Positions 1 through 64,000 of a stretch of DNA of 64,000 nt are shown piece by piece (the first letter of the stretch is position 1; each line of letters opens with the position of its first letter). A program made the translations under genes and the position numbers. The stretch is taken from the NCBI GenBank assembly GCA_964485575.1, contig CAZAJO010000008.1:921-64920 (forward strand), in the 5' to 3' direction. Under the pieces are notes generated by a model. It was given only the letters and a program-made list of their open reading frames with translations, did not search any database and was not told the origin of the DNA. Origin of the DNA: an uncultured Gammaproteobacteria bacterium (GTDB lineage Bacteria > Patescibacteriota > Microgenomatia > Levybacterales > GWA1-39-11).

Positions 1-1
1 C

Positions 2-3000
2 AACATTTCCATTTGTCCCAAGAGTTGAAACCTGAGTCAGGTTACTTAATAAGATTTGGCCGGATCCATTTGGCGCGATGGTAAGATTTTCATTTGTCCC
101 GGTTGTGATATCTGTTGATACTCCATTGAACGTTAGAGTACCTGTTGTCGTTATGGCACCAGAACTTACTGTTCCGATATTAGTAAGGTTACCTGATGCA
201 TCAATTCTTCTGACTCCATTTGTCTGGATATCTGTGACTCCATTTATTGAAGAGGCAGAAAGTGTTGCTGTTGTACCATTGTCAACGAGTGTAAGCAAAG
301 TATTTGGTGATCCTTCAGCATCCTTTATCGTTAAGGTTCCATTGTTCCCTAATGTTGAAAGCGTAATAGTTGGTGTCGTATTTGAAAGTGTCAGGGGTGA
401 GATGCCTGATAATGTGACAGTACCTGACGCGTCAAGCGTTGTTACCCCGCTTACAGCACCGGCATTTGTGATCCCACCATTATTGTTGTTAAATCCACCG
501 GTGATTGAAGCACCCCCTGCTGATACTGTTAGACCTCCGGTACTTACCGTCAAAAGCCCACCGATAGTTTGAGCAGTTGTAAAGTTATTATTTTGGCCTT
601 TGTACGCAACATTAGATAAGGTACCGGTTGTGTTTATATTGGCGCCATTAACCTGAAGTTGAGAGAGAGCATTAATTGTGTCTACTGAAAGTGTAGCAAC
701 TGTGCCGTTGTCAACGAGAGATAACAATGTATTTGGTGAACCGGCTGAGTCTTTTATAGTAAGGGTTCCAGCTGCATCTCCTGCGCCAACGGTAACAACT
801 GGATTCGTGTTTGAAAGGATGATTGGCGTAGCAGATGAGAACGTATTCGTGTTGGTGAACGTATTTGCCTGGTTAAGATACGCTACGTTTGTGAGAGTTC
901 CAGCAGTATTTATATTAAGTCCATTAAGCTGTATAGCGGTTATCGCATTGAGAACATCAGTCTGAACAGTACCAGAAGCTGTTATATTTGTAGCGCCAGC
1001 TATTGCACCCGTGTTAGTGATTCCACCTGTGTTGTTATTTATACCTCCTGTTATGTTGGCACCTCCCGCAGTCGCTACAAACCCATTAGCAGCAGTTATT
1101 GTTCCAGTTCCGGTTGTTACGATATTGCCTGAGGTCGTCAGATTGCCATTCTCATTTATGGCAAGAGTAGCCGAACCACTTGATTGGATCTGTAAAGCGT
1201 TTTGGATCGATGCATTCGTGTCATTAATGACAAGAGCTGCAGAGCCTGTTCCGGCGTTGGTTATTGTAAATTGTCTAGAGTTGAGGTTTGCAAGAGTAAA
1301 GTCAATGTTTCCTTCATTGTCTGTTGCTGAGATAGTGTTTCCGGCCTCATAAGCTTGTTGCAACGTAACATTGTTAACGTTTGCATTACACGAGGCAATT
1401 TGATTTGAAGCATTTCGACAAAGCCCTGAAGTCCCGTTAGTGCCTAAAGTAGGTACCTGTACAAGATTACTCAAAATTATTTCTCCTGTTCCATTTGGAG
1501 CAATTGTTAGATTCTCATTTGTTCCGGTCGTGATATCTGTACTCACGCCATTGAAGGTAAGCGTTCCGGTCGTAGTTATTGCACCAGAGGATACTGTACC
1601 GATATTAGTGAGGTTGCCTGAAGCGTCTATTCTTGTTGTACCATTTGTTTGTACATTTGATGAAGCATTGACTGTCCCTACAGTCAAAGTACCAACTGTT
1701 CCATTGTCTACTAATGTCAACAATGTATTAGGGGAACCGTTTGAATCATTAATCGTTAAAGTTCCAGCCGCGTTTCCGGCTCCCAAAGTTATAACCGGGT
1801 TAGTGTTTGAGAGAACAACCGGTGTTGCTGAAGAGAACGTATTCGTGTTTGTGAAAGTATTGGCTTGATTGAGATACGCAACGTTTGTGAGAGTTCCAGC
1901 TGTGTTGATGTTAGCCCCATTGAGTTGGATTGCAGTAATGGCATTTAGGATATCCGTTTGGGTAGTACCTGAAGCAGTTATATTAGTTGCACCGGTAATT
2001 GCACCAGTATTTGTTACTCCACCATTATTGTTATCGATTCCACCAGTAATTGAAGCCCCACCGGTTGTTACTGTTAAGGCTCCCCCAATGGTCTGACCAA
2101 CGGTGAAGTTATTGTTTTGACCCTTGTAAGCAACGTTTGTGAGCGTTCCAGTTGTATTGATATTAGTACCGTTGAACAAGAATCCGGTAACAGCATTTAC
2201 GCTTCCGGTAAGAGACAAGTTACCGACAGTACCTGCATCAGTCAATGAGAGCAGGGTATTTGCATCACCATCATTTATTGTAAGCGTGCTATCAACTCCA
2301 GCAGTTCCCAAAATTGCTGTTGGAGCGGCATTGGTAAGTGTTAACGGAGATGCTCCAGAAAGAGTGACTGTCCCTGAAGCGGTGATATTGGTCGCACCAG
2401 CAATAGCACCAGTATTTGTGATTCCACCGGTGTTATTGTTGATACCACCTGTTATGGATGCACCACCTGATGATACAGTCAAAAGGCCAGCGATTGTTTG
2501 ACCGACAGTGAAGTTATTGTTCTGACCCTTATAAGCAACATTTGAGAGGGTACCCGTTGTGTTGATATTTGTTCCGTTCAACAAGAATCCGGAAACTGCA
2601 TTTATTGTTCCTGAAAGCGATAGGTTTCCAACAGTCCCAGCATCTGTTAATGTCAGAAGAGTATTTGGTGAACCTTCAGCATCTTTTATTGTCAGTACCC
2701 CGTTGTTTCCGATTGTTGCAAGAGTAACAATCGGCGCGTTGTCAGAAAGTGTTACCGGATTTGCATTCGAGAATATATTATTTTGTGAGAAAGTATTTTG
2801 TTGATTCTGATAAGCGACGTTTGTGAGTGTACCAGCTGTATTGATATCTGTCCCGTTCAATTGTATGACAGACGTTGCATTGACTGTTGCTCCCTGAATC
2901 GTTCCTGAAGCAGTTATGTTGGTTGCACCAGTGATCGCCCCCGTGTTTGAGATACCACCAGTATTGTTATTAATTCCACCGGTTATTGATGCTCCACCTG

Positions 3001-6000
3001 ATGATACCGTCAAAAGACCTGCAATAGTCTGACCAACTGTGAAATTATTGTTCTGATTTCTATACGCAACGTTTGTAAGAGTACCTGCTGTGTTTATATC
3101 AACACCATTCAATTGAAGTGATGTTGTTGCACTTATTGATGATACAGATAGCGATCCACCATCACCATAGTCAGTTAATGTCAACAGATTATTTGGAGAA
3201 AGCTCAGCATCTCTTATTGTAAGGACTCCATTTGTACCCTGGGTTGCAAGTGTCACTATTGGTGATGCGTTTGAGAGTGTGAGAGGGGATACCCCTGACA
3301 ATGTGACAGTACCGGATGCAGCAATAGTTGTAGCACCTGAAATTGCACCTGCGTTTGTTAAGCCACCGGTGTTGTTATTTATCCCTCCTGTTATTGATGC
3401 ACCACCGGTCGACACAGTAAGAAGTCCAGCGATAGTTTGACCAACGGTAAAGTTATTATTCTGGTTCTTATATGCGACATTTGTGAGCGTGCCTGCGGTA
3501 TTTATACTTGTTCCGTTCAACTGGAACGCAGAAACAGCATTTATAATATCCCCCTCAATAGTTCCAGAGGCTGTGATATTGGTTGCCCCGGTTATTGCAC
3601 CGGCATTTGTTATACCACCCAAATTATTGTCAAGACCGGCAGAGATACTTGCTCCATTCGTCGCTGAAAGTAGTCCCGCAGCTGTTATTGCACCAGTTCC
3701 GGTTGTCACGATATTTCCTGAAGTCGTTAGATTTCCAAGCTCATCAATCGTCAAAGTAGAAGTTCCATTAGATTTGACATTGATAGCAATGCCTCCCGTT
3801 CCGGCAGCGGTGTCGTTGAGAATAAAGGCATTAGCTGTTCCAGCATTTGTAAGGGTGAATGATGTGGGAGAGCCAAGGCCACCTGCTAAAGTAAAGGCGA
3901 TATTTCTTCCCGTAGTTGTCGTTATAGTATTTCCATTGTCATATGCTGTCTGAAGCGTAGCGGTTGCAGCATTACAAGTAGCAATTTGGTTCAGAGCATT
4001 TCGACATAGCCCAATAGTGCCGTTCGTCCCCAAAGTTGGAACTTGTGTAAGATTGCTAAGCACAATTTGACCTGTGCCATTAGGGGTCAGTGTCAGATCT
4101 TCATTCGTACCGGTGGTTATGTCTGTCGAAACCCCATCAAAAGTAAGAGTACCGGTTGTGGTTATTGCACCCGATGAGATTGTTCCAATGTTGACCAAAT
4201 TGCCTGATGCATCAATCCTGTCTGTACCTGAGGTCTGGACTGAGGTTGTTGCATCAAGTGTCCCTCCTTGAATAGTGCCACTTGCTGTGATGTTTGTAGC
4301 TCCAGAGACGGCACCAGTGTTTGTGATTCCACCTGCATTATTATTTATTCCACCGGTAATATTAGCCCCGCCTGCACTCACCGTCAACAAACCTCCGATT
4401 GTCTGACCGACTGTGAAGTTGTTATTTTGACCCTTATAAGCGACATTTGATAGTGTTCCAGTTGTATTGATGTTTGTCCCGTTGAATTGTAGCGCTGTCG
4501 TTGCATTTACATTAGCAACAGTTAAAGTTCCGTTTGTTCCATTATCTGTTAAGGTGAGCAATGTATTTGGAGAGACTTCAGCATCTTTGATAGTGAAAAC
4601 GCCATTGTTTCCAGCTGTTGCAAGGGTAAGTACTGGCGCATTGTTTGACAACGTCAGAGGGGAAGCGCTAGATAAGGTAACAGTTCCTGAAGCATCAATT
4701 GTAGTTGCCCCGCTTATCGCCCCGGCACTTGTTATTCCGCCTGTATTGTTGTTTATTCCCCCAGTTATTGAAGCACCACCTGTTGTGACTGTAAGTGCTC
4801 CACCGATGGTCTGACCGACGGTGAAGTTATTATCCTGTCCTTTGTAGGCGACATTTGAAAGTGTTCCTGTAGTGTTAATGCTTGTTCCATTGAGAAGGAA
4901 AGCAGTAGTTGCGTTGATATTGGCTACGGCAAGAGTTGCAGTTGTACCATTATCGGTAAGAGTGAGAAGTGTATTTGGTGCTCCATTTGAATCTCTTATT
5001 GTCAGAACCCCGGCAGCATTTCCGGCTCCTAACGTCACAATAGGATTTGTATTACTAAAAGTAAGTGGACTTGCGCTTGAAAGAGTAACAGTACCTGATG
5101 CATCAATCGTGGTTGCCCCGGCAATAGCTCCGGTTCCGGTTATACCACCTGCATTATTTGCAATTCCACCGGTAATGTTTGCTCCACCGGCATTGATTGT
5201 AAGACCACCAGTTGTGATCGTCTGAAGAGCAGTGAAAGTATTGGCCTGATTTTGGTATGCAACATTTGTGAGTGTACCTGCAGTATTTATGTCTGTACCA
5301 GCAAGTTGAATAACGCTTGTTGCATTAAGAGTCGCACCTTGAATAGTGCCACTGGCTGTGATGTTAGTAGCACCTGTAATGGCGCCGGTATTGGTGATAC
5401 CACCGGTATTATTGTTGATACCCCCCGTTATTGATGCGCCACCTGATGATACAGTTAAAAGACCAGCAATTGTCTGACCTACAGTGAAATTATTGTTCTG
5501 GCCTTTGTAAGCAACGTTAGTAAGAGTACCTGTCGTATTTATATTTGCACCATTTATTTGAAGAGCAGAAAGAGCATTAACTGTCCCAACGGTAAGGGTT
5601 GCATCTGTTCCATTGTCAACCAAAGTCAACAACGTATTTGGTGAACCGGCAGAATCTTTAATAGAAAGCGTGCCATTGGCGTCTCCTGCCCCGAGTGTTA
5701 TATCTGGTGCCGAATTGGTTAACGTTATTGGCGCGGCTGATGAAAGGGTCACGGTTCCAGAAGCTGCAATTGTTGTCGCACCAGCAATTGCACCTGTGCT
5801 TGTTATGCCGCCTGCGTTATTATTGATACCACCATTGATTGATGCGCCACCAGCACTTACCGTAATACCACCAGTCGTAACAGTCAAAAGACCTCCAATT
5901 GTTTGTCCTACGGTAAAGTTATTATTTTGACCCTTGTAAGCAACGTTAGTAAGAGTACCTGTCGTATTTATATCTGTTCCTCCGAGTGTAAATCCTGTAC

Positions 6001-9000
6001 TTGCATTGACAGTTCCAACAGATAAGGTGCCGACAGTTCCATTGTCTGTGAGCGTAAGAAGTGTATTTGGAGACCCTTCAGCATCAGATATTGTCAGAGT
6101 TCCATCTGTACCTGCAGTTGCCAGCCTTATATTTGGATTTGCATTTGAAAGAGTGAGAGGTGATGACCCGGTAAGAGTTGCTGTTCCGCTTGCCGTTAGG
6201 TTTGTTATTCCTGTAATTGAACCTGTGTTTATTATTCCTCCTGAATTGTTATTAATACCACCCTTAAGGTATGCTCCTCCTGAATTAACAGTGAGAGCAC
6301 CTGCAGACGTGATTGTTCCGGTAGCAGTTGTAGTGATATTTCCGCTAGTTGAAATATTTCCAAGCTCTGAAATCGACAATTTTGAAACACCAGCAGATTG
6401 AACATCAAGAGCAACCCCTCCGGTTCCAGCATTGGTGTCATTGATGACAAATGCATTGGCAGACCCGGCATTCGTTAGAGTGAATTGAGTAGAAAGACCA
6501 GAGTCTAATGTGAAGTCAATGTTGCGTCCAGAGGTCGTAAGGATAGTGTTACCGGCATCATATGCTTGCTGTAATGTAACGGCACTTGCGTTTGCTGCAC
6601 AAGTAGAGAGTTGGTTGCTCGCGTTTCGGCAAACTGTTGTTAACCCGGTCGTTGCTGAAAGGGTAGCAACCTGGACGTAGTTGTTTAGGAGTATTTCGCC
6701 CGTTCCATTTGGTGCCAAAGTAAGGTTCTCATTTGGTCCTGTTGTGATATCGGTTGGAACTCCATTAAATGTTAAAACACCACTTGTTGTTATTGCACCT
6801 GAGCTTATTGTATTGATATTTGTCAGGTTACCGATTACATCTAATCTTGTTACTCCATTAGTTTGAATATTATTTGTAGCATTGAGGGTAGCTCCCTCAA
6901 TTGTGCCACTGGCTGTAATGTTTGTTGCACCTGTTATTGCACCGGTATTTGTGATTCCACCTGCGTTATTGTTGATGCCTCCTGTTATTGATGCACCTCC
7001 TGTTGTGACAGTAAGTGCTCCACCGATGGTTTGACCGACGGTGAAGTTGTTATCTTGACCCTTATAAGCAACGTTTGAAAGCGTACCGGTTGTATTAATG
7101 CTTGTTCCATTGAGAAGGAAAGCTGTAGTTGCGTTGATATTGGCTACGGCAAGAGTTGCAGTTGTACCATTATCGGTAAGAGTGAGAAGTGTATTTGGTG
7201 CTCCATTTGAATCTCTTATTGTCAGAACCCCGGCTGCATTTCCAGCTCCAAGTGTGATTATTGGAGTTGTATTTGAAAGGGTTAATGGCGAACCACTGGA
7301 AAGTGTTACCGTTCCAGAAGCAGCAATCGTTGTTGCACCGGCGATTGCACCGGTATTTGTTATACCACCTACATTATTGTCTATACCCCCAGTGATATTT
7401 GCTCCACCAGCACTGATGGTAAGACCGCCCGATGATATTGTTTGAAGAGCGGTGAAAGTATTGGCTTGATTTTGGTATGCAACGTTTGTGAGAGTTCCTG
7501 CTGTGTTGATATCAACTCCATTAAGTTGAATAACTGACGTACCATTAATGGTTGCTCCTTGAATAGTGCCACTGGCTGTGATGTTAGTAGCACCAGTAAT
7601 GGCGCCGGTATTGGTGATACCACCGGTATTATTGTTGATACCTCCAGTTATAGATGCTCCATCCGCACTGATAGTGAGTCCGCCGGTTGTGATCGTCTGA
7701 AGAGCCGTAAAGGTATTTGATTGATTTTGGTAAGCAACGTTTGTTAATGTACCTGCAGTGTTGATATCAACCCCACCGATCTGCAATGTCGTTCCAGCAT
7801 TTACTGATCCTGTAACAGAAAGATTCCCGACAGAACCAGCATCTGTCAAGGTTAGCAGAGTATTTGGAACACCTGCAGAATCTTTGATCGTAAATGTTCC
7901 ATTGGCATTTGCAGCACCCAATGTAACAATCGGATTCGTGTTACTAAATGTAAGAGGGGAGCCAGCAGAGAGTGTTACAAGTCCAGATGCTCCGATTGTT
8001 GTAGCACCTGAGATAGCACCAGTGTTTGTGATGCCACCTGTGTTATTGTTAATTCCTCCAGTTATTGATGCGCCACCCGTTGTAACCGTTAAAGCTCCAC
8101 CGATAGTCTGACCCACGGTGAAGTTGTTATCCTGTCCTTTGTAGGCGACATTACTAAGAGTGCCGGTTGTGTTGATGTTTGTTCCTCCTAGTAAGAATCC
8201 GTTCGCTGCATTTATTGTTCCTGTAACCGAAAGATTTCCAACTGTACCGGCATCGGTAAGAGTCAAAAGTGTATTTGGAGAACCTTCTGCATCTTTTATT
8301 GTTAATACTCCATCAACTCCAGCAGTTGCCAGAGAGATATTTGGAGTCCCGTTGGTAAGAGCAAGAGGATTTGCCCCTGACAATGTAACGACGCCTGATG
8401 CATCAATTGTTGTTGCTCCGGATATTGAAGCCGTGTTTATTATTCCGCCATTGTTGTTGTTGATACCACCAACGACTGAAAGACCACCAGCAGAAATAAT
8501 CTGTGCAGCCGTAAATGTATTTGATTGATTTTTGTATGCAACATTGGACAAAGTGCCTGCTGTGTTAATATTTGTTCCATTCAATTGAATTGCAGTAATT
8601 GCATTGAGTATATCGGTCTGAGTCGTTCCACTTGCTGTAATATTTGTAGCACCCGTAATTGCACCCGTATTTGTAATGCCTCCGGTATTATTATTAATAC
8701 CTCCAGTTATATCGGCTCCACCAGCTTGAATAGCAAGTCCCCCTGTTGTGATTGTTTGACCTGCTGTGAAAATATTAGCTTGGTTGAGATAGGCAACATT
8801 CGTAAGCGTACCTGCAGTATTTATGTTGGTTCCATTCAATAGATAACCGGTCCCAGCATTTATTGTTCCTGTGACTGAAAGATTGCCAACGGTACCGGCG
8901 TCGGTAAGTGTTAGAAGTGTGTTGGGGGAACCTGCAGAATCCCTTATTGTCAAAACACCATTCGCATTACCAGCTCCTAATGTCACTATCGGATTGGTAT

Positions 9001-12000
9001 TACTAAAAGTTAATGGAGATGCAGCAGATAAAGTAACAAGTCCTGATGCTCCAATTGTTGTTGCACCGGAGATAGCACCGGCATTTGTGATACCACCAGT
9101 ATTATTGTTGATGCCCCCGGTTATTGACGCTCCACCCGCACTTACGGTTAATGCTCCTGCTGATGTTATTGTTCCAGTTCCAGTTGTTGCGATGTTTCCA
9201 GATGTTGTGATGGTTCCAAGTTCTGTGATTGTCAAAGCTGAAGCGCTTGCAGACTGTATTTCAAATGCGATTCCACCTGATCCGGTACGTACGTCATTTA
9301 TGACAAACGCGTTCGCGCTTCCGGCATTCATGAGAGTGAAGGACGTTGGAGTTCCCGAATCCGTGTTTTCATCGTAAAGCGTAAAGTCGATATTTCGACC
9401 GGAGGTTGTAAGAATTGTATTCCCAGCATCATAAGCAAGTTGAAGCGTAACGCCATTTGAATTTGGTGCACATGCAGACAAGAAGTCACCTGCATTGCGG
9501 CACAAAGCCGTCGAGCCGTCAGGTGAAGCAAGAGTTGGAATCTGTATCGTATCATTGAGGTTGATAACTCCCGATCCATTAGCAACGAGTGTAAGATCTT
9601 CATTGCTTCCAGTTGTAATGTCTGTTGCAGCACCAGTTATAGTAACGGTTCCTGCGATATTTTGTGCAGTTGTGAAATTGTTGTTCTGGCCTTTGTAAGC
9701 AACATTTGTGAGAGTTCCGGTTGTGTTGATGCTTGTGCCATTCAATTGGAACACTGAGGTAGCATTGATAGTCGCACCTTGAATTGTGCCTGAAGCGGTG
9801 ATGTTTGTCGCTCCTGTTATTGCACCCGTGTTTGTGATACCACCGGTATTATTGTTGATGCCTCCGGTGATATTTGCACCACCAGCATTTATTGTAATAC
9901 CTCCTGTATTTATCGTCTGGCCGATGGCAAAAAGATTTGCCTGATCAAGATATGCAACGTTTGAAAGAGTTGTACCAACATTTATGTTGGTACCGTTCAG
10001 TAAAAATCCGGTTGTTGCATTGATGTTGGCAACTGCAAGTGTTGCATTTGTTCCATTATCGGTAAGTGTCAGAAGGGTATTTGGTGACCCTTGAGCATCT
10101 GCAATAGTGAGGACACCATCAACTCCGGTGGTTGCCAATGTTAGAACTGGTGCTGCATTTGAGAGAGTAAGCGGGGAAGCACCTGATAATGTCACGACAC
10201 CCGAAGCAGTGATATCTGTTACTCCAGAAATAGCTCCTGTGCTTGTTATTCCACCAGCGTTATTATTGATACCTCCGGTTATTGATGCGCCTCCGGTTGT
10301 GACGGTTAAAGCTCCACCGATGGTTTGGCCAACCGTGAAGTTGTTGTTTTGTCCTTTGTATGCGACGTTTGTGAGAGTTCCGGTTGTGTTGATGTTTGTT
10401 CCGTTCAATAGATATCCTCCAACTGCATTGATTGTTCCAGTCACTGAAAGATTTCCTACTGTACCAGTATCGGTTAATGTAAGAAGCGTGTTTGGAGAAC
10501 CCTCTCCATCTCTTATCGTGAGCGTACCATTGGATCCTGCTGCAGCCACAGTTATTGCAGAGGTGGTCGCAGTAAGTGCGAGTGGGGTACTACTTGAGAG
10601 TGTAACAAGGCCAGATGCATCAATCGTTGTTGCACTGCCAATAGCGCCGGTATTTGTTATACCTCCATTGTTGTTATTAATACCCCCAGTGACGGATAGC
10701 CCACCTGATGAGATTATTTGTGCTGCAGTGAATGTATTGGATTGATTCTTGTATGCAACATTTGTGAGAATACCTGCGGTATTTATATCAGTTCCGTTCA
10801 GCTGAAGAGCAGTAATAGCATTGATGATATCTCCCTGAATCGTTCCTGACGCAGTAATATTTGTAGCACCGGTTATAGCACCTGTGTTTGTGATACCACC
10901 AGTATTGTTGTTAATTCCACCGGTTATTGATGCGCCACCGGTTGTGACGGTTAAGGCTCCACCGATGGTTTGGCCAACTGTGAAGTTATTGTTTTGTCCT
11001 TTGTACGCAACGTTTGTGAGAGTTCCGGTTGTGTTGATGTTAGTTCCACCCAAAAGTATTCCTGTTCCTGCATTTATGGACCCTGTCACTGAAAGATTAC
11101 CTGTAGTACCGGTGTCTGTTAATGTTAGAAGGGTATTTGGAGCTCCTTCTGCATCTTTTATAGTAAGGACTCCATTCGTGCCAGCTGTAGCAAGAGTAAT
11201 TACTGGAGCACTATCTGAAAGAGTTAGAGGTGCGGCATTTGAAAGGGTCACAACTCCAGAGGCGTCAATTGAAGTTGCGCCACTTATCGCACCGGCATTT
11301 GTGATACCCCCTGCGTTGTTGTTGATACCACCGGTAACATCAAGCCCACCGGCTTGGATTGCAAGTCCCCCAGTCGTAATGATCTGACCGGCAGTGAAGG
11401 TATTTGATTGGTTTTTATATGCAACGTTTGTGAGGGTGTTTGCAGTATTTATATTTGCACCATTCAATTGAAGAGCACTTGTCGCATTGATCGTGCCAAC
11501 TGTCAAAGTTGCAACAGTTCCGTTGTCAACAAGAGTAAGAAGTGTATTTGGTGTTCCATTTGAATCTTTGATTGTAAGCGTACCGGCAGCATTTCCAGCA
11601 CCCAAAGTGATGATTGGAGTAGTGTTTGAAAGCGTAAGTGGGGAGGCTCCTGATAGCGTCACTACACCTGAAGCAGCAATTGTAGTTGCTCCGGCGATTG
11701 CACCTGTGTTTGTGATGCCACCATTATTATTGTTGATTCCACCAGAAATGTTTGCACCCCCCGCAACAACAGTTATTCCGCCGGTATTGATGGTTTGTCC
11801 CAAGGTGAATGTATTAGCAGTATCAAGGTACGCAACGTTTGATAATGTACCACCGGTATTTATATTTACACCGTTGAGTTGAATTGCTGTTATCGCATTT
11901 AATATATCTGTTTGCGTCGTTCCTGATGCAGTAATATTTGTAGCACCGGTTATGGCACCCGTGTTTGTGATGCCACCAGTGTTATTGTTAATTCCACCTG

Positions 12001-15000
12001 TTATTGAAGCGCCACCTGTTGTGACGGTTAAGGCTCCACCGATGGTTTGGCCAACAGTGAAGTTGTTGTTTTGTCCTTTGTACGCAACGTTTGTGAGAGT
12101 TCCGGTTGTGTTGATGTTTGTTCCGTTGAGTTGGAATCCACTAACAGCATTTATTGTGCCACTTATTGCAAGATTTCCAACGGTACCAGCGTCGGTAAGC
12201 GCAAGAAGGGTATTTGGTGACCCTTCTGCATCCCTGATCCTCAACACTCCATTATTTCCTGCGGTTGCAAGCGTAATATCAGGAGCACTGTTAGACAGAG
12301 TGAGTGGGGCAGCCGAGGAGAAGGTGTTGGTATTAGTAAATACGTTTGCTTGGTCTAGATAGGCAACATTTGATAGTGTTCCACCCACATTTATACTTGT
12401 TCCGTTGAGCTGGAATGCTGTCAATGCGTTGATTGTATCTCCCTGAATAGTTCCCGACGCAGTGATATTTGTTGCTCCTGTTATTGCACCGGTGTTTGTG
12501 ATTCCACCATTGTTGTTGTTGATTCCACCTGTTATTGAAGCGCCCCCCGCACTAACAGTAAGGGCACCTGCTGAGGTTATAGTTCCAGTTCCAGTTGTCG
12601 CGATGTTACCTGATGTTGATATAGTACCTAGCTCAGAAATTGTTAACGCAGAGACACTTGCAGACTGTACCTCAAAAACAATTCCACCCGATCCAACATT
12701 TGAGTCATTGATCACAAAAGCGTTTGCGCTTCCTGCATTTGTAAGTCTTAACTGAGTCGTAAGACCGGAATCAAGAGTGAAGTCGATGTTCTTTCCTGCA
12801 GTTGTAAGGATCGTATTTCCACCGTTATATGCTGATTGTAAGGTTACTCCAAATGCTGTAGGGTCACATTGTGAAAGTTCATTCGTTGCATTTTGACAAA
12901 GGACGGTAAAGCCTTGAACACCTGCAAGTATTGGAATTCCAACTGTATCGTTAAGTACAATCTTACCTGTACCATTTGCTAGCAGTGTAAGATCCTGATT
13001 TGATACTGTTGTTATATCTGTTGAAACTCCACTAAATGTAAGTGTACCTGTGGTGGTGATAGCCCCAGAAGCTATTGTTCCAATGTTGACAAGATTTCCT
13101 GATGCGTCAACCCTTTGCGTTCCATTCGTCTGTATCGAAGTTACTGCATTTAGTATATCCCCCTGGCTAGTGCCAGATGCTGTTATGTTTGTTGCTCCTG
13201 TAATTGAACCAGTGTTTGTTATACCACCTGTGTTATTGTTGATTCCACCGTTGATAGATGCCCCTCCAGCTGTAACAAATAGTCCATTAGCTGAAGTTAT
13301 CGTTCCTGAACCGATTGTCTGGATGCTATTTGAAGATGAAATGTAACCACTCGTTGAGGCATTTCCGCTTTCATCAATGGTAAGTCTTCTATTTCCACCA
13401 GACTGGATTTCAAGAGCTACTTGGTTTGGAGCGGCATTATTATCATTGATAATAAATGCCGATGCTGTTCCTTCGTTTGTTAAAGTAAGTGAGGTTGCAG
13501 CATTGAGACCGGAAGCAAGAGTAAAGTCGATGTTTCTACCCGAGTTTGTAAGAATTGTATTTCCGTTGTCATAGGATGATTGCAAGGTGCCTGCTGATGA
13601 GCCAACGTCGCAGAGAACTACTTCATCATCTCCATTAGTACAAAGAGGACTTCCAACAACAGTAACTAAGTTCTCTATGGTTACCGTACTGTTTGCTGCA
13701 AGTGTAGTGAATTTTCCTGATGAGCGCGTAGTGTTTCCGATTGGTGTATTGTCTATAGATCCTCCCGTTATAACAGCGTTACTTGAAGAGAGATTGTTTG
13801 CAGTAACTGCACCAACGAGATTTACCGTATCTGTTCCGGATCCGATATTAATAAAGTCTGGACTCGTGTTGTCTGTTCCGATATTGACGGTGTTACCGGT
13901 CGACAACGTTCCAATATTGATTGAGCCATTGGCTGATGCTCCGGCTCCTGCATTAATTGTGACTGATCCACCGGTTGATCCTCCGGCAGTAGATGTCCCA
14001 GCAACTAGTCTGAGATTTCCACCCGTAGCATCAACAGTAGAGCTTGCCGGATTGATAGTGATATCAGTTCCACCAACGAGGGTAGTAATGTCTGATGTGT
14101 TGTCTCCGGCAAGATATATAACTCCTGCCTCAGACACCTTAAGGGTTGATGCGCCATTTGACTGAAGATCAAAGAATGTACCGCCTCCCCCAGCTGATGT
14201 GTCATTGAGAATGAATGCACTTGCAGTACTTTGATTTTCCAAAGTGAAAGATGTTGGAAGATTAAGACCCGGAGCCAATGTGAATGCAATATTTCGTCCG
14301 TCATTTGTAAGGATTGTATTTCCATTATTGTATGAGGACTGAAGGGTTCCGGTTCCTGATCCTATTGAACATTTGATTATGTTATCGAATGAATCTATAC
14401 ATAGCGCAGTTCCTGAGCTTGTCGTCAAATTTTCGATAAGGACAGTGCTATTGGCAGCAAGTGTTGTGAATGCACCAGAAGAGCGGACGGTAGCACCAAC
14501 GCTCGTTCCATTTATAGTTCCTCCAGTAACAGTCACTCCGCTTGAGTTGAAGTTGTTAGCTGTAACTGACCCGACAAGGTTTATGGTGTCTAACAAAGAC
14601 CCTATATTGACAATATCGGCCAAGGTATCATTTGTTGCTATATTTATGACATTTCCCCCGGTTCCGGTTCCTATATAGATAGTCTTTGCACTATTACCAA
14701 TACCTAGATTAATGTCTCCTGTCGTTCCTGTATCAAGAGTTAGGGAATTGGAACCTGTAGCAGATATCGTTCCGACTCCAGCAAAAGTTAGATCGGTTGC
14801 ACTAACGCCAATTGTGTCAAGACTAATGACGCCCGTTAATGCTCCAAGCGTTGTGACATTTAATCCTCCGTTTGATGTGACCGCAAAAGTACCGGTAGCA
14901 TTGCCAATTGCTACATTTCCTGTTCCGGTTGTTGCGATGTTTACATCGGATGCACCTGAAGTTCCAAGATTTGTCGTACCTGTTGATGAAAGAGTTGTAA

Positions 15001-18000
15001 AGGCTCCCGTTGATGGGGTTGTTGCACCAATTGCAGTACTATTTATACCTGTTGCGGTTGCTGTGAAGTTGCCTGAAGTGATCAGTAAATTGTTGACTCC
15101 GGCATTGATAGATGATGCAGACAAACCTGAAAGACTGAGTACCCCGGAAGTTGCGGTAAGATTGATTGCCCCGGTCGTCAGGGTCAACCCATTTGATGCT
15201 GTCAAAAGACCAGCAGATGTTATAGTACCGGTTCCGGTTGTTGCTATATTTCCACTTGTTGTAAGATTTCCAAGCTCATTTATGGTCAAAGTTGCAGATC
15301 CGGAGGACTGAATCTCAAGAGCAGTATTTGTATTCTCGTTATTGTCGTTGATGATAAATGCAGAAGCTGTCCCTTGGTTTGTGAGAGTCAATGAGGTCGT
15401 CTGATCTTGACCCAATGTAAAGTCAATACTTCTTCCAGGAGTCGTTGTTATAGAGTTCCCAGTGTTGTAAGCAGCCTGCAGTCCAAATGGTGCACCGTTA
15501 CAGTACGCAAGGTTGTTACTTACGTCCAAACAAAGGGTGTTCCCATTCTGAGTCTGTAGACCATTGATCTGGATTCTCTCATTAGATGTTGTATTGAACA
15601 CTACGTTGTTACCGGTTGATGGTGTAAATACAGCAGATCCTGAAGCATCAAATGAATTTCCATTTGTGATAATCACATTTCCGTTGAAAGTAGAGATCCC
15701 AGCAACATCTAGAGTACTTCCAAGAGTAGTAGCTCCAGTCCCAACGCTAAAGGTATTGCTACCGGTGACCGTTGTATTCCCGTTCAACGAAACGTTACCG
15801 GTACCCGTGGAGAACGTGTATGCTCCAACTTGGGTAATATTATTATTGAAAGTTCCAACTCCATTGACAGTCAATGCACCTCCAAGAGTCGTAAGACCGG
15901 TTCCTACGGTAAATGTATTTGCTCCCGTTACTGATGTATTTCCATTCAGAAGAGTCAGTGCATTAATGTTGAGGTTCCCAATCCCATTTAATGGGCTTAG
16001 TGTGATTTCACCTGTTGTGTCACCACCGATGGTGAGTGCACTAAGCTCTGTGGTCTGAATAGAACGTGGTGCTCCTGCAAGTGTCAAATTACCAGAGATA
16101 GATGCATTACTGGTCGTCGTAAGCAAAGTGAAATTACCGGTTGAAGGAGTAGTTACTCCAATTGCAGTACCGTTGATACCCGTTGCGGTAGTATTGAAAT
16201 TATTTGATGTGAAAGTCAAATTGTTTCCTCCGGTGTTGATACTTGATGCAGAAAGCCCAGAAAGATTTAATGTTCCCGAAGTTGCGGTTAGATTGAGTGC
16301 TCCTGTTGTTAATGTCAGTCCGTTTGATGCTGTCAAAAGACCTGCAGAGGTTATTGTTCCAGTGCCGGTTGTAGAAATATTGCCACTAGTTGTTAGATTT
16401 CCAAGCTCATTGATAGTGAGTGTAGCAGATCCCGAGGACTGGATCTCAAGGGACGTATTGGTATTTGCATTGTTATCGTTAATGATAAATGCACTAGCTG
16501 TACCAAGGTTTGTTAGTGTGAGTGAAGTTGTCTGATCCTGACCCAATGTGAATGCCAAATTTCGTCCAGGAGTTGTCGTTATCGTATTTCCTGTATTATA
16601 TGCAGCTTGAAGTCCGAAAGGTGCTCCGTTACAGTACGCAAGGTTGTTACTTACGTCAAGACATAGAGTATTACCATTCTGAGTCTGTAGACCATTTATC
16701 TGTATCCTCTCAGTACCAGTAGTATTGAATACTACATTGTTCCCAGACGAAGGAGCAAAAACAGCAGCGCCTGAAGCGTTGAATGAATTACCTGTTGTTA
16801 TAAATACGTTACTGTTAAATGTTGCAGTGCCCGCAACATCAAGAGTGCTTCCAAGAGTTGTAGCACCGGTTCCGACAGTAAAGGTATTGGATCCGGTAAC
16901 TGAAGTGTTTCCATTGAGTGAAACATTACCAGTTCCTGTTGAGAATGTGCCTGTCCCTGTTTGGGAAATGTTGTTGGTAAATGTGCCGACTCCATTAACT
17001 GTTAGTGCTCCCCCGAGTGTTGTAAGCCCGGTTCCAACAGTTAAAGTGTTCGTACCTGTAACTGATGTATTACCGTTTAGAGTGATTGCGCCAGTTCCAG
17101 TTGTGAATGTGCTAGCACCTACCTGGCTTATGTTGTCATTAAATGTGGATACACCTAAGACATTCAATGTACCGTTGAATGCTGAATTTCCATTGACCGT
17201 AAAGTTACCTGCACCTGAAAGAGGGGATACCACAATATTTCCTGTCGTATTTCCACCAATTGTAAGAGTGTTGTTCTCGGTTGTCTGGATCGAGCGGGGA
17301 GCACCGGCAAGAGTTAGATCTCCAGAGAATGATGCAGTACCAGTTGTTGTTAGATTTGTGAAATTACCCGTCGATGGAGTAGTAGCACCGATGGCAGTGT
17401 TGTTTATGCCAGTAGCAGTGACGGTAAAATTACCGGATCCGATGAGTAAATTATTTCCTCCAAACTGTAGTGATGAAGCAGATAGACCAGACAAATTGAG
17501 TGCTCCTGATGTACCGGTGATATTAACAGCACCAGTCGTTACGCTGAGTCCGTTTGACGCTGTCAATAGCGCATTAGATGTTATAGTGCCTGTTCCGGTA
17601 GTTGCTATATTTCCACTCGTTGTAAGATTTCCAAGCTCGTTTATAGACAAAGTTGCAGATCCCGAAGACTGGATTTCAAGAGATGTATTAGTATTGGCAT
17701 TATTGTCATTGATGATAAATGCTGAAGCAGTACCCAGATTAGTCAGGGTAAGAGATGTTGTCTGATCTTGACCCAATGTAAATGCAAGGTCACGACCCGG
17801 AGTTGTCGTTATCGTGTTTCCGGTGTTGTATGCTGCTTGAAGTCCAAATGGAGCACCGTTACAGTATGCAAGATTATTGCTTACATCCAAACAAAGGGTG
17901 TTCCCATTCTGAGTCTGTAACCCATTGATTTGAATTCTTTCATTTGAGGATGTATTAAATACGACATTATTGCCGGTAGAAGGTGTAAATACAGCTGATC

Positions 18001-21000
18001 CTGAAGCATTGAATGAGTTACCAGTTGTTACAAATACGTTGCCATTAAATGTTGCTGTACTAGCAACTGTAAGCGTACTGCCCAACGTTGTCGCACCAGT
18101 TCCGACTGAGAACGTATTGCTTCCTGTGACAGATGTATTTCCATTCAAAGAAACTGTTCCAGTCCCTGTTGAGAATGTACCGGTGCCAACTTGGCTAATA
18201 TTGTTGTTGAATGTTGCAGCCCCTTGTACACTCAAAAGGCCAGTGATGTCGGTGTTACCAGCAATCTGCACAAGTCCAGTCGTATTACCACCGATAGTCA
18301 GAGTGTTAAAGTCGGTCGTCTGAATTGAGCGTGGGGCACCTGCAAGAGTCAGATTCCCAGAGAATGAGGCATTCCCCGTAGTTGTGAGTGTAGTGAAATT
18401 ACCGGTGGAAGGGGTAGTGGCTCCTATTGCAGTATTGTTGATTCCGGTCGCAGTTGTATTGAAGTTTGATGAGGTGAATGTCAGAGCATTTGCACCTGAA
18501 TCAAATGTAGACGCACCAAGTCCAGTAAGAACAATTGCGCCTGAAGAACCAGTTATGTTTACAGCTCCAGCTGTGACTGTAAGGCCATTTGAAGCAGTTA
18601 ATAATCCGTTAGATGTTATTGTTCCCCCTGAGGTTGTGAGGATATTGTCAATAGTTGAAAGAGTTCCATTCTCACTTATTGTAAGCGTAGCCGAACCACT
18701 ACTTTGAATAGACAGTGCATTTTGGATAGAAGCATTGGTGTCATTGATAACAAATGCTGCACTTCCGGTTCCGGCATTGGTGAGCAGGAACTGACGTGAT
18801 GAAAGATCAGCAAGTGTAAAGTCAATATTCCCATGAAGATCGTTAGCAACTATGGTATTTCCTGAATTGTATGCCTGCTGTAGGGTAACATTAAGAGCGT
18901 TTGATGAACAAATAGAAAGCTCGTTTGCCCCATTTCGACAAACAACTGTCGCACCAACGGTTCCTGAAAGATTTGGAATCCTTGTTATAGTATTTAGTAC
19001 TATTTGTCCCGTTCCGTCAGGTGAAAGAGTAAGATCCTCATTTGAATTGGTTGTGATATCTGTTGCAGCACCTGAGAATATGAGCCCTGTAGATCCTATC
19101 GATTTATTTGAAAGAGTCTGGGTCTGATTAGCAAAAATGAATGTGTCATCTGCAGTGAGTGCTGGAATGGTGGCAAATCTTGACGCAGAGGGAGCAAGAG
19201 ATGTGATTGTCGTAGTATTAGTCGTTCCAAGTACTACCTGGTTTGTTGTGTTTGTGAGATTTAGAGACGCAAATGTTGGCGATGATGTCGCAGCGATACT
19301 TTGAGGTAATGAAAGAGAAATAGTACCAGACCCATTAGCCACGAGAACTTGATTTGAAGTACCCGTAATAGTATTCAAACTAAACCCTGACCCATTCCCT
19401 ATGAGAAGAGCTCCATTTGGAGCAGCAGAACTATCCACCCCGGTTCCACCTCTCAAAGGTGCGAGTTGTTGTTCTGAGGCAAGAACACCTGATGCGTTAT
19501 TGATGACAACTCCAGCTGTTGTAAACGGAGATATGGTGACAGATGTATTTGCCGTAACTGTTGTGAATGCTGCAGTTGACGGAGTAGTGGCTCCAATAGC
19601 AGTGCTATTGATTCCAGTTGCCGTGACGTTTAAGTTTGCTGCTCCGATGAGTAAATTATTTCCCCCAAACTGTAGAGATGAGGCAGATAGACCTGAAAGA
19701 CTGAGGGCTCCTGACGTGCCTGTGATATTGACTGCCCCTGTCGTTACGGTAAATCCATTTTGTGCTGTAAGAAGTCCTGCGGATGTTATGGCACCGGTAC
19801 CAGTAGTCAGGATATTTCCGCTAGTCGAAAGGTTACCAACAGACGTTAAGTTTCCGTTCTCAGAGATAGTAAGAGTTGCGCTACCACTTGATTGAGCTTG
19901 GAATACATCCTGAAGTGAGGCATTCGTGTCGTTTATGACAAAAGCAGCTGACCCAGTCCCTGCATTTGTAAGCAAAAATTGACGGGATGAAAGGTCAGCA
20001 AGAGTAATGTCGATATTACCTTCACCATCGGTTGCGCTAATAGTGTTTCCTGCTTCGTAAGCCAGTTGGAGCGAAATATTAGCAGCATTTGCAGGACACT
20101 CAGTTATCTCGTTTGTTATATCATCACGGCACAAGGTGGTCGCGCTTAGTCCAGCAGCTGGAAGATTAAGTAGTTTGGTTATATTTGAAAGGACGATCTG
20201 ACCCGTTCCATCAGGGGTAATAGTAAGGTCTTGATTCGATACGGTTGTGATATCGGTCCCTACACCATTAAAGGTTAGTGACCCTGTCGCTGTGATTGCT
20301 CCCGTTGACAAGCTATTGCTTGTGATCGAACCAGTTGTTATAAGATTTCCATTCTCAGAAATCGTGAGCGTTGCTGAACCGCTACTTTGAATAGATAGAG
20401 CATTTTGGATAGAGGCATTCGTGTCGTTTATGACAAATGCTGCTGACCCAGTACCGGCATTGGTAAGGAGGAATTGGCGAGATGAAAGGTCAGCAAGAGT
20501 GAAATCGATATTACCTTCACCATCGGTTGCGCTTATAGTGTTTCCTGCTTCGTATGCCAGTTGAAGCGAAATATTAGCAGCATTTGCCGGACACTCAGTG
20601 ATTTCATGAGAAGAATCATCACGGCAAAGTGTTGTTCCACTTACACCTGCTAATGGTAAGTTCTCTAATCGTGCAATATTTGAAAGTACGATTTGACCGG
20701 TTCCATTAGGTGTAAGCGTAAGATCTTCGTTACTGACCGTAATCAGGTCATTTGCAGCTCCAGAGAACACGAGTCCTGATGCTCCAATAGTTTTGTTAGT
20801 CAACGTTTGCGTTTGTGCCGCAAAAATAAAGGTGTCATCAAACGTGAGCGCTGGAAGTGTTGCAATACGTGGAGCACCCGGTGCTGGAGAATTTATTGTT
20901 GTAGTGTTTATTGTTCCTAATGACAATTGGTTTGTCGTTGCAGCAAGTCCGAGATTTCCTGCATATGAAAGTGTCGCAGCGTTGTCTCCCGCATTATTCA

Positions 21001-24000
21001 CGAATGCCAATTGGTATGTCGGTGCAGTTGTTAAGATCTGATTTTGGAGACTGAATGTCAGGTTATTTGACGAAGCCCCATTCCAGTAGGATCCTTGTAA
21101 TGACAATAGGTTTGAATTATTCAATGTTGCTCCACTCGTTGATGTGGCAAGTCTCAAAAGAGAGAGGGTATCAACTCCTGTCTGGTCGCCGACATTAAAA
21201 GCTGTCAGAGAAGTTATCGTCGTACCATCGTCTGTAAAATTAGAATCCCCGATATTTGATCCCGTTACGGTAAACTTGGCAAGTCTATTAAGAGTTCCAG
21301 CTCCTCCGACAACTCCACCGGCTCCAGCACAGTTTCCGACAGTAAGACAGACTGTCCCGTCATAGTCTGGAATACTTATTGTCCTCAAAGTTCCAGTTGT
21401 TATTTGACTAAGATCAAATAAGAATTGCTTTGTATTATCACCGTCATCCTGGAATGTGATTGAATTATCTGTAAGTAGTTTGTTTGTTAGAGTCTGGCTT
21501 TGGTTGGCAAAGATAAATGTGTCATTTGCACTAAGTCCTGGGATCGTAGCAATCCTTGAAGCTGCTGGCGCAACCGAGGAGATAGTCGTTGTGTTCCCAG
21601 TTCCCAAAACCAATTGATTTGTTGCCGCAAGGGAAGTAAGAACTCCTGCAGTCGTTAGATTCCCGTTCTCATTAATGGTAAGAGTAGCAGAGCCACTGCT
21701 TTGAATAGATAGGGCATTTTGTACGGACGCATTTGTATCATTTATGACAAATGCAGCACTTCCTGTACCTGCGTTTGTGAGCAGGAACTGTCGTGATGAA
21801 AGATCTGCAAGAGTTAGTGAAATATCACCAAACGAGTTAGAAGCGCTGATTGTGTTTCCAGCTTCGTACGCTAGCTGAAGGGAAATGTTTGCTGCATTTG
21901 CTGGACATTCGGTGACCTGATGAGATAAATCATCGCGGCAAAGTGTCGTTGCGGCAACACCTGCGACTGGCAGGTTCTCAAGACGCGTGATATTGGAAAG
22001 AACAATCTGGCCGGTTCCATTTGGAGTAATGGTAAAGTCCTCGTTGGCAAGCGTTGAGATGTCTGTTGCAGCACCAGAGAAAACAAGACCAGTCGTACCA
22101 ATGGTCTTATTGGTGAGGGTTTGAGTTTGCTGCGCGAAAATAAATGTATCATCGACGGTAAGTGCTGGTAATGTTGCAATTCGTGGGGCAGAAGGCGCAA
22201 CCGAACTTATTGTTGTCGTGTTTCCAGATCCCAAAACCAATTGATTGGTTGCCGCTTGCGCTGTCAAAGTTGTTGCTGAAAGGATAGACCCGGTTCCGGT
22301 GGTTAGGATATTTCCCGACGTTGATAGGAGCCCATTTTCATTGATGGTAAGAGTTGCGCTACCACTGCTTTGGATAACGAGTGAATTATTGACAGAACCG
22401 CTCGTATCATTGATTACAAAAGCACTTGCTGTTCCGACGTTTGTTAGAAGGAGGGAAGTCGAAAGACCTGATCCTAATGTAAAGTCGATATTCCTATTTG
22501 CTGTTGTAGTTATCGTATTTCCTGAATCATAAGCAAGCTGCAATGAGACGTTGCTAGCATTTGCCGGACATTGTGTAATCTCGTTACTGACGTTATCACG
22601 ACAAAGGGTAGTTGCGGCAACTCCGGCAGCAGGAAGACTACCAAGTCTTACTGTATTCGAAAGAACAATTTGCCCAATCCCTGAAGCAGACAAAGTCAGG
22701 TCTTCATTGCTTGCGGTCGTTATGTCTGTGGCAGCACCTGAAAAGATAAGACCTGTAGATCCGATTGTCTTGTTACTTAATGTCTGCGTTTCGTTTGCAA
22801 ATACAAAAGTGTCTGACGCATTTAAAGCAGGTATCGTTGCTGTCCTTGGGACTGACTGTGAGTTGGAGTTTATAACAAGCGTATTACCGGCAGCACCTAG
22901 CGTAAGCTGATTACTTGTGTTTGAAAGTGTTTGCGATGCGAATGTCGGTGACGAAGTAGCGGCAATATCTTGAGGCGTAGAAAGAACAATTGTTCCACTA
23001 CCGTTCACAACATTTACCTGATTTGATGTACCTGAAATGTAATTAAGACTAAGTCCGGTACCATTGCCTATTAAAATCTGCCCAGGCAAAGCTGCTGATG
23101 TATCAAGGCCTGTTCCTCCTCGAGCCGGATTGAGTTGAGCGATAGTTGAGAAAACTCCCGAAGAATTATTGATTACAACTCCATCTGTTATGAAGCTTGA
23201 AAGAGTAAAAGCACCATTTGCCGACAGGTTAGTAAAAGCACCCGTTGAAGGGGTAGTACTACCCACAGCAGTACTGTTGATTCCGGTAGCTGTTGTGTTG
23301 AGGTTTGCTGATGTAATGAGTAAGTTATTTACTCCAGTTGATATACTTGAACCAGATAGGCCTGACAAATTAAGCGTACCTGCAGTAGCGGTAAGGTTAA
23401 GAGTGCCGGTTGTTAATGTAAGACCGTTTGATGCAGTAAGTGTTCCGGCTGAAGTAATAGTACCTGCTCCGGTTGTTAAGATATTTCCACTCGTTGACAA
23501 AATACCGTTCTCGTTGATGGTAAGTGTCGTTGAACCACCTGATTGCACTTCCAATGCATTCTGGATAGCAGCATTTGTATCATTGATAACAAGTGCTGAA
23601 GAGGCGGTTCCTGCATTTGTTAGGGTTAATGCACGGGCACTATCAGATGCCAACGTAAAGTCTAAGTTGCCGATAGAATCTGAAACGCTTATCGTGTTTC
23701 CGGAATTGTAAGCAAGTTGCAGTGAAATGCCACCAGCGTTTGCTGGACATTGAGTTATCTCGTTGCTGACGTTATCGCGACAAAGAGTTGTAGCACTTAC
23801 CCCAGGCCCTGGAAGATTTAAAAGACGGGTAGTGTTGGAAAGAACGATTTGCCCTGTCCCATTTGGAGTAATGGTGAAGTCTTCATTGGCAAGCGTTGAA
23901 ACATCAGTCGCTGCTCCTGAAAAGGTAAGGCCGGTCGCACCGATAGTCTTGTTGGAAAGAGTCTGTGTTTCATTGGCAAAGACAAATGTGTCATCCGCAG

Positions 24001-26113
24001 AAAGTGCTGGTAGTGTCGCAATTCTGGCAGCTCCCGGAGCAGGAGAGGTAATAGTTGTCGTGTTACCGGTCCCCAAGACTATCTGGTTTGTAACAGCCTG
24101 AGCAGTCAATGTTGTTGCAGAGACAATTGTGCCGGCACCAGTCGTTAGGATATTGCCGGATGTTGATAAATTATCTCCAGCAGTTGTTGGGGCGATTGTA
24201 GAGGTTCCATTGTTGCGGGTGAAAAATCCGACAGTACCCGAAGTATTGGTTGTTGTTATATTTCCAGAACATACAAGATTGCCAGTTGCGTCATCAATTG
24301 TACATCCCGTTGTGCCTGATCCCCCTGCAAGAGAAACATCCCCATCAGACGCAATTAGGAGCGCTTGCGCTCCTGTAGTGGTGTTGTATATCGTGAATTG
24401 TGACGTATCCACATTCACGGAATAATCATCCTGACCCACATCACTATCCACGAAAAATACCGAAGGATCAGAATTGGCTATAGTGATATCTCCGCCTGCT
24501 GTAGTTGTACCGGTGAGATAAAGATTTCGATAACGCCTGAGCGCAGAACCGAGATCGTAGGTATCATCAGCACTTGGTCCGATACTTCCAGCAACCTCAA
24601 GCCTAAAAGGATTACCATCAGCATCGAGGTCATCTGGTGCAACACCAATACCGAGACGGCCATTCGGAATCGTGACGAGTCCCGCTCCAATCGTCGCAGT
24701 GTCTAGGGCAGAACCGATATTGATGATATCAGCGGCAGTGTTGTCCGTTGCAATATTTATGACGTTTCCAGCCGTACCTGTGCCGACATTGATGATTTTT
24801 GCATTGTTTCCGGTGCCAAGATTGACTGTGCCGGTCGTGCCACTGTCAAGCGTCAAAGAGCTAGCTCCAGCAGAGAGCACTGACCCTGCACCTGTAAAAC
24901 TAAGGATTGTACCGCCTAGGTTAAAGTTGTTAGCAACGCCTGTTACTGATGTCAAGGTAGAAGATAATTGGATGTTGGCTTCTCCTGATGGACTTTCTGT
25001 GACATCAAAATCTCCACCAAGAAAATCCAGAGCATTTATCACATTCGAGACGACTACATCATTCTCTTTGATAGTTGCAACAGCAAAAGATGTGATATTA
25101 GTCCAAGAAGGAATGCCTGATGGGTCAACTGTTAAAAACTGTCCAGTCGTTCCGATCGGCAGCCCTGCAAGAACGTCAGTGGAAGCTGCATAGATGATGT
25201 CACCGGTCGTGTATGTAGAAAGTCCAGTTCCACCTACACCAACACTTATAAGTCCCGTCTTTATTGCTTCTCCGGCTACCGATCCTCCAGACCCAATTGT
25301 TAAAGTATTTGCAATATCTGGATCAGTGAGACATGAAGAACAATGTCCACGTGCAACCAAAGTTTCGAGTGTCGTTATGTCGGAAATGGTGAGATCAGTT
25401 ATCTGTATGCCATCACCCGCAAGAAGCTCTATATCACCTGTCTGACCCTGGAGTGAAGTAACCCCACTGGCATCCACAGAAATCGTGGGGGACTGTGGAT
25501 CTCCACTCAAAGTCACATTGTCACCAGCGGTTAGACTGTAGACTACATTTGGAGCTGTGATATTCCCTTTGAAAAGACTCGTACCCTCAACGAGAAGATT
25601 TTTCTTTATCGTTAGGTTCTCACGAGCAACAACCGGCAGTCCAAAAATCACACTACCGGTTAGCTTCAATTTGCTTGTTTGGGTTCCAAGTACTTCCGGT
25701 GTTTCGGTTGCGACATCTGTAGATTTAATTATTTTTGGAGCTGAATTCTTTATTAGCTGTTGCCTTGCAAAAACACCAGTAACGAAAAGTGCTGAGGCTA
25801 AAACACCGAGAACCAGGGTTTTCTTTGTTGGTTTGAGGTATGCGAATTGAAAGAATAGCCTTGTAGCCTCAAAAAGGAGGCTCATACTGTTGATAAATGA
25901 CTGAAATGGGCTTATAGTTTTATCAGCTGATGGAACAGCATCCACCTTAGCTTTGCTAGCTTCTACGAGCTTGGTAAGATCATCTTGCCTGTACTGAAAT
26001 TCTCCTTTTTCGTTGGTAAATGGGGTAAGTGAGTGGCGGTCGCAGAGATACACAAGGGTTTCTACTGAAACACCAAGCTGACGAGCTGCCTGTTTTAACG
26101 TTAATAATTTCAT
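2..26113 (-). CDS. Giant repetitive cell-surface protein, start at 26113 and 3' end beyond the window (over 8,700 aa in-window). N-terminal HTH_17-like domain plus a single TM helix, then a Thr/Gly/Asn/Ser-rich repeat ectodomain
   Basis: Reverse-complement translation from the ATG (revcomp of 26111-26113) gives MKLLTLKQAARQLGVSVETLVYLCDRHSLTPFTNEKGEFQYRQDDLTKLVE... then a hydrophobic stretch KKTLVLGVLASALFVTGVFA. Frame spot-checks at about 960-1060 give in-frame ...GANITGGINNNTGGITNTGAIAGATNITASGTVQ.... There is an in-frame stop upstream at 26195-26197. The supplied complete-ORF track has no long complete minus-strand ORF in 1-26113, which is what a frame open to the window edge would give (complete interruption check not possible by hand). 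All plus-strand ORFs here are V/P-rich antisense artefacts of the same repeats. Confidence 0.8.
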   Translation of the reverse strand, partial: MKLLTLKQAARQLGVSVETLVYLCDRHSLTPFTNEKGEFQYRQDDLTKLVEASKAKVDAVPSADKTISPFQSFINSMSLLFEATRLFFQFAYLKPTKKTLVLGVLASALFVTGVFARQQLIKNSAPKIIKSTDVATETPEVLGTQTSKLKLTGSVIFGLPVVARENLTIKKNLLVEGTSLFKGNITAPNVVYSLTAGDNVTLSGDPQSPTISVDASGVTSLQGQTGDIELLAGDGIQITDLTISDITTLETLVARGHCSSCLTDPDIANTLTIGSGGSVAGEAIKTGLISVGVGGTGLSTYTTGDIIYAASTDVLAGLPIGTTGQFLTVDPSGIPSWTNITSFAVATIKENDVVVSNVINALDFLGGDFDVTESPSGEANIQLSSTLTSVTGVANNFNLGGTILSFTGAGSVLSAGASSLTLDSGTTGTVNLGTGNNAKIINVGTGTAGNVINIATDNTAADIINIGSALDTATIGAGLVTIPNGRLGIGVAPDDLDADGNPFRLEVAGSIGPSADDTYDLGSALRRYRNLYLTGTTTAGGDITIANSDPSVFFVDSDVGQDDYSVNVDTSQFTIYNTTTGAQALLIASDGDVSLAGGSGTTGCTIDDATGNLVCSGNITTTNTSGTVGFFTRNNGTSTIAPTTAGDNLSTSGNILTTGAGTIVSATTLTAQAVTNQIVLGTGNTTTITSPAPGAARIATLPALSADDTFVFANETQTLSNKTIGATGLTFSGAATDVSTLANEDFTITPNGTGQIVLSNTTRLLNLPGPGVSATTLCRDNVSNEITQCPANAGGISLQLAYNSGNTISVSDSIGNLDFTLASDSARALTLTNAGTASSALVINDTNAAIQNALEVQSGGSTTLTINENGILSTSGNILTTGAGTITSAGTLTASNGLTLTTGTLNLTATAGTLNLSGLSGSSISTGVNNLLITSANLNTTATGINSTAVGSTTPSTGAFTNLSANGAFTLSSFITDGVVINNSSGVFSTIAQLNPARGGTGLDTSAALPGQILIGNGTGLSLNYISGTSNQVNVVNGSGTIVLSTPQDIAATSSPTFASQTLSNTSNQLTLGAAGNTLVINSNSQSVPRTATIPALNASDTFVFANETQTLSNKTIGSTGLIFSGAATDITTASNEDLTLSASGIGQIVLSNTVRLGSLPAAGVAATTLCRDNVSNEITQCPANASNVSLQLAYDSGNTITTTANRNIDFTLGSGLSTSLLLTNVGTASAFVINDTSGSVNNSLVIQSSGSATLTINENGLLSTSGNILTTGTGSILSATTLTAQAATNQLVLGSGNTTTISSVAPSAPRIATLPALTVDDTFIFAQQTQTLTNKTIGTTGLVFSGAATDISTLANEDFTITPNGTGQIVLSNITRLENLPVAGVAATTLCRDDLSHQVTECPANAANISLQLAYEAGNTISASNSFGDISLTLADLSSRQFLLTNAGTGSAAFVINDTNASVQNALSIQSSGSATLTINENGNLTTAGVLTSLAATNQLVLGTGNTTTISSVAPAASRIATIPGLSANDTFIFANQSQTLTNKLLTDNSITFQDDGDNTKQFLFDLSQITTGTLRTISIPDYDGTVCLTVGNCAGAGGVVGGAGTLNRLAKFTVTGSNIGDSNFTDDGTTITSLTAFNVGDQTGVDTLSLLRLATSTSGATLNNSNLLSLQGSYWNGASSNNLTFSLQNQILTTAPTYQLAFVNNAGDNAATLSYAGNLGLAATTNQLSLGTINTTTINSPAPGAPRIATLPALTFDDTFIFAAQTQTLTNKTIGASGLVFSGAANDLITVSNEDLTLTPNGTGQIVLSNIARLENLPLAGVSGTTLCRDDSSHEITECPANAANISLQLAYEAGNTISATDGEGNIDFTLADLSSRQFLLTNAGTGSAAFVINDTNASIQNALSIQSSGSATLTISENGNLITTGSITSNSLSTGAITATGSLTFNGVGTDITTVSNQDLTITPDGTGQIVLSNITKLLNLPAAGLSATTLCRDDITNEITECPANAANISLQLAYEAGNTISATDGEGNIDITLADLSSRQFLLTNAGTGSAAFVINDTNASLQDVFQAQSSGSATLTISENGNLTSVGNLSTSGNILTTGTGAITSAGLLTAQNGFTVTTGAVNITGTSGALSLSGLSASSLQFGGNNLLIGAANLNVTATGINSTAIGATTPSTAAFTTVTANTSVTISPFTTAGVVINNASGVLASEQQLAPLRGGTGVDSSAAPNGALLIGNGSGFSLNTITGTSNQVLVANGSGTISLSLPQSIAATSSPTFASLNLTNTTNQVVLGTTNTTTITSLAPSASRFATIPALTADDTFIFANQTQTLSNKSIGSTGLIFSGAATDITTNSNEDLTLSPDGTGQIVLNTITRIPNLSGTVGATVVCRNGANELSICSSNALNVTLQQAYNSGNTIVANDLHGNIDFTLADLSSRQFLLTNAGTGSAAFVINDTNASIQNALSIQSSGSATLTISENGTLSTIDNILTTSGGTITSNGLLTASNGLTVTAGAVNITGSSGAIVLTGLGASTFDSGANALTFTSSNFNTTATGINNTAIGATTPSTGNFTTLTTTGNASFSGNLTLAGAPRSIQTTDFNTLTIGGNTTGLVQIAGNTDITGLLSVQGAATFNNNISQVGTGTFSTGTGTVSLNGNTSVTGSNTFSVGTGATTLGSTLTVASTATFNGNVFVTTGNSFNASGSAVFTPSTGNNVVFNTSSNERIQINGLQTQNGNTLCLDVSNNLAYCNGAPFGLQAAYNTGNTITTTPGRDLAFTLGQDQTTSLTLTNLGTASAFIINDNNANTNTSLEIQSSGSATLSINELGNLTTSGNIATTGTGTITSNALLTASNGLSVTTGAVNITGTSGALNLSGLSASSLQFGGNNLLIGSGNFTVTATGINNTAIGATTPSTGNFTNLTTTGTASFSGDLTLAGAPRSIQTTENNTLTIGGNTTGNIVVSPLSGAGNFTVNGNSAFNGTLNVLGVSTFNDNISQVGASTFTTGTGAITLNGNTSVTGTNTLTVGTGLTTLGGALTVNGVGTFTNNISQTGTGTFSTGTGNVSLNGNTSVTGSNTFTVGTGATTLGSTLDVAGTATFNSNVFITTGNSFNASGAAVFAPSSGNNVVFNTTGTERIQINGLQTQNGNTLCLDVSNNLAYCNGAPFGLQAAYNTGNTITTTPGRNLAFTLGQDQTTSLTLTNLGTASAFIINDNNANTNTSLEIQSSGSATLTINELGNLTTSGNISTTGTGTITSAGLLTASNGLTLTTGALNLTATSGTLNLSGLSASSINTGGNNLTFTSNNFNTTATGINGTAIGVTTPSTGNFTLLTTTSNASISGNLTLAGAPRSIQTTELSALTIGGDTTGEITLSPLNGIGNLNINALTLLNGNTSVTGANTFTVGTGLTTLGGALTVNGVGTFNNNITQVGAYTFSTGTGNVSLNGNTTVTGSNTFSVGTGATTLGSTLDVAGISTFNGNVIITNGNSFDASGSAVFTPSTGNNVVFNTTSNERIQINGLQTQNGNTLCLDVSNNLAYCNGAPFGLQAAYNTGNSITTTPGRSIDFTLGQDQTTSLTLTNQGTASAFIINDNNENTNTALEIQSSGSATLTINELGNLTTSGNIATTGTGTITSAGLLTASNGLTLTTGAINLTATSGVLSLSGLSASSINAGVNNLLITSGNFTATATGINSTAIGATTPSTGAFTTLSSTGTTNLGTSGASDVNIATTGTGNVAIGNATGTFAVTSNGGLNVTTLGALTGVISLDTIGVSATDLTFAGVGTISATGSNSLTLDTGTTGDINLGIGNSAKTIYIGTGTGGNVINIATNDTLADIVNIGSLLDTINLVGSVTANNFNSSGVTVTGGTINGTSVGATVRSSGAFTTLAANSTVLIENLTTSSGTALCIDSFDNIIKCSIGSGTGTLQSSYNNGNTILTNDGRNIAFTLAPGLNLPTSFTLENQSTASAFILNDTSAGGGGTFFDLQSNGASTLKVSEAGVIYLAGDNTSDITTLVGGTDITINPASSTVDATGGNLRLVAGTSTAGGSTGGSVTINAGAGASANGSINIGTLSTGNTVNIGTDNTSPDFINIGSGTDTVNLVGAVTANNLSSSNAVITGGSIDNTPIGNTTRSSGKFTTLAANSTVTIENLVTVVGSPLCTNGDDEVVLCDVGSSAGTLQSSYDNGNTILTNSGRNIDFTLASGLNAATSLTLTNEGTASAFIINDNNAAPNQVALEIQSGGNRRLTIDESGNASTSGYISSSNSIQTIGSGTITSANGLFVTAGGASINGGINNNTGGITNTGSITGATNITASGTSQGDILNAVTSIQTNGTQRVDASGNLVNIGTIASGAITTTGTLTFSGVSTDITTVSNQDLTLLANGTGKIVLNDTVGIPILAGVQGFTVLCQNATNELSQCDPTAFGVTLQSAYNGGNTILTTAGKNIDFTLDSGLTTQLRLTNAGSANAFVINDSNVGSGGIVFEVQSASVSALTISELGTISTSGNIATTGTGTITSAGALTVSAGGASITGGINNNNGGITNTGAITGATNITASGTIQGDTINALTAFQLNGTSINVGGTLSNVAYLDQANVFTNTNTFSSAAPLTLSNSAPDITLATAGNNGVLRIRDAEGSPNTLLALTDAGTVGNLAISGTINAVSGFQLNGTNINTTGTLTNVAYKGQNNNFTVGQTIGGALTVTTGGASITGGINNNTGGITNTGAITGATNITASGTTQTDILNAITAIQLNGVNINTGGTLSNVAYLDTANTFTLGQTINTGGITVVAGGANISGGINNNNGGITNTGAIAGATTIAASGVVTLSGASPLTLSNTTPIITLGAGNAAGTLTIKDSNGTPNTLLTLVDNGTVATLTVGTINATSALQLNGANINTANTLTNVAYKNQSNTFTAGQIITTGGLAIQAGGLDVTGGINNNAGGITNAGAISGATSIDASGVVTLSNAAPLTLSDSAPVITLATAGTNGVLTIKDAEGAPNTLLTLTDTGTTGNLSVTGSINAGTGILLGGTNINTTGTLTNVAYKGQNNNFTVGQTIGGALTVTTGGASITGGINNNTGGITNTGAITGATNITASGTIQGDIINAITALQLNGTDINTAGILTNVAYKNQSNTFTAAQIISSGGLSVTGGINNNNGGITNTGAIGSATTIDASGLVTLSSSTPLALTATTSAITVAAAGSNGTLTIRDGEGSPNTLLTLTDTGTVGNLSVTGTINAVGGYLLNGTNINTTGTLTNVAYKGQNNNFTVGQTIGGALTVTTGGASITGGINNNAGGITSTGAISGVTDITASGVVTLSGASPLTLSNAAPVLTLATTGVDGVLTIADAQGSPNTLLTLTDNGTNATLAVANINATTGFLLNGTNINVGTTLSNVAYLDQANLFAIGQTINTGGITINAGGANITGGINNNTGGITNTGAITGATNITASGTIQGATINATSVFQLNGTSINTTGTLTNVAYKGQNNNFTTAQNIAGTVTITGAATDITTGSNEDLTLVANGSGVINLNDTIQIPTLASPDGSTALCRNAGDFLSACAPNSNGVTLQLAYDAGNTILTTSGRNIDFTLYDENTDSGTPTSFTLMNAGSANAFVINDVRTGSGGIAFEIQSASASALTITELGTITTSGNIATTGTGTITSAGALTVSAGGASITGGINNNTGGITNAGAISGATTIGASGLVTLSAASPLTFSNTNPIVTLGAGNANGVLTIRDSAGSPNTLLTLTDAGTVGNLSVTGTINAGTGYLLNGTNINTAGTLTNVAYLNQANIFTAGQTITTGGLAIQAGGADITGGINNNTGGITNTGAITGATNITASGTTQTDILNAITAIQLNGTNINTAGTLSNVAYKNQSNTFTAAQIISAGGLSVVGGINNNNGGIINTASISGATTIDASGVVTLSGANPLALTNGTPNISLATAGVDGVLTIKDAEGSPNTLLTLTDAGTVGNLSVTGTINAANGFLLGGTNINTTGTLSNVAYKGQDNNFTVGQTIGGALTVTTGGASITGGINNNTGGITNTGAISGATTIGASGLVTLSAGSPLTFSNTNPIVTLGAANANGTFTIKDSAGVPNTLLTLTDAGSVGNLSVTGSVNAGTTLQIGGVDINTAGTLTNVAYQNQSNTFTALQTITTGGLTISADGASITGGINNNTGGITNTGAITGATNITASGTIQGATINGTSVIQLNGVDINTAGTLTNVAYQNQANTFTALQTISSGGLTISAGGANITGGIDNNVGGITNTGAIAGATTIAASGTVTLSSGSPLTLSNTTPIITLGAGNAAGVLTIRDSNGAPNTLLTLTDNGTTATLAVANINATTAFLLNGTSINTTGTLSNVAYKGQDNNFTVGQTIGGALTVTTGGASITGGINNNAGGITNTGAITGATNITASGTIEGATLNATNNIQTNGVTRLDVIGNLTNINTISSGAITTSGVLTFNGVPTDITTGPNENLTLAPNGTGEILLNNYVQVATLSATTGLTTVCRNASNQLSTCAANASAVTLQQAYDAGNTILTTSGRNIDFTLDSGLSTQFTLTNAGSANAFVINDTNAGTGGVALDVQSAGVSKLSISELGNISTSGNITTTATGTITSAGALTVNSGGAYLKGGINNNSGGIINTGSITGITNLTASGTATLTGSSPLTLSNANPNIRLATAGTDGTLTISDAEGSPNTLLTLTDNGTVGTLSVGTVNASTGFTLGGTDINTTGTLTNVAYKGQNNNFTVGQTIGGLLTVTTGGITVSAGGASINGGINNNAGGITSTGAIAGATTIAASGTVTLSSAAPITLTNSAPDITLGAGDANGTLSIKDSAGSPNTLLTLVDNGTDATLTVGTVNALSALQINGANINTTGTLTNVAYKGQNNNFTVGQTIAGLLTVSSGGASITGGINNNTGGITNTGAITGATNITASGTIQGATLNATSVIQLAGTDINTAGTLTNVAYQNQANTFTALQTITTGGLTINAGGANITGGIANNAGGITGTGAIAGATTIDASGTVTLSSASPLTFSNTNPIVTLGAGNAAGVLTIRDSNGAPNTLLTLTDNGTTATLAVANINATTAFLLNGTSINTTGTLSNVAYKGQDNNFTVGQTIGGALTVTTGGASITGGINNNTGGITSAGAISGATTIDASGTVTLSSASPLTLSNNAPVLTLATAGNNGVFTIKDAEVSPNTLLTLTDNGTNGTLTVANVNATTALQFNGTNINTTGTLSNVAYKGQNNNFTVGQTIGGLLTVSAGGANITGGINNNAGGITNTGAVSGATNITASGTIQGGTLDATTSVQTSGTDRIDASGNLVNIGTISSGAITTTGTLTFDGVSTDITTGTNEDLTLTPNGTGQIVLSNLTQVPTLGTNGTIGLCRNALNQIATCNAATATLQTAYDNGNTITTTTGRNIAFTLAGGLGSPTSFTLTNAGTANAFILNDTAAGTGGIAINVKSNGTSTLTIDELGNLTTSGNIVTTGTGAITAAGLLSATNGASISAGLDNNLGGITNAGAITGATNITASGTIEGDIINAVSAFQLNGTSINTAGTLTNVAYKNQNNNFTVGQTIAGLLTVSTGGASITGGINNNTGGLTNAGAISGATTIAASGTVTLSGVSPLTLSNASPIVTLATQGTNGVLTIRDAELSPNNLLTLTDYGDGGSLSVSSISATTSLQLNGVDINTAGTLTNVAYRNQNNNFTVGQTIAGLLTVSSGGASITGGINNNTGGISNTGAITGATNITASGTIQGATVNATSVIQLNGTDINTAGTLTNVAYQNQQNTFSQNNIFSNANPVTLSDNAPIVTLATIGNNGVLTIKDAEGSPNTLLTLTDAGTVGNLSLSGTINAVSGFLLNGTNINTTGTLSNVAYKGQNNNFTVGQTIAGLLTVSSGGASITGGINNNTGGITNTGAIAGATNITASGTVTLSGASPLTLTNAAPTAILGTAGVDSTLTINDGDANTLLSLTDAGTVGNLSLTGSVNAVTGFLFNGTNINTTGTLTNVAYKGQNNNFTVGQTIGGALTVTTGGASITGGIDNNNGGVTNTGAITGATNITASGTTQTDILNAITAIQLNGANINTAGTLTNVAYLNQANTFTNTNTFSSATPVVLSNTNPVITLGAGNAAGTLTINDSNGSPNTLLTLVDNGTVGTLTVGTVNASSNVQTNGTTRIDASGNLTNIGTVSSGAITTTGTLTFNGVSTDITTGTNENLTIAPNGTGEIILSNLVQVPTLGTNGTSGLCRNASNQIASCNANVNNVTLQQAYEAGNTISATDNEGNIDFTLANLNSRQFTITNAGTGSAALVINDTNASIQNALQIQSSGSATLAINENGNLTTSGNIVTTGTGTITAANGFVATAGGANITGGINNNTGGITNTGAIAGATNITASGTVQTDVLNAITAIQLNGLNINTAGTLTNVAYLNQANTFTNTNTFSSATPIILSNTNPVVTVGAGDAAGTLTIKDSAGSPNTLLSLVDNGTVATLSVDTINALSQLQVNGANINTTGTLSNVAYKGQNNNFTTAQTIGGLLTVSTGGLTVSAGGASITGGFNNNNGGITNAGAVSGVTTLDASGTVTLSGISPLTLSNTTPTITLSTLGNNGTLTIKDAEGSPNTLLTLVDNGTTATLSASSINGVTDIQTNGVRRIDASGNLTNIGTVSSGAITTTGTLTFNGVSTDITTGTNENLTIAPNGSGQILLSNLTQVSTLGTNGNV
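4860..5430 (-). repeat. Copy 1 of a near-identical intragenic duplicated segment, offset 2220 bp from copy 2
   Basis: 4876-5030 matches 7096-7250 (about 155 bp, about 98% identity). 5336-5423 matches 7556-7643 (88 bp with 1 mismatch). The constant 2220-bp offset means a 2.2-kb super-repeat. Confidence 0.8.
7080..7650 (-). repeat. Copy 2 of the near-identical intragenic duplicated segment
   Basis: See copy 1. The shadow ORFs 4872..5225 and 7098..7445 share an identical 50-aa stretch. Confidence 0.8.
15480..18900 (-). repeat. Three tandem copies of a coding repeat of about 1.13-1.23 kb (about 380-410 aa) inside the giant gene
   Basis: The anchor 'cagtcc(a/g)aa(t/a)gg(t/a)gc(a/t)ccgttacagta(c/t)gcaag' occurs at about 15481, 16611 and 17841. 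The flanking sequence is about 85-90% identical. The shadow ORFs 15564.., 16725.. and 17970.. share ...VVAPIAVLFIPVAV...PFDAVKRPADVIVPVPVVAIFPLVVRFPSSF... Confidence 0.7.
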
Positions 26114-26600
26114 TGACGAGTTTTGACTATCGCGTATATATAAAACGGGTGTATATCTAATGTATCTATTTTCGATAAAACTAGTCAACGTATGTTAATG
26201 ATAGGTACTGTAACAAACTGTACTGTTTTTCATAAAAAAATATATAACGTGTAGAAGCGGTTAAAAAGCGAAAAAAAATGATGATGCATTATGTTATAGA
26301 AAGTAGTAGTCATCCTAAACCGTATCAAATCTTAAAAAACAGAATATATTTCACAAAAACTTTTCACGCACATTAATCTTATAGTAACTATTCAGCAAAT
26401 TTTAATATTTTTATTTTCTCAAAATTGCAGAAAAAAATATTTCATTTTTCGCAAAATTAAAATTGACTTTTCACAGAATTGCGATATTTGAAGCTAATTA
26501 TTTTACGGTATTATAAATTGCTTTGATATAACAGAATAAAATGCATTATTGAGTTTATTAGTAGTACATAATGTAATTTAGCTTGGATTCAAGGCCAAAT
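26114..26600 (-). promoter_or_regulatory. 487-bp AT-rich non-coding spacer between the giant-gene start and the 3' end of atpC. It presumably holds the giant-gene promoter. A candidate minus-strand -35 TTGACT lies at 26176-26181
   Basis: No ORF or structured-RNA signature is visible. The AT content is very high with homopolymer A/T runs. There is a -35-like hexamer but the -10 is ambiguous. Confidence 0.3.
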
Positions 26601-26873
26601 TTATTTATCCATGAAGAGAACTTCGATTCCTAAGAAGATATTAGCGCTGTCTTGTTTGACTTTCATGACAGCTTGTTCGAATTTCAACTCTTTTACTTTC
26701 TGACGGTTATCGTAAAGAACTAACTCTTGGCGTATGATAGAGATGAAGTTAGCATGCATCGGGTATATATCAAATGGTCCAACTTCATTGAAAGAACTTA
26801 TACGTTCAACCTCACCTTCATAGATAATGTTTTCAGTATCTCTGACTTTAACTTTGAATTTTTTCTCACTCAT
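26601..26873 (-). CDS. atpC: F-type ATP synthase epsilon subunit
   Basis: A 90-aa product immediately downstream of atpD. The N-terminus FKVKVRDTENIIYEGEVERISSFNEVGPFDIYPMHANFISII fits the epsilon beta-sandwich pattern. Confidence 0.65.
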   Translation of the reverse strand: MSEKKFKVKVRDTENIIYEGEVERISSFNEVGPFDIYPMHANFISIIRQELVLYDNRQKVKELKFEQAVMKVKQDSANIFLGIEVLFMDK

Positions 26874-26883
26874 AAGATCCTAT

Positions 26884-29287
<2,404 letters not shown>

Positions 29288-29290
29288 ATG

Positions 29291-30925
29291 TTAATTTTTT
29301 GGACCTCCTTCTTGAGGTATGGGTGCAATTGGGGCTACAGATGGCATAGCGTGTTGAGGTGTAGACTCGTGGGGAACTGCGGATTGGGGTGGTGATGCAA
29401 CCTGATGAGTAGGTTGTAGTGGGGCTTGTGCTGCAAATTGTGGCTGGACTATTTCTGCTCCTTTTATCGACATGGCAAGAAGAGCATCTTTATTATCCAT
29501 TATCTTTTTATTGAATTCCTTCAGGTCATTCGTAGCAGTTACATCATACAATATTTTTTGCCTACCTCTGTCATAATAAGCTGTTATCAAGCCCCTCTTT
29601 ACATCTTCGAGATCCTCAACTTTTTCGATGAGGTTTTGTAGTATCAGGGATATGACTACTAACTGCACAATTCGTGGAACTGACTCCTGATAAGGCTGGT
29701 TGAAGAATTTTTGGATAAGCTCTCCAAGTCTTAAGTTTTTCTTCACATCCTCAGTTAACTCTTGCCCAAAGTGGGAAATATTTTGCAATTTATCATTTTG
29801 TGAGATGAATGCTGTCAATTCTTTATTGATTTCCCGTGTCAATTTATCCAATGTCTGACGGCCAACACGGGTAACTGAAAGTGGAATGTTAACAGCCGGC
29901 CTCATTCCTTGAAAATAGATATTGCTGTCCAAATAGATGTGACCATCAGTAATTCCCATAACATTTGTTGTTATATATCCGGTAAAATCACCTTCAACAA
30001 TTTCAATGACAGGAAGGCAAGTCAGGCTCACTTCTCCTTTTGTTTTATGTTTGAAATTTCCTCCACGCTCGAGTAATCTTGAATGTACATAAAAGATATC
30101 CCCAGGATATGAATCACGACCAGGAAATCTACGGGCAAGAAGAGAAATCTCGCGGTAAAATTTTGCATGAGATGAAAGATCATCCAGTATCAAAAGTGTG
30201 TCTGTTCCTTGTTCTTTAAAATATTCAGCAATGGTCATTGCAGCATAAGGTGTCTGATAAATGAGAGTCGGAGAGTCATAGGAGCTTGTCGCTACAATTA
30301 TTATTTTATTCATGATTTTCTCTTCGATAAAAAATTGTTGTAGCTTTTTGATATCGCTTTTCTTTTTGGCGATAGCTGCATAAATCACTGTATTACCCTC
30401 AAATATCTGGGTTTTTATGATATTCATGATAAGAGATGTCTTTCCGGTCTTTCTGTCCCCGATAAGAAGTTCCCGTTGACCTCGCCCTAAGGGAATCATA
30501 AGATCCAAAAGTGCAACTCCTGTCACCAATTGCTTTGTAATCTTTTGACGGCCAGATATTCCGACCGGTTTTGCCTCAATATCTCGCATTGTTGTTGGAG
30601 GAGTGAAAGGAATACTTGGATCTAGAGGTTCTCCCAATGGATTTATGGCATGTCCCAGAAGTTCCGGACCGACCGGAACAGATAAAAGTGTATCGGTTCT
30701 TGTTACCATCGTACCCACTCGGACAGGCTCATGGGAAAAAACACGAGCCTCGACTTTCCCCCTATTGATGGCAAACACCTCAGCCTTCTGACCGGTCTCA
30801 AAAAGTATGACCTCGTGAGTTCTGACTTTTGGTAGCCCCTCGATAAATGCGATAGGATGGCTAACCTGATAAACAACACCGTATTCTCCTGATTTTTGTA
30901 GTAAAGCGTCAAATTGAGCGTTCAT
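29291..30925 (-). CDS. atpA: F-type ATP synthase alpha subunit with an atypical Pro/Gln-rich C-terminal tail
   Basis: The alpha-type P-loop GDRKTGKTS is present. The tail reads ...QPQFAAQAPLQPTHQVASPPQSAVPHESTPQHAMPSVAPIAPIPQEGGPKN. Confidence 0.9.
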   Translation of the reverse strand: MNAQFDALLQKSGEYGVVYQVSHPIAFIEGLPKVRTHEVILFETGQKAEVFAINRGKVEARVFSHEPVRVGTMVTRTDTLLSVPVGPELLGHAINPLGEPLDPSIPFTPPTTMRDIEAKPVGISGRQKITKQLVTGVALLDLMIPLGRGQRELLIGDRKTGKTSLIMNIIKTQIFEGNTVIYAAIAKKKSDIKKLQQFFIEEKIMNKIIIVATSSYDSPTLIYQTPYAAMTIAEYFKEQGTDTLLILDDLSSHAKFYREISLLARRFPGRDSYPGDIFYVHSRLLERGGNFKHKTKGEVSLTCLPVIEIVEGDFTGYITTNVMGITDGHIYLDSNIYFQGMRPAVNIPLSVTRVGRQTLDKLTREINKELTAFISQNDKLQNISHFGQELTEDVKKNLRLGELIQKFFNQPYQESVPRIVQLVVISLILQNLIEKVEDLEDVKRGLITAYYDRGRQKILYDVTATNDLKEFNKKIMDNKDALLAMSIKGAEIVQPQFAAQAPLQPTHQVASPPQSAVPHESTPQHAMPSVAPIAPIPQEGGPKN

Positions 30926-31461
30926 TATTGTTTTGGTGGCAATGTCACCATGCCTGACGAGACAAGCATTTCGCTTGTGACTTTTGTAAGGATAGGCCGT
31001 ATCGAAAAGTCCAGATATTTACCACCTGATTTGATAGCAGCGCCTGCAACAAGGGACTTATCTACACTTACTTCAAAAAGGACTTGCTTATTAACATTTA
31101 TGACAAACCATCTTGAGAAAGCTTGTAGTGTCTCTTCTTTAGGCTCAAAAGCGAGAATGAGCGAGATGATAGGAAGACCGGTTATTTTTATCTGTATCTT
31201 CTCTATAAAGTCTTTAATGGCAAGCCGAGACTCTGGATTTACGTTGTTGTTGCGAAGCAATGTCATAAAAGCATCCTTTTTCTTGATCCCAAAATTATCC
31301 AAAAGTGCAGCCTCCGGATTGAACTGAGTCGCAAATATCTTTTGAGAGATAAGGTTGAGGCGGTTTGAGAAATCCTCCGCTTGAGCCTTTGTGTTAAATA
31401 GTTCTGATAGGTCAAGTGTATCCATATTAGTCGAATAATCCGTCTTTTTTAGCTCGTTCAA
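30925..31461 (-). CDS. atpH: F-type ATP synthase delta (OSCP) subunit
   Basis: A 178-aa product in the canonical position between atpF and atpA. The start overlaps the atpA start region by 1 nt. Confidence 0.55.
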   Translation of the reverse strand: MNELKKTDYSTNMDTLDLSELFNTKAQAEDFSNRLNLISQKIFATQFNPEAALLDNFGIKKKDAFMTLLRNNNVNPESRLAIKDFIEKIQIKITGLPIISLILAFEPKEETLQAFSRWFVINVNKQVLFEVSVDKSLVAGAAIKSGGKYLDFSIRPILTKVTSEMLVSSGMVTLPPKQ

Positions 31462-32167
31462 GTGACTTTATGACTAGATTTTGATGATCCTCAAGTGACA
31501 GTGATTTGTTGAGGATCTCTTGAGCCACTTTCTGAACAATCCCATTACTTGCTTGCTCGATCCTATGCATTTTTGCTGTCTTGTATGTTTCTATTTCCTT
31601 CTCAAGATTGTTCAGTAACGTCTGTCTAAAGTCTCTTATCTGCTGCTGTAGGGCAAGCTCTAATTCACTTGTGACATTCTGAAACCCGCTCAGAGACAGA
31701 GTTGTTATCTGCTTTAAAGAGGCTTGGTAGCTTGCTGTAAAAGCATTTCCCGTGTCATATGCCTCCTTGTGGACATCAACTACTATCTTTTGCAATGCTT
31801 GGTCTAAAGCCATTTTTGAACTCGAGCTCACATTGCCAACGTCAACTACCATCCGCTCCAAAGCATTGTCCAAAGATGCCTTTGAAGTCTGACTGATATA
31901 CTGCGCTCCTGCAAGAACTTGGTTGGCCTGATGGGTCGCAATCTGCATAATCTGATTGGACTGATTGACCGCGTTGTCTAGTATCTGACGCTCGCGGGCC
32001 ATCCCATTGCCGACTATCTCACTGTAGTCAGTTTCGAGCTTATTCTCACGCTTGTCGATGTTTTTTTCTTTATTTCTTACTCCAAGCAAGTAAAAAACAA
32101 CAAAAACGACGATTACCAGGTCAAACACAACACTAATAACCTGGAAGAGCAGGTTGGGCATATACAT
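31427..32167 (-). CDS. atpF: F-type ATP synthase b subunit with an extended coiled-coil
   Basis: N-terminal TM helix MYMPNLLFQVISVVFDLVIVVFVVFYLLGV followed by a long charged helical region. It lies upstream of atpH. Confidence 0.55.
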   Translation of the reverse strand: MYMPNLLFQVISVVFDLVIVVFVVFYLLGVRNKEKNIDKRENKLETDYSEIVGNGMARERQILDNAVNQSNQIMQIATHQANQVLAGAQYISQTSKASLDNALERMVVDVGNVSSSSKMALDQALQKIVVDVHKEAYDTGNAFTASYQASLKQITTLSLSGFQNVTSELELALQQQIRDFRQTLLNNLEKEIETYKTAKMHRIEQASNGIVQKVAQEILNKSLSLEDHQNLVIKSLERAKKDGLFD

Positions 32168-32483
32168 CCATAGTACGGTAAAACGTGAATTTTGTGAAGA
32201 TGTCAGTATATATAACTGAAGGAAGAATTGAATTTTGAGGTCATTAGACCTATAACTTTTCGCGCCTTACAAATGTCACAAGCCTATAGGTTGCATGCTG
32301 TATAATTACTGTTATGCAAGCAGAAGTAAAAGTCATTCACCTCTTAGAACCTATGGAGGAAGGGAAGGGTACTGTTGCGCTATTTTTAAATGATGAATAT
32401 GGATTTACGGTATTCGAGCTTTATTCTAAAATTCGAAGCTTTTTTACTAACAATCAGTTATAATTTCTTACACATGAAAGGGG

Positions 32484-32909
32484 GTGAACTACATGACAAA
32501 ACTTAATCCTTATATAAATTTTAAAGACAACACGCGAGAGGCAATGGAATTCTACAAATCAGTATTTGGAGGAGAACTTACCATGAGCACTTTTAAAGAG
32601 GGCATGGGCCAGGACGGACCTGAGGCAGATTTGATAATGCATGCCATGCTTATCGTCGGACCTGAAATGACACTTATGGCATCTGACACTCCATCTCATA
32701 TGGAATACAAACCAGCTGCTGGAATCGGGATGTCTTTGAGTGGTGAAAGCTCAGATGAAGAGCAACTTACCAATTATTGGAACAAACTGTCTGTTGGCGG
32801 TACACCATTTATGCCACTTGGAAAAGCTCCATGGGGAGATACATTTGGAATGTTGACTGATAAATTCGGTATCAACTGGATGGTAAATATAGCTGGCAAG
32901 AAAGAATAA
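32484..32909 (+). CDS. VOC / PhnB-like (glyoxalase-fold) protein
   Basis: The N-terminus MTKLNPYINFKDNTREAMEFYKSVFGGEL is characteristic of the PhnB/YjdN-like family. The product is 141 aa. Confidence 0.7.
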   Translation: MNYMTKLNPYINFKDNTREAMEFYKSVFGGELTMSTFKEGMGQDGPEADLIMHAMLIVGPEMTLMASDTPSHMEYKPAAGIGMSLSGESSDEEQLTNYWNKLSVGGTPFMPLGKAPWGDTFGMLTDKFGINWMVNIAGKKE

Positions 32910-32931
32910 AATTTCTTGATTCTATAACTAA

Positions 32932-32959
32932 AAAGCTCACTTTACGTGAGCTTTTTTTT
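32932..32959 (+). terminator. Rho-independent terminator after the PhnB-like gene
   Basis: The sequence aagctcac-tttac-gtgagctt forms an 8-bp perfect stem and is followed by tttttttg. Confidence 0.75.
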
Positions 32960-32992
32960 GAATCTGATAGCGGTCAGTAGTATAATCGCCGC

Positions 32993-33442
32993 ATGAGAGA
33001 AATTTTTCCTGATTACGAGCTTACCGAAGACCATTTCATGGAAGTGATTAAGGACAGGATATCCAAACTAAAGATAAAAAATGGTGAATTAAAGACAGGT
33101 AATGGATTTGAAGACCCCGCAGAAAAAGAGAAAGATTGCAAAGGTAGATCAAAACACTATATTGCCTTGAACGGAAAAGATACACCAAGACAACAGGCTG
33201 TGTCTCTTGTTCATGAAGCTATACATATAGATATTTCTGAAAGATTTTGGGAGCAACCCATGTATGGAACGTTCATAGAAATGAGATCTGATGAGGAAAG
33301 GTTAGTCGCATCTAGAACTGAAAAGTTTTTAGGTGAAAATTTGTCACTTGCTTTAGCTGGACTATATTTTACAAAGATGAAGCATGGCAATGGTATCCAA
33401 ATTCCCCTCATTCCCGAATCTATGCTACCAACTACAGCCTGA
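32993..33442 (+). CDS. Hypothetical small protein with a HEXXH motif (HEAIH)
   Basis: A 149-aa ORF with ...LVHEAIHIDISE.... Its 3' end overlaps the convergent gene by 11 nt. No recognisable family. Confidence 0.45.
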   Translation: MREIFPDYELTEDHFMEVIKDRISKLKIKNGELKTGNGFEDPAEKEKDCKGRSKHYIALNGKDTPRQQAVSLVHEAIHIDISERFWEQPMYGTFIEMRSDEERLVASRTEKFLGENLSLALAGLYFTKMKHGNGIQIPLIPESMLPTTA

Positions 33443-34277
33443 GGATGAGAAATGCTACACCAAGACCTGCAAGGGCAATTGCTGCTACTATCGTGACATT
33501 AAAGATAATCCCGAGATGAATTATGCGTGACGCCGCGGGATTTCGACCCAACGCCTCAACACCTTTTGCAGCTGCACGTCCAAAACTCAAAAATCCAAGT
33601 ATCATAGAACCTAAGACCACAATTGCGGCCATTATGTATTTAAATATTGCTGAAGGTCCTTCTTTTGTAGGAGTCAGTACTAACTTGAATACATCAGAAA
33701 GTGTACCTGGAAAGGTTGGCTTAGAGTTGAAATAGTGAAGATCAAGACTTATCGCTATCTTGTCAGACGCTTTCTTATTTGAGTTTGTATAGTCCTCAGC
33801 CGCAGTTCCCAATACATATCCCTCTTTTGTCGCTTTGACAGCAACCCCTGGCATTGTTGATGAAGTGACCAGATCTCCCTTTTTTATATTCCCCTCCAGT
33901 GAAGAGACATAAACATATACTGTTCCTGTTGAAATGACAGGCACACCATTTGTGATATTTGTGGTGTTTATAATAATTGCAGCATCCCGCGCAACTACTC
34001 CAAGGACTTGAGAATCGTATGGTATTGTGGTTGCTACTGCACCCTTTGACCCTGCCGAAAGAATAATACCATCCTTCACATTTTTATCCTTCACATCAAC
34101 CATATGAGCAACCCCCAAAGTAGCCCCGGTGTCAGTCGTTGAATTAACCGCAGGGGTAGCAGTCTGAGCTTCAATTTTTACAACGTTCGTTACAAAAACC
34201 AAAAACATCAATACTACAAATAGGAATAATCTTTTCATATATCTACTATAGCAATTTTTACCTTTGACCAGAAACAA
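33432..34277 (-). CDS. Secreted protein with an N-terminal signal peptide and a C-terminal two-helix membrane anchor
   Basis: Signal peptide MKRLFLFVVLMFLVFVTNVVKIEA. C-terminus ...MAAIVVLGSMILGFLSFGRAAAKGVEALGRNPAASRIIHLGIIFNVTIVAAIALAGLGVAFLILRL. Confidence 0.55.
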   Translation of the reverse strand: MFLVKGKNCYSRYMKRLFLFVVLMFLVFVTNVVKIEAQTATPAVNSTTDTGATLGVAHMVDVKDKNVKDGIILSAGSKGAVATTIPYDSQVLGVVARDAAIIINTTNITNGVPVISTGTVYVYVSSLEGNIKKGDLVTSSTMPGVAVKATKEGYVLGTAAEDYTNSNKKASDKIAISLDLHYFNSKPTFPGTLSDVFKLVLTPTKEGPSAIFKYIMAAIVVLGSMILGFLSFGRAAAKGVEALGRNPAASRIIHLGIIFNVTIVAAIALAGLGVAFLILRL

Positions 34278-35250
34278 TTTCGGAAAGACTTTGGCTATTG
34301 TTAACCTTTTGCGTTACGTCATCCTTTTCCCGTTGAAGTTCATTCACTTTTATATTTAAGTCTTCTGATTTTATCTCTAGTTCAATATTGTTGACTCGAA
34401 GTGCCTCTCCAATGAGATACCTTTCCAGTTCAAATTTATATAATAATTTCGTGTTTAGCCAGTTCACTGTCAGAGACATCAAATTCAGAAAAATGATAAG
34501 AAGTGGAATCGTCAATTCTTTATCAAACAGTTTCATATAACCTGCAGTCAAAAGTGCAAAACTCATAACAGGTGGAACAACAATCAAATAGATAAGAAAC
34601 CTGAGAGACAATCTACTGCTAGGACTGTCTATCGTTAGCATACCTAAAAATCCTCTATCAGGCTTACTTAGCAACAAGGACTGGCAACTTATGATAAATA
34701 GTGCAGAAATCATGAGTTGATTAACTTTTGTATGAAGATCTTGCTTTGTTATGACAGCATAAACAGATTCATAAAAAGTAAGTGCAACCAGTAGTATCGT
34801 GAAAAAGAGTATTAGTTGACTGAAAAAATGCCTATGGACTAATTTAGTGTAAAGCAAAATCATGGTAATACCAAAAACACAAAGAGCGACACCATAATAG
34901 AAATTACTTTGAGAACTGAGAATAGATAACACTCCAAAAAGAATAATAAGAACCAATAAAACAACACTAATAATCTTGCGTACGTTAGAAAGTTGAATGG
35001 TACTATACTTTTTCTTCTGGATTAACAAAAACAATGCTGAAGAAATAACCCCTGCAAAAATAAATAGATGAATCAAACCAAATAAAAACATCACAAAAGC
35101 TGCTCCCGCCGATAAAACACCACTAACATCTGAAATCCTTCTAATGAGGGTAACAGCGCCTGTATTTGCAGGAACATTTATATTTGAAGCGGGGTATACG
35201 ACTTGAGTCATACTAAAAGTATAGGTAAAATTACTATGGAATACAAACAA
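34258..35250 (-). CDS. Polytopic membrane protein (about 7 TM) with a C-terminal cytoplasmic coiled-coil and no kinase domain
   Basis: Multiple hydrophobic helices. The tail ...NIELEIKSEDLNIKVNELQREKDDVTQKVNN has heptad-like spacing. There is no H-box or HATPase motif. Confidence 0.55.
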   Translation of the reverse strand: MFVFHSNFTYTFSMTQVVYPASNINVPANTGAVTLIRRISDVSGVLSAGAAFVMFLFGLIHLFIFAGVISSALFLLIQKKKYSTIQLSNVRKIISVVLLVLIILFGVLSILSSQSNFYYGVALCVFGITMILLYTKLVHRHFFSQLILFFTILLVALTFYESVYAVITKQDLHTKVNQLMISALFIISCQSLLLSKPDRGFLGMLTIDSPSSRLSLRFLIYLIVVPPVMSFALLTAGYMKLFDKELTIPLLIIFLNLMSLTVNWLNTKLLYKFELERYLIGEALRVNNIELEIKSEDLNIKVNELQREKDDVTQKVNNSQSLSEIVSGQR

Positions 35251-35291
35251 TCAAGTTCATAATTATTCACATAAAGGAGTATAATTTTAGG

Positions 35292-35663
35292 GTGACAAAA
35301 ATACTCTTGATTGATGATGATCCACTAATACGTCGGCTTTATTTAAAGGCACTTCAATTTTCAGGGTTTGAGACAAAAATTGCATCAGATGGAGAATTGG
35401 GAATAACAATGGCACGTACTTATCTTCCGGATCTTATCCTACTTGATATCATGTTGCCTAAAAAAAATGGGTTTGAAGTCTTAAGAGAATTAAAGATTGA
35501 TCCACAAACAGCCTCAATCCCAGTAATAATCCTGTCTAATCTCTCACACGAAAGTGATGCAGAAACTGCGCTTGATAGTGGAGCTATCAACTACTTAATA
35601 AAGAGTGATCACGAACCAAATGAAGTTGTGCAATTGATTCAAAAAACTCTTAGCATAAGTTAG
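35292..35663 (+). CDS. Stand-alone response-regulator receiver (CheY-like) protein with a GTG start
   Basis: ILLIDDD, DLILLDIMLP with a phospho-acceptor Asp, ILSN, and YLIK with the conserved Lys. The product is 123 aa with no output domain. Confidence 0.85.
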   Translation: MTKILLIDDDPLIRRLYLKALQFSGFETKIASDGELGITMARTYLPDLILLDIMLPKKNGFEVLRELKIDPQTASIPVIILSNLSHESDAETALDSGAINYLIKSDHEPNEVVQLIQKTLSIS

Positions 35664-36673
35664 TTAGGTTGAAGAACTTCAAGTAATCCTGACAAAGACA
35701 TCGTTGCAACACATATCACCGAATCACAACCACCATAGTAAAGATATATAGTGTCATCTCTCACAATAGCACCACATGAGAATACAAGATTTGGAATTGT
35801 TCCTTGCATCTCATAATCTTTTTCTGGCTCAAGAAGGGGAGCATTCGTTCTTGAAATTATTTTACGAGGGTCAGAAGGGTCAAGTAGCATAGCTCCAATC
35901 TTATAAACAAATCCTGGATTGCAAGCAGCATGGTAGAACAAAAGAAGTCCTTTTTCAGTCTCTATTGGTGGTCCTGCAATACCAATCTTTATGTTGTCCC
36001 AGTTGTCTAGTCTGGCTTGGGCCATAATGCCGCCGGTTAAGAATTTGACATCAGGAAATGATAAATCTCTCAACTTATCAAACCAAATAGAATGGCCAAG
36101 TCTATGGAAAGCATAATACCCATTTTCAAGTTTAAAAACGCTTGCATCTTTATCATCAACCCCCGGCGGTGAGATAAGCTTTGGACTGTCCCAATTCCAG
36201 TTTTTGGCGACAAAATCACTGACAGAGATGGAGGTAAATGCGACTCTTGGAGGATTGGTTCCATCATATGCTGTATAGGTCATATAAAATCTGTTCTCGA
36301 TCTTTGTAATGCGGGGATCTTCGCATCCTGAATTCCATCCCGGTTTTGTGCTCATCTCAAAATCCTGGGTAGGACGGTAGATAGGCTCATCGAGATTTTC
36401 ATTAATGGTTAATCCATCAACGGATGAAGCGTATCCCAGACAGCTTACACCATCATATCCTTGAGCTCTATATATAAGATGGACTCTCCCTTCCTCATAT
36501 ACTACAGCCGGGTTGAATGTCGCTTTTGCCCGCCATGAAAAATTAGGATCCGGAGTGATGATAGGATTTCCGTCAAACTTTGTAAACTTCGTCTGGATTA
36601 CATCCTGAGGCTCACTTTCATTAATGGATTTTTTTGTGTTGTTTGAGGATGAAAATCCTAAGAACTCGAACAT
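35660..36673 (-). CDS. GH130-like (DUF377 / beta-mannoside phosphorylase family) glycosidase
   Basis: 337 aa. Motifs include ...EDPRITKIENRFYMTYTAYDG... and ...GYASSVDGLT..., which fit a beta-propeller GH130/GH43-like fold. Confidence 0.55.
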   Translation of the reverse strand: MFEFLGFSSSNNTKKSINESEPQDVIQTKFTKFDGNPIITPDPNFSWRAKATFNPAVVYEEGRVHLIYRAQGYDGVSCLGYASSVDGLTINENLDEPIYRPTQDFEMSTKPGWNSGCEDPRITKIENRFYMTYTAYDGTNPPRVAFTSISVSDFVAKNWNWDSPKLISPPGVDDKDASVFKLENGYYAFHRLGHSIWFDKLRDLSFPDVKFLTGGIMAQARLDNWDNIKIGIAGPPIETEKGLLLFYHAACNPGFVYKIGAMLLDPSDPRKIISRTNAPLLEPEKDYEMQGTIPNLVFSCGAIVRDDTIYLYYGGCDSVICVATMSLSGLLEVLQPN

Positions 36674-36720
36674 ATATTTATAGTAGCACTAATTGACCAC
36701 CGTGGTAAAATCAACTACAT

Positions 36721-37161
36721 ATGCAAAAGGAAAAATTTAAGATGATTGTCTCTGTTTATCTACTTCTTATGAAGGAAGGAAAAATTTATCTTCAAAAAAG
36801 AAAAGGTACAGGATTTAGGGATGGACAATGGGGGCTTATTGCCGGTCATCATGATGGAGGCCAAACTCTCAAAGAAGCGATGATTCGGGAGGCCAAAGAA
36901 GAAGCAAACATTGAAATTTTGCACTCGGATCTTCAATTTGTTCATGCTCTCCATAAAAGAGAAAATGACGAGAGACTCGAAATATTTTTCAGAACTGATA
37001 CTTGGGTAGGTGAACCGATCATTGCCGAACCGCATAAGGCAGAAAGCGCAGAGTGGTTTGACCCAAATCAACTTCCTGAAAGAACAATAGACTACATTGC
37101 AGATGTCATCAAGAATGTTACAGCTGGAACTAACTATAGTGATTATGGTTTTGAATCATGA
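36721..37161 (+). CDS. NUDIX hydrolase
   Basis: Nudix box GLIAGHHDGGQTLKEAMIREAKEEANIE. The true start is possibly M at 36742. Confidence 0.85.
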   Translation: MQKEKFKMIVSVYLLLMKEGKIYLQKRKGTGFRDGQWGLIAGHHDGGQTLKEAMIREAKEEANIEILHSDLQFVHALHKRENDERLEIFFRTDTWVGEPIIAEPHKAESAEWFDPNQLPERTIDYIADVIKNVTAGTNYSDYGFES

Positions 37162-37622
37162 ATAAGCTTGCGACTCTTTGCTATCTTCAAAAAAATGGGC
37201 GCACACTTATGATATGCCCCCACAAAAAGAAAGTCACAGAATATAATGGGAAATGGAATGGATTGGGAGGAAAAGTGCAGAATGGAGAGACCCCTGAAGA
37301 ATGTGCGATACGTGAAGTGTATGAAGAATCCAATTTAAAGGTTAAAAAGCTCCAGTTTGCGGGTATCCTTACGTTCCCTAAGATTTTTGATGATCAAGAT
37401 TGGTATTGTGTAGTTTATAAAAGCTCAGATTTTTCCGGAAAGTTAATTGAGTCTGATGAGGGAAACCTGGAATGGATAAAGAATGAGAAAGTTTTGGAAA
37501 AAAACCTTTGGGAAGGTGATCATTTTTTTCTTCCGTATCTTTTTTCAGGTAAATTATTCAATGGGAAATTCTTTTACAAGAAGGGTACATTGTTAAAGCA
37601 TTCAATATCCCTTATGGAGTAG
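37158..37622 (+). CDS. NUDIX hydrolase (MutT-like)
   Basis: Nudix box GLGGKVQNGETPEECAIREVYEESNLKV. Confidence 0.85.
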   Translation: MNKLATLCYLQKNGRTLMICPHKKKVTEYNGKWNGLGGKVQNGETPEECAIREVYEESNLKVKKLQFAGILTFPKIFDDQDWYCVVYKSSDFSGKLIESDEGNLEWIKNEKVLEKNLWEGDHFFLPYLFSGKLFNGKFFYKKGTLLKHSISLME

Positions 37623-39975
37623 GTGTTGGACTTGGCGTCGGCGTATTTGTCGGACTATTATTGTCATAATGATAATTCGATTTGTCAGATGGCCTTTTGT
37701 ATTTGTTGTCATCTTTATAGTGCTCGTTAACCCACGCATCAATCGCTTCTTGCCATCTATTCTTTCCGTCAGTTGAGACCGGATCATCTTCGACAAAATT
37801 TATCACTTCAATTGTATCGTAATCATTGCGAGACACTTCTTCGTCAGATGCCAATTTTCCTTGATCGTGTTTTGACATTTTCAGCGTTTTAAATATTGGA
37901 GATTTTGTTGTTGGCTCAGTCCCTTTGATGAAATATTCAACCCTTGTTGGTTGTCCATCAATTGGAAGACCCCCTGAGAAAGCATCAATTTGCTTATCAA
38001 TAATGCTATCAGGCTTTTTGAATTCTTCTTTTGAGGTTCCCTTAAGGACTCGTGTCATAACTTTATTCCAGATAGGAGATGCACCTGTTACACCTGACGC
38101 AATACGGGGATCGAGTGGTGTGTTGTCATTATTTCCAACCCAGACACCCACTGCAAATGATGGAGTATATCCGATTGTCCAGTTATCTCTTTTCTGGTCA
38201 GTTGTACCGGTTTTGACTGCAACAGTTCTCCCAGAGACATTGAGCCATGAATTTGGTCCAAAGGCTTCAGTTCTAGCATTATTATCAAGAAGAATGTGGG
38301 ATATTAAAAATGCCACTGACTCCTCAAGAACCTGCTGTTGACCTTTATCTTGATGCTTATAAAGAGTCTTTCCATGAGTGTCTTTTACTTCTTCTATTCC
38401 AAATGTTTCCTTCTTTTGACCGCCTCTCGCAAACACCGAGTAAGCAGAGGTTATCTGCACAAGACTTGCTTCACGTCCACCCAAAACAAGAGACAATCCA
38501 ACACTCTTAAGATGATCTGCGGTTGGCTCCCAATTTGAGATTCCCATATCAAAACCTTTTTGCATTACAGGCTTTATTCCAACCCGGGCAAGCATTTTCA
38601 CAGCTGGAATGTTAAGAGAATTACCTAGTGAGAAGCGTAGTTGGACAGGTCCTCTAAATTTACCGTCGTAATTGACAGGGGTATACGCTGTGTTGTTTCC
38701 GCTTCCATCGTTGACTGGAAAATCTGTCTTTACATCCATAATAAGAGTTGAAGGGGTATAACCCTTTTCAAGGGCAACAGCATACATTATCGGCTTTAGA
38801 CTTGATCCCGGTTGACGAAGCGAAGTTGCTGCGTTGAATTGCCCGTCGATATCGTCATTAAAATAATCGCGACTCCCAAGCATTGCAAGAATTCCTCCCG
38901 TTTTGACATCCAATACCATAACCGCTGCATTCTGGACTTTAAAATTCTTAAATCCCTCAAATTCTTTTGTAACAATTCCCTCTGCATCATCCTGAATGTC
39001 AGAATCCAGAGTAGTTTTGATAGTTAAGTTTCCATTACTGACATAATTCTCTCCAAACATATCCACTAATTGTTGTCGTACCCACATAACAAAATGGGGG
39101 GCCTTAATAGCTTCTGTCTTATGCTCTTTGAATGTGAAATTTGATATTTCCTTTAACGATTCGTCGGCTTGTTTTTGGGAAATATACCCTTCATCCTTCA
39201 TGCGTCTTAAAACGTCTTTGGAACGTCCAATGTAATTCTTGTCACTGTTTGAGAAAGGAGAATAATATGAAGGTAACTGTGGAAGACCTCCTAAGAATGC
39301 GCTTTGGGCGAGTGTCAGGTCTTTTGCGTGCTTGTTAAAATATAAATTGCTCGCCGCCTCAATTCCTACAGATGTTCCTCCATAAGGAATGTTGTTAAGG
39401 TACATCTCCAAGATCTGATCTTTAGAATATTTACTGTCAACCTGAACGGCTAAAATGAGTTCTTTCAGTTTTCTTGTGATACTTCGCTCTGATGTCAGAA
39501 GGGCAATTTTTACTAATTGTTGCGTAATAGTAGATCCTCCAGTTGCACGCTTTCTTAATAGTGGATCTAAAATCACTCCCCGGAACATACCGGTCAGAGA
39601 AAATCCTTTATTGCGCATAAAGTCCTTATCTTCAGTTGCGATTGTGGCATTTCGTAAATCCTGTGGAATTTGGTCAAGTTTTACATAAATACGATTGTAG
39701 TCTTTGTAGAAAGAGTAGAGGAGCTTTCCATTTTTGTCCAAAATTCTTGTCGAATCCTTTATGTTTCCGTTTGCTAATTTTCCGGGAGTTGGAAGATCTC
39801 GGCTTACCCAAAGAACATAAACAAACCCAAATAAAATTAATCCCACTAAACCAAAGAAGAGGTATTTAGCAAGCTTTGCTTCTAAAAATGCCGTTTTTGA
39901 AGCGAAAAATGGACGTTTTCTTTGTGCGGTTCGGCGCAGACGACTATAATGCTGCATGAGTAGTCTAGTATACAA
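37612..39975 (-). CDS. Class A penicillin-binding protein (bifunctional transglycosylase/transpeptidase, PBP1A-type) with a Pro/Thr C-terminal tail
   Basis: GT51 motifs ATEDKDFMRNKGF and GGSTITQQLVK. Transpeptidase motifs SLKP (SxxK) and KTGT. N-terminal TM helix. Tail ...SPTNTPTPSPTPTP. Confidence 0.9.
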   Translation of the reverse strand: MYTRLLMQHYSRLRRTAQRKRPFFASKTAFLEAKLAKYLFFGLVGLILFGFVYVLWVSRDLPTPGKLANGNIKDSTRILDKNGKLLYSFYKDYNRIYVKLDQIPQDLRNATIATEDKDFMRNKGFSLTGMFRGVILDPLLRKRATGGSTITQQLVKIALLTSERSITRKLKELILAVQVDSKYSKDQILEMYLNNIPYGGTSVGIEAASNLYFNKHAKDLTLAQSAFLGGLPQLPSYYSPFSNSDKNYIGRSKDVLRRMKDEGYISQKQADESLKEISNFTFKEHKTEAIKAPHFVMWVRQQLVDMFGENYVSNGNLTIKTTLDSDIQDDAEGIVTKEFEGFKNFKVQNAAVMVLDVKTGGILAMLGSRDYFNDDIDGQFNAATSLRQPGSSLKPIMYAVALEKGYTPSTLIMDVKTDFPVNDGSGNNTAYTPVNYDGKFRGPVQLRFSLGNSLNIPAVKMLARVGIKPVMQKGFDMGISNWEPTADHLKSVGLSLVLGGREASLVQITSAYSVFARGGQKKETFGIEEVKDTHGKTLYKHQDKGQQQVLEESVAFLISHILLDNNARTEAFGPNSWLNVSGRTVAVKTGTTDQKRDNWTIGYTPSFAVGVWVGNNDNTPLDPRIASGVTGASPIWNKVMTRVLKGTSKEEFKKPDSIIDKQIDAFSGGLPIDGQPTRVEYFIKGTEPTTKSPIFKTLKMSKHDQGKLASDEEVSRNDYDTIEVINFVEDDPVSTDGKNRWQEAIDAWVNEHYKDDNKYKRPSDKSNYHYDNNSPTNTPTPSPTPTP

Positions 39976-40004
39976 TTTTTGAGAGTAACAATCAAAAATG
40001 AAGC

Positions 40005-40478
40005 TTATTTCATGTATTTTTTGAGGTAATTTATTCTTTCAGTTTGGATGATGTATCTTCTGAAAGCGGAGTGGAGTGGGCGGGGCAAATTGTCGAGAGT
40101 GAACCATCCGATATCATCAATCTTATCCTTTTCCATGATTTTTACATTCCTTGGATCAACTTTAACGATAAATCCAATTGCTAGCCAGTGAGTCTTTATT
40201 CCTTTTTGAATACGTATCGCCGAGATTGCCGGAATCTGTTCCAGAATTTCTGCTTTACACCCCAATTCTTCTTTAACCTCTCGCAAAACTCCCTGCTCAG
40301 GCGTCTCTCCAAACTCTAATTGTCCACCCCCATTATCCCACCGTCCAACCTCATCTCTACAGGCTTTACCCCTTTTATGTAATAGGATGTTGCCTTTTCC
40401 ATCCATGCAATAAAAATTCATGGTAACTCCAATATAATCAATCCCAACTTTACGTTTCATAGTACAGCAGTATACCAA
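40005..40478 (-). CDS. NUDIX hydrolase
   Basis: Nudix box GGGQLEFGETPEQGVLREVKEELGC. The true start is likely MKRKVGIDYIGV. Confidence 0.85.
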   Translation of the reverse strand: MVYCCTMKRKVGIDYIGVTMNFYCMDGKGNILLHKRGKACRDEVGRWDNGGGQLEFGETPEQGVLREVKEELGCKAEILEQIPAISAIRIQKGIKTHWLAIGFIVKVDPRNVKIMEKDKIDDIGWFTLDNLPRPLHSAFRRYIIQTERINYLKKYMK

Positions 40479-40524
40479 ATGAGAATGTTATGGCAAAAAA
40501 ATCTAAATTGACTATAATCTATAT

Positions 40525-41718
40525 ATGGACGAAATAGAGCAATTACTGACCCGTGGCGTTGACAAGGTATACCCCTCAAAGGACGCTTTGGAGAAAGAAC
40601 TCCGTTCTGGCAAAAAATTAAAACTTTATGAAGGGTTTGATCCAACAGGAACAGATCTTCACATTGGGCACATGATAGGCCTTCGCAAATTGGCGCAATG
40701 GCAAAAATTGGGACATCATGTCATTTTTCTCATCGGAACAGGAACAGGGCAAGCTGGGGATCCATCCGGAAAGCTATCATCTCGTGAAAAATTCTTTAAC
40801 GAAGAGGAGTTAAAGAAAAACGCTAAAGACTATGTAATGCAGGCAAAAAAGCTTCTTGAATTTGAAGGGCCCAATCCTGTTGAAATCCTTTATAACGGCG
40901 ACTGGTTGAACAAACTTACACTTACCCAAATCTTAGAGATTTTTGGACACATTACCCATCAACAACTCATCGAACGAGATATGTTCCAGGAGAGGATAAA
41001 AGCAAACAGTGATATTAATATGAGGGAATTCATCTATCCGGTTCTTCAAGGGTATGATTCTGTTGCCATGAATGTCGATCTTGAGTTAGGAGGAACCGAT
41101 CAAACATTTAATATGCTTGTTGGTCGAAAACTCCAACGATCTATTAATAACCGGGAGAAATTTGTGATGACAACGCCACTTCTTACCGACTCAAAAGGTA
41201 CAAAAATTGGAAAATCTGAAGGCAATGTAATCGGTCTTACTGACAAGCCGGAGGACCTTTTCGGTAAAATCATGAGCCTTTCAGATGATGTAATTGTTAA
41301 GGCAATGGAGTATCTGACAGACATTCCGATGAGTGAGATACGTGAGATTGAAGAGAAAATAAAGCATGAGAATCCAATTATTTTTAAGAAAAGGTTGGCA
41401 TTTGAGATTGTGAAGCAATTGAATACCGAGAGTGACGCAAAAAGTGCAGAAGAAACATTTAGAAGCGTGGTGCAAGAAAAAACTGTACCATCAGATATAC
41501 CTGAATTTGATTTTCCAAACGGTACAACGGTTTCGGCATCAGCCACTTCAAACAACCTTGTTGATTCAAATTCTGAGTGGAAAAGACTCGTTTCCCAAGG
41601 TGCAGTTTCAGTAGATGGAAAGCGGATAGAAAATCCATTCATGAAAAATGATGAACTGCCCGCTGGCGGAATTCTCAAAATAGGAAACAGAAATTATGCT
41701 AAAATAAAAAAAAGCTAA
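40525..41718 (+). CDS. tyrS: Tyrosyl-tRNA synthetase
   Basis: HIGH motif TDLHIGHMIG, a KMSKS-like KIGKS, and a C-terminal S4-like domain. A TATAAT at 40514-40519 lies 5 nt upstream of the ATG. Confidence 0.85.
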   Translation: MDEIEQLLTRGVDKVYPSKDALEKELRSGKKLKLYEGFDPTGTDLHIGHMIGLRKLAQWQKLGHHVIFLIGTGTGQAGDPSGKLSSREKFFNEEELKKNAKDYVMQAKKLLEFEGPNPVEILYNGDWLNKLTLTQILEIFGHITHQQLIERDMFQERIKANSDINMREFIYPVLQGYDSVAMNVDLELGGTDQTFNMLVGRKLQRSINNREKFVMTTPLLTDSKGTKIGKSEGNVIGLTDKPEDLFGKIMSLSDDVIVKAMEYLTDIPMSEIREIEEKIKHENPIIFKKRLAFEIVKQLNTESDAKSAEETFRSVVQEKTVPSDIPEFDFPNGTTVSASATSNNLVDSNSEWKRLVSQGAVSVDGKRIENPFMKNDELPAGGILKIGNRNYAKIKKS

Positions 41719-41719
41719 C

Positions 41720-41821
41720 ATGGAAACAATACGGAAGAAAAAATGGATTATGCGCACCCTTATGGTCATCGTGACACTGGCTATGGTCGCAACCATCATT
41801 TTACCCTACGTCATACAATAG
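41720..41821 (+). CDS. Putative 33-aa hydrophobic peptide METIRKKKWIMRTLMVIVTLAMVATIILPYVIQ
   Basis: A short ORF that fills the tyrS-recG gap exactly. Its stop codon abuts the recG ATG. It has a single predicted TM helix and no homology evidence. Confidence 0.25.
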   Translation: METIRKKKWIMRTLMVIVTLAMVATIILPYVIQ

Positions 41822-43864
41822 ATGAATCTTGATACTCCTGTTGGAGAACTCGGACTTACATTCCGACTTAAAAAATCAGCACTTGCTAGACTCAACATTT
41901 TCACTCTAGGAGATCTCCTTTTTCATCTCCCATTCAGGTACGAGGACTTCACAAATGCCGTTACCATTAGAAATCTTAAGATAGGGCAACAATCTGTGAT
42001 AAGAGGAAAGGTTCTTGATATAAAGAACGAGTACACAAAAAAAAGGTTTGTTCTTCAAAAAGCAAAAATCATGGATGACACGGGAACTGTCGAATGCACT
42101 TGGTTCAATCAAACATATATAACCCGAATTATCCATAAAGGTGACGAAATAGGACTTGTCGGAAAGCTTGATTTTTTTGGGAAAAAACCCACCTTTCAAG
42201 TAAAAGAATATGAAGTCATATCCAACGAATCTGGGCTTCATACAACTGGATTTGTACCTGTTTACAATGAAACGAAAGGACTTTCATCCAAATGGTTACG
42301 AAACAGAATAAATGACATCCTCACTAATAATAAAACGACTGTTCAGGAATATTTACCTCTACAAGAATTGAAAAAACTCAACTTCGCCGATTTGTATACT
42401 GCTCTTAAGACTTGTCATTTTCCCCAAGATATAAAATCAGCTGACCTTGCACGAGCGCGACTAGCTTTTGATGAATTATTACTTTCACACTTAGCAGCAA
42501 TTAAAAGAAGACGCGAATGGGAAGAAAAAAATAAAGGAGTACCATTCCAAACTGCAAATTACAAACTGCAAACTACAAAATTTATAAACTCCTTGCCATT
42601 TGAGCTAACAGGTGGACAGAAAAAAGCACTCTCAGATATTGAAAATGATTTACAAAGGGATATACCAATGAATAGACTCTTGGAGGGGGATGTAGGTAGT
42701 GGAAAAACAGTTGTTGCAGCGATTTCGATGTATATAGCACACCTCAATTCTTTCCAGTCAGTACTAATGGCACCCACGGAGATTCTTGCCAACCAACATT
42801 ACGATACTATTTCAAAACTCTTCGAACCCCTAGGTGTTTCAGTCGGCCTCCTCACCGGTTCGTCCAAAACAGGTTCTAAACTCTCAACTCTCAACTCTCA
42901 ATTCTCAATTCTTGTAGGTACTCACGCTCTTATTCAAAAAAATGTGAATTTTGAAAAACTAGGACTTGTTGTCATTGATGAGCAGCAGCGGTTTGGGGTA
43001 GAACAGCGCTCGATCTTACGAGAAAAAGGTACTAACCCTCATTTCTTGACGATGACTGCAACACCTATCCCAAGAACAATTCTCTTGGCTGTATATAAAG
43101 ACCTTGATATTTCATTATTAAATGAATTGCCGAAGGGAAGGCAAAAGATAAAGACTTGGCTTGTCCCCAACAAAAAAAGAGAGAAAGCATACGAATGGAT
43201 AAAAAAACAGATTGTCGAAAGTGAATTTGCCGATCAAGCATTTATTGTTTGTCCATTTATAGAAGATTCTGAAAGCATGGACACCATCAAAGCAGCAAAA
43301 TCAGAGTTTGAAAGGTTGCAGCATGAGGATCTGAAAGGACTCAAGCTTGGATTGTTACATGGAAAAATGACAGGAAAAGAAAAAGATCAGGTGCTTATGG
43401 ACTTTAAGGATAAAAAAACACACGTACTTGTCGCAACACCTGTTGTTGAGGTAGGAATTGATATACCAGGTGCCACAATCATGGTAATTGAGGCCGCCGA
43501 GCGATTTGGACTTTCCCAGCTACACCAGCTCCGAGGTAGGGTAGGCCGGGGTGACAAGCAGTCTTATTGTCTCTTATTCACCGAATCTGAATCTGAGATT
43601 GCTACAAAAAGACTATCATTTATGGAAACTTCCCATAGTGGTTTTGAACTTGCAGAGTTGGATCTAAAACTTCGTGGTGGAGGAGACCTTTTCGGTACAC
43701 GCCAACACGGAGCAGGCGGCATGAAAATTGCAGATTTTTCAAATTTTGAACTTGTTGAAAAAGCAAAAAACGAAGCTGAATATTTGATCAAAGATCTGGA
43801 AAATAATCCGAAGCTTTTAGAAAAAGTGGAAAGTGTCTCGCAAAAATTAGTCCACCCCGACTAG
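41822..43864 (+). CDS. recG: ATP-dependent DNA helicase RecG
   Basis: Walker A GDVGSGKT, DEQQRFGV, TATPIPRT and QLHQLRGRVGRG. N-terminal wedge-like domain. Confidence 0.9.
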   Translation: MNLDTPVGELGLTFRLKKSALARLNIFTLGDLLFHLPFRYEDFTNAVTIRNLKIGQQSVIRGKVLDIKNEYTKKRFVLQKAKIMDDTGTVECTWFNQTYITRIIHKGDEIGLVGKLDFFGKKPTFQVKEYEVISNESGLHTTGFVPVYNETKGLSSKWLRNRINDILTNNKTTVQEYLPLQELKKLNFADLYTALKTCHFPQDIKSADLARARLAFDELLLSHLAAIKRRREWEEKNKGVPFQTANYKLQTTKFINSLPFELTGGQKKALSDIENDLQRDIPMNRLLEGDVGSGKTVVAAISMYIAHLNSFQSVLMAPTEILANQHYDTISKLFEPLGVSVGLLTGSSKTGSKLSTLNSQFSILVGTHALIQKNVNFEKLGLVVIDEQQRFGVEQRSILREKGTNPHFLTMTATPIPRTILLAVYKDLDISLLNELPKGRQKIKTWLVPNKKREKAYEWIKKQIVESEFADQAFIVCPFIEDSESMDTIKAAKSEFERLQHEDLKGLKLGLLHGKMTGKEKDQVLMDFKDKKTHVLVATPVVEVGIDIPGATIMVIEAAERFGLSQLHQLRGRVGRGDKQSYCLLFTESESEIATKRLSFMETSHSGFELAELDLKLRGGGDLFGTRQHGAGGMKIADFSNFELVEKAKNEAEYLIKDLENNPKLLEKVESVSQKLVHPD

Positions 43865-43866
43865 TA

Positions 43867-43895
43867 TTGCCATTAAGCCTCAAATTCTGTATAAT
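43867..43895 (+). promoter_or_regulatory. Candidate sigma70-type promoter TTGCCA-N17-TATAAT for rpmF-nusB-rnc, with the -10 ending about 10 nt before the ATG
   Basis: -35 at 43867-43872 and -10 at 43890-43895. Confidence 0.4.
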
Positions 43896-43905
43896 ACTGA
43901 GAAGT

Positions 43906-44082
43906 ATGCCACAAGAGCCAAAGAGAAGACATTCTAGACAAAGAAAGGGGAAAAGACGAAGCTCTATTTCTCTTGATTCAATTGCAGCCTCAGTTTGCAA
44001 AAACTGTGGATCTGTAGTTGTACCTCACACTATCTGCAAAGCATGCGGATATTACAAAGGCCGCCAAGTACTTTCTAAATAA
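43906..44082 (+). CDS. rpmF: 50S ribosomal protein L32
   Basis: MPQEPKRRHSRQRKGKRRS...CKNCGSVVVPHTICKACGYYKGRQV has the L32 basic N-terminus and a CxxC..CxxC zinc ribbon. The track start 43867 is over-extended. Confidence 0.8.
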   Translation: MPQEPKRRHSRQRKGKRRSSISLDSIAASVCKNCGSVVVPHTICKACGYYKGRQVLSK

Positions 44083-44091
44083 TATAACTTC

Positions 44092-44445
44092 ATGAAAACT
44101 GCTCTTGATCCAAGGCATAAGAAGAGACAGGACATTGTTCAACTTCTTTTTTCCTACAGTTTTTTAGAACAAAAAATTTCTGATCCAAAAGCTCGAGAAG
44201 TAATATCAAAAATTCCGGAATTGGATCTACAAATAAATAATATAGCTCCCGAATTCCCAATAGACAAAATCAACAAAGTTGACCTGTCTATTTTACGTCT
44301 GGCTATTTATGAGTTACAATTTGAGAAGAGCACTCCACCGAAAGTAATCATTGATGAAGCAATTGAGTTAGCTAAAGAATTTGGAGGAGAATCGTCTCCA
44401 GGCTTTATAAATGGAGCTCTTGGGAAGTTGTTAAAAAGTCTATGA
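44092..44445 (+). CDS. nusB: Transcription antitermination factor NusB (short form)
   Basis: N-terminus RHKKRQDIVQLLFSYSF is NusB-like. All-helical 117-aa product. Conserved neighbourhood upstream of rnc. Confidence 0.6.
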   Translation: MKTALDPRHKKRQDIVQLLFSYSFLEQKISDPKAREVISKIPELDLQINNIAPEFPIDKINKVDLSILRLAIYELQFEKSTPPKVIIDEAIELAKEFGGESSPGFINGALGKLLKSL

Positions 44446-45113
44446 ATGTTAAATTACCAGAATTCAAGGATGAAAAAATCCGAAAACTAGTTTTTACCCA
44501 TAGGTCATACCTTAACGAAAATAAAGAGGTACAAGAGTCAAATGAGCGTCTTGAATTTTTGGGGGATAGTATCCTTTCATTTGTCGTTTCATCCCACATC
44601 TACTCACAACACCCGGACATAAAAGAAGGGGATCTGACTAGTCTCAGATCAGTTCTAACAAATACGCAGACTCTGTATCTCGTCTCAGAAGCTTTAGGAC
44701 TTGGCAATCTACTTACTATGAGTAAAGGGGAGGAAGACGGCGGTGGAAGGACGAACAAGACTATTCTTGCAAATACTTACGAGGCTGTTGTGGGAGGTCT
44801 TTATCTTGATCAAGGGATAGATGCAGCTCGGGAATTCATTACTCAAACTATTATTGAGAATGCTAATGAATTCGTAGGATCTCAAGGACTAAAAGACGCA
44901 AAAAGCATGCTGCAAGAATATATGCAAGAAAAGTTTAAAGTCAGTCCTGATTATAGAATCTTGGATGAGCAAGGACCTGATCACGACAAAAATTATACTT
45001 CAGGCGTATTTTTGAATGGTGAATTGATAGCCAAAGGGGTAGGACATTCAAAACAAGAGGCTGAAAAAGACGCTGCACAAAAGGCTCTTGAGACAATGAA
45101 CGTTTCATATTAA
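44442..45113 (+). CDS. rnc: Ribonuclease III
   Basis: Signature ERLEFLGDSILS and a C-terminal dsRBD. Confidence 0.9.
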   Translation: MNVKLPEFKDEKIRKLVFTHRSYLNENKEVQESNERLEFLGDSILSFVVSSHIYSQHPDIKEGDLTSLRSVLTNTQTLYLVSEALGLGNLLTMSKGEEDGGGRTNKTILANTYEAVVGGLYLDQGIDAAREFITQTIIENANEFVGSQGLKDAKSMLQEYMQEKFKVSPDYRILDEQGPDHDKNYTSGVFLNGELIAKGVGHSKQEAEKDAAQKALETMNVSY

Positions 45114-45121
45114 TTAAATGC

Positions 45122-45150
45122 TTGTAATTGAGCCTCAAAAATAGTACAAT
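45122..45150 (+). promoter_or_regulatory. Candidate promoter TTGTAA-N17-TACAAT for rpsP-KH-trmD
   Basis: -35 at 45122-45127 and -10 at 45145-45150, 11 nt before the rpsP ATG. Embedded in the inverted repeat tgtaattg...caattaca. Confidence 0.4.
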
Positions 45151-45161
45151 TACACCTTACT

Positions 45162-45428
45162 ATGTTAGTTATTAGATTTACAAGAACAGGAAAAAGAGGA
45201 GAGAGAAAATACAGACTCGTCGTCAAAGAAAAGAGAAGTAAAAGAGACGGCAAGCCTGTAGATTTGCTTGGCTTCTACGAAAAAACAGTTAATTCCGTAA
45301 CGAAGGAATTCGATGCTGACAAAATAAAGTACTGGATTTCAAAAGGCGCACAAATGACACCTTCTGTTAAGGACGTTATTGAAGGTGTTAAAAGAGAAAA
45401 AAAGGTAAAGGCTCCAAAAACAAATTAA
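45162..45428 (+). CDS. rpsP: 30S ribosomal protein S16
   Basis: MLVIRFTRTGKRGERKYRLVV. Confidence 0.85.
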   Translation: MLVIRFTRTGKRGERKYRLVVKEKRSKRDGKPVDLLGFYEKTVNSVTKEFDADKIKYWISKGAQMTPSVKDVIEGVKREKKVKAPKTN

Positions 45429-45429
45429 C

Positions 45430-45678
45430 ATGAAAGAAACACTCGAATATATTCTTGCTGCAATCATTGACAATAAAGATGTTACTGTTACAGAAAGCGA
45501 GGAAGAGGGAAGCATTATCCTAACAATTCACGCTCCACAAGAAGAAATAGGAAGAATCATCGGAAAAGGCGGAAAAGTCATCAACGCTATGAAGCAGTTA
45601 GTAAAAATTCAGGCAATCCGCGAGAACAAAAGAGTTGAAATAAATGTAGAAGAGTCAGAATCAGAACCCCAAGAGTAA
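45430..45678 (+). CDS. KH-domain RNA-binding protein (YlqC-like)
   Basis: GRIIGKGGKVINAMKQLV has the GXXG loop. Conserved position after rpsP. Confidence 0.8.
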   Translation: MKETLEYILAAIIDNKDVTVTESEEEGSIILTIHAPQEEIGRIIGKGGKVINAMKQLVKIQAIRENKRVEINVEESESEPQE

Positions 45679-45679
45679 C

Positions 45680-46366
45680 GTGAAAATCTCCGTTATAACA
45701 CTGTTCCCAGAAATATTTGAACCTATTCTCAATCATTCTATTCTAAAACGTGCCACTGAAAAAGGGCTGGTCGAATTTAATATCGTCAGTCACAGAGATT
45801 TTGGAATAGGAGCTCACAAAACGGTTGATGATAGACCATATGGAGGGGGAGCTGGGATGGTTTTACGAGTTGACGTCTTAAGTCAAGCAATTGATTCCGT
45901 AAAAATGAACCTAGAAGGCGAAGTTGTGGCTCTTATGGATCCACAAGGAGAAGTCTATTCTCAAGAAAAGTCAGAAGATTTTTCAAAACTCAATCATCTT
46001 ATTTTAGTTTGTGGACACTATGAAGGATTTGATGAGAGAGTACGGGATCTGGTAGACGTTGAGATATCTGTAGGAGACTATGTCCTTACCGGAGGCGAAA
46101 TTCCTGCAATGATCATTCTAGACAGCGTGACAAGACTTGTTGATGGGGTACTTAAAGACAAAAATGCAACCAGATTTGAATCACATTCAAAAACAGAAGA
46201 GGGTAGAATCCTTGAAGGTCCAACGTACACAAGACCGGAAGAATACAATTCAAAGAAGGTACCGGAGGTATTATTGTCAGGCGATCCAAAGAAAATAGCT
46301 GAATTTAAAAAAAACGAGGCCATCAAAACTACGAAGAGCAAGAGACCCGATCTTCTCAAAGACTAA
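45680..46366 (+). CDS. trmD: tRNA (guanine37-N1)-methyltransferase with a GTG start
   Basis: MKISVITLFPEIFE... is SPOUT TrmD-like. Confidence 0.85.
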   Translation: MKISVITLFPEIFEPILNHSILKRATEKGLVEFNIVSHRDFGIGAHKTVDDRPYGGGAGMVLRVDVLSQAIDSVKMNLEGEVVALMDPQGEVYSQEKSEDFSKLNHLILVCGHYEGFDERVRDLVDVEISVGDYVLTGGEIPAMIILDSVTRLVDGVLKDKNATRFESHSKTEEGRILEGPTYTRPEEYNSKKVPEVLLSGDPKKIAEFKKNEAIKTTKSKRPDLLKD

Positions 46367-47019
46367 CGCCAACTCTTAAGAGTGTTAAGTTGAGATTCTT
46401 CTGCTTTCGTTAAGTTTTTAACAGCAGTAGTATCGGCGTTTAAGGGTCTTATCGTTACCGGTTTATAATAGAAATTAACGTCAAGTCTTGCATCAGATTT
46501 TGCCAAATCAATAGCCTTTATATCCACCAACGGAATACTTTTATACAATTCTTGAGCAAATTTGCGTAGATTAACATTTTCTCCTGAAGCATTCACTAGA
46601 ATATTAAGAAATGGTATGCCATTCACTACTTTAGCAGTAGGCTGCACCTTCTTATCAGTTTCTGAAGCATAAATTCCACCTACTTTAATACTAAAACCAC
46701 CGAGCTTTACTCCTGCTCTTTCTGCTGCCTTATTGAGCTCAGTGTATATCAAAACTACGTCTTTTTGTAAAGGGAGCGCTGTAGTTACTACTTCATAATT
46801 CTCGTCAACGACTGCTTGCGGAAGAGAATTGAGTAGGGTTACGCTTTGGTCTTTTGCATCGACTGTCGAAGATTTTGTGGTCAATAATGATTGCACGTCT
46901 TGGATGTCGGACCACTGGGGCATTACAATCCGGAAAAACACGAAAAAGGAAGCAAAGCCAAATATCAAAGGCAACAATTGTTTCTTTCTTTTTCTGTAAA
47001 TCAATTCTAACTCGTGCAT
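46363..47019 (-). CDS. pilO: Type IV pilus assembly protein PilO-like
   Basis: N-terminal TM helix. Position downstream of pilM-pilN. The 3' end overlaps trmD by 4 nt (convergent). Confidence 0.55.
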   Translation of the reverse strand: MHELELIYRKRKKQLLPLIFGFASFFVFFRIVMPQWSDIQDVQSLLTTKSSTVDAKDQSVTLLNSLPQAVVDENYEVVTTALPLQKDVVLIYTELNKAAERAGVKLGGFSIKVGGIYASETDKKVQPTAKVVNGIPFLNILVNASGENVNLRKFAQELYKSIPLVDIKAIDLAKSDARLDVNFYYKPVTIRPLNADTTAVKNLTKAEESQLNTLKSWR

Positions 47020-47022
47020 ATA

Positions 47023-47559
47023 TTATTTGAATGTTATCCCGAATGTCAGACTGTATCTTAAGGTCTTTGGATTTAAGCCAAACGATCTCATATCGATTTT
47101 CTTGATCCCTCTTTTTTTGTCTGACGCAAGCTGGGCAATTTTACTTTCAATAAGATCATTGAGAGAAGAGAGGCTTTCAGATTCCAATGTAACCTGCATC
47201 TCCGTATCTGTACCATTGATTGCATCGACTTCTGAATCTTGTGGTATAACACCGGATATTGAATCAAGTCTTGCGACAACTGGAGATCTCTTGCTCAAAA
47301 CTTTTTGTACATCTATTATTCTGCTTTTTATTTCTATCAACTTGTCTTTCTTATCTTGCATAGCAAGTAGTTGAGCATTAAGTTTTTGCTCCTTTTGATC
47401 AAGACTGTCGTAAACTCCCCTCAGAACAAGTCTGTAGACGATTAGTCCCAATGAGATAACAACCGTGAAGCAAAAAACTCCGGCAGTGATATAGAAGAAT
47501 TTCTTTAAAGCGTTATCTACACGTTTACGACCTAATGAGAGATTGATTCCTTGTTTCAT
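47023..47559 (-). CDS. pilN: Type IV pilus assembly protein PilN-like
   Basis: N-terminal TM helix plus coiled coil. Position after pilM. Confidence 0.55.
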   Translation of the reverse strand: MKQGINLSLGRKRVDNALKKFFYITAGVFCFTVVISLGLIVYRLVLRGVYDSLDQKEQKLNAQLLAMQDKKDKLIEIKSRIIDVQKVLSKRSPVVARLDSISGVIPQDSEVDAINGTDTEMQVTLESESLSSLNDLIESKIAQLASDKKRGIKKIDMRSFGLNPKTLRYSLTFGITFK

Positions 47560-47564
47560 AGAGG

Positions 47565-48590
47565 CTAAATTGCGTCCTTTAATGCAAGTCCTGAGACTAC
47601 ATTAAAACTCAATGAGTCGGCACCGATTTCCGGAGGAACATTTTTCATATCATAAACCTGAAATGAACTTCCGAGAACTACCTGAATATTTAGTTGGTTT
47701 GTAAAATATATGTCAACACCAGGCAACTGAGCAGAGCCACCTGAAAGGATCATCTGGGTTATCGGTTGATTTGGATTCTTTTCTTTATACAATAACATTG
47801 TCTTTCTTATGTCTCCCAATATAGACTCCAAAATAGGGAAGAGTGATTTTCCTATTTTACCCTCAAATGCATCTTTATTGAGACCATAGGCTTTTTTGTA
47901 TGAATCTGCCTGGGTAACATCAATACCAAGATCCAATGATATTGCACGTGTTATCGCAATACCTCCCTTATCAACCGTAAATACCATTATCAGTTCCCCA
48001 TTCTCAACAACAGCAATGTTTGTGGTTGCTGCCCCCATGTGAACAATCATATTAGAGGTACCGGTATTTACGAGTGGAAAGATGGATCTATGGACTGAGA
48101 GCATTTCAGTCTCAATAGTAGAAGGTACTAGACCAAGTTCATCAAGTACTGTTTCGTATTTCTTGATGAGCGAAAGTGACGCAGCTACCAGAAGTATTCT
48201 AGATGTTTTGTTTTGCGCAGTTGAAGGACTAAGTACTTGCCAATCAGTCTTGACTTGATCCAATGGAAGAGGAATGTATTGCTCCATTTCATATTTAAGA
48301 GCCGCTGCCAATTCCTTTTCGGAAAGCGCAGGCATCTCAATAATTTTTGTATATACCTGGCTTTCAGGCAGAGCAACATTTACCTCTTTCTGTTTTATAT
48401 TTGCACTTGCAATGATTTGCTTTACTGCTTCAGCAAACTTATGAAGATCCTCTGGGGATTCGGACATGATTCCCTTTTGTGGAGCTGGACCCAGGCCCAT
48501 CGACTCTATAGCAAAAGAGTTTCCTCCTTTTTTAAGAGAAAGCGCCTTGATAGACGTCGTTCCAATGTCTAACCCAAATGTATCGCTCAT
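47565..48590 (-). CDS. pilM: Type IV pilus assembly protein PilM (actin-like ATPase fold)
   Basis: The N-terminus FGLDIGTTSIKALSL is PilM-like. The product is 341 aa. Confidence 0.85.
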   Translation of the reverse strand: MSDTFGLDIGTTSIKALSLKKGGNSFAIESMGLGPAPQKGIMSESPEDLHKFAEAVKQIIASANIKQKEVNVALPESQVYTKIIEMPALSEKELAAALKYEMEQYIPLPLDQVKTDWQVLSPSTAQNKTSRILLVAASLSLIKKYETVLDELGLVPSTIETEMLSVHRSIFPLVNTGTSNMIVHMGAATTNIAVVENGELIMVFTVDKGGIAITRAISLDLGIDVTQADSYKKAYGLNKDAFEGKIGKSLFPILESILGDIRKTMLLYKEKNPNQPITQMILSGGSAQLPGVDIYFTNQLNIQVVLGSSFQVYDMKNVPPEIGADSLSFNVVSGLALKDAI

Positions 48591-49468
48591 TGTGACAGTA
48601 ATGAATAGGGAAATATCTCAAGTGGCAGTTGGGGATATGACTGGAAATAAACAACTTTTCTGACCGTGTCCCCGGATGTACCCGTTGAAGTTACCACGGA
48701 TCCTTGAGCTGGAAAGACTACCCCTGAAGACTGAAAACCAACAAGACTTGAGTTAAATATTGGGATGACTTTCATGATAAGACCATTTGATAGACTTGCT
48801 CCTCCAAAAGTGAGTGAGGCTGAATTTCTAAATGTTACTCCTTTTAGAGTGAATGGCCCACCCGAGGTGGTGCCAGTTGCCGCACCGGAAATTCTTGAAC
48901 ATCCGGATGCTTCATACACATTTTTTTGAATTGTAGGATTGGCAACCGTTCCTCTCAACAAAACTACTTCGATTGCAGGAGCGACACTGTCACCACTTGA
49001 AGCTGAACAAGAAGTCTGTGACACATTGCCCCAATATAGAGTGATACCCACGGGATTTCCTGCTCCCATTTGATTGAGGAAAAGGTTTGCTGGATTTGCT
49101 GAATAATCAGATAGCCATACATCTGCTCCTGAAGCTTGATCAACCTCCTGTCCATTGTTTATGACAATAGCAGTTCCATTGTCTGTCGTAAAAGTAGTTG
49201 AGAAAGAGGCGTTATTATCTAGATTTATTGGGGAATTTAAAGTACCGATACCACTTTGTCTCTCGATTGTTTGTTGAATGCCTGATTCAGCAGCCTGAAA
49301 AGCTCTTTGAGATTCTTCATTTTGCTTTGAAAGTTTTAATTCAGTTACAACCCGGGCTGCAATGGATAATCCAACTGTTAATGCAACGATCATGGTCAAT
49401 ACCACAATGAGGAGGATTTGTCCTTTCTGACCACCACGAATAATCCCATTTCTAAAAGACATAGACAT
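48587..49468 (-). CDS. PilX-N-domain-like minor pilin or pilus assembly protein
   Basis: N-terminus RGGQKGQILLIVVLTMIVALTVGLSIAA. Its stop overlaps the pilM start by 4 nt. Confidence 0.5.
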   Translation of the reverse strand: MSMSFRNGIIRGGQKGQILLIVVLTMIVALTVGLSIAARVVTELKLSKQNEESQRAFQAAESGIQQTIERQSGIGTLNSPINLDNNASFSTTFTTDNGTAIVINNGQEVDQASGADVWLSDYSANPANLFLNQMGAGNPVGITLYWGNVSQTSCSASSGDSVAPAIEVVLLRGTVANPTIQKNVYEASGCSRISGAATGTTSGGPFTLKGVTFRNSASLTFGGASLSNGLIMKVIPIFNSSLVGFQSSGVVFPAQGSVVTSTGTSGDTVRKVVYFQSYPQLPLEIFPYSLLSQ

Positions 49469-49502
49469 ATCAATAATACGGTCAAAGCGGAGACGATGTC
49501 AA

Positions 49503-49559
49503 GCTACGACCTGCTATTCAGGTTGCGCTACGACCTGCTATGCAGGTTGCGCTATGGAC
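49503..49559. repeat. Intergenic tandem direct repeat, 24-bp unit x about 2.4, each unit holding a small hairpin (ACCTG-ctatt-CAGGT)
   Basis: gctacgacctgctattcaggttgc, then gctacgacctgctatgcaggttgc, then gctatggac. It lies in the spacer between the 194-aa pilin stop and the PilX-like start. Confidence 0.7.
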
Positions 49560-50136
49560 TAAAGTTTCTCATCGTAACTGATGTATTGAATGGACTATTT
49601 GCTGTATTTTCACTTGTAGTATTTGCTCTTTGTGAAACGGTGAAAGATACGCTTATGATAGGCTGAGAATAAGGGTTTGCATTATTTTGTAAACACGAAA
49701 AAGTACAGCTAGCAGGATCAACTTTTACTGAATTATTGTCTATTAGATAGGTAGTTATAGAACCACTGGAGGAAGCTATGCTTGCTGATTGAATATCGCA
49801 AGAAAACGCTACGAGTGAGTTATCGGATTGCTTGAATTCGATTGACGTGCCTGACTTAAGAGTAGTGCAATCTGAGATGGCAACACCTCCAACTTTTGTC
49901 ACTGACTCAGCCAATCTTGCAGTATTTGAAATAATTGAAAGAGCATAATTACCATTTTGAGAAACATCATTTGTTACTTTAGTCTTATTACCACCACGAA
50001 GAGTAGAGTAGAGAATACCGACTATTAGCCCCGACACAATCACAATGATACTTGTAACAGCCAAAAGCTCAACAAGAGTGTAGCCCTTTTGGCCATTTTT
50101 TAGTTTGTAGTTTATAGTTTTTAGTTTGGTAATCAT
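49552..50136 (-). CDS. Type IV pilin-like protein (prepilin)
   Basis: Class III signal ...KNGQKGYTLVELLAVTSIIVIVSG. Confidence 0.75.
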   Translation of the reverse strand: MITKLKTINYKLKNGQKGYTLVELLAVTSIIVIVSGLIVGILYSTLRGGNKTKVTNDVSQNGNYALSIISNTARLAESVTKVGGVAISDCTTLKSGTSIEFKQSDNSLVAFSCDIQSASIASSSGSITTYLIDNNSVKVDPASCTFSCLQNNANPYSQPIISVSFTVSQRANTTSENTANSPFNTSVTMRNFSP

Positions 50137-50615
50137 GGATTACTGGCAGGATACGCATATGGCATACATGCAATAAGTTCTGACTTGTGACAAAATGTGT
50201 TTGTCGAGGGACATTTCGTCGAAATCCATTTGACTCGTACAGTTACTTTTATTTCAGTGTTTGGACATTGCCCCCCACTTGGGGAAAAAACAACTGTCCT
50301 GTTAAAAGTTGTTCCCAGGTTGATTCCAGTATCGCTACAAGATGTAGTTGTTAAAGTATTGTTATCTTCATCAATACAGTATGTTGCATTTTGGTTAAAT
50401 GAAGCAAAGGTTGAAAGATCGTTTTTCTGTATGTTCCTTACGAATTCGATTCCTTGTTGCGCATACTTATTGGCTTGGTTTTGTTTTTTTATGAAAGTAG
50501 AATTATATAGTCCATTCACAATCACAATAGCTATAGCTGTAATGATAAGAAGGATAGTCATAAGCGCAACTATCGCTTCAATAATTGTTTGACCCCTTTG
50601 AAGTTTGTGTTTCAT
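50133..50615 (-). CDS. Type IV pilin-like protein (prepilin), start trimmed to MKHKLQRGQTIIEAIVAL
   Basis: G-x-x-x-x-E prepilin motif. The track start 50678 would overlap the upstream gene. An ATG at 50613-50615 gives a tga-n-atg junction. Confidence 0.6.
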   Translation of the reverse strand: MKHKLQRGQTIIEAIVALMTILLIITAIAIVIVNGLYNSTFIKKQNQANKYAQQGIEFVRNIQKNDLSTFASFNQNATYCIDEDNNTLTTTSCSDTGINLGTTFNRTVVFSPSGGQCPNTEIKVTVRVKWISTKCPSTNTFCHKSELIACMPYAYPASNP

Positions 50616-50616
50616 A

Positions 50617-51168
50617 TCATTGAACAGAAATATTTCCACCGGAATCAATAGTGATAGTTTTTGTCTGACCGTATCCAATCACTACGATATTACATGGAGC
50701 CCCACCAACCGTTGACGACAAAGGACTAAAATGAACCTGAGTACAAGTAGTTGCAGCAGAAAAAGTTAAATTGTTGGGTAAAACAAGAAGTCTTATGCGT
50801 GAGGGGCTTACATTCTCGCACAATTGATTGAGTTCCATCTGAGAATTACCAAGCATATTTATTGTGTATCCCCCAAGAGAATCAGAACCACAAGAGATGG
50901 TATTGCCATTGAGGTCTTGATTGGTCTTGACTGCAGATAGTGCGTTGAATCGAGCCTGACTAACAAGAAGTTTTATATTATTGCCGGTTTGATTGACTTG
51001 TTGGGAGTGACTATACGTAACGAAAGACACAATTCCTATGCCAGAAAGTACAGCAATTATGCTAAACACAACAAGAAGCTCAATTAGGGTGAAACCACGA
51101 GAATTTGAGAGTTGAGATTTGAGAATTAAGAATTTTAAATTTGTGATCTTCTGGGTAAAACATTTCAT
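50617..51168 (-). CDS. Type IV pilin (prepilin)
   Basis: Leader MKCFTQKITNLKFLILKSQLSNSRGFTLIELLVV. Confidence 0.8.
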   Translation of the reverse strand: MKCFTQKITNLKFLILKSQLSNSRGFTLIELLVVFSIIAVLSGIGIVSFVTYSHSQQVNQTGNNIKLLVSQARFNALSAVKTNQDLNGNTISCGSDSLGGYTINMLGNSQMELNQLCENVSPSRIRLLVLPNNLTFSAATTCTQVHFSPLSSTVGGAPCNIVVIGYGQTKTITIDSGGNISVQ

Positions 51169-51205
51169 ACTTAAATATCAATTCTCAATTTTCAATTATC
51201 AATTT

Positions 51206-51667
51206 TTATGGGCTGGTTAATTTGAAAGGTACATTCGGGGAAGTACAAACGTTAGCGTCGGCTTGATCAGTATCCTTCTCAGAGTCATTTGAATTCTCAA
51301 GGCAACCAAATAGTGTGTAGGTAGATCCGTCAACTGCTGCAGTATATATATAAGGGTCACCCGTAACTGGATCACATGGTACTTTCTGCATATATACGGT
51401 CCCATTTACTGAAATCCCATTACCACAAGTAGATAGATTTGCAGTAGCAGGGTAGTCACCATTATCTGCTCTGTAAAGCTCTAAAGCAGACTGCATTTGG
51501 TACATATTTGACTTTCTTTGCCCGTCTCTTCCTCGTTGTCTTGCACCAATGAAATTTGCTGTCAAAAGAGCTGTGAGAATAGCAATTATAGAGATTGAAA
51601 CCAATAATTCGATGAGCGTGAAACCTCGAGGGTTTGAGAGTTGAGATTTGAGAGTTGAGAATTTCAT
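51206..51667 (-). CDS. Type IV pilin (prepilin, 153 aa, Cys-containing C-terminal domain)
   Basis: Leader MKFSTLKSQLSNPRGFTLIELLVSISIIAILTA. The start overlaps the upstream gene's stop (ATGA). Confidence 0.8.
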   Translation of the reverse strand: MKFSTLKSQLSNPRGFTLIELLVSISIIAILTALLTANFIGARQRGRDGQRKSNMYQMQSALELYRADNGDYPATANLSTCGNGISVNGTVYMQKVPCDPVTGDPYIYTAAVDGSTYTLFGCLENSNDSEKDTDQADANVCTSPNVPFKLTSP

Positions 51668-52029
51668 GATTGATTCTTAAGTTTATTAATTATAGAAACC
51701 AGTATGGCTACAATCTCATTTGATTCACTTTTAAGTTTAGATAGTTCTTTTGCCGAAAGCAAGCCTGATACCTCAATGACTTCAAGCCAATAGTATGTCT
51801 CCTTAGCTTCTCGAAGAGAAATGAGCATTTTTTGCCTAAAATCCTTAGGTGATGATGCATCTTGCGCCTCGTAAACATTCGCCCCAATTGAAGTAGCAGA
51901 CCTAACAATTTGAGATGCTAACGCGTAACCTGCAGGAGTTTTTGGAAACATATTAGACAACCTTATAGTATCTGAAGAAAAAGAAATCAAACGTTGCATA
52001 AATTCTTTTTTCCATTGATTTCTGTCCAT
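51664..52029 (-). CDS. Four-helix-bundle protein (23S rRNA intervening-sequence protein family, TIGR02436-like)
   Basis: ...SATSIGANVYEAQDASSPKDFRQKMLISLREAKETYYWLEVI... is the typical signature. The product is 121 aa. Confidence 0.8.
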   Translation of the reverse strand: MDRNQWKKEFMQRLISFSSDTIRLSNMFPKTPAGYALASQIVRSATSIGANVYEAQDASSPKDFRQKMLISLREAKETYYWLEVIEVSGLLSAKELSKLKSESNEIVAILVSIINKLKNQS

Positions 52030-52069
52030 AATGTGAACATTTTTAAATTTTCAAATCTCAATTCTCAAT

Positions 52070-52717
52070 TCATGGCGATATATTTGGGCTTGTAACTCCA
52101 TAGGTGCAGGGCACATTTGTTCCGCAGGTTATATCTGTTCCGCCAATTCCGGTCCCAATCGTACTTTGGCAAGCACTTCCGCCATTGCAAGCCTGAGGAT
52201 CATTGCCACCTCTGTCTAAAGATGCATAAAGTGCATACGACTGCCCGGTAGAATCTGACCAGTACGCATAATTCTTAGCAACCTTTGGATCTATTGGGAG
52301 TACATCCATATATGGACTCCATGTGTGTCCCCATGCAACTGCGGTACCGCTTGTCCCATCTGTGGATATCTCATTTATGTTTGCAGCTTGGTAGGCTGGA
52401 GGATATCTATGGAAGTCGTTATAATAGACCTCAAGTGCTCTTTGGACCTGTGCAAGGTCTCCTTTTCTTTTTGAGTCCTGGCTTTTATTGAACTGCTCAA
52501 CTGGATTGACAACGGCAAGGATGAGTGCGGACAAAACTCCAAGAACACCGATGACCGTAATTAGCTCGATGAGAGTAAATCCACCACTTACCCCTACAAG
52601 AAGTTGTTGACGAAGATATTGAGGATTTGTTCTCCCCAAAAAAGGGATATCACGACTGAAACAACCAAAAAAGGTCCGAACGGAATTGTGCTTCCAAAAA
52701 AGTGCAATTTGCGCCAT
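52070..52717 (-). CDS. Type IV pilin-like protein with an unusually long (about 40 aa) leader. The 5' end overlaps the pilD 3' end by 124 nt
   Basis: ...LLVGVSGGFTLIELITVIGVLGVLSAL. No alternative ATG/GTG/TTG start lies between the pilD stop and the GG|FTLIE site. Confidence 0.65.
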   Translation of the reverse strand: MAQIALFWKHNSVRTFFGCFSRDIPFLGRTNPQYLRQQLLVGVSGGFTLIELITVIGVLGVLSALILAVVNPVEQFNKSQDSKRKGDLAQVQRALEVYYNDFHRYPPAYQAANINEISTDGTSGTAVAWGHTWSPYMDVLPIDPKVAKNYAYWSDSTGQSYALYASLDRGGNDPQACNGGSACQSTIGTGIGGTDITCGTNVPCTYGVTSPNISP

Positions 52718-53355
52718 ACAACCAGTATGATTGAGACCAAAGCACCTGTCAAGAAAGCCATATATAAGGCTACGATGACTGATGGAAATCCCAATAAAAA
52801 CCCTAATACGAAGGAAAATTTAACATCCCCAAACCCCATTCCCCTCCCCTTTGTAATTGCGAAAAGTATAAGAAAAAACAGCAGTGCACCGATTCCTGCA
52901 TATAGATGATTTGTTAGCGGCACATGCTTCTCGTAAAGATAAAAGATGCTTGCTATCGTTGACACTATGACTAATAAGTCAGGTATAATCCCGTATTCGA
53001 TATCGGCAAAAAAGATTCCTATAAGACTCCACAATATCACAGCTAAAAACAAGGCAGAAAACATAGTAATTGTCTGCGCCATAAATAGTGTGGCAACAAG
53101 CGTAAATGTTATACCAGTCAAAACTTCAACAATGATGAGCCTTCGCGGAATTTTTTTCTTACAAAATCTACATTTTCCACCCAAGATAAGATAAGAGACT
53201 ATAGGGATAAGATCTTGTGGGGAGAGTATTCTTTTACAGTGTTCACAGTACGATCTTCCACCAACAATACCACGCCCCGTTGAAAGTCTATCAATAACAA
53301 CGTTTAGAAAACTCCCCAAGACGCTACCAATTATAAAAGAGAGTAGTAGAACCAT
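52594..53355 (-). CDS. pilD: Prepilin peptidase (A24 family)
   Basis: N-terminal CxxC..CxxC (CEHCKR...CRFCKK) and catalytic Asp contexts FADIEYGIIPD and GMGFGDVKF. Confidence 0.9.
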   Translation of the reverse strand: MVLLLSFIIGSVLGSFLNVVIDRLSTGRGIVGGRSYCEHCKRILSPQDLIPIVSYLILGGKCRFCKKKIPRRLIIVEVLTGITFTLVATLFMAQTITMFSALFLAVILWSLIGIFFADIEYGIIPDLLVIVSTIASIFYLYEKHVPLTNHLYAGIGALLFFLILFAITKGRGMGFGDVKFSFVLGFLLGFPSVIVALYMAFLTGALVSIILVVWRKLHFFGSTIPFGPFLVVSVVISLFWGEQILNIFVNNFL

Positions 53356-53368
53356 TCCTTAAGTATAC

Positions 53369-55393
53369 CTATTTTTGTACTTCTTTTGTTATGGCTTTCT
53401 TTATATCTTCATTGAAAATACTCTTGTAGTATTTAGCAACCTCATCTACCTTCTTTTTATCTTTGTAACAATTTAATGCGTTGAAGTACCAGAAATAATA
53501 ATAACTTTTCTCGATAGGGTACAGATCTATTGCTTTTTTCATATCCGTATCTGCATCCGAGCAGTTACCGTATTGGCTTTCAACTCTGGATTTGCCTGCA
53601 TATCCTTTAGAAAACTCAGGATCAATAACAGTTGCGTATTTATAGTATTTAGCCGCGGCGCTAAAATCAGCATACTCACTAAAAAAAACATCCCCAATTT
53701 TGACGAATGCATCAGCATAATATGTAGGAATGTCTGACGTTGTAAGATTCCTCTCACTTGGTAGTAGTTTTGCCCGTTCTGGGATGTCGATACTGGCAAA
53801 ATCGTGTGGGAACATCCTCCTATAATCTTCAACGGAGGGTAAATTTTTTCTTTCAATAAGTTGATAACCTATTCCCCTCGGTAACCACATAAATTCGCTA
53901 TTGTTGAGTTTGATCTGCGTTGTCGCAAAAACGGGACGACTCTTTGATATTTTTTCGATAGTCCTAAAAAAGGCGTACAGATCGTCTTTTTTGTATTCTT
54001 TCTTTGATTGCTCAAAGAGAGGTGTGAAATAGTCATTTCTTATGGCAAAATTTCCTATTTCAACAAGCTCTATGTCTGGCCTTGTCTTCTTCACAAAGTG
54101 CATGTACCACGTATTGAATGATTTCGTATCCCCCTCTGCAACAAGTATTGATCCTTTAGGTAAATTTCTCATGAAATTGGCTCCAAATTCATTTCCAATC
54201 GACATGCTTGAGAGGTTTGTTTTTTGATAATTTTTAGTGAACTGCAGTAGTGGAATCAATATAAAAACCGCCAAAAGAATCATTGAATATATCTTTTTTG
54301 AAAAGACTCTTGCAAAAAAAGTGTAGATAAATAGTAATCCCCACGGAAAAAATATGACCAACATGACCTCAGAAAGAAGATAAAAACGTTCAACTGTTGC
54401 AAGAACAAAATTGTTGGTTATAGGAAAAGCTGCATAAAGGATAAATACTGGACCTAGAAGTAGGATAGACCCCATCATCAAAAACCCTAAATATTTTTCT
54501 TTACGAATCATGTTATATATTCCAAGTAGTGAAATAATTACAACTGGTATAGTTAATGAAGAACTGAGTGATTCAAAATAGTTTTTCAATAGGAAACTCC
54601 TCAATTCAAATGCAGGTCTAGGAAATATTCCTGCTGAAAATGTACCATAATCTCTTCTTAATACAAGGTTGATGAAATTCGGAAGGTTTTTTGCGTCATC
54701 CCAGTTTACGACCGGATTTCTAACAGCTGCTATTGGGATGTAAAGATATGGAAGCAGCCCTAAAAGAAAAACAGGGGGTAACCATAGTAATTTTTTGCGG
54801 AAAGAAAAAATTTCCCGTCTTTTGTTTATAGCCAAAAAGACAACTAGTGGGACCAGCATGAGAATAGTCATGTGGTTTGCCAACCCAAGGCCCAAAAATA
54901 ATACTGTCAAAGCTAAGTTTTTAAATCTCACCTTCTTATAAAAAATGAAAATATTGTAAACCATGCAAAGGGAAAGAAATATATTGAGCATAAAAACCTC
55001 AGGTATTTCGCTAAAAAGCCAGAAATGATAGGAAAATGCCAGCGCTCCGATACTTATGATTTGGATCATCTTATCCGATATGAAGATTTTTGTGATTTTC
55101 CAAAAAACGAAAAGTGAACCTATCGCTGCAAAAGCAGAGATCAGTCCAACTTTAGTAACAGGCTCAAGATTTAGTTGCAAATGACTTAAAGCAAAACCAA
55201 GCACTGTAAAGAGTGGGTATCCCGGAGGGTGAGCAACACCACCAACTACAGCAGCAGTAACGAGATCTCCAACATCCCCACCATAAATATCACTTGTCAA
55301 TCCAGATATATAGAAAAATAAGATTATGGACAGAAAAATAGAGACGAAGAAGGAAAAAAAGCCGATTGTTATTTTTATTCCACCAATAGACAT
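53369..55393 (-). CDS. DUF2723 / TMEM260-like GT-C-fold membrane glycosyltransferase with a C-terminal TPR domain
   Basis: The N-terminus ...DIYGGDVGDLVTAAVVGGVAHPPGYPLFTVLGF... carries the DUF2723 signature. There are at least 10 TM helices and a TPR-like Tyr/Lys-rich tail. Confidence 0.65.
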   Translation of the reverse strand: MSIGGIKITIGFFSFFVSIFLSIILFFYISGLTSDIYGGDVGDLVTAAVVGGVAHPPGYPLFTVLGFALSHLQLNLEPVTKVGLISAFAAIGSLFVFWKITKIFISDKMIQIISIGALAFSYHFWLFSEIPEVFMLNIFLSLCMVYNIFIFYKKVRFKNLALTVLFLGLGLANHMTILMLVPLVVFLAINKRREIFSFRKKLLWLPPVFLLGLLPYLYIPIAAVRNPVVNWDDAKNLPNFINLVLRRDYGTFSAGIFPRPAFELRSFLLKNYFESLSSSLTIPVVIISLLGIYNMIRKEKYLGFLMMGSILLLGPVFILYAAFPITNNFVLATVERFYLLSEVMLVIFFPWGLLFIYTFFARVFSKKIYSMILLAVFILIPLLQFTKNYQKTNLSSMSIGNEFGANFMRNLPKGSILVAEGDTKSFNTWYMHFVKKTRPDIELVEIGNFAIRNDYFTPLFEQSKKEYKKDDLYAFFRTIEKISKSRPVFATTQIKLNNSEFMWLPRGIGYQLIERKNLPSVEDYRRMFPHDFASIDIPERAKLLPSERNLTTSDIPTYYADAFVKIGDVFFSEYADFSAAAKYYKYATVIDPEFSKGYAGKSRVESQYGNCSDADTDMKKAIDLYPIEKSYYYFWYFNALNCYKDKKKVDEVAKYYKSIFNEDIKKAITKEVQK

Positions 55394-55443
55394 TATTGAA
55401 AGTTATATCAAAAAAAAGAAATTAAGAGAAGACTAAAGATGAA

Positions 55444-56010
55444 TTACTGTGTACACCAGTAGCAGTTGGCATTATTAGGAGCTACTGGATTGTTTGGACC
55501 TCCTACGCAAGCTGCATTTGAGCTTGGAGTAGTACCATCCTGGTTATACTTTGTATTAATATCACGCTCTTGAGATTTTGATTTTGGCTGATAGCACATT
55601 GTTATATTCCCACCTGTCTCACTAGCATATAGATTGGCAAGTATTCCGGTAGCTGTTGTGAAGGCTGGTTTGAGTTCTCCCTCAGTTATAAGAACTCCGA
55701 GACATGTTGTGAACATAGCAGAATCGGTAAATAAATTGACTGCTGACAACGTATTGTTGCCTACGCCCATACATTCAGCACCTGCTGCCCCCCAAGGCAT
55801 AGCACTATGAGTAGTGTAGTAGCGAATGTTTGCATTCAGAAACTCAACCGCAGTATTTTTAGAATTTGAATCTTGTGCTTTATTCAACTGCTCGAAAGGG
55901 TCAATAGTCGCAACCAAAGCAGCAGCGAGGATACCGAGAATACCAATAACAACGAGAAGCTCGATGAGGGTGAAACCTTTCTGTAACTGTCGGACAGGTG
56001 ACAATTTCAT
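55444..56010 (-). CDS. Type IV pilin (prepilin) and candidate major pilin
   Basis: MKLSPVRQLQKGFTLIELLVVIGILGILAAALVATI is a canonical signal. It has its own promoter and a downstream T8 run. Confidence 0.85.
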   Translation of the reverse strand: MKLSPVRQLQKGFTLIELLVVIGILGILAAALVATIDPFEQLNKAQDSNSKNTAVEFLNANIRYYTTHSAMPWGAAGAECMGVGNNTLSAVNLFTDSAMFTTCLGVLITEGELKPAFTTATGILANLYASETGGNITMCYQPKSKSQERDINTKYNQDGTTPSSNAACVGGPNNPVAPNNANCYWCTQ

Positions 56011-56019
56011 ATTAAGTCA

Positions 56020-56049
56020 ATCATAACCACAATGAATTTCCCTTGTCAA
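56020..56049 (-). promoter_or_regulatory. Candidate promoter TTGACA-N18-TATGAT about 9 nt upstream of the pilin ATG
   Basis: Minus-strand -35 is the revcomp of 56044-56049 and -10 is the revcomp of 56020-56025. Confidence 0.45.
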
Positions 56050-56064
56050 GGGGTACTTTCACGC

Positions 56065-56673
56065 TTAAAGGAAGATAGATTCAATGGCAATTTTTCTATT
56101 TATGTTATTGGTTTTGGTAAGACTCAAAAGAGGTAAAGCTTTCTTACAATAATGAAAATAACTGACTACGTTTTCATCATCGATGCTTTCAAGAAGTAGT
56201 GTCCTTAAAACAGGGATAATTTCATCTAAAGAATAATCCTCTAGAAAAATTGCTGCATCATCTATCGTTCCCCAATCTCCTTTTGTCTTGCATATGTTCC
56301 TTATCAGGCTAGGGAGCTCTTTAATAATAGTTGTTTCAAATCCCACTCTGACAACCGAACATCTGGAACGAATCGTCGGCAACAAATAATCTTCGTTCAT
56401 TGATACAAAAATGAAATAAATATTCTCATTTGCTTCTTCAATATTTTTAAGAAGAGCATTCTGTGCCTCAATAGTAAGAGTACCTCTAAAAACGATCAGT
56501 TTTTTTGTTGGCGTTTTGTAGTTGAGGGATTTTTTTATATTTCTTGCATCTTCAATCTTGATGATTTCATCAATATATTCAGTCTCGAAAGGGGAGAAGA
56601 GATTTTCTATCTGGTATCTCTCTAAATATTCATCCGTAAGTCTTTTGTCACCGATTAATAAGATGCTATTCAT
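56065..56673 (-). CDS. holB: Minimal DNA polymerase III delta-prime-like protein (202 aa)
   Basis: ...AQNALLKNIEEANENIYFIFVSMNEDYLLPTIRSRC... carries the delta-prime TIxSRC and ALLKtLEEP-like motifs. No Walker A. Confidence 0.5.
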   Translation of the reverse strand: MNSILLIGDKRLTDEYLERYQIENLFSPFETEYIDEIIKIEDARNIKKSLNYKTPTKKLIVFRGTLTIEAQNALLKNIEEANENIYFIFVSMNEDYLLPTIRSRCSVVRVGFETTIIKELPSLIRNICKTKGDWGTIDDAAIFLEDYSLDEIIPVLRTLLLESIDDENVVSYFHYCKKALPLLSLTKTNNINRKIAIESIFL

Positions 56674-56707
56674 TCAATTTATTTTATACCATATATAGAA
56701 AGTGTTG

Positions 56708-56736
56708 TTGACGGCAATGGCAATTTCAACTACGAT
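56708..56736 (+). promoter_or_regulatory. Candidate promoter TTGACG-N17-TACGAT for pilB-pilT-pilC
   Basis: -35 at 56708-56713 and -10 at 56731-56736. A 5'UTR hairpin ccgctt-ttagg-aagcgg follows, then SD GAGGA at 56771-56775. Confidence 0.45.
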
Positions 56737-56781
56737 AAATGTACCGCTTTTAGGAAGCGGGGTTTGTAGTGAGGAAAAACT

Positions 56782-58527
56782 ATGCCTACTGTCCAAAATC
56801 AATTTAACGCCCCTGTTGATAGTGCTGGGCCAAGTATTGGAAGTATCCTTGTCCAAGAAAAACTCTTAAGCCCAGAACAATTCGCAAATCTTAAGGTTGA
56901 GGCAGCAAAGCAAAATATTGATATTGATAAGCTTATCCACGATCTTCAGATCATCCCCGAAGAGAAATATTTCGAAGCACAAGCAAAAATGCTCAATGTC
57001 CCCTTTACAAGCGTAACTACTCTTCCTTTTTCACCTGAAGCTCTTGGATTTATTCCAAAATCTGTGGCAGAAAGGTTTAATCTCATTCCGTTCGCATTTG
57101 ATAGGGAGGCAAAAGTTCTATCTGTTGTCATGAGCAACACAAATGATGTTGAGGCTATTGAATTTATTAAGCAAAAAACTGGCGCAACTATCAAGGTGTT
57201 CCAGGGAATTCCTACCGAAGTTACACAGGCTATACAGACCCAATACAGTTTCGGGCTGGTTGGTGAAGTTAAAGCAGCTCTCAAAGAAAGCGAGAAAATC
57301 CAAAAAGTTAAAACTTTTGATTTACAAAGCATTTCAGAGGTTATTAAAGAAGCACCTATAGCCAAAATAGTTTCTACAATTCTTGAGTATGCTGTTAAGA
57401 GTAGAGCTTCTGATATACATCTTGAGCCTCAAGAGGATAGAGTGAGAGTGAGATACAGGATAGATGGCATCCTTTATGAGAGGCTATCTTTGCCGTTAGG
57501 AGTAAGTGAAGCCGTTATTTCTCGTGTCAAAATTTTATCGGGTCTTAAAATTGACGAGCATAGAACTCCCCAGGATGGTCGTTTTAATTTTAAGGTTGCA
57601 GAAGAGGAGGTTGATCTTCGTGTAAGTTCACTTCCGACTGTTTTTGGTGAAAAAATTGTCATGAGGTTGCTTCGAAAATCCGGGGGAGTACCGACTCTTA
57701 ATGACCTTGGCCTGGGAGGAACATCCCTAAGGACACTTGAAGCTGCCATGCTTCGTCCTCATGGAATCATTCTTGTCTGCGGACCTACCGGATCTGGTAA
57801 AACAACGACTCTTTATGCAGTCCTGTCAAAACTCAATACGACAAGAGTAAATATTCTCACCCTAGAAGATCCTGTCGAATACCAAATTCCTGGCGCCAAT
57901 CAAGTTCAGATCAATGATGATGTAGGCCTTACTTTTGCCACAGGTCTCCGGGCATTTTTGAGGCAAGATCCGAATATCATACTCGTAGGAGAGATTCGTG
58001 ACAAAGAGACGACAGAACTTGCCATACAGGCTTCATTGACCGGACATTTAGTGTTCTCGACACTTCACACTGATAGCGCATCAGGAGCTCTTCCTCGTCT
58101 TATCGATATGGGTGCAGAAACTTTTCTTCTTGCCTCAACGATCAATGCGACGATGGGACAACGTATCGCAAGAAAGATATGCTCTCATTGCAAGATTGAA
58201 TACACCCCGCCACCTGAGATCATTGAAGAGATGAGAAAAGTTCTCGGCCCACTGATGCCAAAAGGTAATGGTGCACCTATAAAACTATTTAAAGGTTCAG
58301 GATGCGAGGTTTGTGGCCACTCAGGATTCTTGGGTCGGGTCGGAATCTATGAAGTAATGGCTATCAGTGAAGGGATTGCAAAACTCATCTTAGAGAGAAA
58401 AGACAGTACGACAATTGAGACAAAAGCCAAGGAAGAGGGAATGATTACAATGAAACAAGATGGATACCTCAAGGTTCTTTCCGGAGTAACAACAATCGAT
58501 GAGATTCTAAGAGTTGCGCAGGAATAA
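56782..58527 (+). CDS. pilB: Type IV pilus assembly ATPase PilB (GspE family)
   Basis: Walker A GPTGSGKTTT and tetracysteine CSHCK...CEVCGHSG. N-terminal GSPII_E N-domain. Confidence 0.9.
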   Translation: MPTVQNQFNAPVDSAGPSIGSILVQEKLLSPEQFANLKVEAAKQNIDIDKLIHDLQIIPEEKYFEAQAKMLNVPFTSVTTLPFSPEALGFIPKSVAERFNLIPFAFDREAKVLSVVMSNTNDVEAIEFIKQKTGATIKVFQGIPTEVTQAIQTQYSFGLVGEVKAALKESEKIQKVKTFDLQSISEVIKEAPIAKIVSTILEYAVKSRASDIHLEPQEDRVRVRYRIDGILYERLSLPLGVSEAVISRVKILSGLKIDEHRTPQDGRFNFKVAEEEVDLRVSSLPTVFGEKIVMRLLRKSGGVPTLNDLGLGGTSLRTLEAAMLRPHGIILVCGPTGSGKTTTLYAVLSKLNTTRVNILTLEDPVEYQIPGANQVQINDDVGLTFATGLRAFLRQDPNIILVGEIRDKETTELAIQASLTGHLVFSTLHTDSASGALPRLIDMGAETFLLASTINATMGQRIARKICSHCKIEYTPPPEIIEEMRKVLGPLMPKGNGAPIKLFKGSGCEVCGHSGFLGRVGIYEVMAISEGIAKLILERKDSTTIETKAKEEGMITMKQDGYLKVLSGVTTIDEILRVAQE

Positions 58528-58529
58528 AT

Positions 58530-59597
58530 ATGGACATCAATCAATTATTAGAAAAGGCCATCACAACAAATGCTTCAGACCTTCATCTTATGGTCGGTGT
58601 ACCTCCCGTGTACAGAATAAATGGAGCACTCCAGCAGCTATCTACTGTACCACCACTTACGGATCAACAACTTGAGCAAATGGTCATGTCTTTGCTCTCC
58701 CCAGCACAAAAAGATATGTTTGTCACCAACCGCGCTCTGGATTTCTCGTATGGGTATGGGGGTGGAAATTTTGGAGATAAAGGTAGATTTAGGGTCAACG
58801 TTTATTACCAAAGAAATTCAGTTGCTGCAGCATTTAGACTACTTCCTCCGAAAGTAAAGACAATAGAAGAACTTCGCCTCCCCCCTATTTGTCACAAGCT
58901 AGCTACTCTAAAGCATGGATTTGTATTGATCACAGGACCGACCGGACATGGTAAGACAACTACAATTGCCTCAATAGTTAATGAAATAAATATGACAAGA
59001 GCCGCAAACATTCTAACAGTTGAGGATCCAATAGAATATGTCTTTCCCAAGGGAAGAAGCATAATATCTCAAAGAGAACTTGGACACGACACATTATCCT
59101 GGGCTGAAAGTCTTAAAAGCGCACTACGGGAAGACCCCGATGTTGTTATTGTAGGCGAAATGAGGGACCCCGAAAGCATAGCAAGTGCTATAACTATTGC
59201 CGAAACTGGCCACTTAGTACTGTCAACGCTTCACACAAATTCGGCTGCACAAACAATAGACAGAATAATCGACTCATTTCCAGAAGCCCAACAAAATCAG
59301 GTAAAGATCCAACTCGCGGCAACACTTGAAGCAGTAGTATCCCAAAGACTGATTCCAACGATTGATGGTCTAAGGATTGTTGCAACTGAAGTTCTTCTTG
59401 CCACAAATGCAGTCAGGGCCAACATCCGAGAAGGTAAGACTCACTTGATAGATTCGACGATCGAGACGTCTTCAGAAGAGGGAATGAACTCACTTGAAGC
59501 ATCTCTCGCACAACTCGTTAAGGAAGGCATCATAACCCTTGATGTTGCACAAGCTTATGCATTAAGACCTGATAGCCTTGCCCGCATGATGGGATAG
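58530..59597 (+). CDS. pilT: Twitching-motility retraction ATPase PilT
   Basis: GFVLITGPTGHGKTTT and ...DPDVVIVGEMRD.... Confidence 0.9.
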   Translation: MDINQLLEKAITTNASDLHLMVGVPPVYRINGALQQLSTVPPLTDQQLEQMVMSLLSPAQKDMFVTNRALDFSYGYGGGNFGDKGRFRVNVYYQRNSVAAAFRLLPPKVKTIEELRLPPICHKLATLKHGFVLITGPTGHGKTTTIASIVNEINMTRAANILTVEDPIEYVFPKGRSIISQRELGHDTLSWAESLKSALREDPDVVIVGEMRDPESIASAITIAETGHLVLSTLHTNSAAQTIDRIIDSFPEAQQNQVKIQLAATLEAVVSQRLIPTIDGLRIVATEVLLATNAVRANIREGKTHLIDSTIETSSEEGMNSLEASLAQLVKEGIITLDVAQAYALRPDSLARMMG

Positions 59598-59601
59598 AAC
59601 T

Positions 59602-60804
59602 ATGGATTATTCATTCGTTGCAGCTGACAAGCAAGGACTCAAACAAAAAGGAAAACTTGAGGCCAATGATCAAAAAGAGGTAGTTGATTACCTTCGGTCG
59701 AAAGAGTTAACCCCACTTGAAGTAAAGAGTCTTGAGAAGAGGGAAAGTAGTCTCATGGGTTATTTTTCCCGTGTCAAAGGGAATGACATCGTTCTTTTTA
59801 CCAGACAACTTGCTTCAATGATCCTAACCGGTCTTACCGTTATTGAGAGCTTGAATATTCTAAAGCAACAGAACAATAAACCACAGATGCAAAAGATTGT
59901 CGATGATCTTATAGCAAATCTTTCAGAAGGAAAACCATTATCAACTGCTCTTGCAAATTATCCGGCAGTTTTTTCGACCACCTATATTGCCCTTATAAAA
60001 TCGGCAGAAGAGGGTGGTATCTTGGATAAAGTGCTTGCCCGTCTTGCCGACAATCTTGAAAAGTCAGAAGAAATCCACAAACGGGTAAAATCAGCTCTCT
60101 TTTACCCAGGGATCATTATCTCCGGTGTAGTAATTGTTATCGTCATGATGAATGTTTTTGTTATCCCACAAATGGGTGCATTATACGAAAGTCTTGATCT
60201 TCAGTTGCCTATCATGACTAGGATTGTTCTTGCTGGATCAAAATTGACGACAACACTTCTTCCTTTCTCTATCTTTTTTATTATTGGCGGGTATTTTGGT
60301 TTTAAGAGATTTGCAAAAACAGTAACAGGCATTCGGATTATCGATAAAATAAAGTTAAGAGCTCCAGTTTTTGGGGACATCATGAGGTTATCTATCTTAA
60401 GTGAGGTATCAAGAACCATCTCATTGCTGGTAAATTCCGGCGCATCCCTTATTGGAGCATTAAATATTGCCGCAGATGTTTCAGGAAATGTCTATTACAA
60501 AAGCGCTCTCAAAGGAACGAGCTCTCTTGTTGAAAAAGGAGCTGGACTGTCGGTCGCTTTACAAAATCAGATGATATTTCCACCTTTAATGATACAAATG
60601 GTAAAAGTTGGAGAATCTACCGGAAAAATTGACGAATCCCTTCTGAAAGTAAGTGAATATTTTGAAAGAGATCTTGATATTAAGGTAAAGACTCTTACGA
60701 CCTCCATAGAACCTATCCTTATCATCATTCTAGGAGTCTCTGTAGCATTCCTTATTATCTCAGTTATTACCCCTATATATTCACTGGTATCTCAAATCCA
60801 GTAG
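59602..60804 (+). CDS. pilC: Type IV pilus platform protein PilC (GspF family)
   Basis: 400 aa with two GspF-type repeats and three TM segments. Confidence 0.85.
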   Translation: MDYSFVAADKQGLKQKGKLEANDQKEVVDYLRSKELTPLEVKSLEKRESSLMGYFSRVKGNDIVLFTRQLASMILTGLTVIESLNILKQQNNKPQMQKIVDDLIANLSEGKPLSTALANYPAVFSTTYIALIKSAEEGGILDKVLARLADNLEKSEEIHKRVKSALFYPGIIISGVVIVIVMMNVFVIPQMGALYESLDLQLPIMTRIVLAGSKLTTTLLPFSIFFIIGGYFGFKRFAKTVTGIRIIDKIKLRAPVFGDIMRLSILSEVSRTISLLVNSGASLIGALNIAADVSGNVYYKSALKGTSSLVEKGAGLSVALQNQMIFPPLMIQMVKVGESTGKIDESLLKVSEYFERDLDIKVKTLTTSIEPILIIILGVSVAFLIISVITPIYSLVSQIQ

Positions 60805-61342
60805 GAAGCGGGTAGGTATAAAGAGTCGCATTTTTAACATCATATCCATCTCTGCGCTCATCAGTTGACGGGAGTACACCATCCAAAACCCCTATCACCC
60901 AACCATGACAGACAAATAAAGGTTTTTCATTAGGATACTCCTCTAGAATATCCCTAAATTCTCCAATAATACGAGTCCTAAAATCCTCGTGCGATTCGCC
61001 GTTTGGAGGCGTTAGTAGGTGCCATTGCCTTCCATGGGTTTCTTCCATTTCAGAAACATATCTCGTCTCGAAATCTCCTAGATTTCTTTCTGATAAGTTG
61101 GGGCGTACTACTATCGGTAGGTTGTCGAATGCAAAAGAAATCATCTGGGCGGACGTAAGGGCTCTTCTGAGAGGGGACGTAAAGATTTTCGTTATTTCAA
61201 CATCTTTAAGCTCTCTGATAAGTTGTTCTACCTGTTCTATGCCAGTAGGAGACAAGGGTCTATCCTGACTTCCCTGAACACGCTTGATCTTATTCCATTC
61301 AGTTTCACCGTGCCTGACTAAATGTATAACTCGTTCACTCAT
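60773..61342 (-). CDS. Histidine phosphatase (PGAM-like) family protein
   Basis: LVRHGETEWN catalytic His motif. The 3' end overlaps pilC by 32 nt. Confidence 0.8.
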   Translation of the reverse strand: MSERVIHLVRHGETEWNKIKRVQGSQDRPLSPTGIEQVEQLIRELKDVEITKIFTSPLRRALTSAQMISFAFDNLPIVVRPNLSERNLGDFETRYVSEMEETHGRQWHLLTPPNGESHEDFRTRIIGEFRDILEEYPNEKPLFVCHGWVIGVLDGVLPSTDERRDGYDVKNATLYTYPLPTGFEIPVNI

Positions 61343-61475
61343 AAGGGAATATTATACATCGCTATGAGCTCAAAACCAATACCGTGAAGTTTGCCATATC
61401 GCTTCAAATCTGATACAATATTTTATATTCTTATAATCTTTTGAATTCATTTTGAAACTAAAAACACTTCCCAAC

Positions 61476-61504
61476 TTGCAACATCCAAATCATTTCTATA
61501 CAAT
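61476..61504 (+). promoter_or_regulatory. Candidate promoter TTGCAA-N17-TACAAT for gyrB
   Basis: -35 at 61476-61481 and -10 at 61499-61504, 16 nt before the ATG. Confidence 0.4.
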
Positions 61505-61517
61505 TGTTTTTTGTTGA

Positions 61518-63473
<1,956 letters not shown>

Positions 63474-63491
63474 GGGGGTGACAATTAAATT

Positions 63492-64000
63492 ATGAAATTA
63501 ACAACAGGAGACAAAGCGCCAGAGTTAGTAAACGTACTAATTGAGGTGCCTTTAGACAGCAAAGTAAAATACGAGTTTGATAAAGAAACAGAGATGGTTA
63601 CCGTTGACCGGTTCCTTTATTTTGACAAAGGTTATCCAGCAAACTATGGTTTCATTCCAAACACATTGTCAGGAGATGGTGACCCAGTTGATGTTTTGGT
63701 CCTTGCACCTTACTCTTTAGCGCCAGGGGTTGTCATTGTTGCAAAACCGATTGGGATGCTTGAGACTGAGGATGAAAAAGGAATGGACGCCAAGCTTGTT
63801 GCAGTACCAACAGAAAAAGCAAACCCAGAATTTGGAAAGTATAATGACATTTCCGAACTTCCGGCAGAAATTACAGAATCAATCAAATACTTTTTTGAGA
63901 ACTACAAGAAAAATGAACCTGGTAAATGGGTGAAAGTAAGTGGATGGAAGGGTAGAGAAGACGCTTTAAAGGAAATTACTGACGGCATAACCAATGCCGC
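63492..64000 (+). CDS. ppa: Inorganic pyrophosphatase (family I), 3'-truncated by the window end
   Basis: ...YPANYGFIPNTLSGDGDPVDVLVL... is the family I PPase signature. Confidence 0.85.
   Translation, partial: MKLTTGDKAPELVNVLIEVPLDSKVKYEFDKETEMVTVDRFLYFDKGYPANYGFIPNTLSGDGDPVDVLVLAPYSLAPGVVIVAKPIGMLETEDEKGMDAKLVAVPTEKANPEFGKYNDISELPAEITESIKYFFENYKKNEPGKWVKVSGWKGREDALKEITDGITNA

Follow-up and report, generated by a model that had tools for sequence, protein, structure and literature searches.

A giant open reading frame beside the ATP synthase operon of a Patescibacteria genome encodes a candidate membrane-anchored, tail-fibre-like surface fibre

The closest known system to the locus described here is formed by the mosaic adhesive trimer (MAT) fibres of Bdellovibrio bacteriovorus, such as Bd2133 and Bd3182, the former of which has a measured length of 142 Å per 370 residues (PMC10769870). 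The bearer of the MAT fibres is a small bacterium that lives on other bacteria. A related system is the pre-neck appendage protein (tailspike) gp12 of phage phi29, which is 854 aa long and carries a Peptidase_G2 auto-chaperone, a type characterized by ATP-dependent self-cleavage and trimer assembly. Its chains deposited in the PDB contain 767 residues in entry 3suc and 163 residues in entry 3gqh. Giant bacterial proteins of at least 10,000 aa (bioRxiv 10.1101/2023.11.21.568195) and the giant proteins of the CPR predator Vampirococcus (PMC8080830) belong to a comparable class. In the passages of the giant-gene survey that were searched, Patescibacteria are not among the phyla with large genes (bioRxiv 10.1101/2023.11.21.568195). 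Apart from type IV pili, there is little to explain how the ultra-small, host-dependent Patescibacteria locate hosts and keep hold of them. Relatives of the protein described here exist in Patescibacteria as Peptidase_S74 "tail fiber domain-containing" proteins (P0027-P0031) and as proteins with a helix-turn-helix (HTH) domain, a transmembrane (TM) helix, and a fibre, named "MerR family regulators" (P0102 and P0122). Our literature searches did not find a description of the giant fibre family.

The window, a 64,000-nucleotide stretch of genomic DNA that was analysed as a whole, contains a giant gene that is a concrete candidate for a host-attachment structure. We propose, with a probability of roughly 60%, that the gene specifies the principal chain of a very long, membrane-anchored, trimeric, tail-fibre-like adhesive surface fibre of a Patescibacteria cell. 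The initial annotation of the window had read the product as a surface fibre or adhesin, possibly similar to a beta-solenoid. The surface-fibre reading is supported by a single N-terminal signal-anchor helix, by a family that is conserved at one genomic position across more than 20 genomes and is subject to purifying selection, by modules in common with a phage virion protein and with Peptidase_S74 "tail fiber domain" proteins, and by the ends of homologues, which match a tailspike auto-chaperone and Bdellovibrio fibres. A function in adhesion or host attachment is presumed.

The giant frame (2..26113, minus strand) starts with the ATG at 26113 and is open to base 2. Reverse-complement translation with a computational tool gave 8,704 codons without a stop in genetic codes 1, 4, 11, and 25. 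An alternative genetic code was therefore rejected, and the single open frame that had been proposed was verified without any stop that would split it into several genes. The list of complete ORFs has no minus-strand entry in 2..26113 because the frame runs past the window edge, as had been surmised. The in-window part of the product has a molecular mass of 855 kDa and a pI of 4.05, and its C-terminus lies past the window edge. The chance of a stop-free run of this length at the local base composition is about 1e-216, and there are many stops in the same frame 5' of the ATG. The sole alternative start is an in-frame TTG at 26186-26188, which adds 25 codons.

The giant gene is repetitive and has modules in common with phages, the related locus L020 contains one in-frame TAA within the giant ORF, and in the locus L024 the ORF is broken into many frames. 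These observations could be explained if the gene were an assembly artefact, a pseudogene, or a prophage remnant, which we regard as exceedingly improbable. The longest exact DNA repeat in the gene is 110 nt, with none reaching 127 nt, and collapsed repeats were rejected based on the divergence of the repeat copies. In 22 of the 23 related species-level genomes, which are independent assemblies, the corresponding ORF stays open as far as the retrieved DNA reaches; L024 has the appearance of an error-prone assembly with numerous indels, possibly made from long reads. Comparison with the 91%-identical relative L001 (contig CAZDED010000003.1) indicates purifying selection at a level like that of atpD, with pN of 0.03-0.10 far under pS of 0.55-0.76, and pN/pS of 0.05-0.15 over the 2,900 codons compared. 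A prophage origin was rejected, since no phage genes are nearby in the window and the chromosomal position beside the atp genes is fixed. The labels of the related metagenome-assembled genomes conflict: the closest ones are often designated "uncultured Gammaproteobacteria", others Levybacteria, Patescibacteria, or Saccharimonadales. A Levybacteria/Microgenomates placement of the source lineage is likely.

The giant protein is composed of 18.3% Thr, 13.4% Gly, 11.5% Asn, 10.4% Ala, 9.4% Leu, and 9.1% Ser, and its 8,704 in-window residues include only three Met, two Trp, and five His. The cysteines are paired except for C24 and the CxxC at positions 258/261, and the spacing within the pairs is nearly always C-x9-10-C. 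The residue counts and the GC content, which is 0.43-0.46 inside the giant gene and 0.35-0.42 elsewhere in the window, bear out the Thr/Gly/Asn/Ser/Ala-rich composition and the composition-driven local rise of GC that had been noticed at the outset.

The N-terminus of the protein contains a MerR/HTH_17-type HTH (aa 3-52; 25958..26107, minus strand), identified by Pfam and PDB profile matches. The isolated N-terminal piece of 80 aa scores 28.8 bits against HTH_17 (Pfam cut-off 27) and 24.0 bits against MerR_1 (cut-off 21.6). MerR_1 is matched by 23 of the 24 family members, and among PDB structures the HTH profile matches those of MerR-type HTHs. C-terminal of this domain come a low-complexity linker, a TM helix, and an ectodomain, instead of a MerR dimerization coiled coil or a C-terminal effector domain, which are absent. 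The helix (aa 98-117; 25763..25822, minus strand), which was recognized by its hydropathy and flanking charge, is predicted to be a transmembrane signal anchor. It is the sole 19-residue segment with a Kyte-Doolittle value above 1.8 among the 8,704 aa, and the 15 residues preceding it have a net charge of +4. Charged residues constitute 24% of the sequence N-terminal of the helix and 6% of that C-terminal of it. The helix is followed by a V-F-A/R site, and signal-peptidase cleavage there could remove the proposed anchor.

The region upstream of the giant gene contains a conserved leader or promoter region of about 110 nt (26114..26225, minus strand), which was delimited by a promoter scan and sequence comparison. 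A predicted promoter TTGACT-18-TACATT (26159-26188) lies within the leader and overlaps the in-frame TTG. The leader is nearly invariant in the window and in the related loci L001, L002, L006, and L007, whereas the remainder of the 490-nt spacer is not. No inverted repeat or palindromic operator was found in the leader, and no Rfam RNA family was found in the window. In seven loci the giant gene is adjoined by a gene of a smaller paralogue with an HTH and two TM helices, the C-terminal domain of which has no Pfam match.

The HTH scores above the Pfam thresholds, its retention in nearly all family members, the adjoining paralogue, and the strong conservation of the leader are in agreement with a primary function as a membrane-tethered MerR-type transcription factor or sensor with ToxR/CadC-like logic, in which the ectodomain reports contact or tension and the HTH binds DNA. 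The proteins P0102 and P0122, which share this HTH-TM-fibre layout, bear the NCBI name "MerR family DNA-binding transcriptional regulator". Nevertheless, we consider the sensor function very unlikely. The protein lacks the MerR dimerization helix and effector domain after its HTH, the conserved leader is without a palindromic operator, the HTH seems to be partly deleted in a composite homologue of 11,381 aa, and a sensing domain of 8,600 aa is implausible as the main purpose. A milder reading, in which the membrane-tethered HTH signals the state of the fibre to the chromosome, might apply.

The membrane-proximal part of the proposed fibre is a conserved, non-repeated ectodomain (aa 130-620; 24254..25726, minus strand), which was delimited by alignment with the homologues P0001-P0008. 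The non-repeated region near the N-terminus suggested by the initial annotation thus exists, but it ends after about 620 aa rather than 700 aa. Landmarks of the ectodomain are a phage-spike-like beta-helix piece near aa 160-195, the CxxC at 258/261, the segment GGTG...P.W (aa 286-348), a motif of the "tail fiber domain" (aa 400-484), and the segment LGIG...NLYLTG (aa 485-536). A piece of the ectodomain matches the Mu gp45 spike with an E-value of 0.0026, and the motif at aa 400-484 is common to Peptidase_S74 tail-fibre proteins of Paceibacterota, with 59-69% identity. The ectodomain has relatives in 1,153 representative proteins at E <= 1e-3.

The remainder of the in-window protein is a repeat body of several tiers, as self-comparison and an HMM domain table confirm. 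The inventory comprises 16 complete Cys-loop modules of about 154 aa, a 17th that starts at the window edge, and two classes of smaller units, long (136-138 aa; about 19 copies) and short (78-85 aa; about 12 copies); the long unit is a short unit with an insert of about 55 aa. The units of about 100 aa that had been described in the initial annotation therefore correspond to two classes, and the Cys-flanked modules exceed the 110 aa assigned to them. Repeat region I (aa 621-2346; 19076..24253, minus strand), the borders of which are also based on module alignment, contains five Cys-loop modules, each about 154 aa long, and connectors of the type TATIPAL..TFVFA..QTLSNKTIG. Repeat region II (aa 2347-3862; 14528..19075, minus strand) contains four super-repeats of 350-410 aa with one Cys-loop module apiece; the tandem repeats of about 400 aa that had been reported correspond to these four units. 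One region II unit is missing from L001, which appears as a 410-aa module indel and alignment offset between the two proteins. Repeat region III (aa 3863-4360; 13034..14527, minus strand) contains two repeats of about 250 aa, and the "tail fiber domain" motif occurs here for a second time. In repeat region IV (aa 4361-8704; 2..13033, minus strand), defined from the HMM domain table, super-repeats of 860-1,130 aa start with one Cys-loop module, followed by strings of long and short units with the core GGINNNxGGITNxGAIxGAT.

No repeat was recognized by Pfam, NCBIfam, or PHROGs in the in-window protein. Matches to DUF4251, AnkUBD, and an FtsX fragment were rejected as sub-threshold noise. Searches of PDB sequences with phmmer and a repeat-module profile gave nothing significant, the best match being a phage spike with an E-value of 0.21. 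No beta-helix or pectate-lyase family was detected in the 8,704 aa or in the last 1,499 aa of the homologue. The AlphaFold2 prediction of aa 5469-5900, based on an alignment of 28 internal repeats, is of low confidence (pLDDT 61, pTM 0.31). A long unit is 64% identical over 133 aa to the phage virion protein P0073, the gene cluster of which also encodes a major head protein and an SU10 adaptor. The modules common to this virion protein and the giant protein hint at exchange between phages and cell adhesins.

A homologue search with the last 800 in-window residues returned only six fragments, and an exact look-up of atpC returned only a 3.3-kb contig, so that the C-terminus of the window protein was not reached. 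Since its own end was not found, the C-terminus was deduced from a homologue stitched from overlapping metagenome contigs, which is a single ORF of 11,381 aa with a terminal stop. The contig overlaps are 99.3-99.9% identical, with one additional exact and unique contig-end overlap of 116 nt, and the join of L030 to L029 depends on this 116-nt overlap within the repetitive gene. The full length of the window protein is likely to be about 11,000 aa, judging from the composite.

Full-length homologues terminate in an auto-chaperone barrel of the phi29 gp12 type, followed by a coiled coil and an end domain that is a beta-sandwich similar to those of tailspikes; the homologues in which the auto-chaperone was seen are 45-79% identical to the window protein in the repeats, and the window protein's own C-terminus is outside the window. 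Pfam Peptidase_G2 (PF11962, cut-off 25) is matched by P0078 with 28.8 bits, P0085 with 30.6 bits, P0098 with 29.1 bits, and P0106 with 32.1 bits; the score of the composite's own C-terminus is below the threshold. No S74 domain was found in the composite C-terminus, which has the G2-type chaperone in its place. The C-terminal profile of the homologues matches phi29 gp12 with an E-value of 3.9e-6, the Dpo31 tailspike chaperone with 2.8e-6, and the beta-helix region of Bdellovibrio Bd2133 with 1.7e-7. The AlphaFold2 model of the homologue C-terminus has a pLDDT of about 88-96 in both domains, and the C-terminus of the homologues was found to have the fold of the gp12 C-terminal fragment. The conserved motif D-x-A-E-Y-F with which the released fragment starts is also present: in the profile alignment, the family sequence DlAEYF aligns to residue 1 of 3gqh_A, DFAEYFE. 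The composite carries the motif as ADYAEYF and P0078 as ADYGEYF.

It is conceivable, but rather unlikely, that the protein is instead a monomeric giant adhesin or S-layer-like coat, a single-chain beta-solenoid or string of beads covering or roughening the cell surface. Fragments of relatives are named "beta strand repeat-containing protein" and "S-layer family protein" in their sources, the composition is like that of other giant bacterial adhesins, the trimeric state of the giant protein is one that we infer, and giant membrane proteins of Vampirococcus have been linked to a fibrous coat (PMC8080830). Contrary to a monomer, the gp12-type auto-chaperone and the tailspike-like end domain of the homologues are typical of obligate trimers, and modules are common to a phage virion protein. 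Furthermore, Pfam and NCBIfam gave no match to LPXTG, an RTX/T1SS signal, a YadA-type anchor, SLH, or Ig-like or cadherin repeats in the in-window protein and the homologue C-terminus. The composite ends with ...NWWIVN, which contains neither LPXTG nor a TM helix.

Trimerization, export, autocleavage, and adhesion are the parts of the trimeric-fibre reading that we infer from the sequence. The HTH would remain in the cytoplasm, with the helix at aa 98-117 acting as an N-in signal anchor, and the remaining 8,600-11,300 residues would be exported. Three chains would come into register, with folding starting at the C-terminal auto-chaperone in the manner of phage tailspikes, and the chaperone may then cleave itself at the conserved D-Y/F-A-E-Y-F motif. 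The outcome would be a trimeric beta-helical fibre rooted in the membrane. Scaled at the 142 Å per 370 residues of Bdellovibrio Bd2133, the in-window part would measure about 330 nm and the full-length protein about 430 nm, which places the fibre at about 0.3-0.45 µm. The estimated fibre is as long as, or longer than, such cells. The distal, non-repeated part of about 1,500 aa may serve as an adhesive tip that locates the host or partner cell, and the length of the fibre may be adjusted through gain or loss of whole modules.

The genes atpC, atpD, atpG, atpA, and atpH, and a b-like ORF (26601..32167, minus strand; assigned from Pfam and ORFs) are located immediately upstream of the giant gene, in accordance with the reported adjacency to the ATP synthase; the pilus locus (46363-60804), which had also been placed next to it, is 20 kb away. 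Wherever a related locus includes sufficient upstream DNA, the giant gene is directly preceded by the same atp order, and the position after atpD/atpC is fixed in more than 20 genomes. The atpE position is occupied by a gene for a 281-aa protein (33432..34277, minus strand), a possible partner or paralogous domain, identified by BLASTP and PDB profiles. The protein combines a signal peptide with a barrel and with a c-subunit-like hairpin without the ion-binding carboxylate; its helix 2 contains no Asp or Glu in 15 orthologues. The barrel is homologous to the fibre auto-chaperone barrel (BLASTP E-value 1e-10 against the homologue C-terminus). Every PDB profile match of the protein is a c subunit, with marginal E-values from 0.0074 to 0.03. 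There is no a-subunit gene beside the c-like gene.

Considering the carboxylate loss, the gain of an extracellular chaperone-like barrel, the missing adjacent a subunit, and the fixed order of atpC and the giant gene, an F1-type ATPase might hold, assemble, or move the fibre, instead of or beside synthesizing ATP, so that the fibre and the adjacent F-type ATPase operon would be one apparatus. An F1-like ATPase powers the giant surface "leg" proteins of Mycoplasma mobile, which is a parallel in principle. The probability of a common apparatus is nevertheless very small, despite the invariant atp-to-giant order and the unusual c-like subunit. As a rule, this clade of small genomes keeps its gene order, a spacer of 490 nt and a conserved promoter-like leader of its own precede the giant gene, the F1 subunits look ordinary, and the c-subunit assignment is marginal. 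The odd c-subunit-like neighbour of the proposed surface fibre is a separate lead.

With about 1 MDa per chain, the conserved candidate protein has parts in which phage receptor-binding fibres can be recognized, but it is predicted to be rooted in the cell membrane. If a genome size of about 1 Mb is assumed, a gene of 26-34 kb uses about 3% of the coding capacity, an expense that implies a central role. Proteins with the HTH-TM-fibre architecture are currently mis-annotated as "MerR regulators", and genes of such size are systematically truncated in metagenome assemblies.

Among the known systems, the tail-fibre-type relatives from Patescibacteria share the motifs at aa 400-484 and 3690-3850 with the giant protein, and P0102 and P0122 also share its layout of HTH, TM helix, and fibre. 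However, P0027-P0031, P0102, and P0122 are 500-1,100 aa long and mostly fragments, and they lack both the multi-tier repeat body and the linkage to atp. The giant proteins of other bacteria are similar in being very large, mostly extracellular, produced by ultra-small host-dependent or predatory bacteria, and proposed to function in attachment. Those of Omnitrophota have many TM helices, SecA-DEAD, and enzyme domains, whereas the window protein has one TM helix and no enzyme domain. The Vampirococcus proteins reach at most 4,163 aa and have classical adhesion domains (PMC8080830); the window protein is larger, and no such domains were detected in it. Phage phi29 gp12 has a central, enzymatic right-handed parallel beta-helix and is part of a virion, whereas the giant protein, in which no such domain was detected, is chromosomally encoded, predicted to be membrane-anchored, and more than ten times longer. 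Unlike gp12, the giant-family homologues add a coiled coil and a beta-sandwich after the chaperone. The MAT fibres of Bdellovibrio have a signal peptide and a beta-rich domain, conserved and about 130 aa long, at the N-terminus (PMC10769870), in contrast to the HTH, linker, and TM anchor of the giant family, and they end in an S74 chaperone (SDxxxK) or another tip, in contrast to the G2 (gp12)-type end of the giant-family homologues. MAT proteins contain about 1,000 aa, compared to at least 8,704 to 11,381 aa in the giant family. The MAT fibres are cell-borne, beta-helical fibres similar to phage tail fibres, with swappable distal ends and a C-terminal chaperone logic, and the giant fibre would resemble them in these respects. 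The re-use of phage fibres as bacterial adhesins, a principle demonstrated for the MAT proteins of Bdellovibrio, would through the giant fibre extend to a further phylum and to a ten times larger size.

The giant gene is a single open reading frame (ORF) under selection; its product combines a helix-turn-helix (HTH), one transmembrane (TM) segment, and a repeat body with phage-type modules. Its orthologues carry a tailspike-type C-terminal chaperone, and the C-terminus encoded at this locus lies beyond the window edge. The minus-strand frame starting with the ATG at 26113 continues to position 2 as 8,704 codons without a stop (genetic codes 1, 4, 11, and 25). The single frame of about 26 kb, open at the edge, that the initial annotation had proposed is thus confirmed, and no in-frame stop splits it into several genes. 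No complete minus-strand ORF is listed over the gene because the frame runs off the window, and the plus-strand ORFs of 150–346 aa within it are shadow ORFs. The same frame is rich in stops 5' of the ATG. At the base composition of this region, roughly one codon in 18 should be a stop, and the chance of an 8,704-codon stop-free run is ~1e-216. The gene has a strong codon-position asymmetry in composition, as coding DNA should show. Its raised GC content (0.43–0.46 versus 0.35–0.42 across the remaining window) and the richness of its product in Thr (18.3%), Gly (13.4%), Asn (11.5%), Ala (10.4%), and Ser (9.1%), both noted in the initial annotation, hold when measured. Leu accounts for 9.4% of residues, and Met, Trp, and His are nearly missing. 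The cysteines are paired, nearly all as C-x9-10-C; the exceptions are C24 and a CxxC at residues 258/261. Collapse or expansion of the repeats by the assembler is unlikely, because the repeats are diverged (50–90% identity at the protein level, 60–88% over 300 nt of DNA) and exact DNA repeats extend to 110 nt at most, with none reaching 127 nt.

A survey limited to one genome per species turned up 23 loci that encode a relative of the N-terminal region. The homologous frame is open to the end of the retrieved DNA in 22 of them, the longest such run being 4,121 codons. In the remaining one, L020, a lone TAA interrupts the frame at codon 669 of the homologue, after which the same frame is open again. 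In an ENA contig (L024) the homologue is scattered over all three frames, a pattern that looks technical rather than biological, namely indel errors possibly introduced by long-read assembly. L001, the closest relative, is colinear over the first 2,900 codons, with 85–97% amino-acid identity, pN of 0.03–0.10, and pS of 0.55–0.76. Since pN is far below pS, comparable to the atpD control (pN 0.03, pS 0.64), the giant protein is under purifying selection. Beyond residue 2,900 the two genes differ by exactly one 410-aa super-repeat, so the number of modules varies between close relatives. Metagenomes are rich in fragments of the family, every one ended by contig ends. With the N-terminal 600 aa as the query, 1,153 representative proteins match at E ≤ 1e-3, of which 42 reach E ≤ 1e-30; the matched fragments are up to 5,023 aa long.

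The gene is positioned directly after the atp operon in every related locus with sufficient upstream DNA, metagenome contigs included. In the window, atpC (26601–26873, minus strand; Pfam and ORF assignment) is immediately upstream, preceded on the same strand by atpD, atpG, atpA, atpH, and a b-like ORF. The ~110 nt before the start codon (26114–26225, minus strand) are almost invariant among five relatives, unlike the remainder of the 490-nt spacer. This leader holds TTGACT-18-TACATT and an in-frame TTG (26186–26188) that could lengthen the protein by 25 aa; no obvious Shine-Dalgarno sequence or inverted repeat was found in it. AtpD (26884–28395, minus strand) and AtpA (29291–30925, minus strand) have Pro/Gln/Thr-rich low-complexity tails of ~40–70 aa, and their tblastn matches to related loci mostly end ahead of these tails. 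Farther neighbours encode GH130, PBP1A, and NUDIX proteins, a class I Trp/Tyr-type tRNA synthetase (tRNA-synt_1b), RecG, RNase III, and TrmD; GyrB is also encoded in the window. The type IV pilus locus (46363–60804) contains, between a pilin gene and the prepilin peptidase, a 674-aa TMEM260-like/PMT_2 glycosyltransferase (53369–55393, minus strand), which could be an O-glycosylation enzyme for pilin or surface proteins. The labels of several related metagenome-assembled genomes (MAGs) read Candidatus Levy(i)bacteriota, Patescibacteria, or Saccharimonadales. The "Gammaproteobacteria" label on the closest MAGs is considered unreliable, and a Microgenomates/Levybacteria-like source is likely.

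The N-terminus of the giant protein is a MerR/HTH_17 helix-turn-helix (residues 3–52). The first 80 residues alone exceed the Pfam gathering scores for HTH_17 (28.8 versus 27) and MerR_1 (24.0 versus 21.6), MerR_1 is matched by 23 of 24 family members, and the HTH profile matches MerR-type HTH structures. Residues 98–117 form the sole strongly hydrophobic 19-aa stretch of the in-window protein. The net charge of +4 just ahead of this helix, and a share of charged residues that drops from 24% on its N-terminal side to 6% on its C-terminal side, suggest an N-in signal anchor with all downstream residues outside; cleavage after V-F-A is possible. The membrane-proximal ectodomain (residues 130–620) is non-repeated and conserved across the family, with an invariant CxxC and a GGTG...P.W motif in the family alignment. 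The motif GGTG...GD.LY....L..LP.G..GQ.L......P.W (residues 286–348; nt 25070–25258, minus strand) is a widespread repeat: in P0125, a 4,745-aa representative protein, 56 separate stretches match the 600-aa N-terminal query, best on this motif. The same layout of HTH, TM, and fibre occurs in short Patescibacteria proteins annotated as "MerR family DNA-binding transcriptional regulator". In seven related loci (L009, L011, L013, L015, L016, L018, and L022), an additional paralogue of 430–500 aa with the same MerR-type HTH at its N-terminus is encoded between atpC and the giant gene (for example, L013 7953–9329); it is not present there in the window. Two TM helices flank its low-complexity ectodomain, and its C-terminal domain (…LSKLVTRLGFVGIKRDLFFPRTSK…) is strongly conserved and has no Pfam match.

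The repeat body contains 16 complete Cys-loop modules of ~154 aa each, and a 17th starts at the window edge. The modules are spaced by connectors in residues 621–2346 and form four super-repeats of 350–410 aa in residues 2347–3862. The two units of ~250 aa that they form in residues 3863–4360 are followed, from residue 4361 onward, by super-repeats of 860–1,130 aa, each headed by a Cys-loop module. This last region comprises ~19 long units (136–138 aa) and ~12 short units (78–85 aa), which share a GGINNNxGGITNxGAIxGAT core. None of the repeats was recognised in Pfam, NCBIfam, PHROGs, or PDB sequence searches, and an AlphaFold model of one repeat segment was unreliable (pLDDT 61). A motif at residues 400–484, with a second copy at 3690–3850, shares 59–69% identity with Paceibacterota "tail fiber domain" proteins whose C-terminal domain is Peptidase_S74. 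A weak match to the gp45 spike of phage Mu (E 0.0026) covers the first stretch of the ectodomain. Over 133 aa, the long unit shares 64% identity with P0073, a 733-aa protein whose gene (10001–12202) lies in a phage structural module (contig L025, logan SRR6986812_545). The P0073 gene comes just 3' of an SU10-type adaptor and 2.5 kb after a major head protein, with another virion protein encoded downstream of it; these neighbours identify it as a phage structural gene in the tail-fibre position. The similarity of its units to the long unit suggests module exchange between a phage and these cells. The putative tail-fibre protein P0073 opens with a signal-peptide-like sequence.

The C-terminus was analysed in a composite homologue stitched from four metagenome contigs with overlaps 99.3–99.9% identical and one further join, where two contig ends share an exact 116-nt overlap that is unique. 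It is a single ORF of 11,381 aa (1,107 kDa) that begins after atpD-atpC, has the N-terminal layout seen in the window, and is closed by a stop codon following ...NWWIVN. The final ~1,500 aa are non-repetitive. Close homologues of this region pass the Pfam threshold for Peptidase_G2, the phi29 gp12 auto-chaperone, and their last 70 aa weakly match K1-lyase_C. A C-terminal profile of 25 sequences matches Bdellovibrio Bd2133 (E 1.7e-7), the Dpo31 tailspike chaperone domain (E 2.8e-6), and the C-terminal fragment of gp12 (E 3.9e-6); the family DxAEYF motif falls on residue 1 of this last fragment. In the AlphaFold model of the related protein P0078, the barrel and terminal sandwich are confident (pLDDT ~88–96). 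Past the stop of the full-length homologue, the next gene (L034 5806–8850) specifies a protein of 1,014 aa that has a hydrophobic helix at its N-terminus and a weak MG2-like match alone; an IS1595-type transposase fragment is located farther downstream.

A related barrel is encoded by orf33432 (281 aa; 33432–34277, minus strand), at the position of atpE in related loci. The protein has a signal peptide and an N-terminal secreted barrel homologous to the gp12-like chaperone barrel of the giant family (BLASTP E 1e-10). Over its full length, the C-terminal hairpin can be aligned with F-type c subunits, which account for all eight PDB profile matches (best E 0.0074). Helix 2 of the hairpin lacks Asp/Glu in all 15 orthologues, and no a-subunit gene was seen beside orf33432. 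The observation may matter; that it links the ATPase to the giant fibre is speculative and highly improbable. A 330-aa multi-TM ORF (34258–35250, minus strand) overlapping the start of orf33432 has no Pfam match and no counterpart among the related loci, and therefore looks like a lineage-specific insertion.

The N-terminus would anchor the chain and the remainder would be exported. Registration and folding of three chains would proceed from the C-terminal chaperone, which may afterwards cleave itself. The resulting fibre would be trimeric, and its distal, non-repeated part would bind a target. At the rise measured for Bd2133, 142 Å per 370 residues (PMC10769870), the extrapolated fibre length is ~330 nm for the in-window ectodomain and ~430 nm for the full-length protein.

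Our literature search found no paper describing the family. A survey of genes of at least 10,000 aa does not, in the passages searched, place Patescibacteria among the phyla rich in them (bioRxiv 10.1101/2023.11.21.568195), and for the CPR predator Vampirococcus the reported proteins do not exceed 4,163 aa (PMC8080830). Cell-borne phage-fibre-like adhesins and giant surface proteins are already known; the size, the HTH-TM anchor, the G2-type chaperone, and the fixed place after the atp operon are notable in this family. The giant protein does not classify as a MerR regulator, as it agrees with these in the HTH alone and differs in everything after it. Nor does it classify as a gp12, whose enzymatic beta-helix was not found in it. 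The nearest functional precedent is the MAT family of Bdellovibrio, which comprises phage-like adhesive fibres (PMC10769870) and from which the giant family is set apart, as a non-member, by its N-terminal domain and its type of chaperone.
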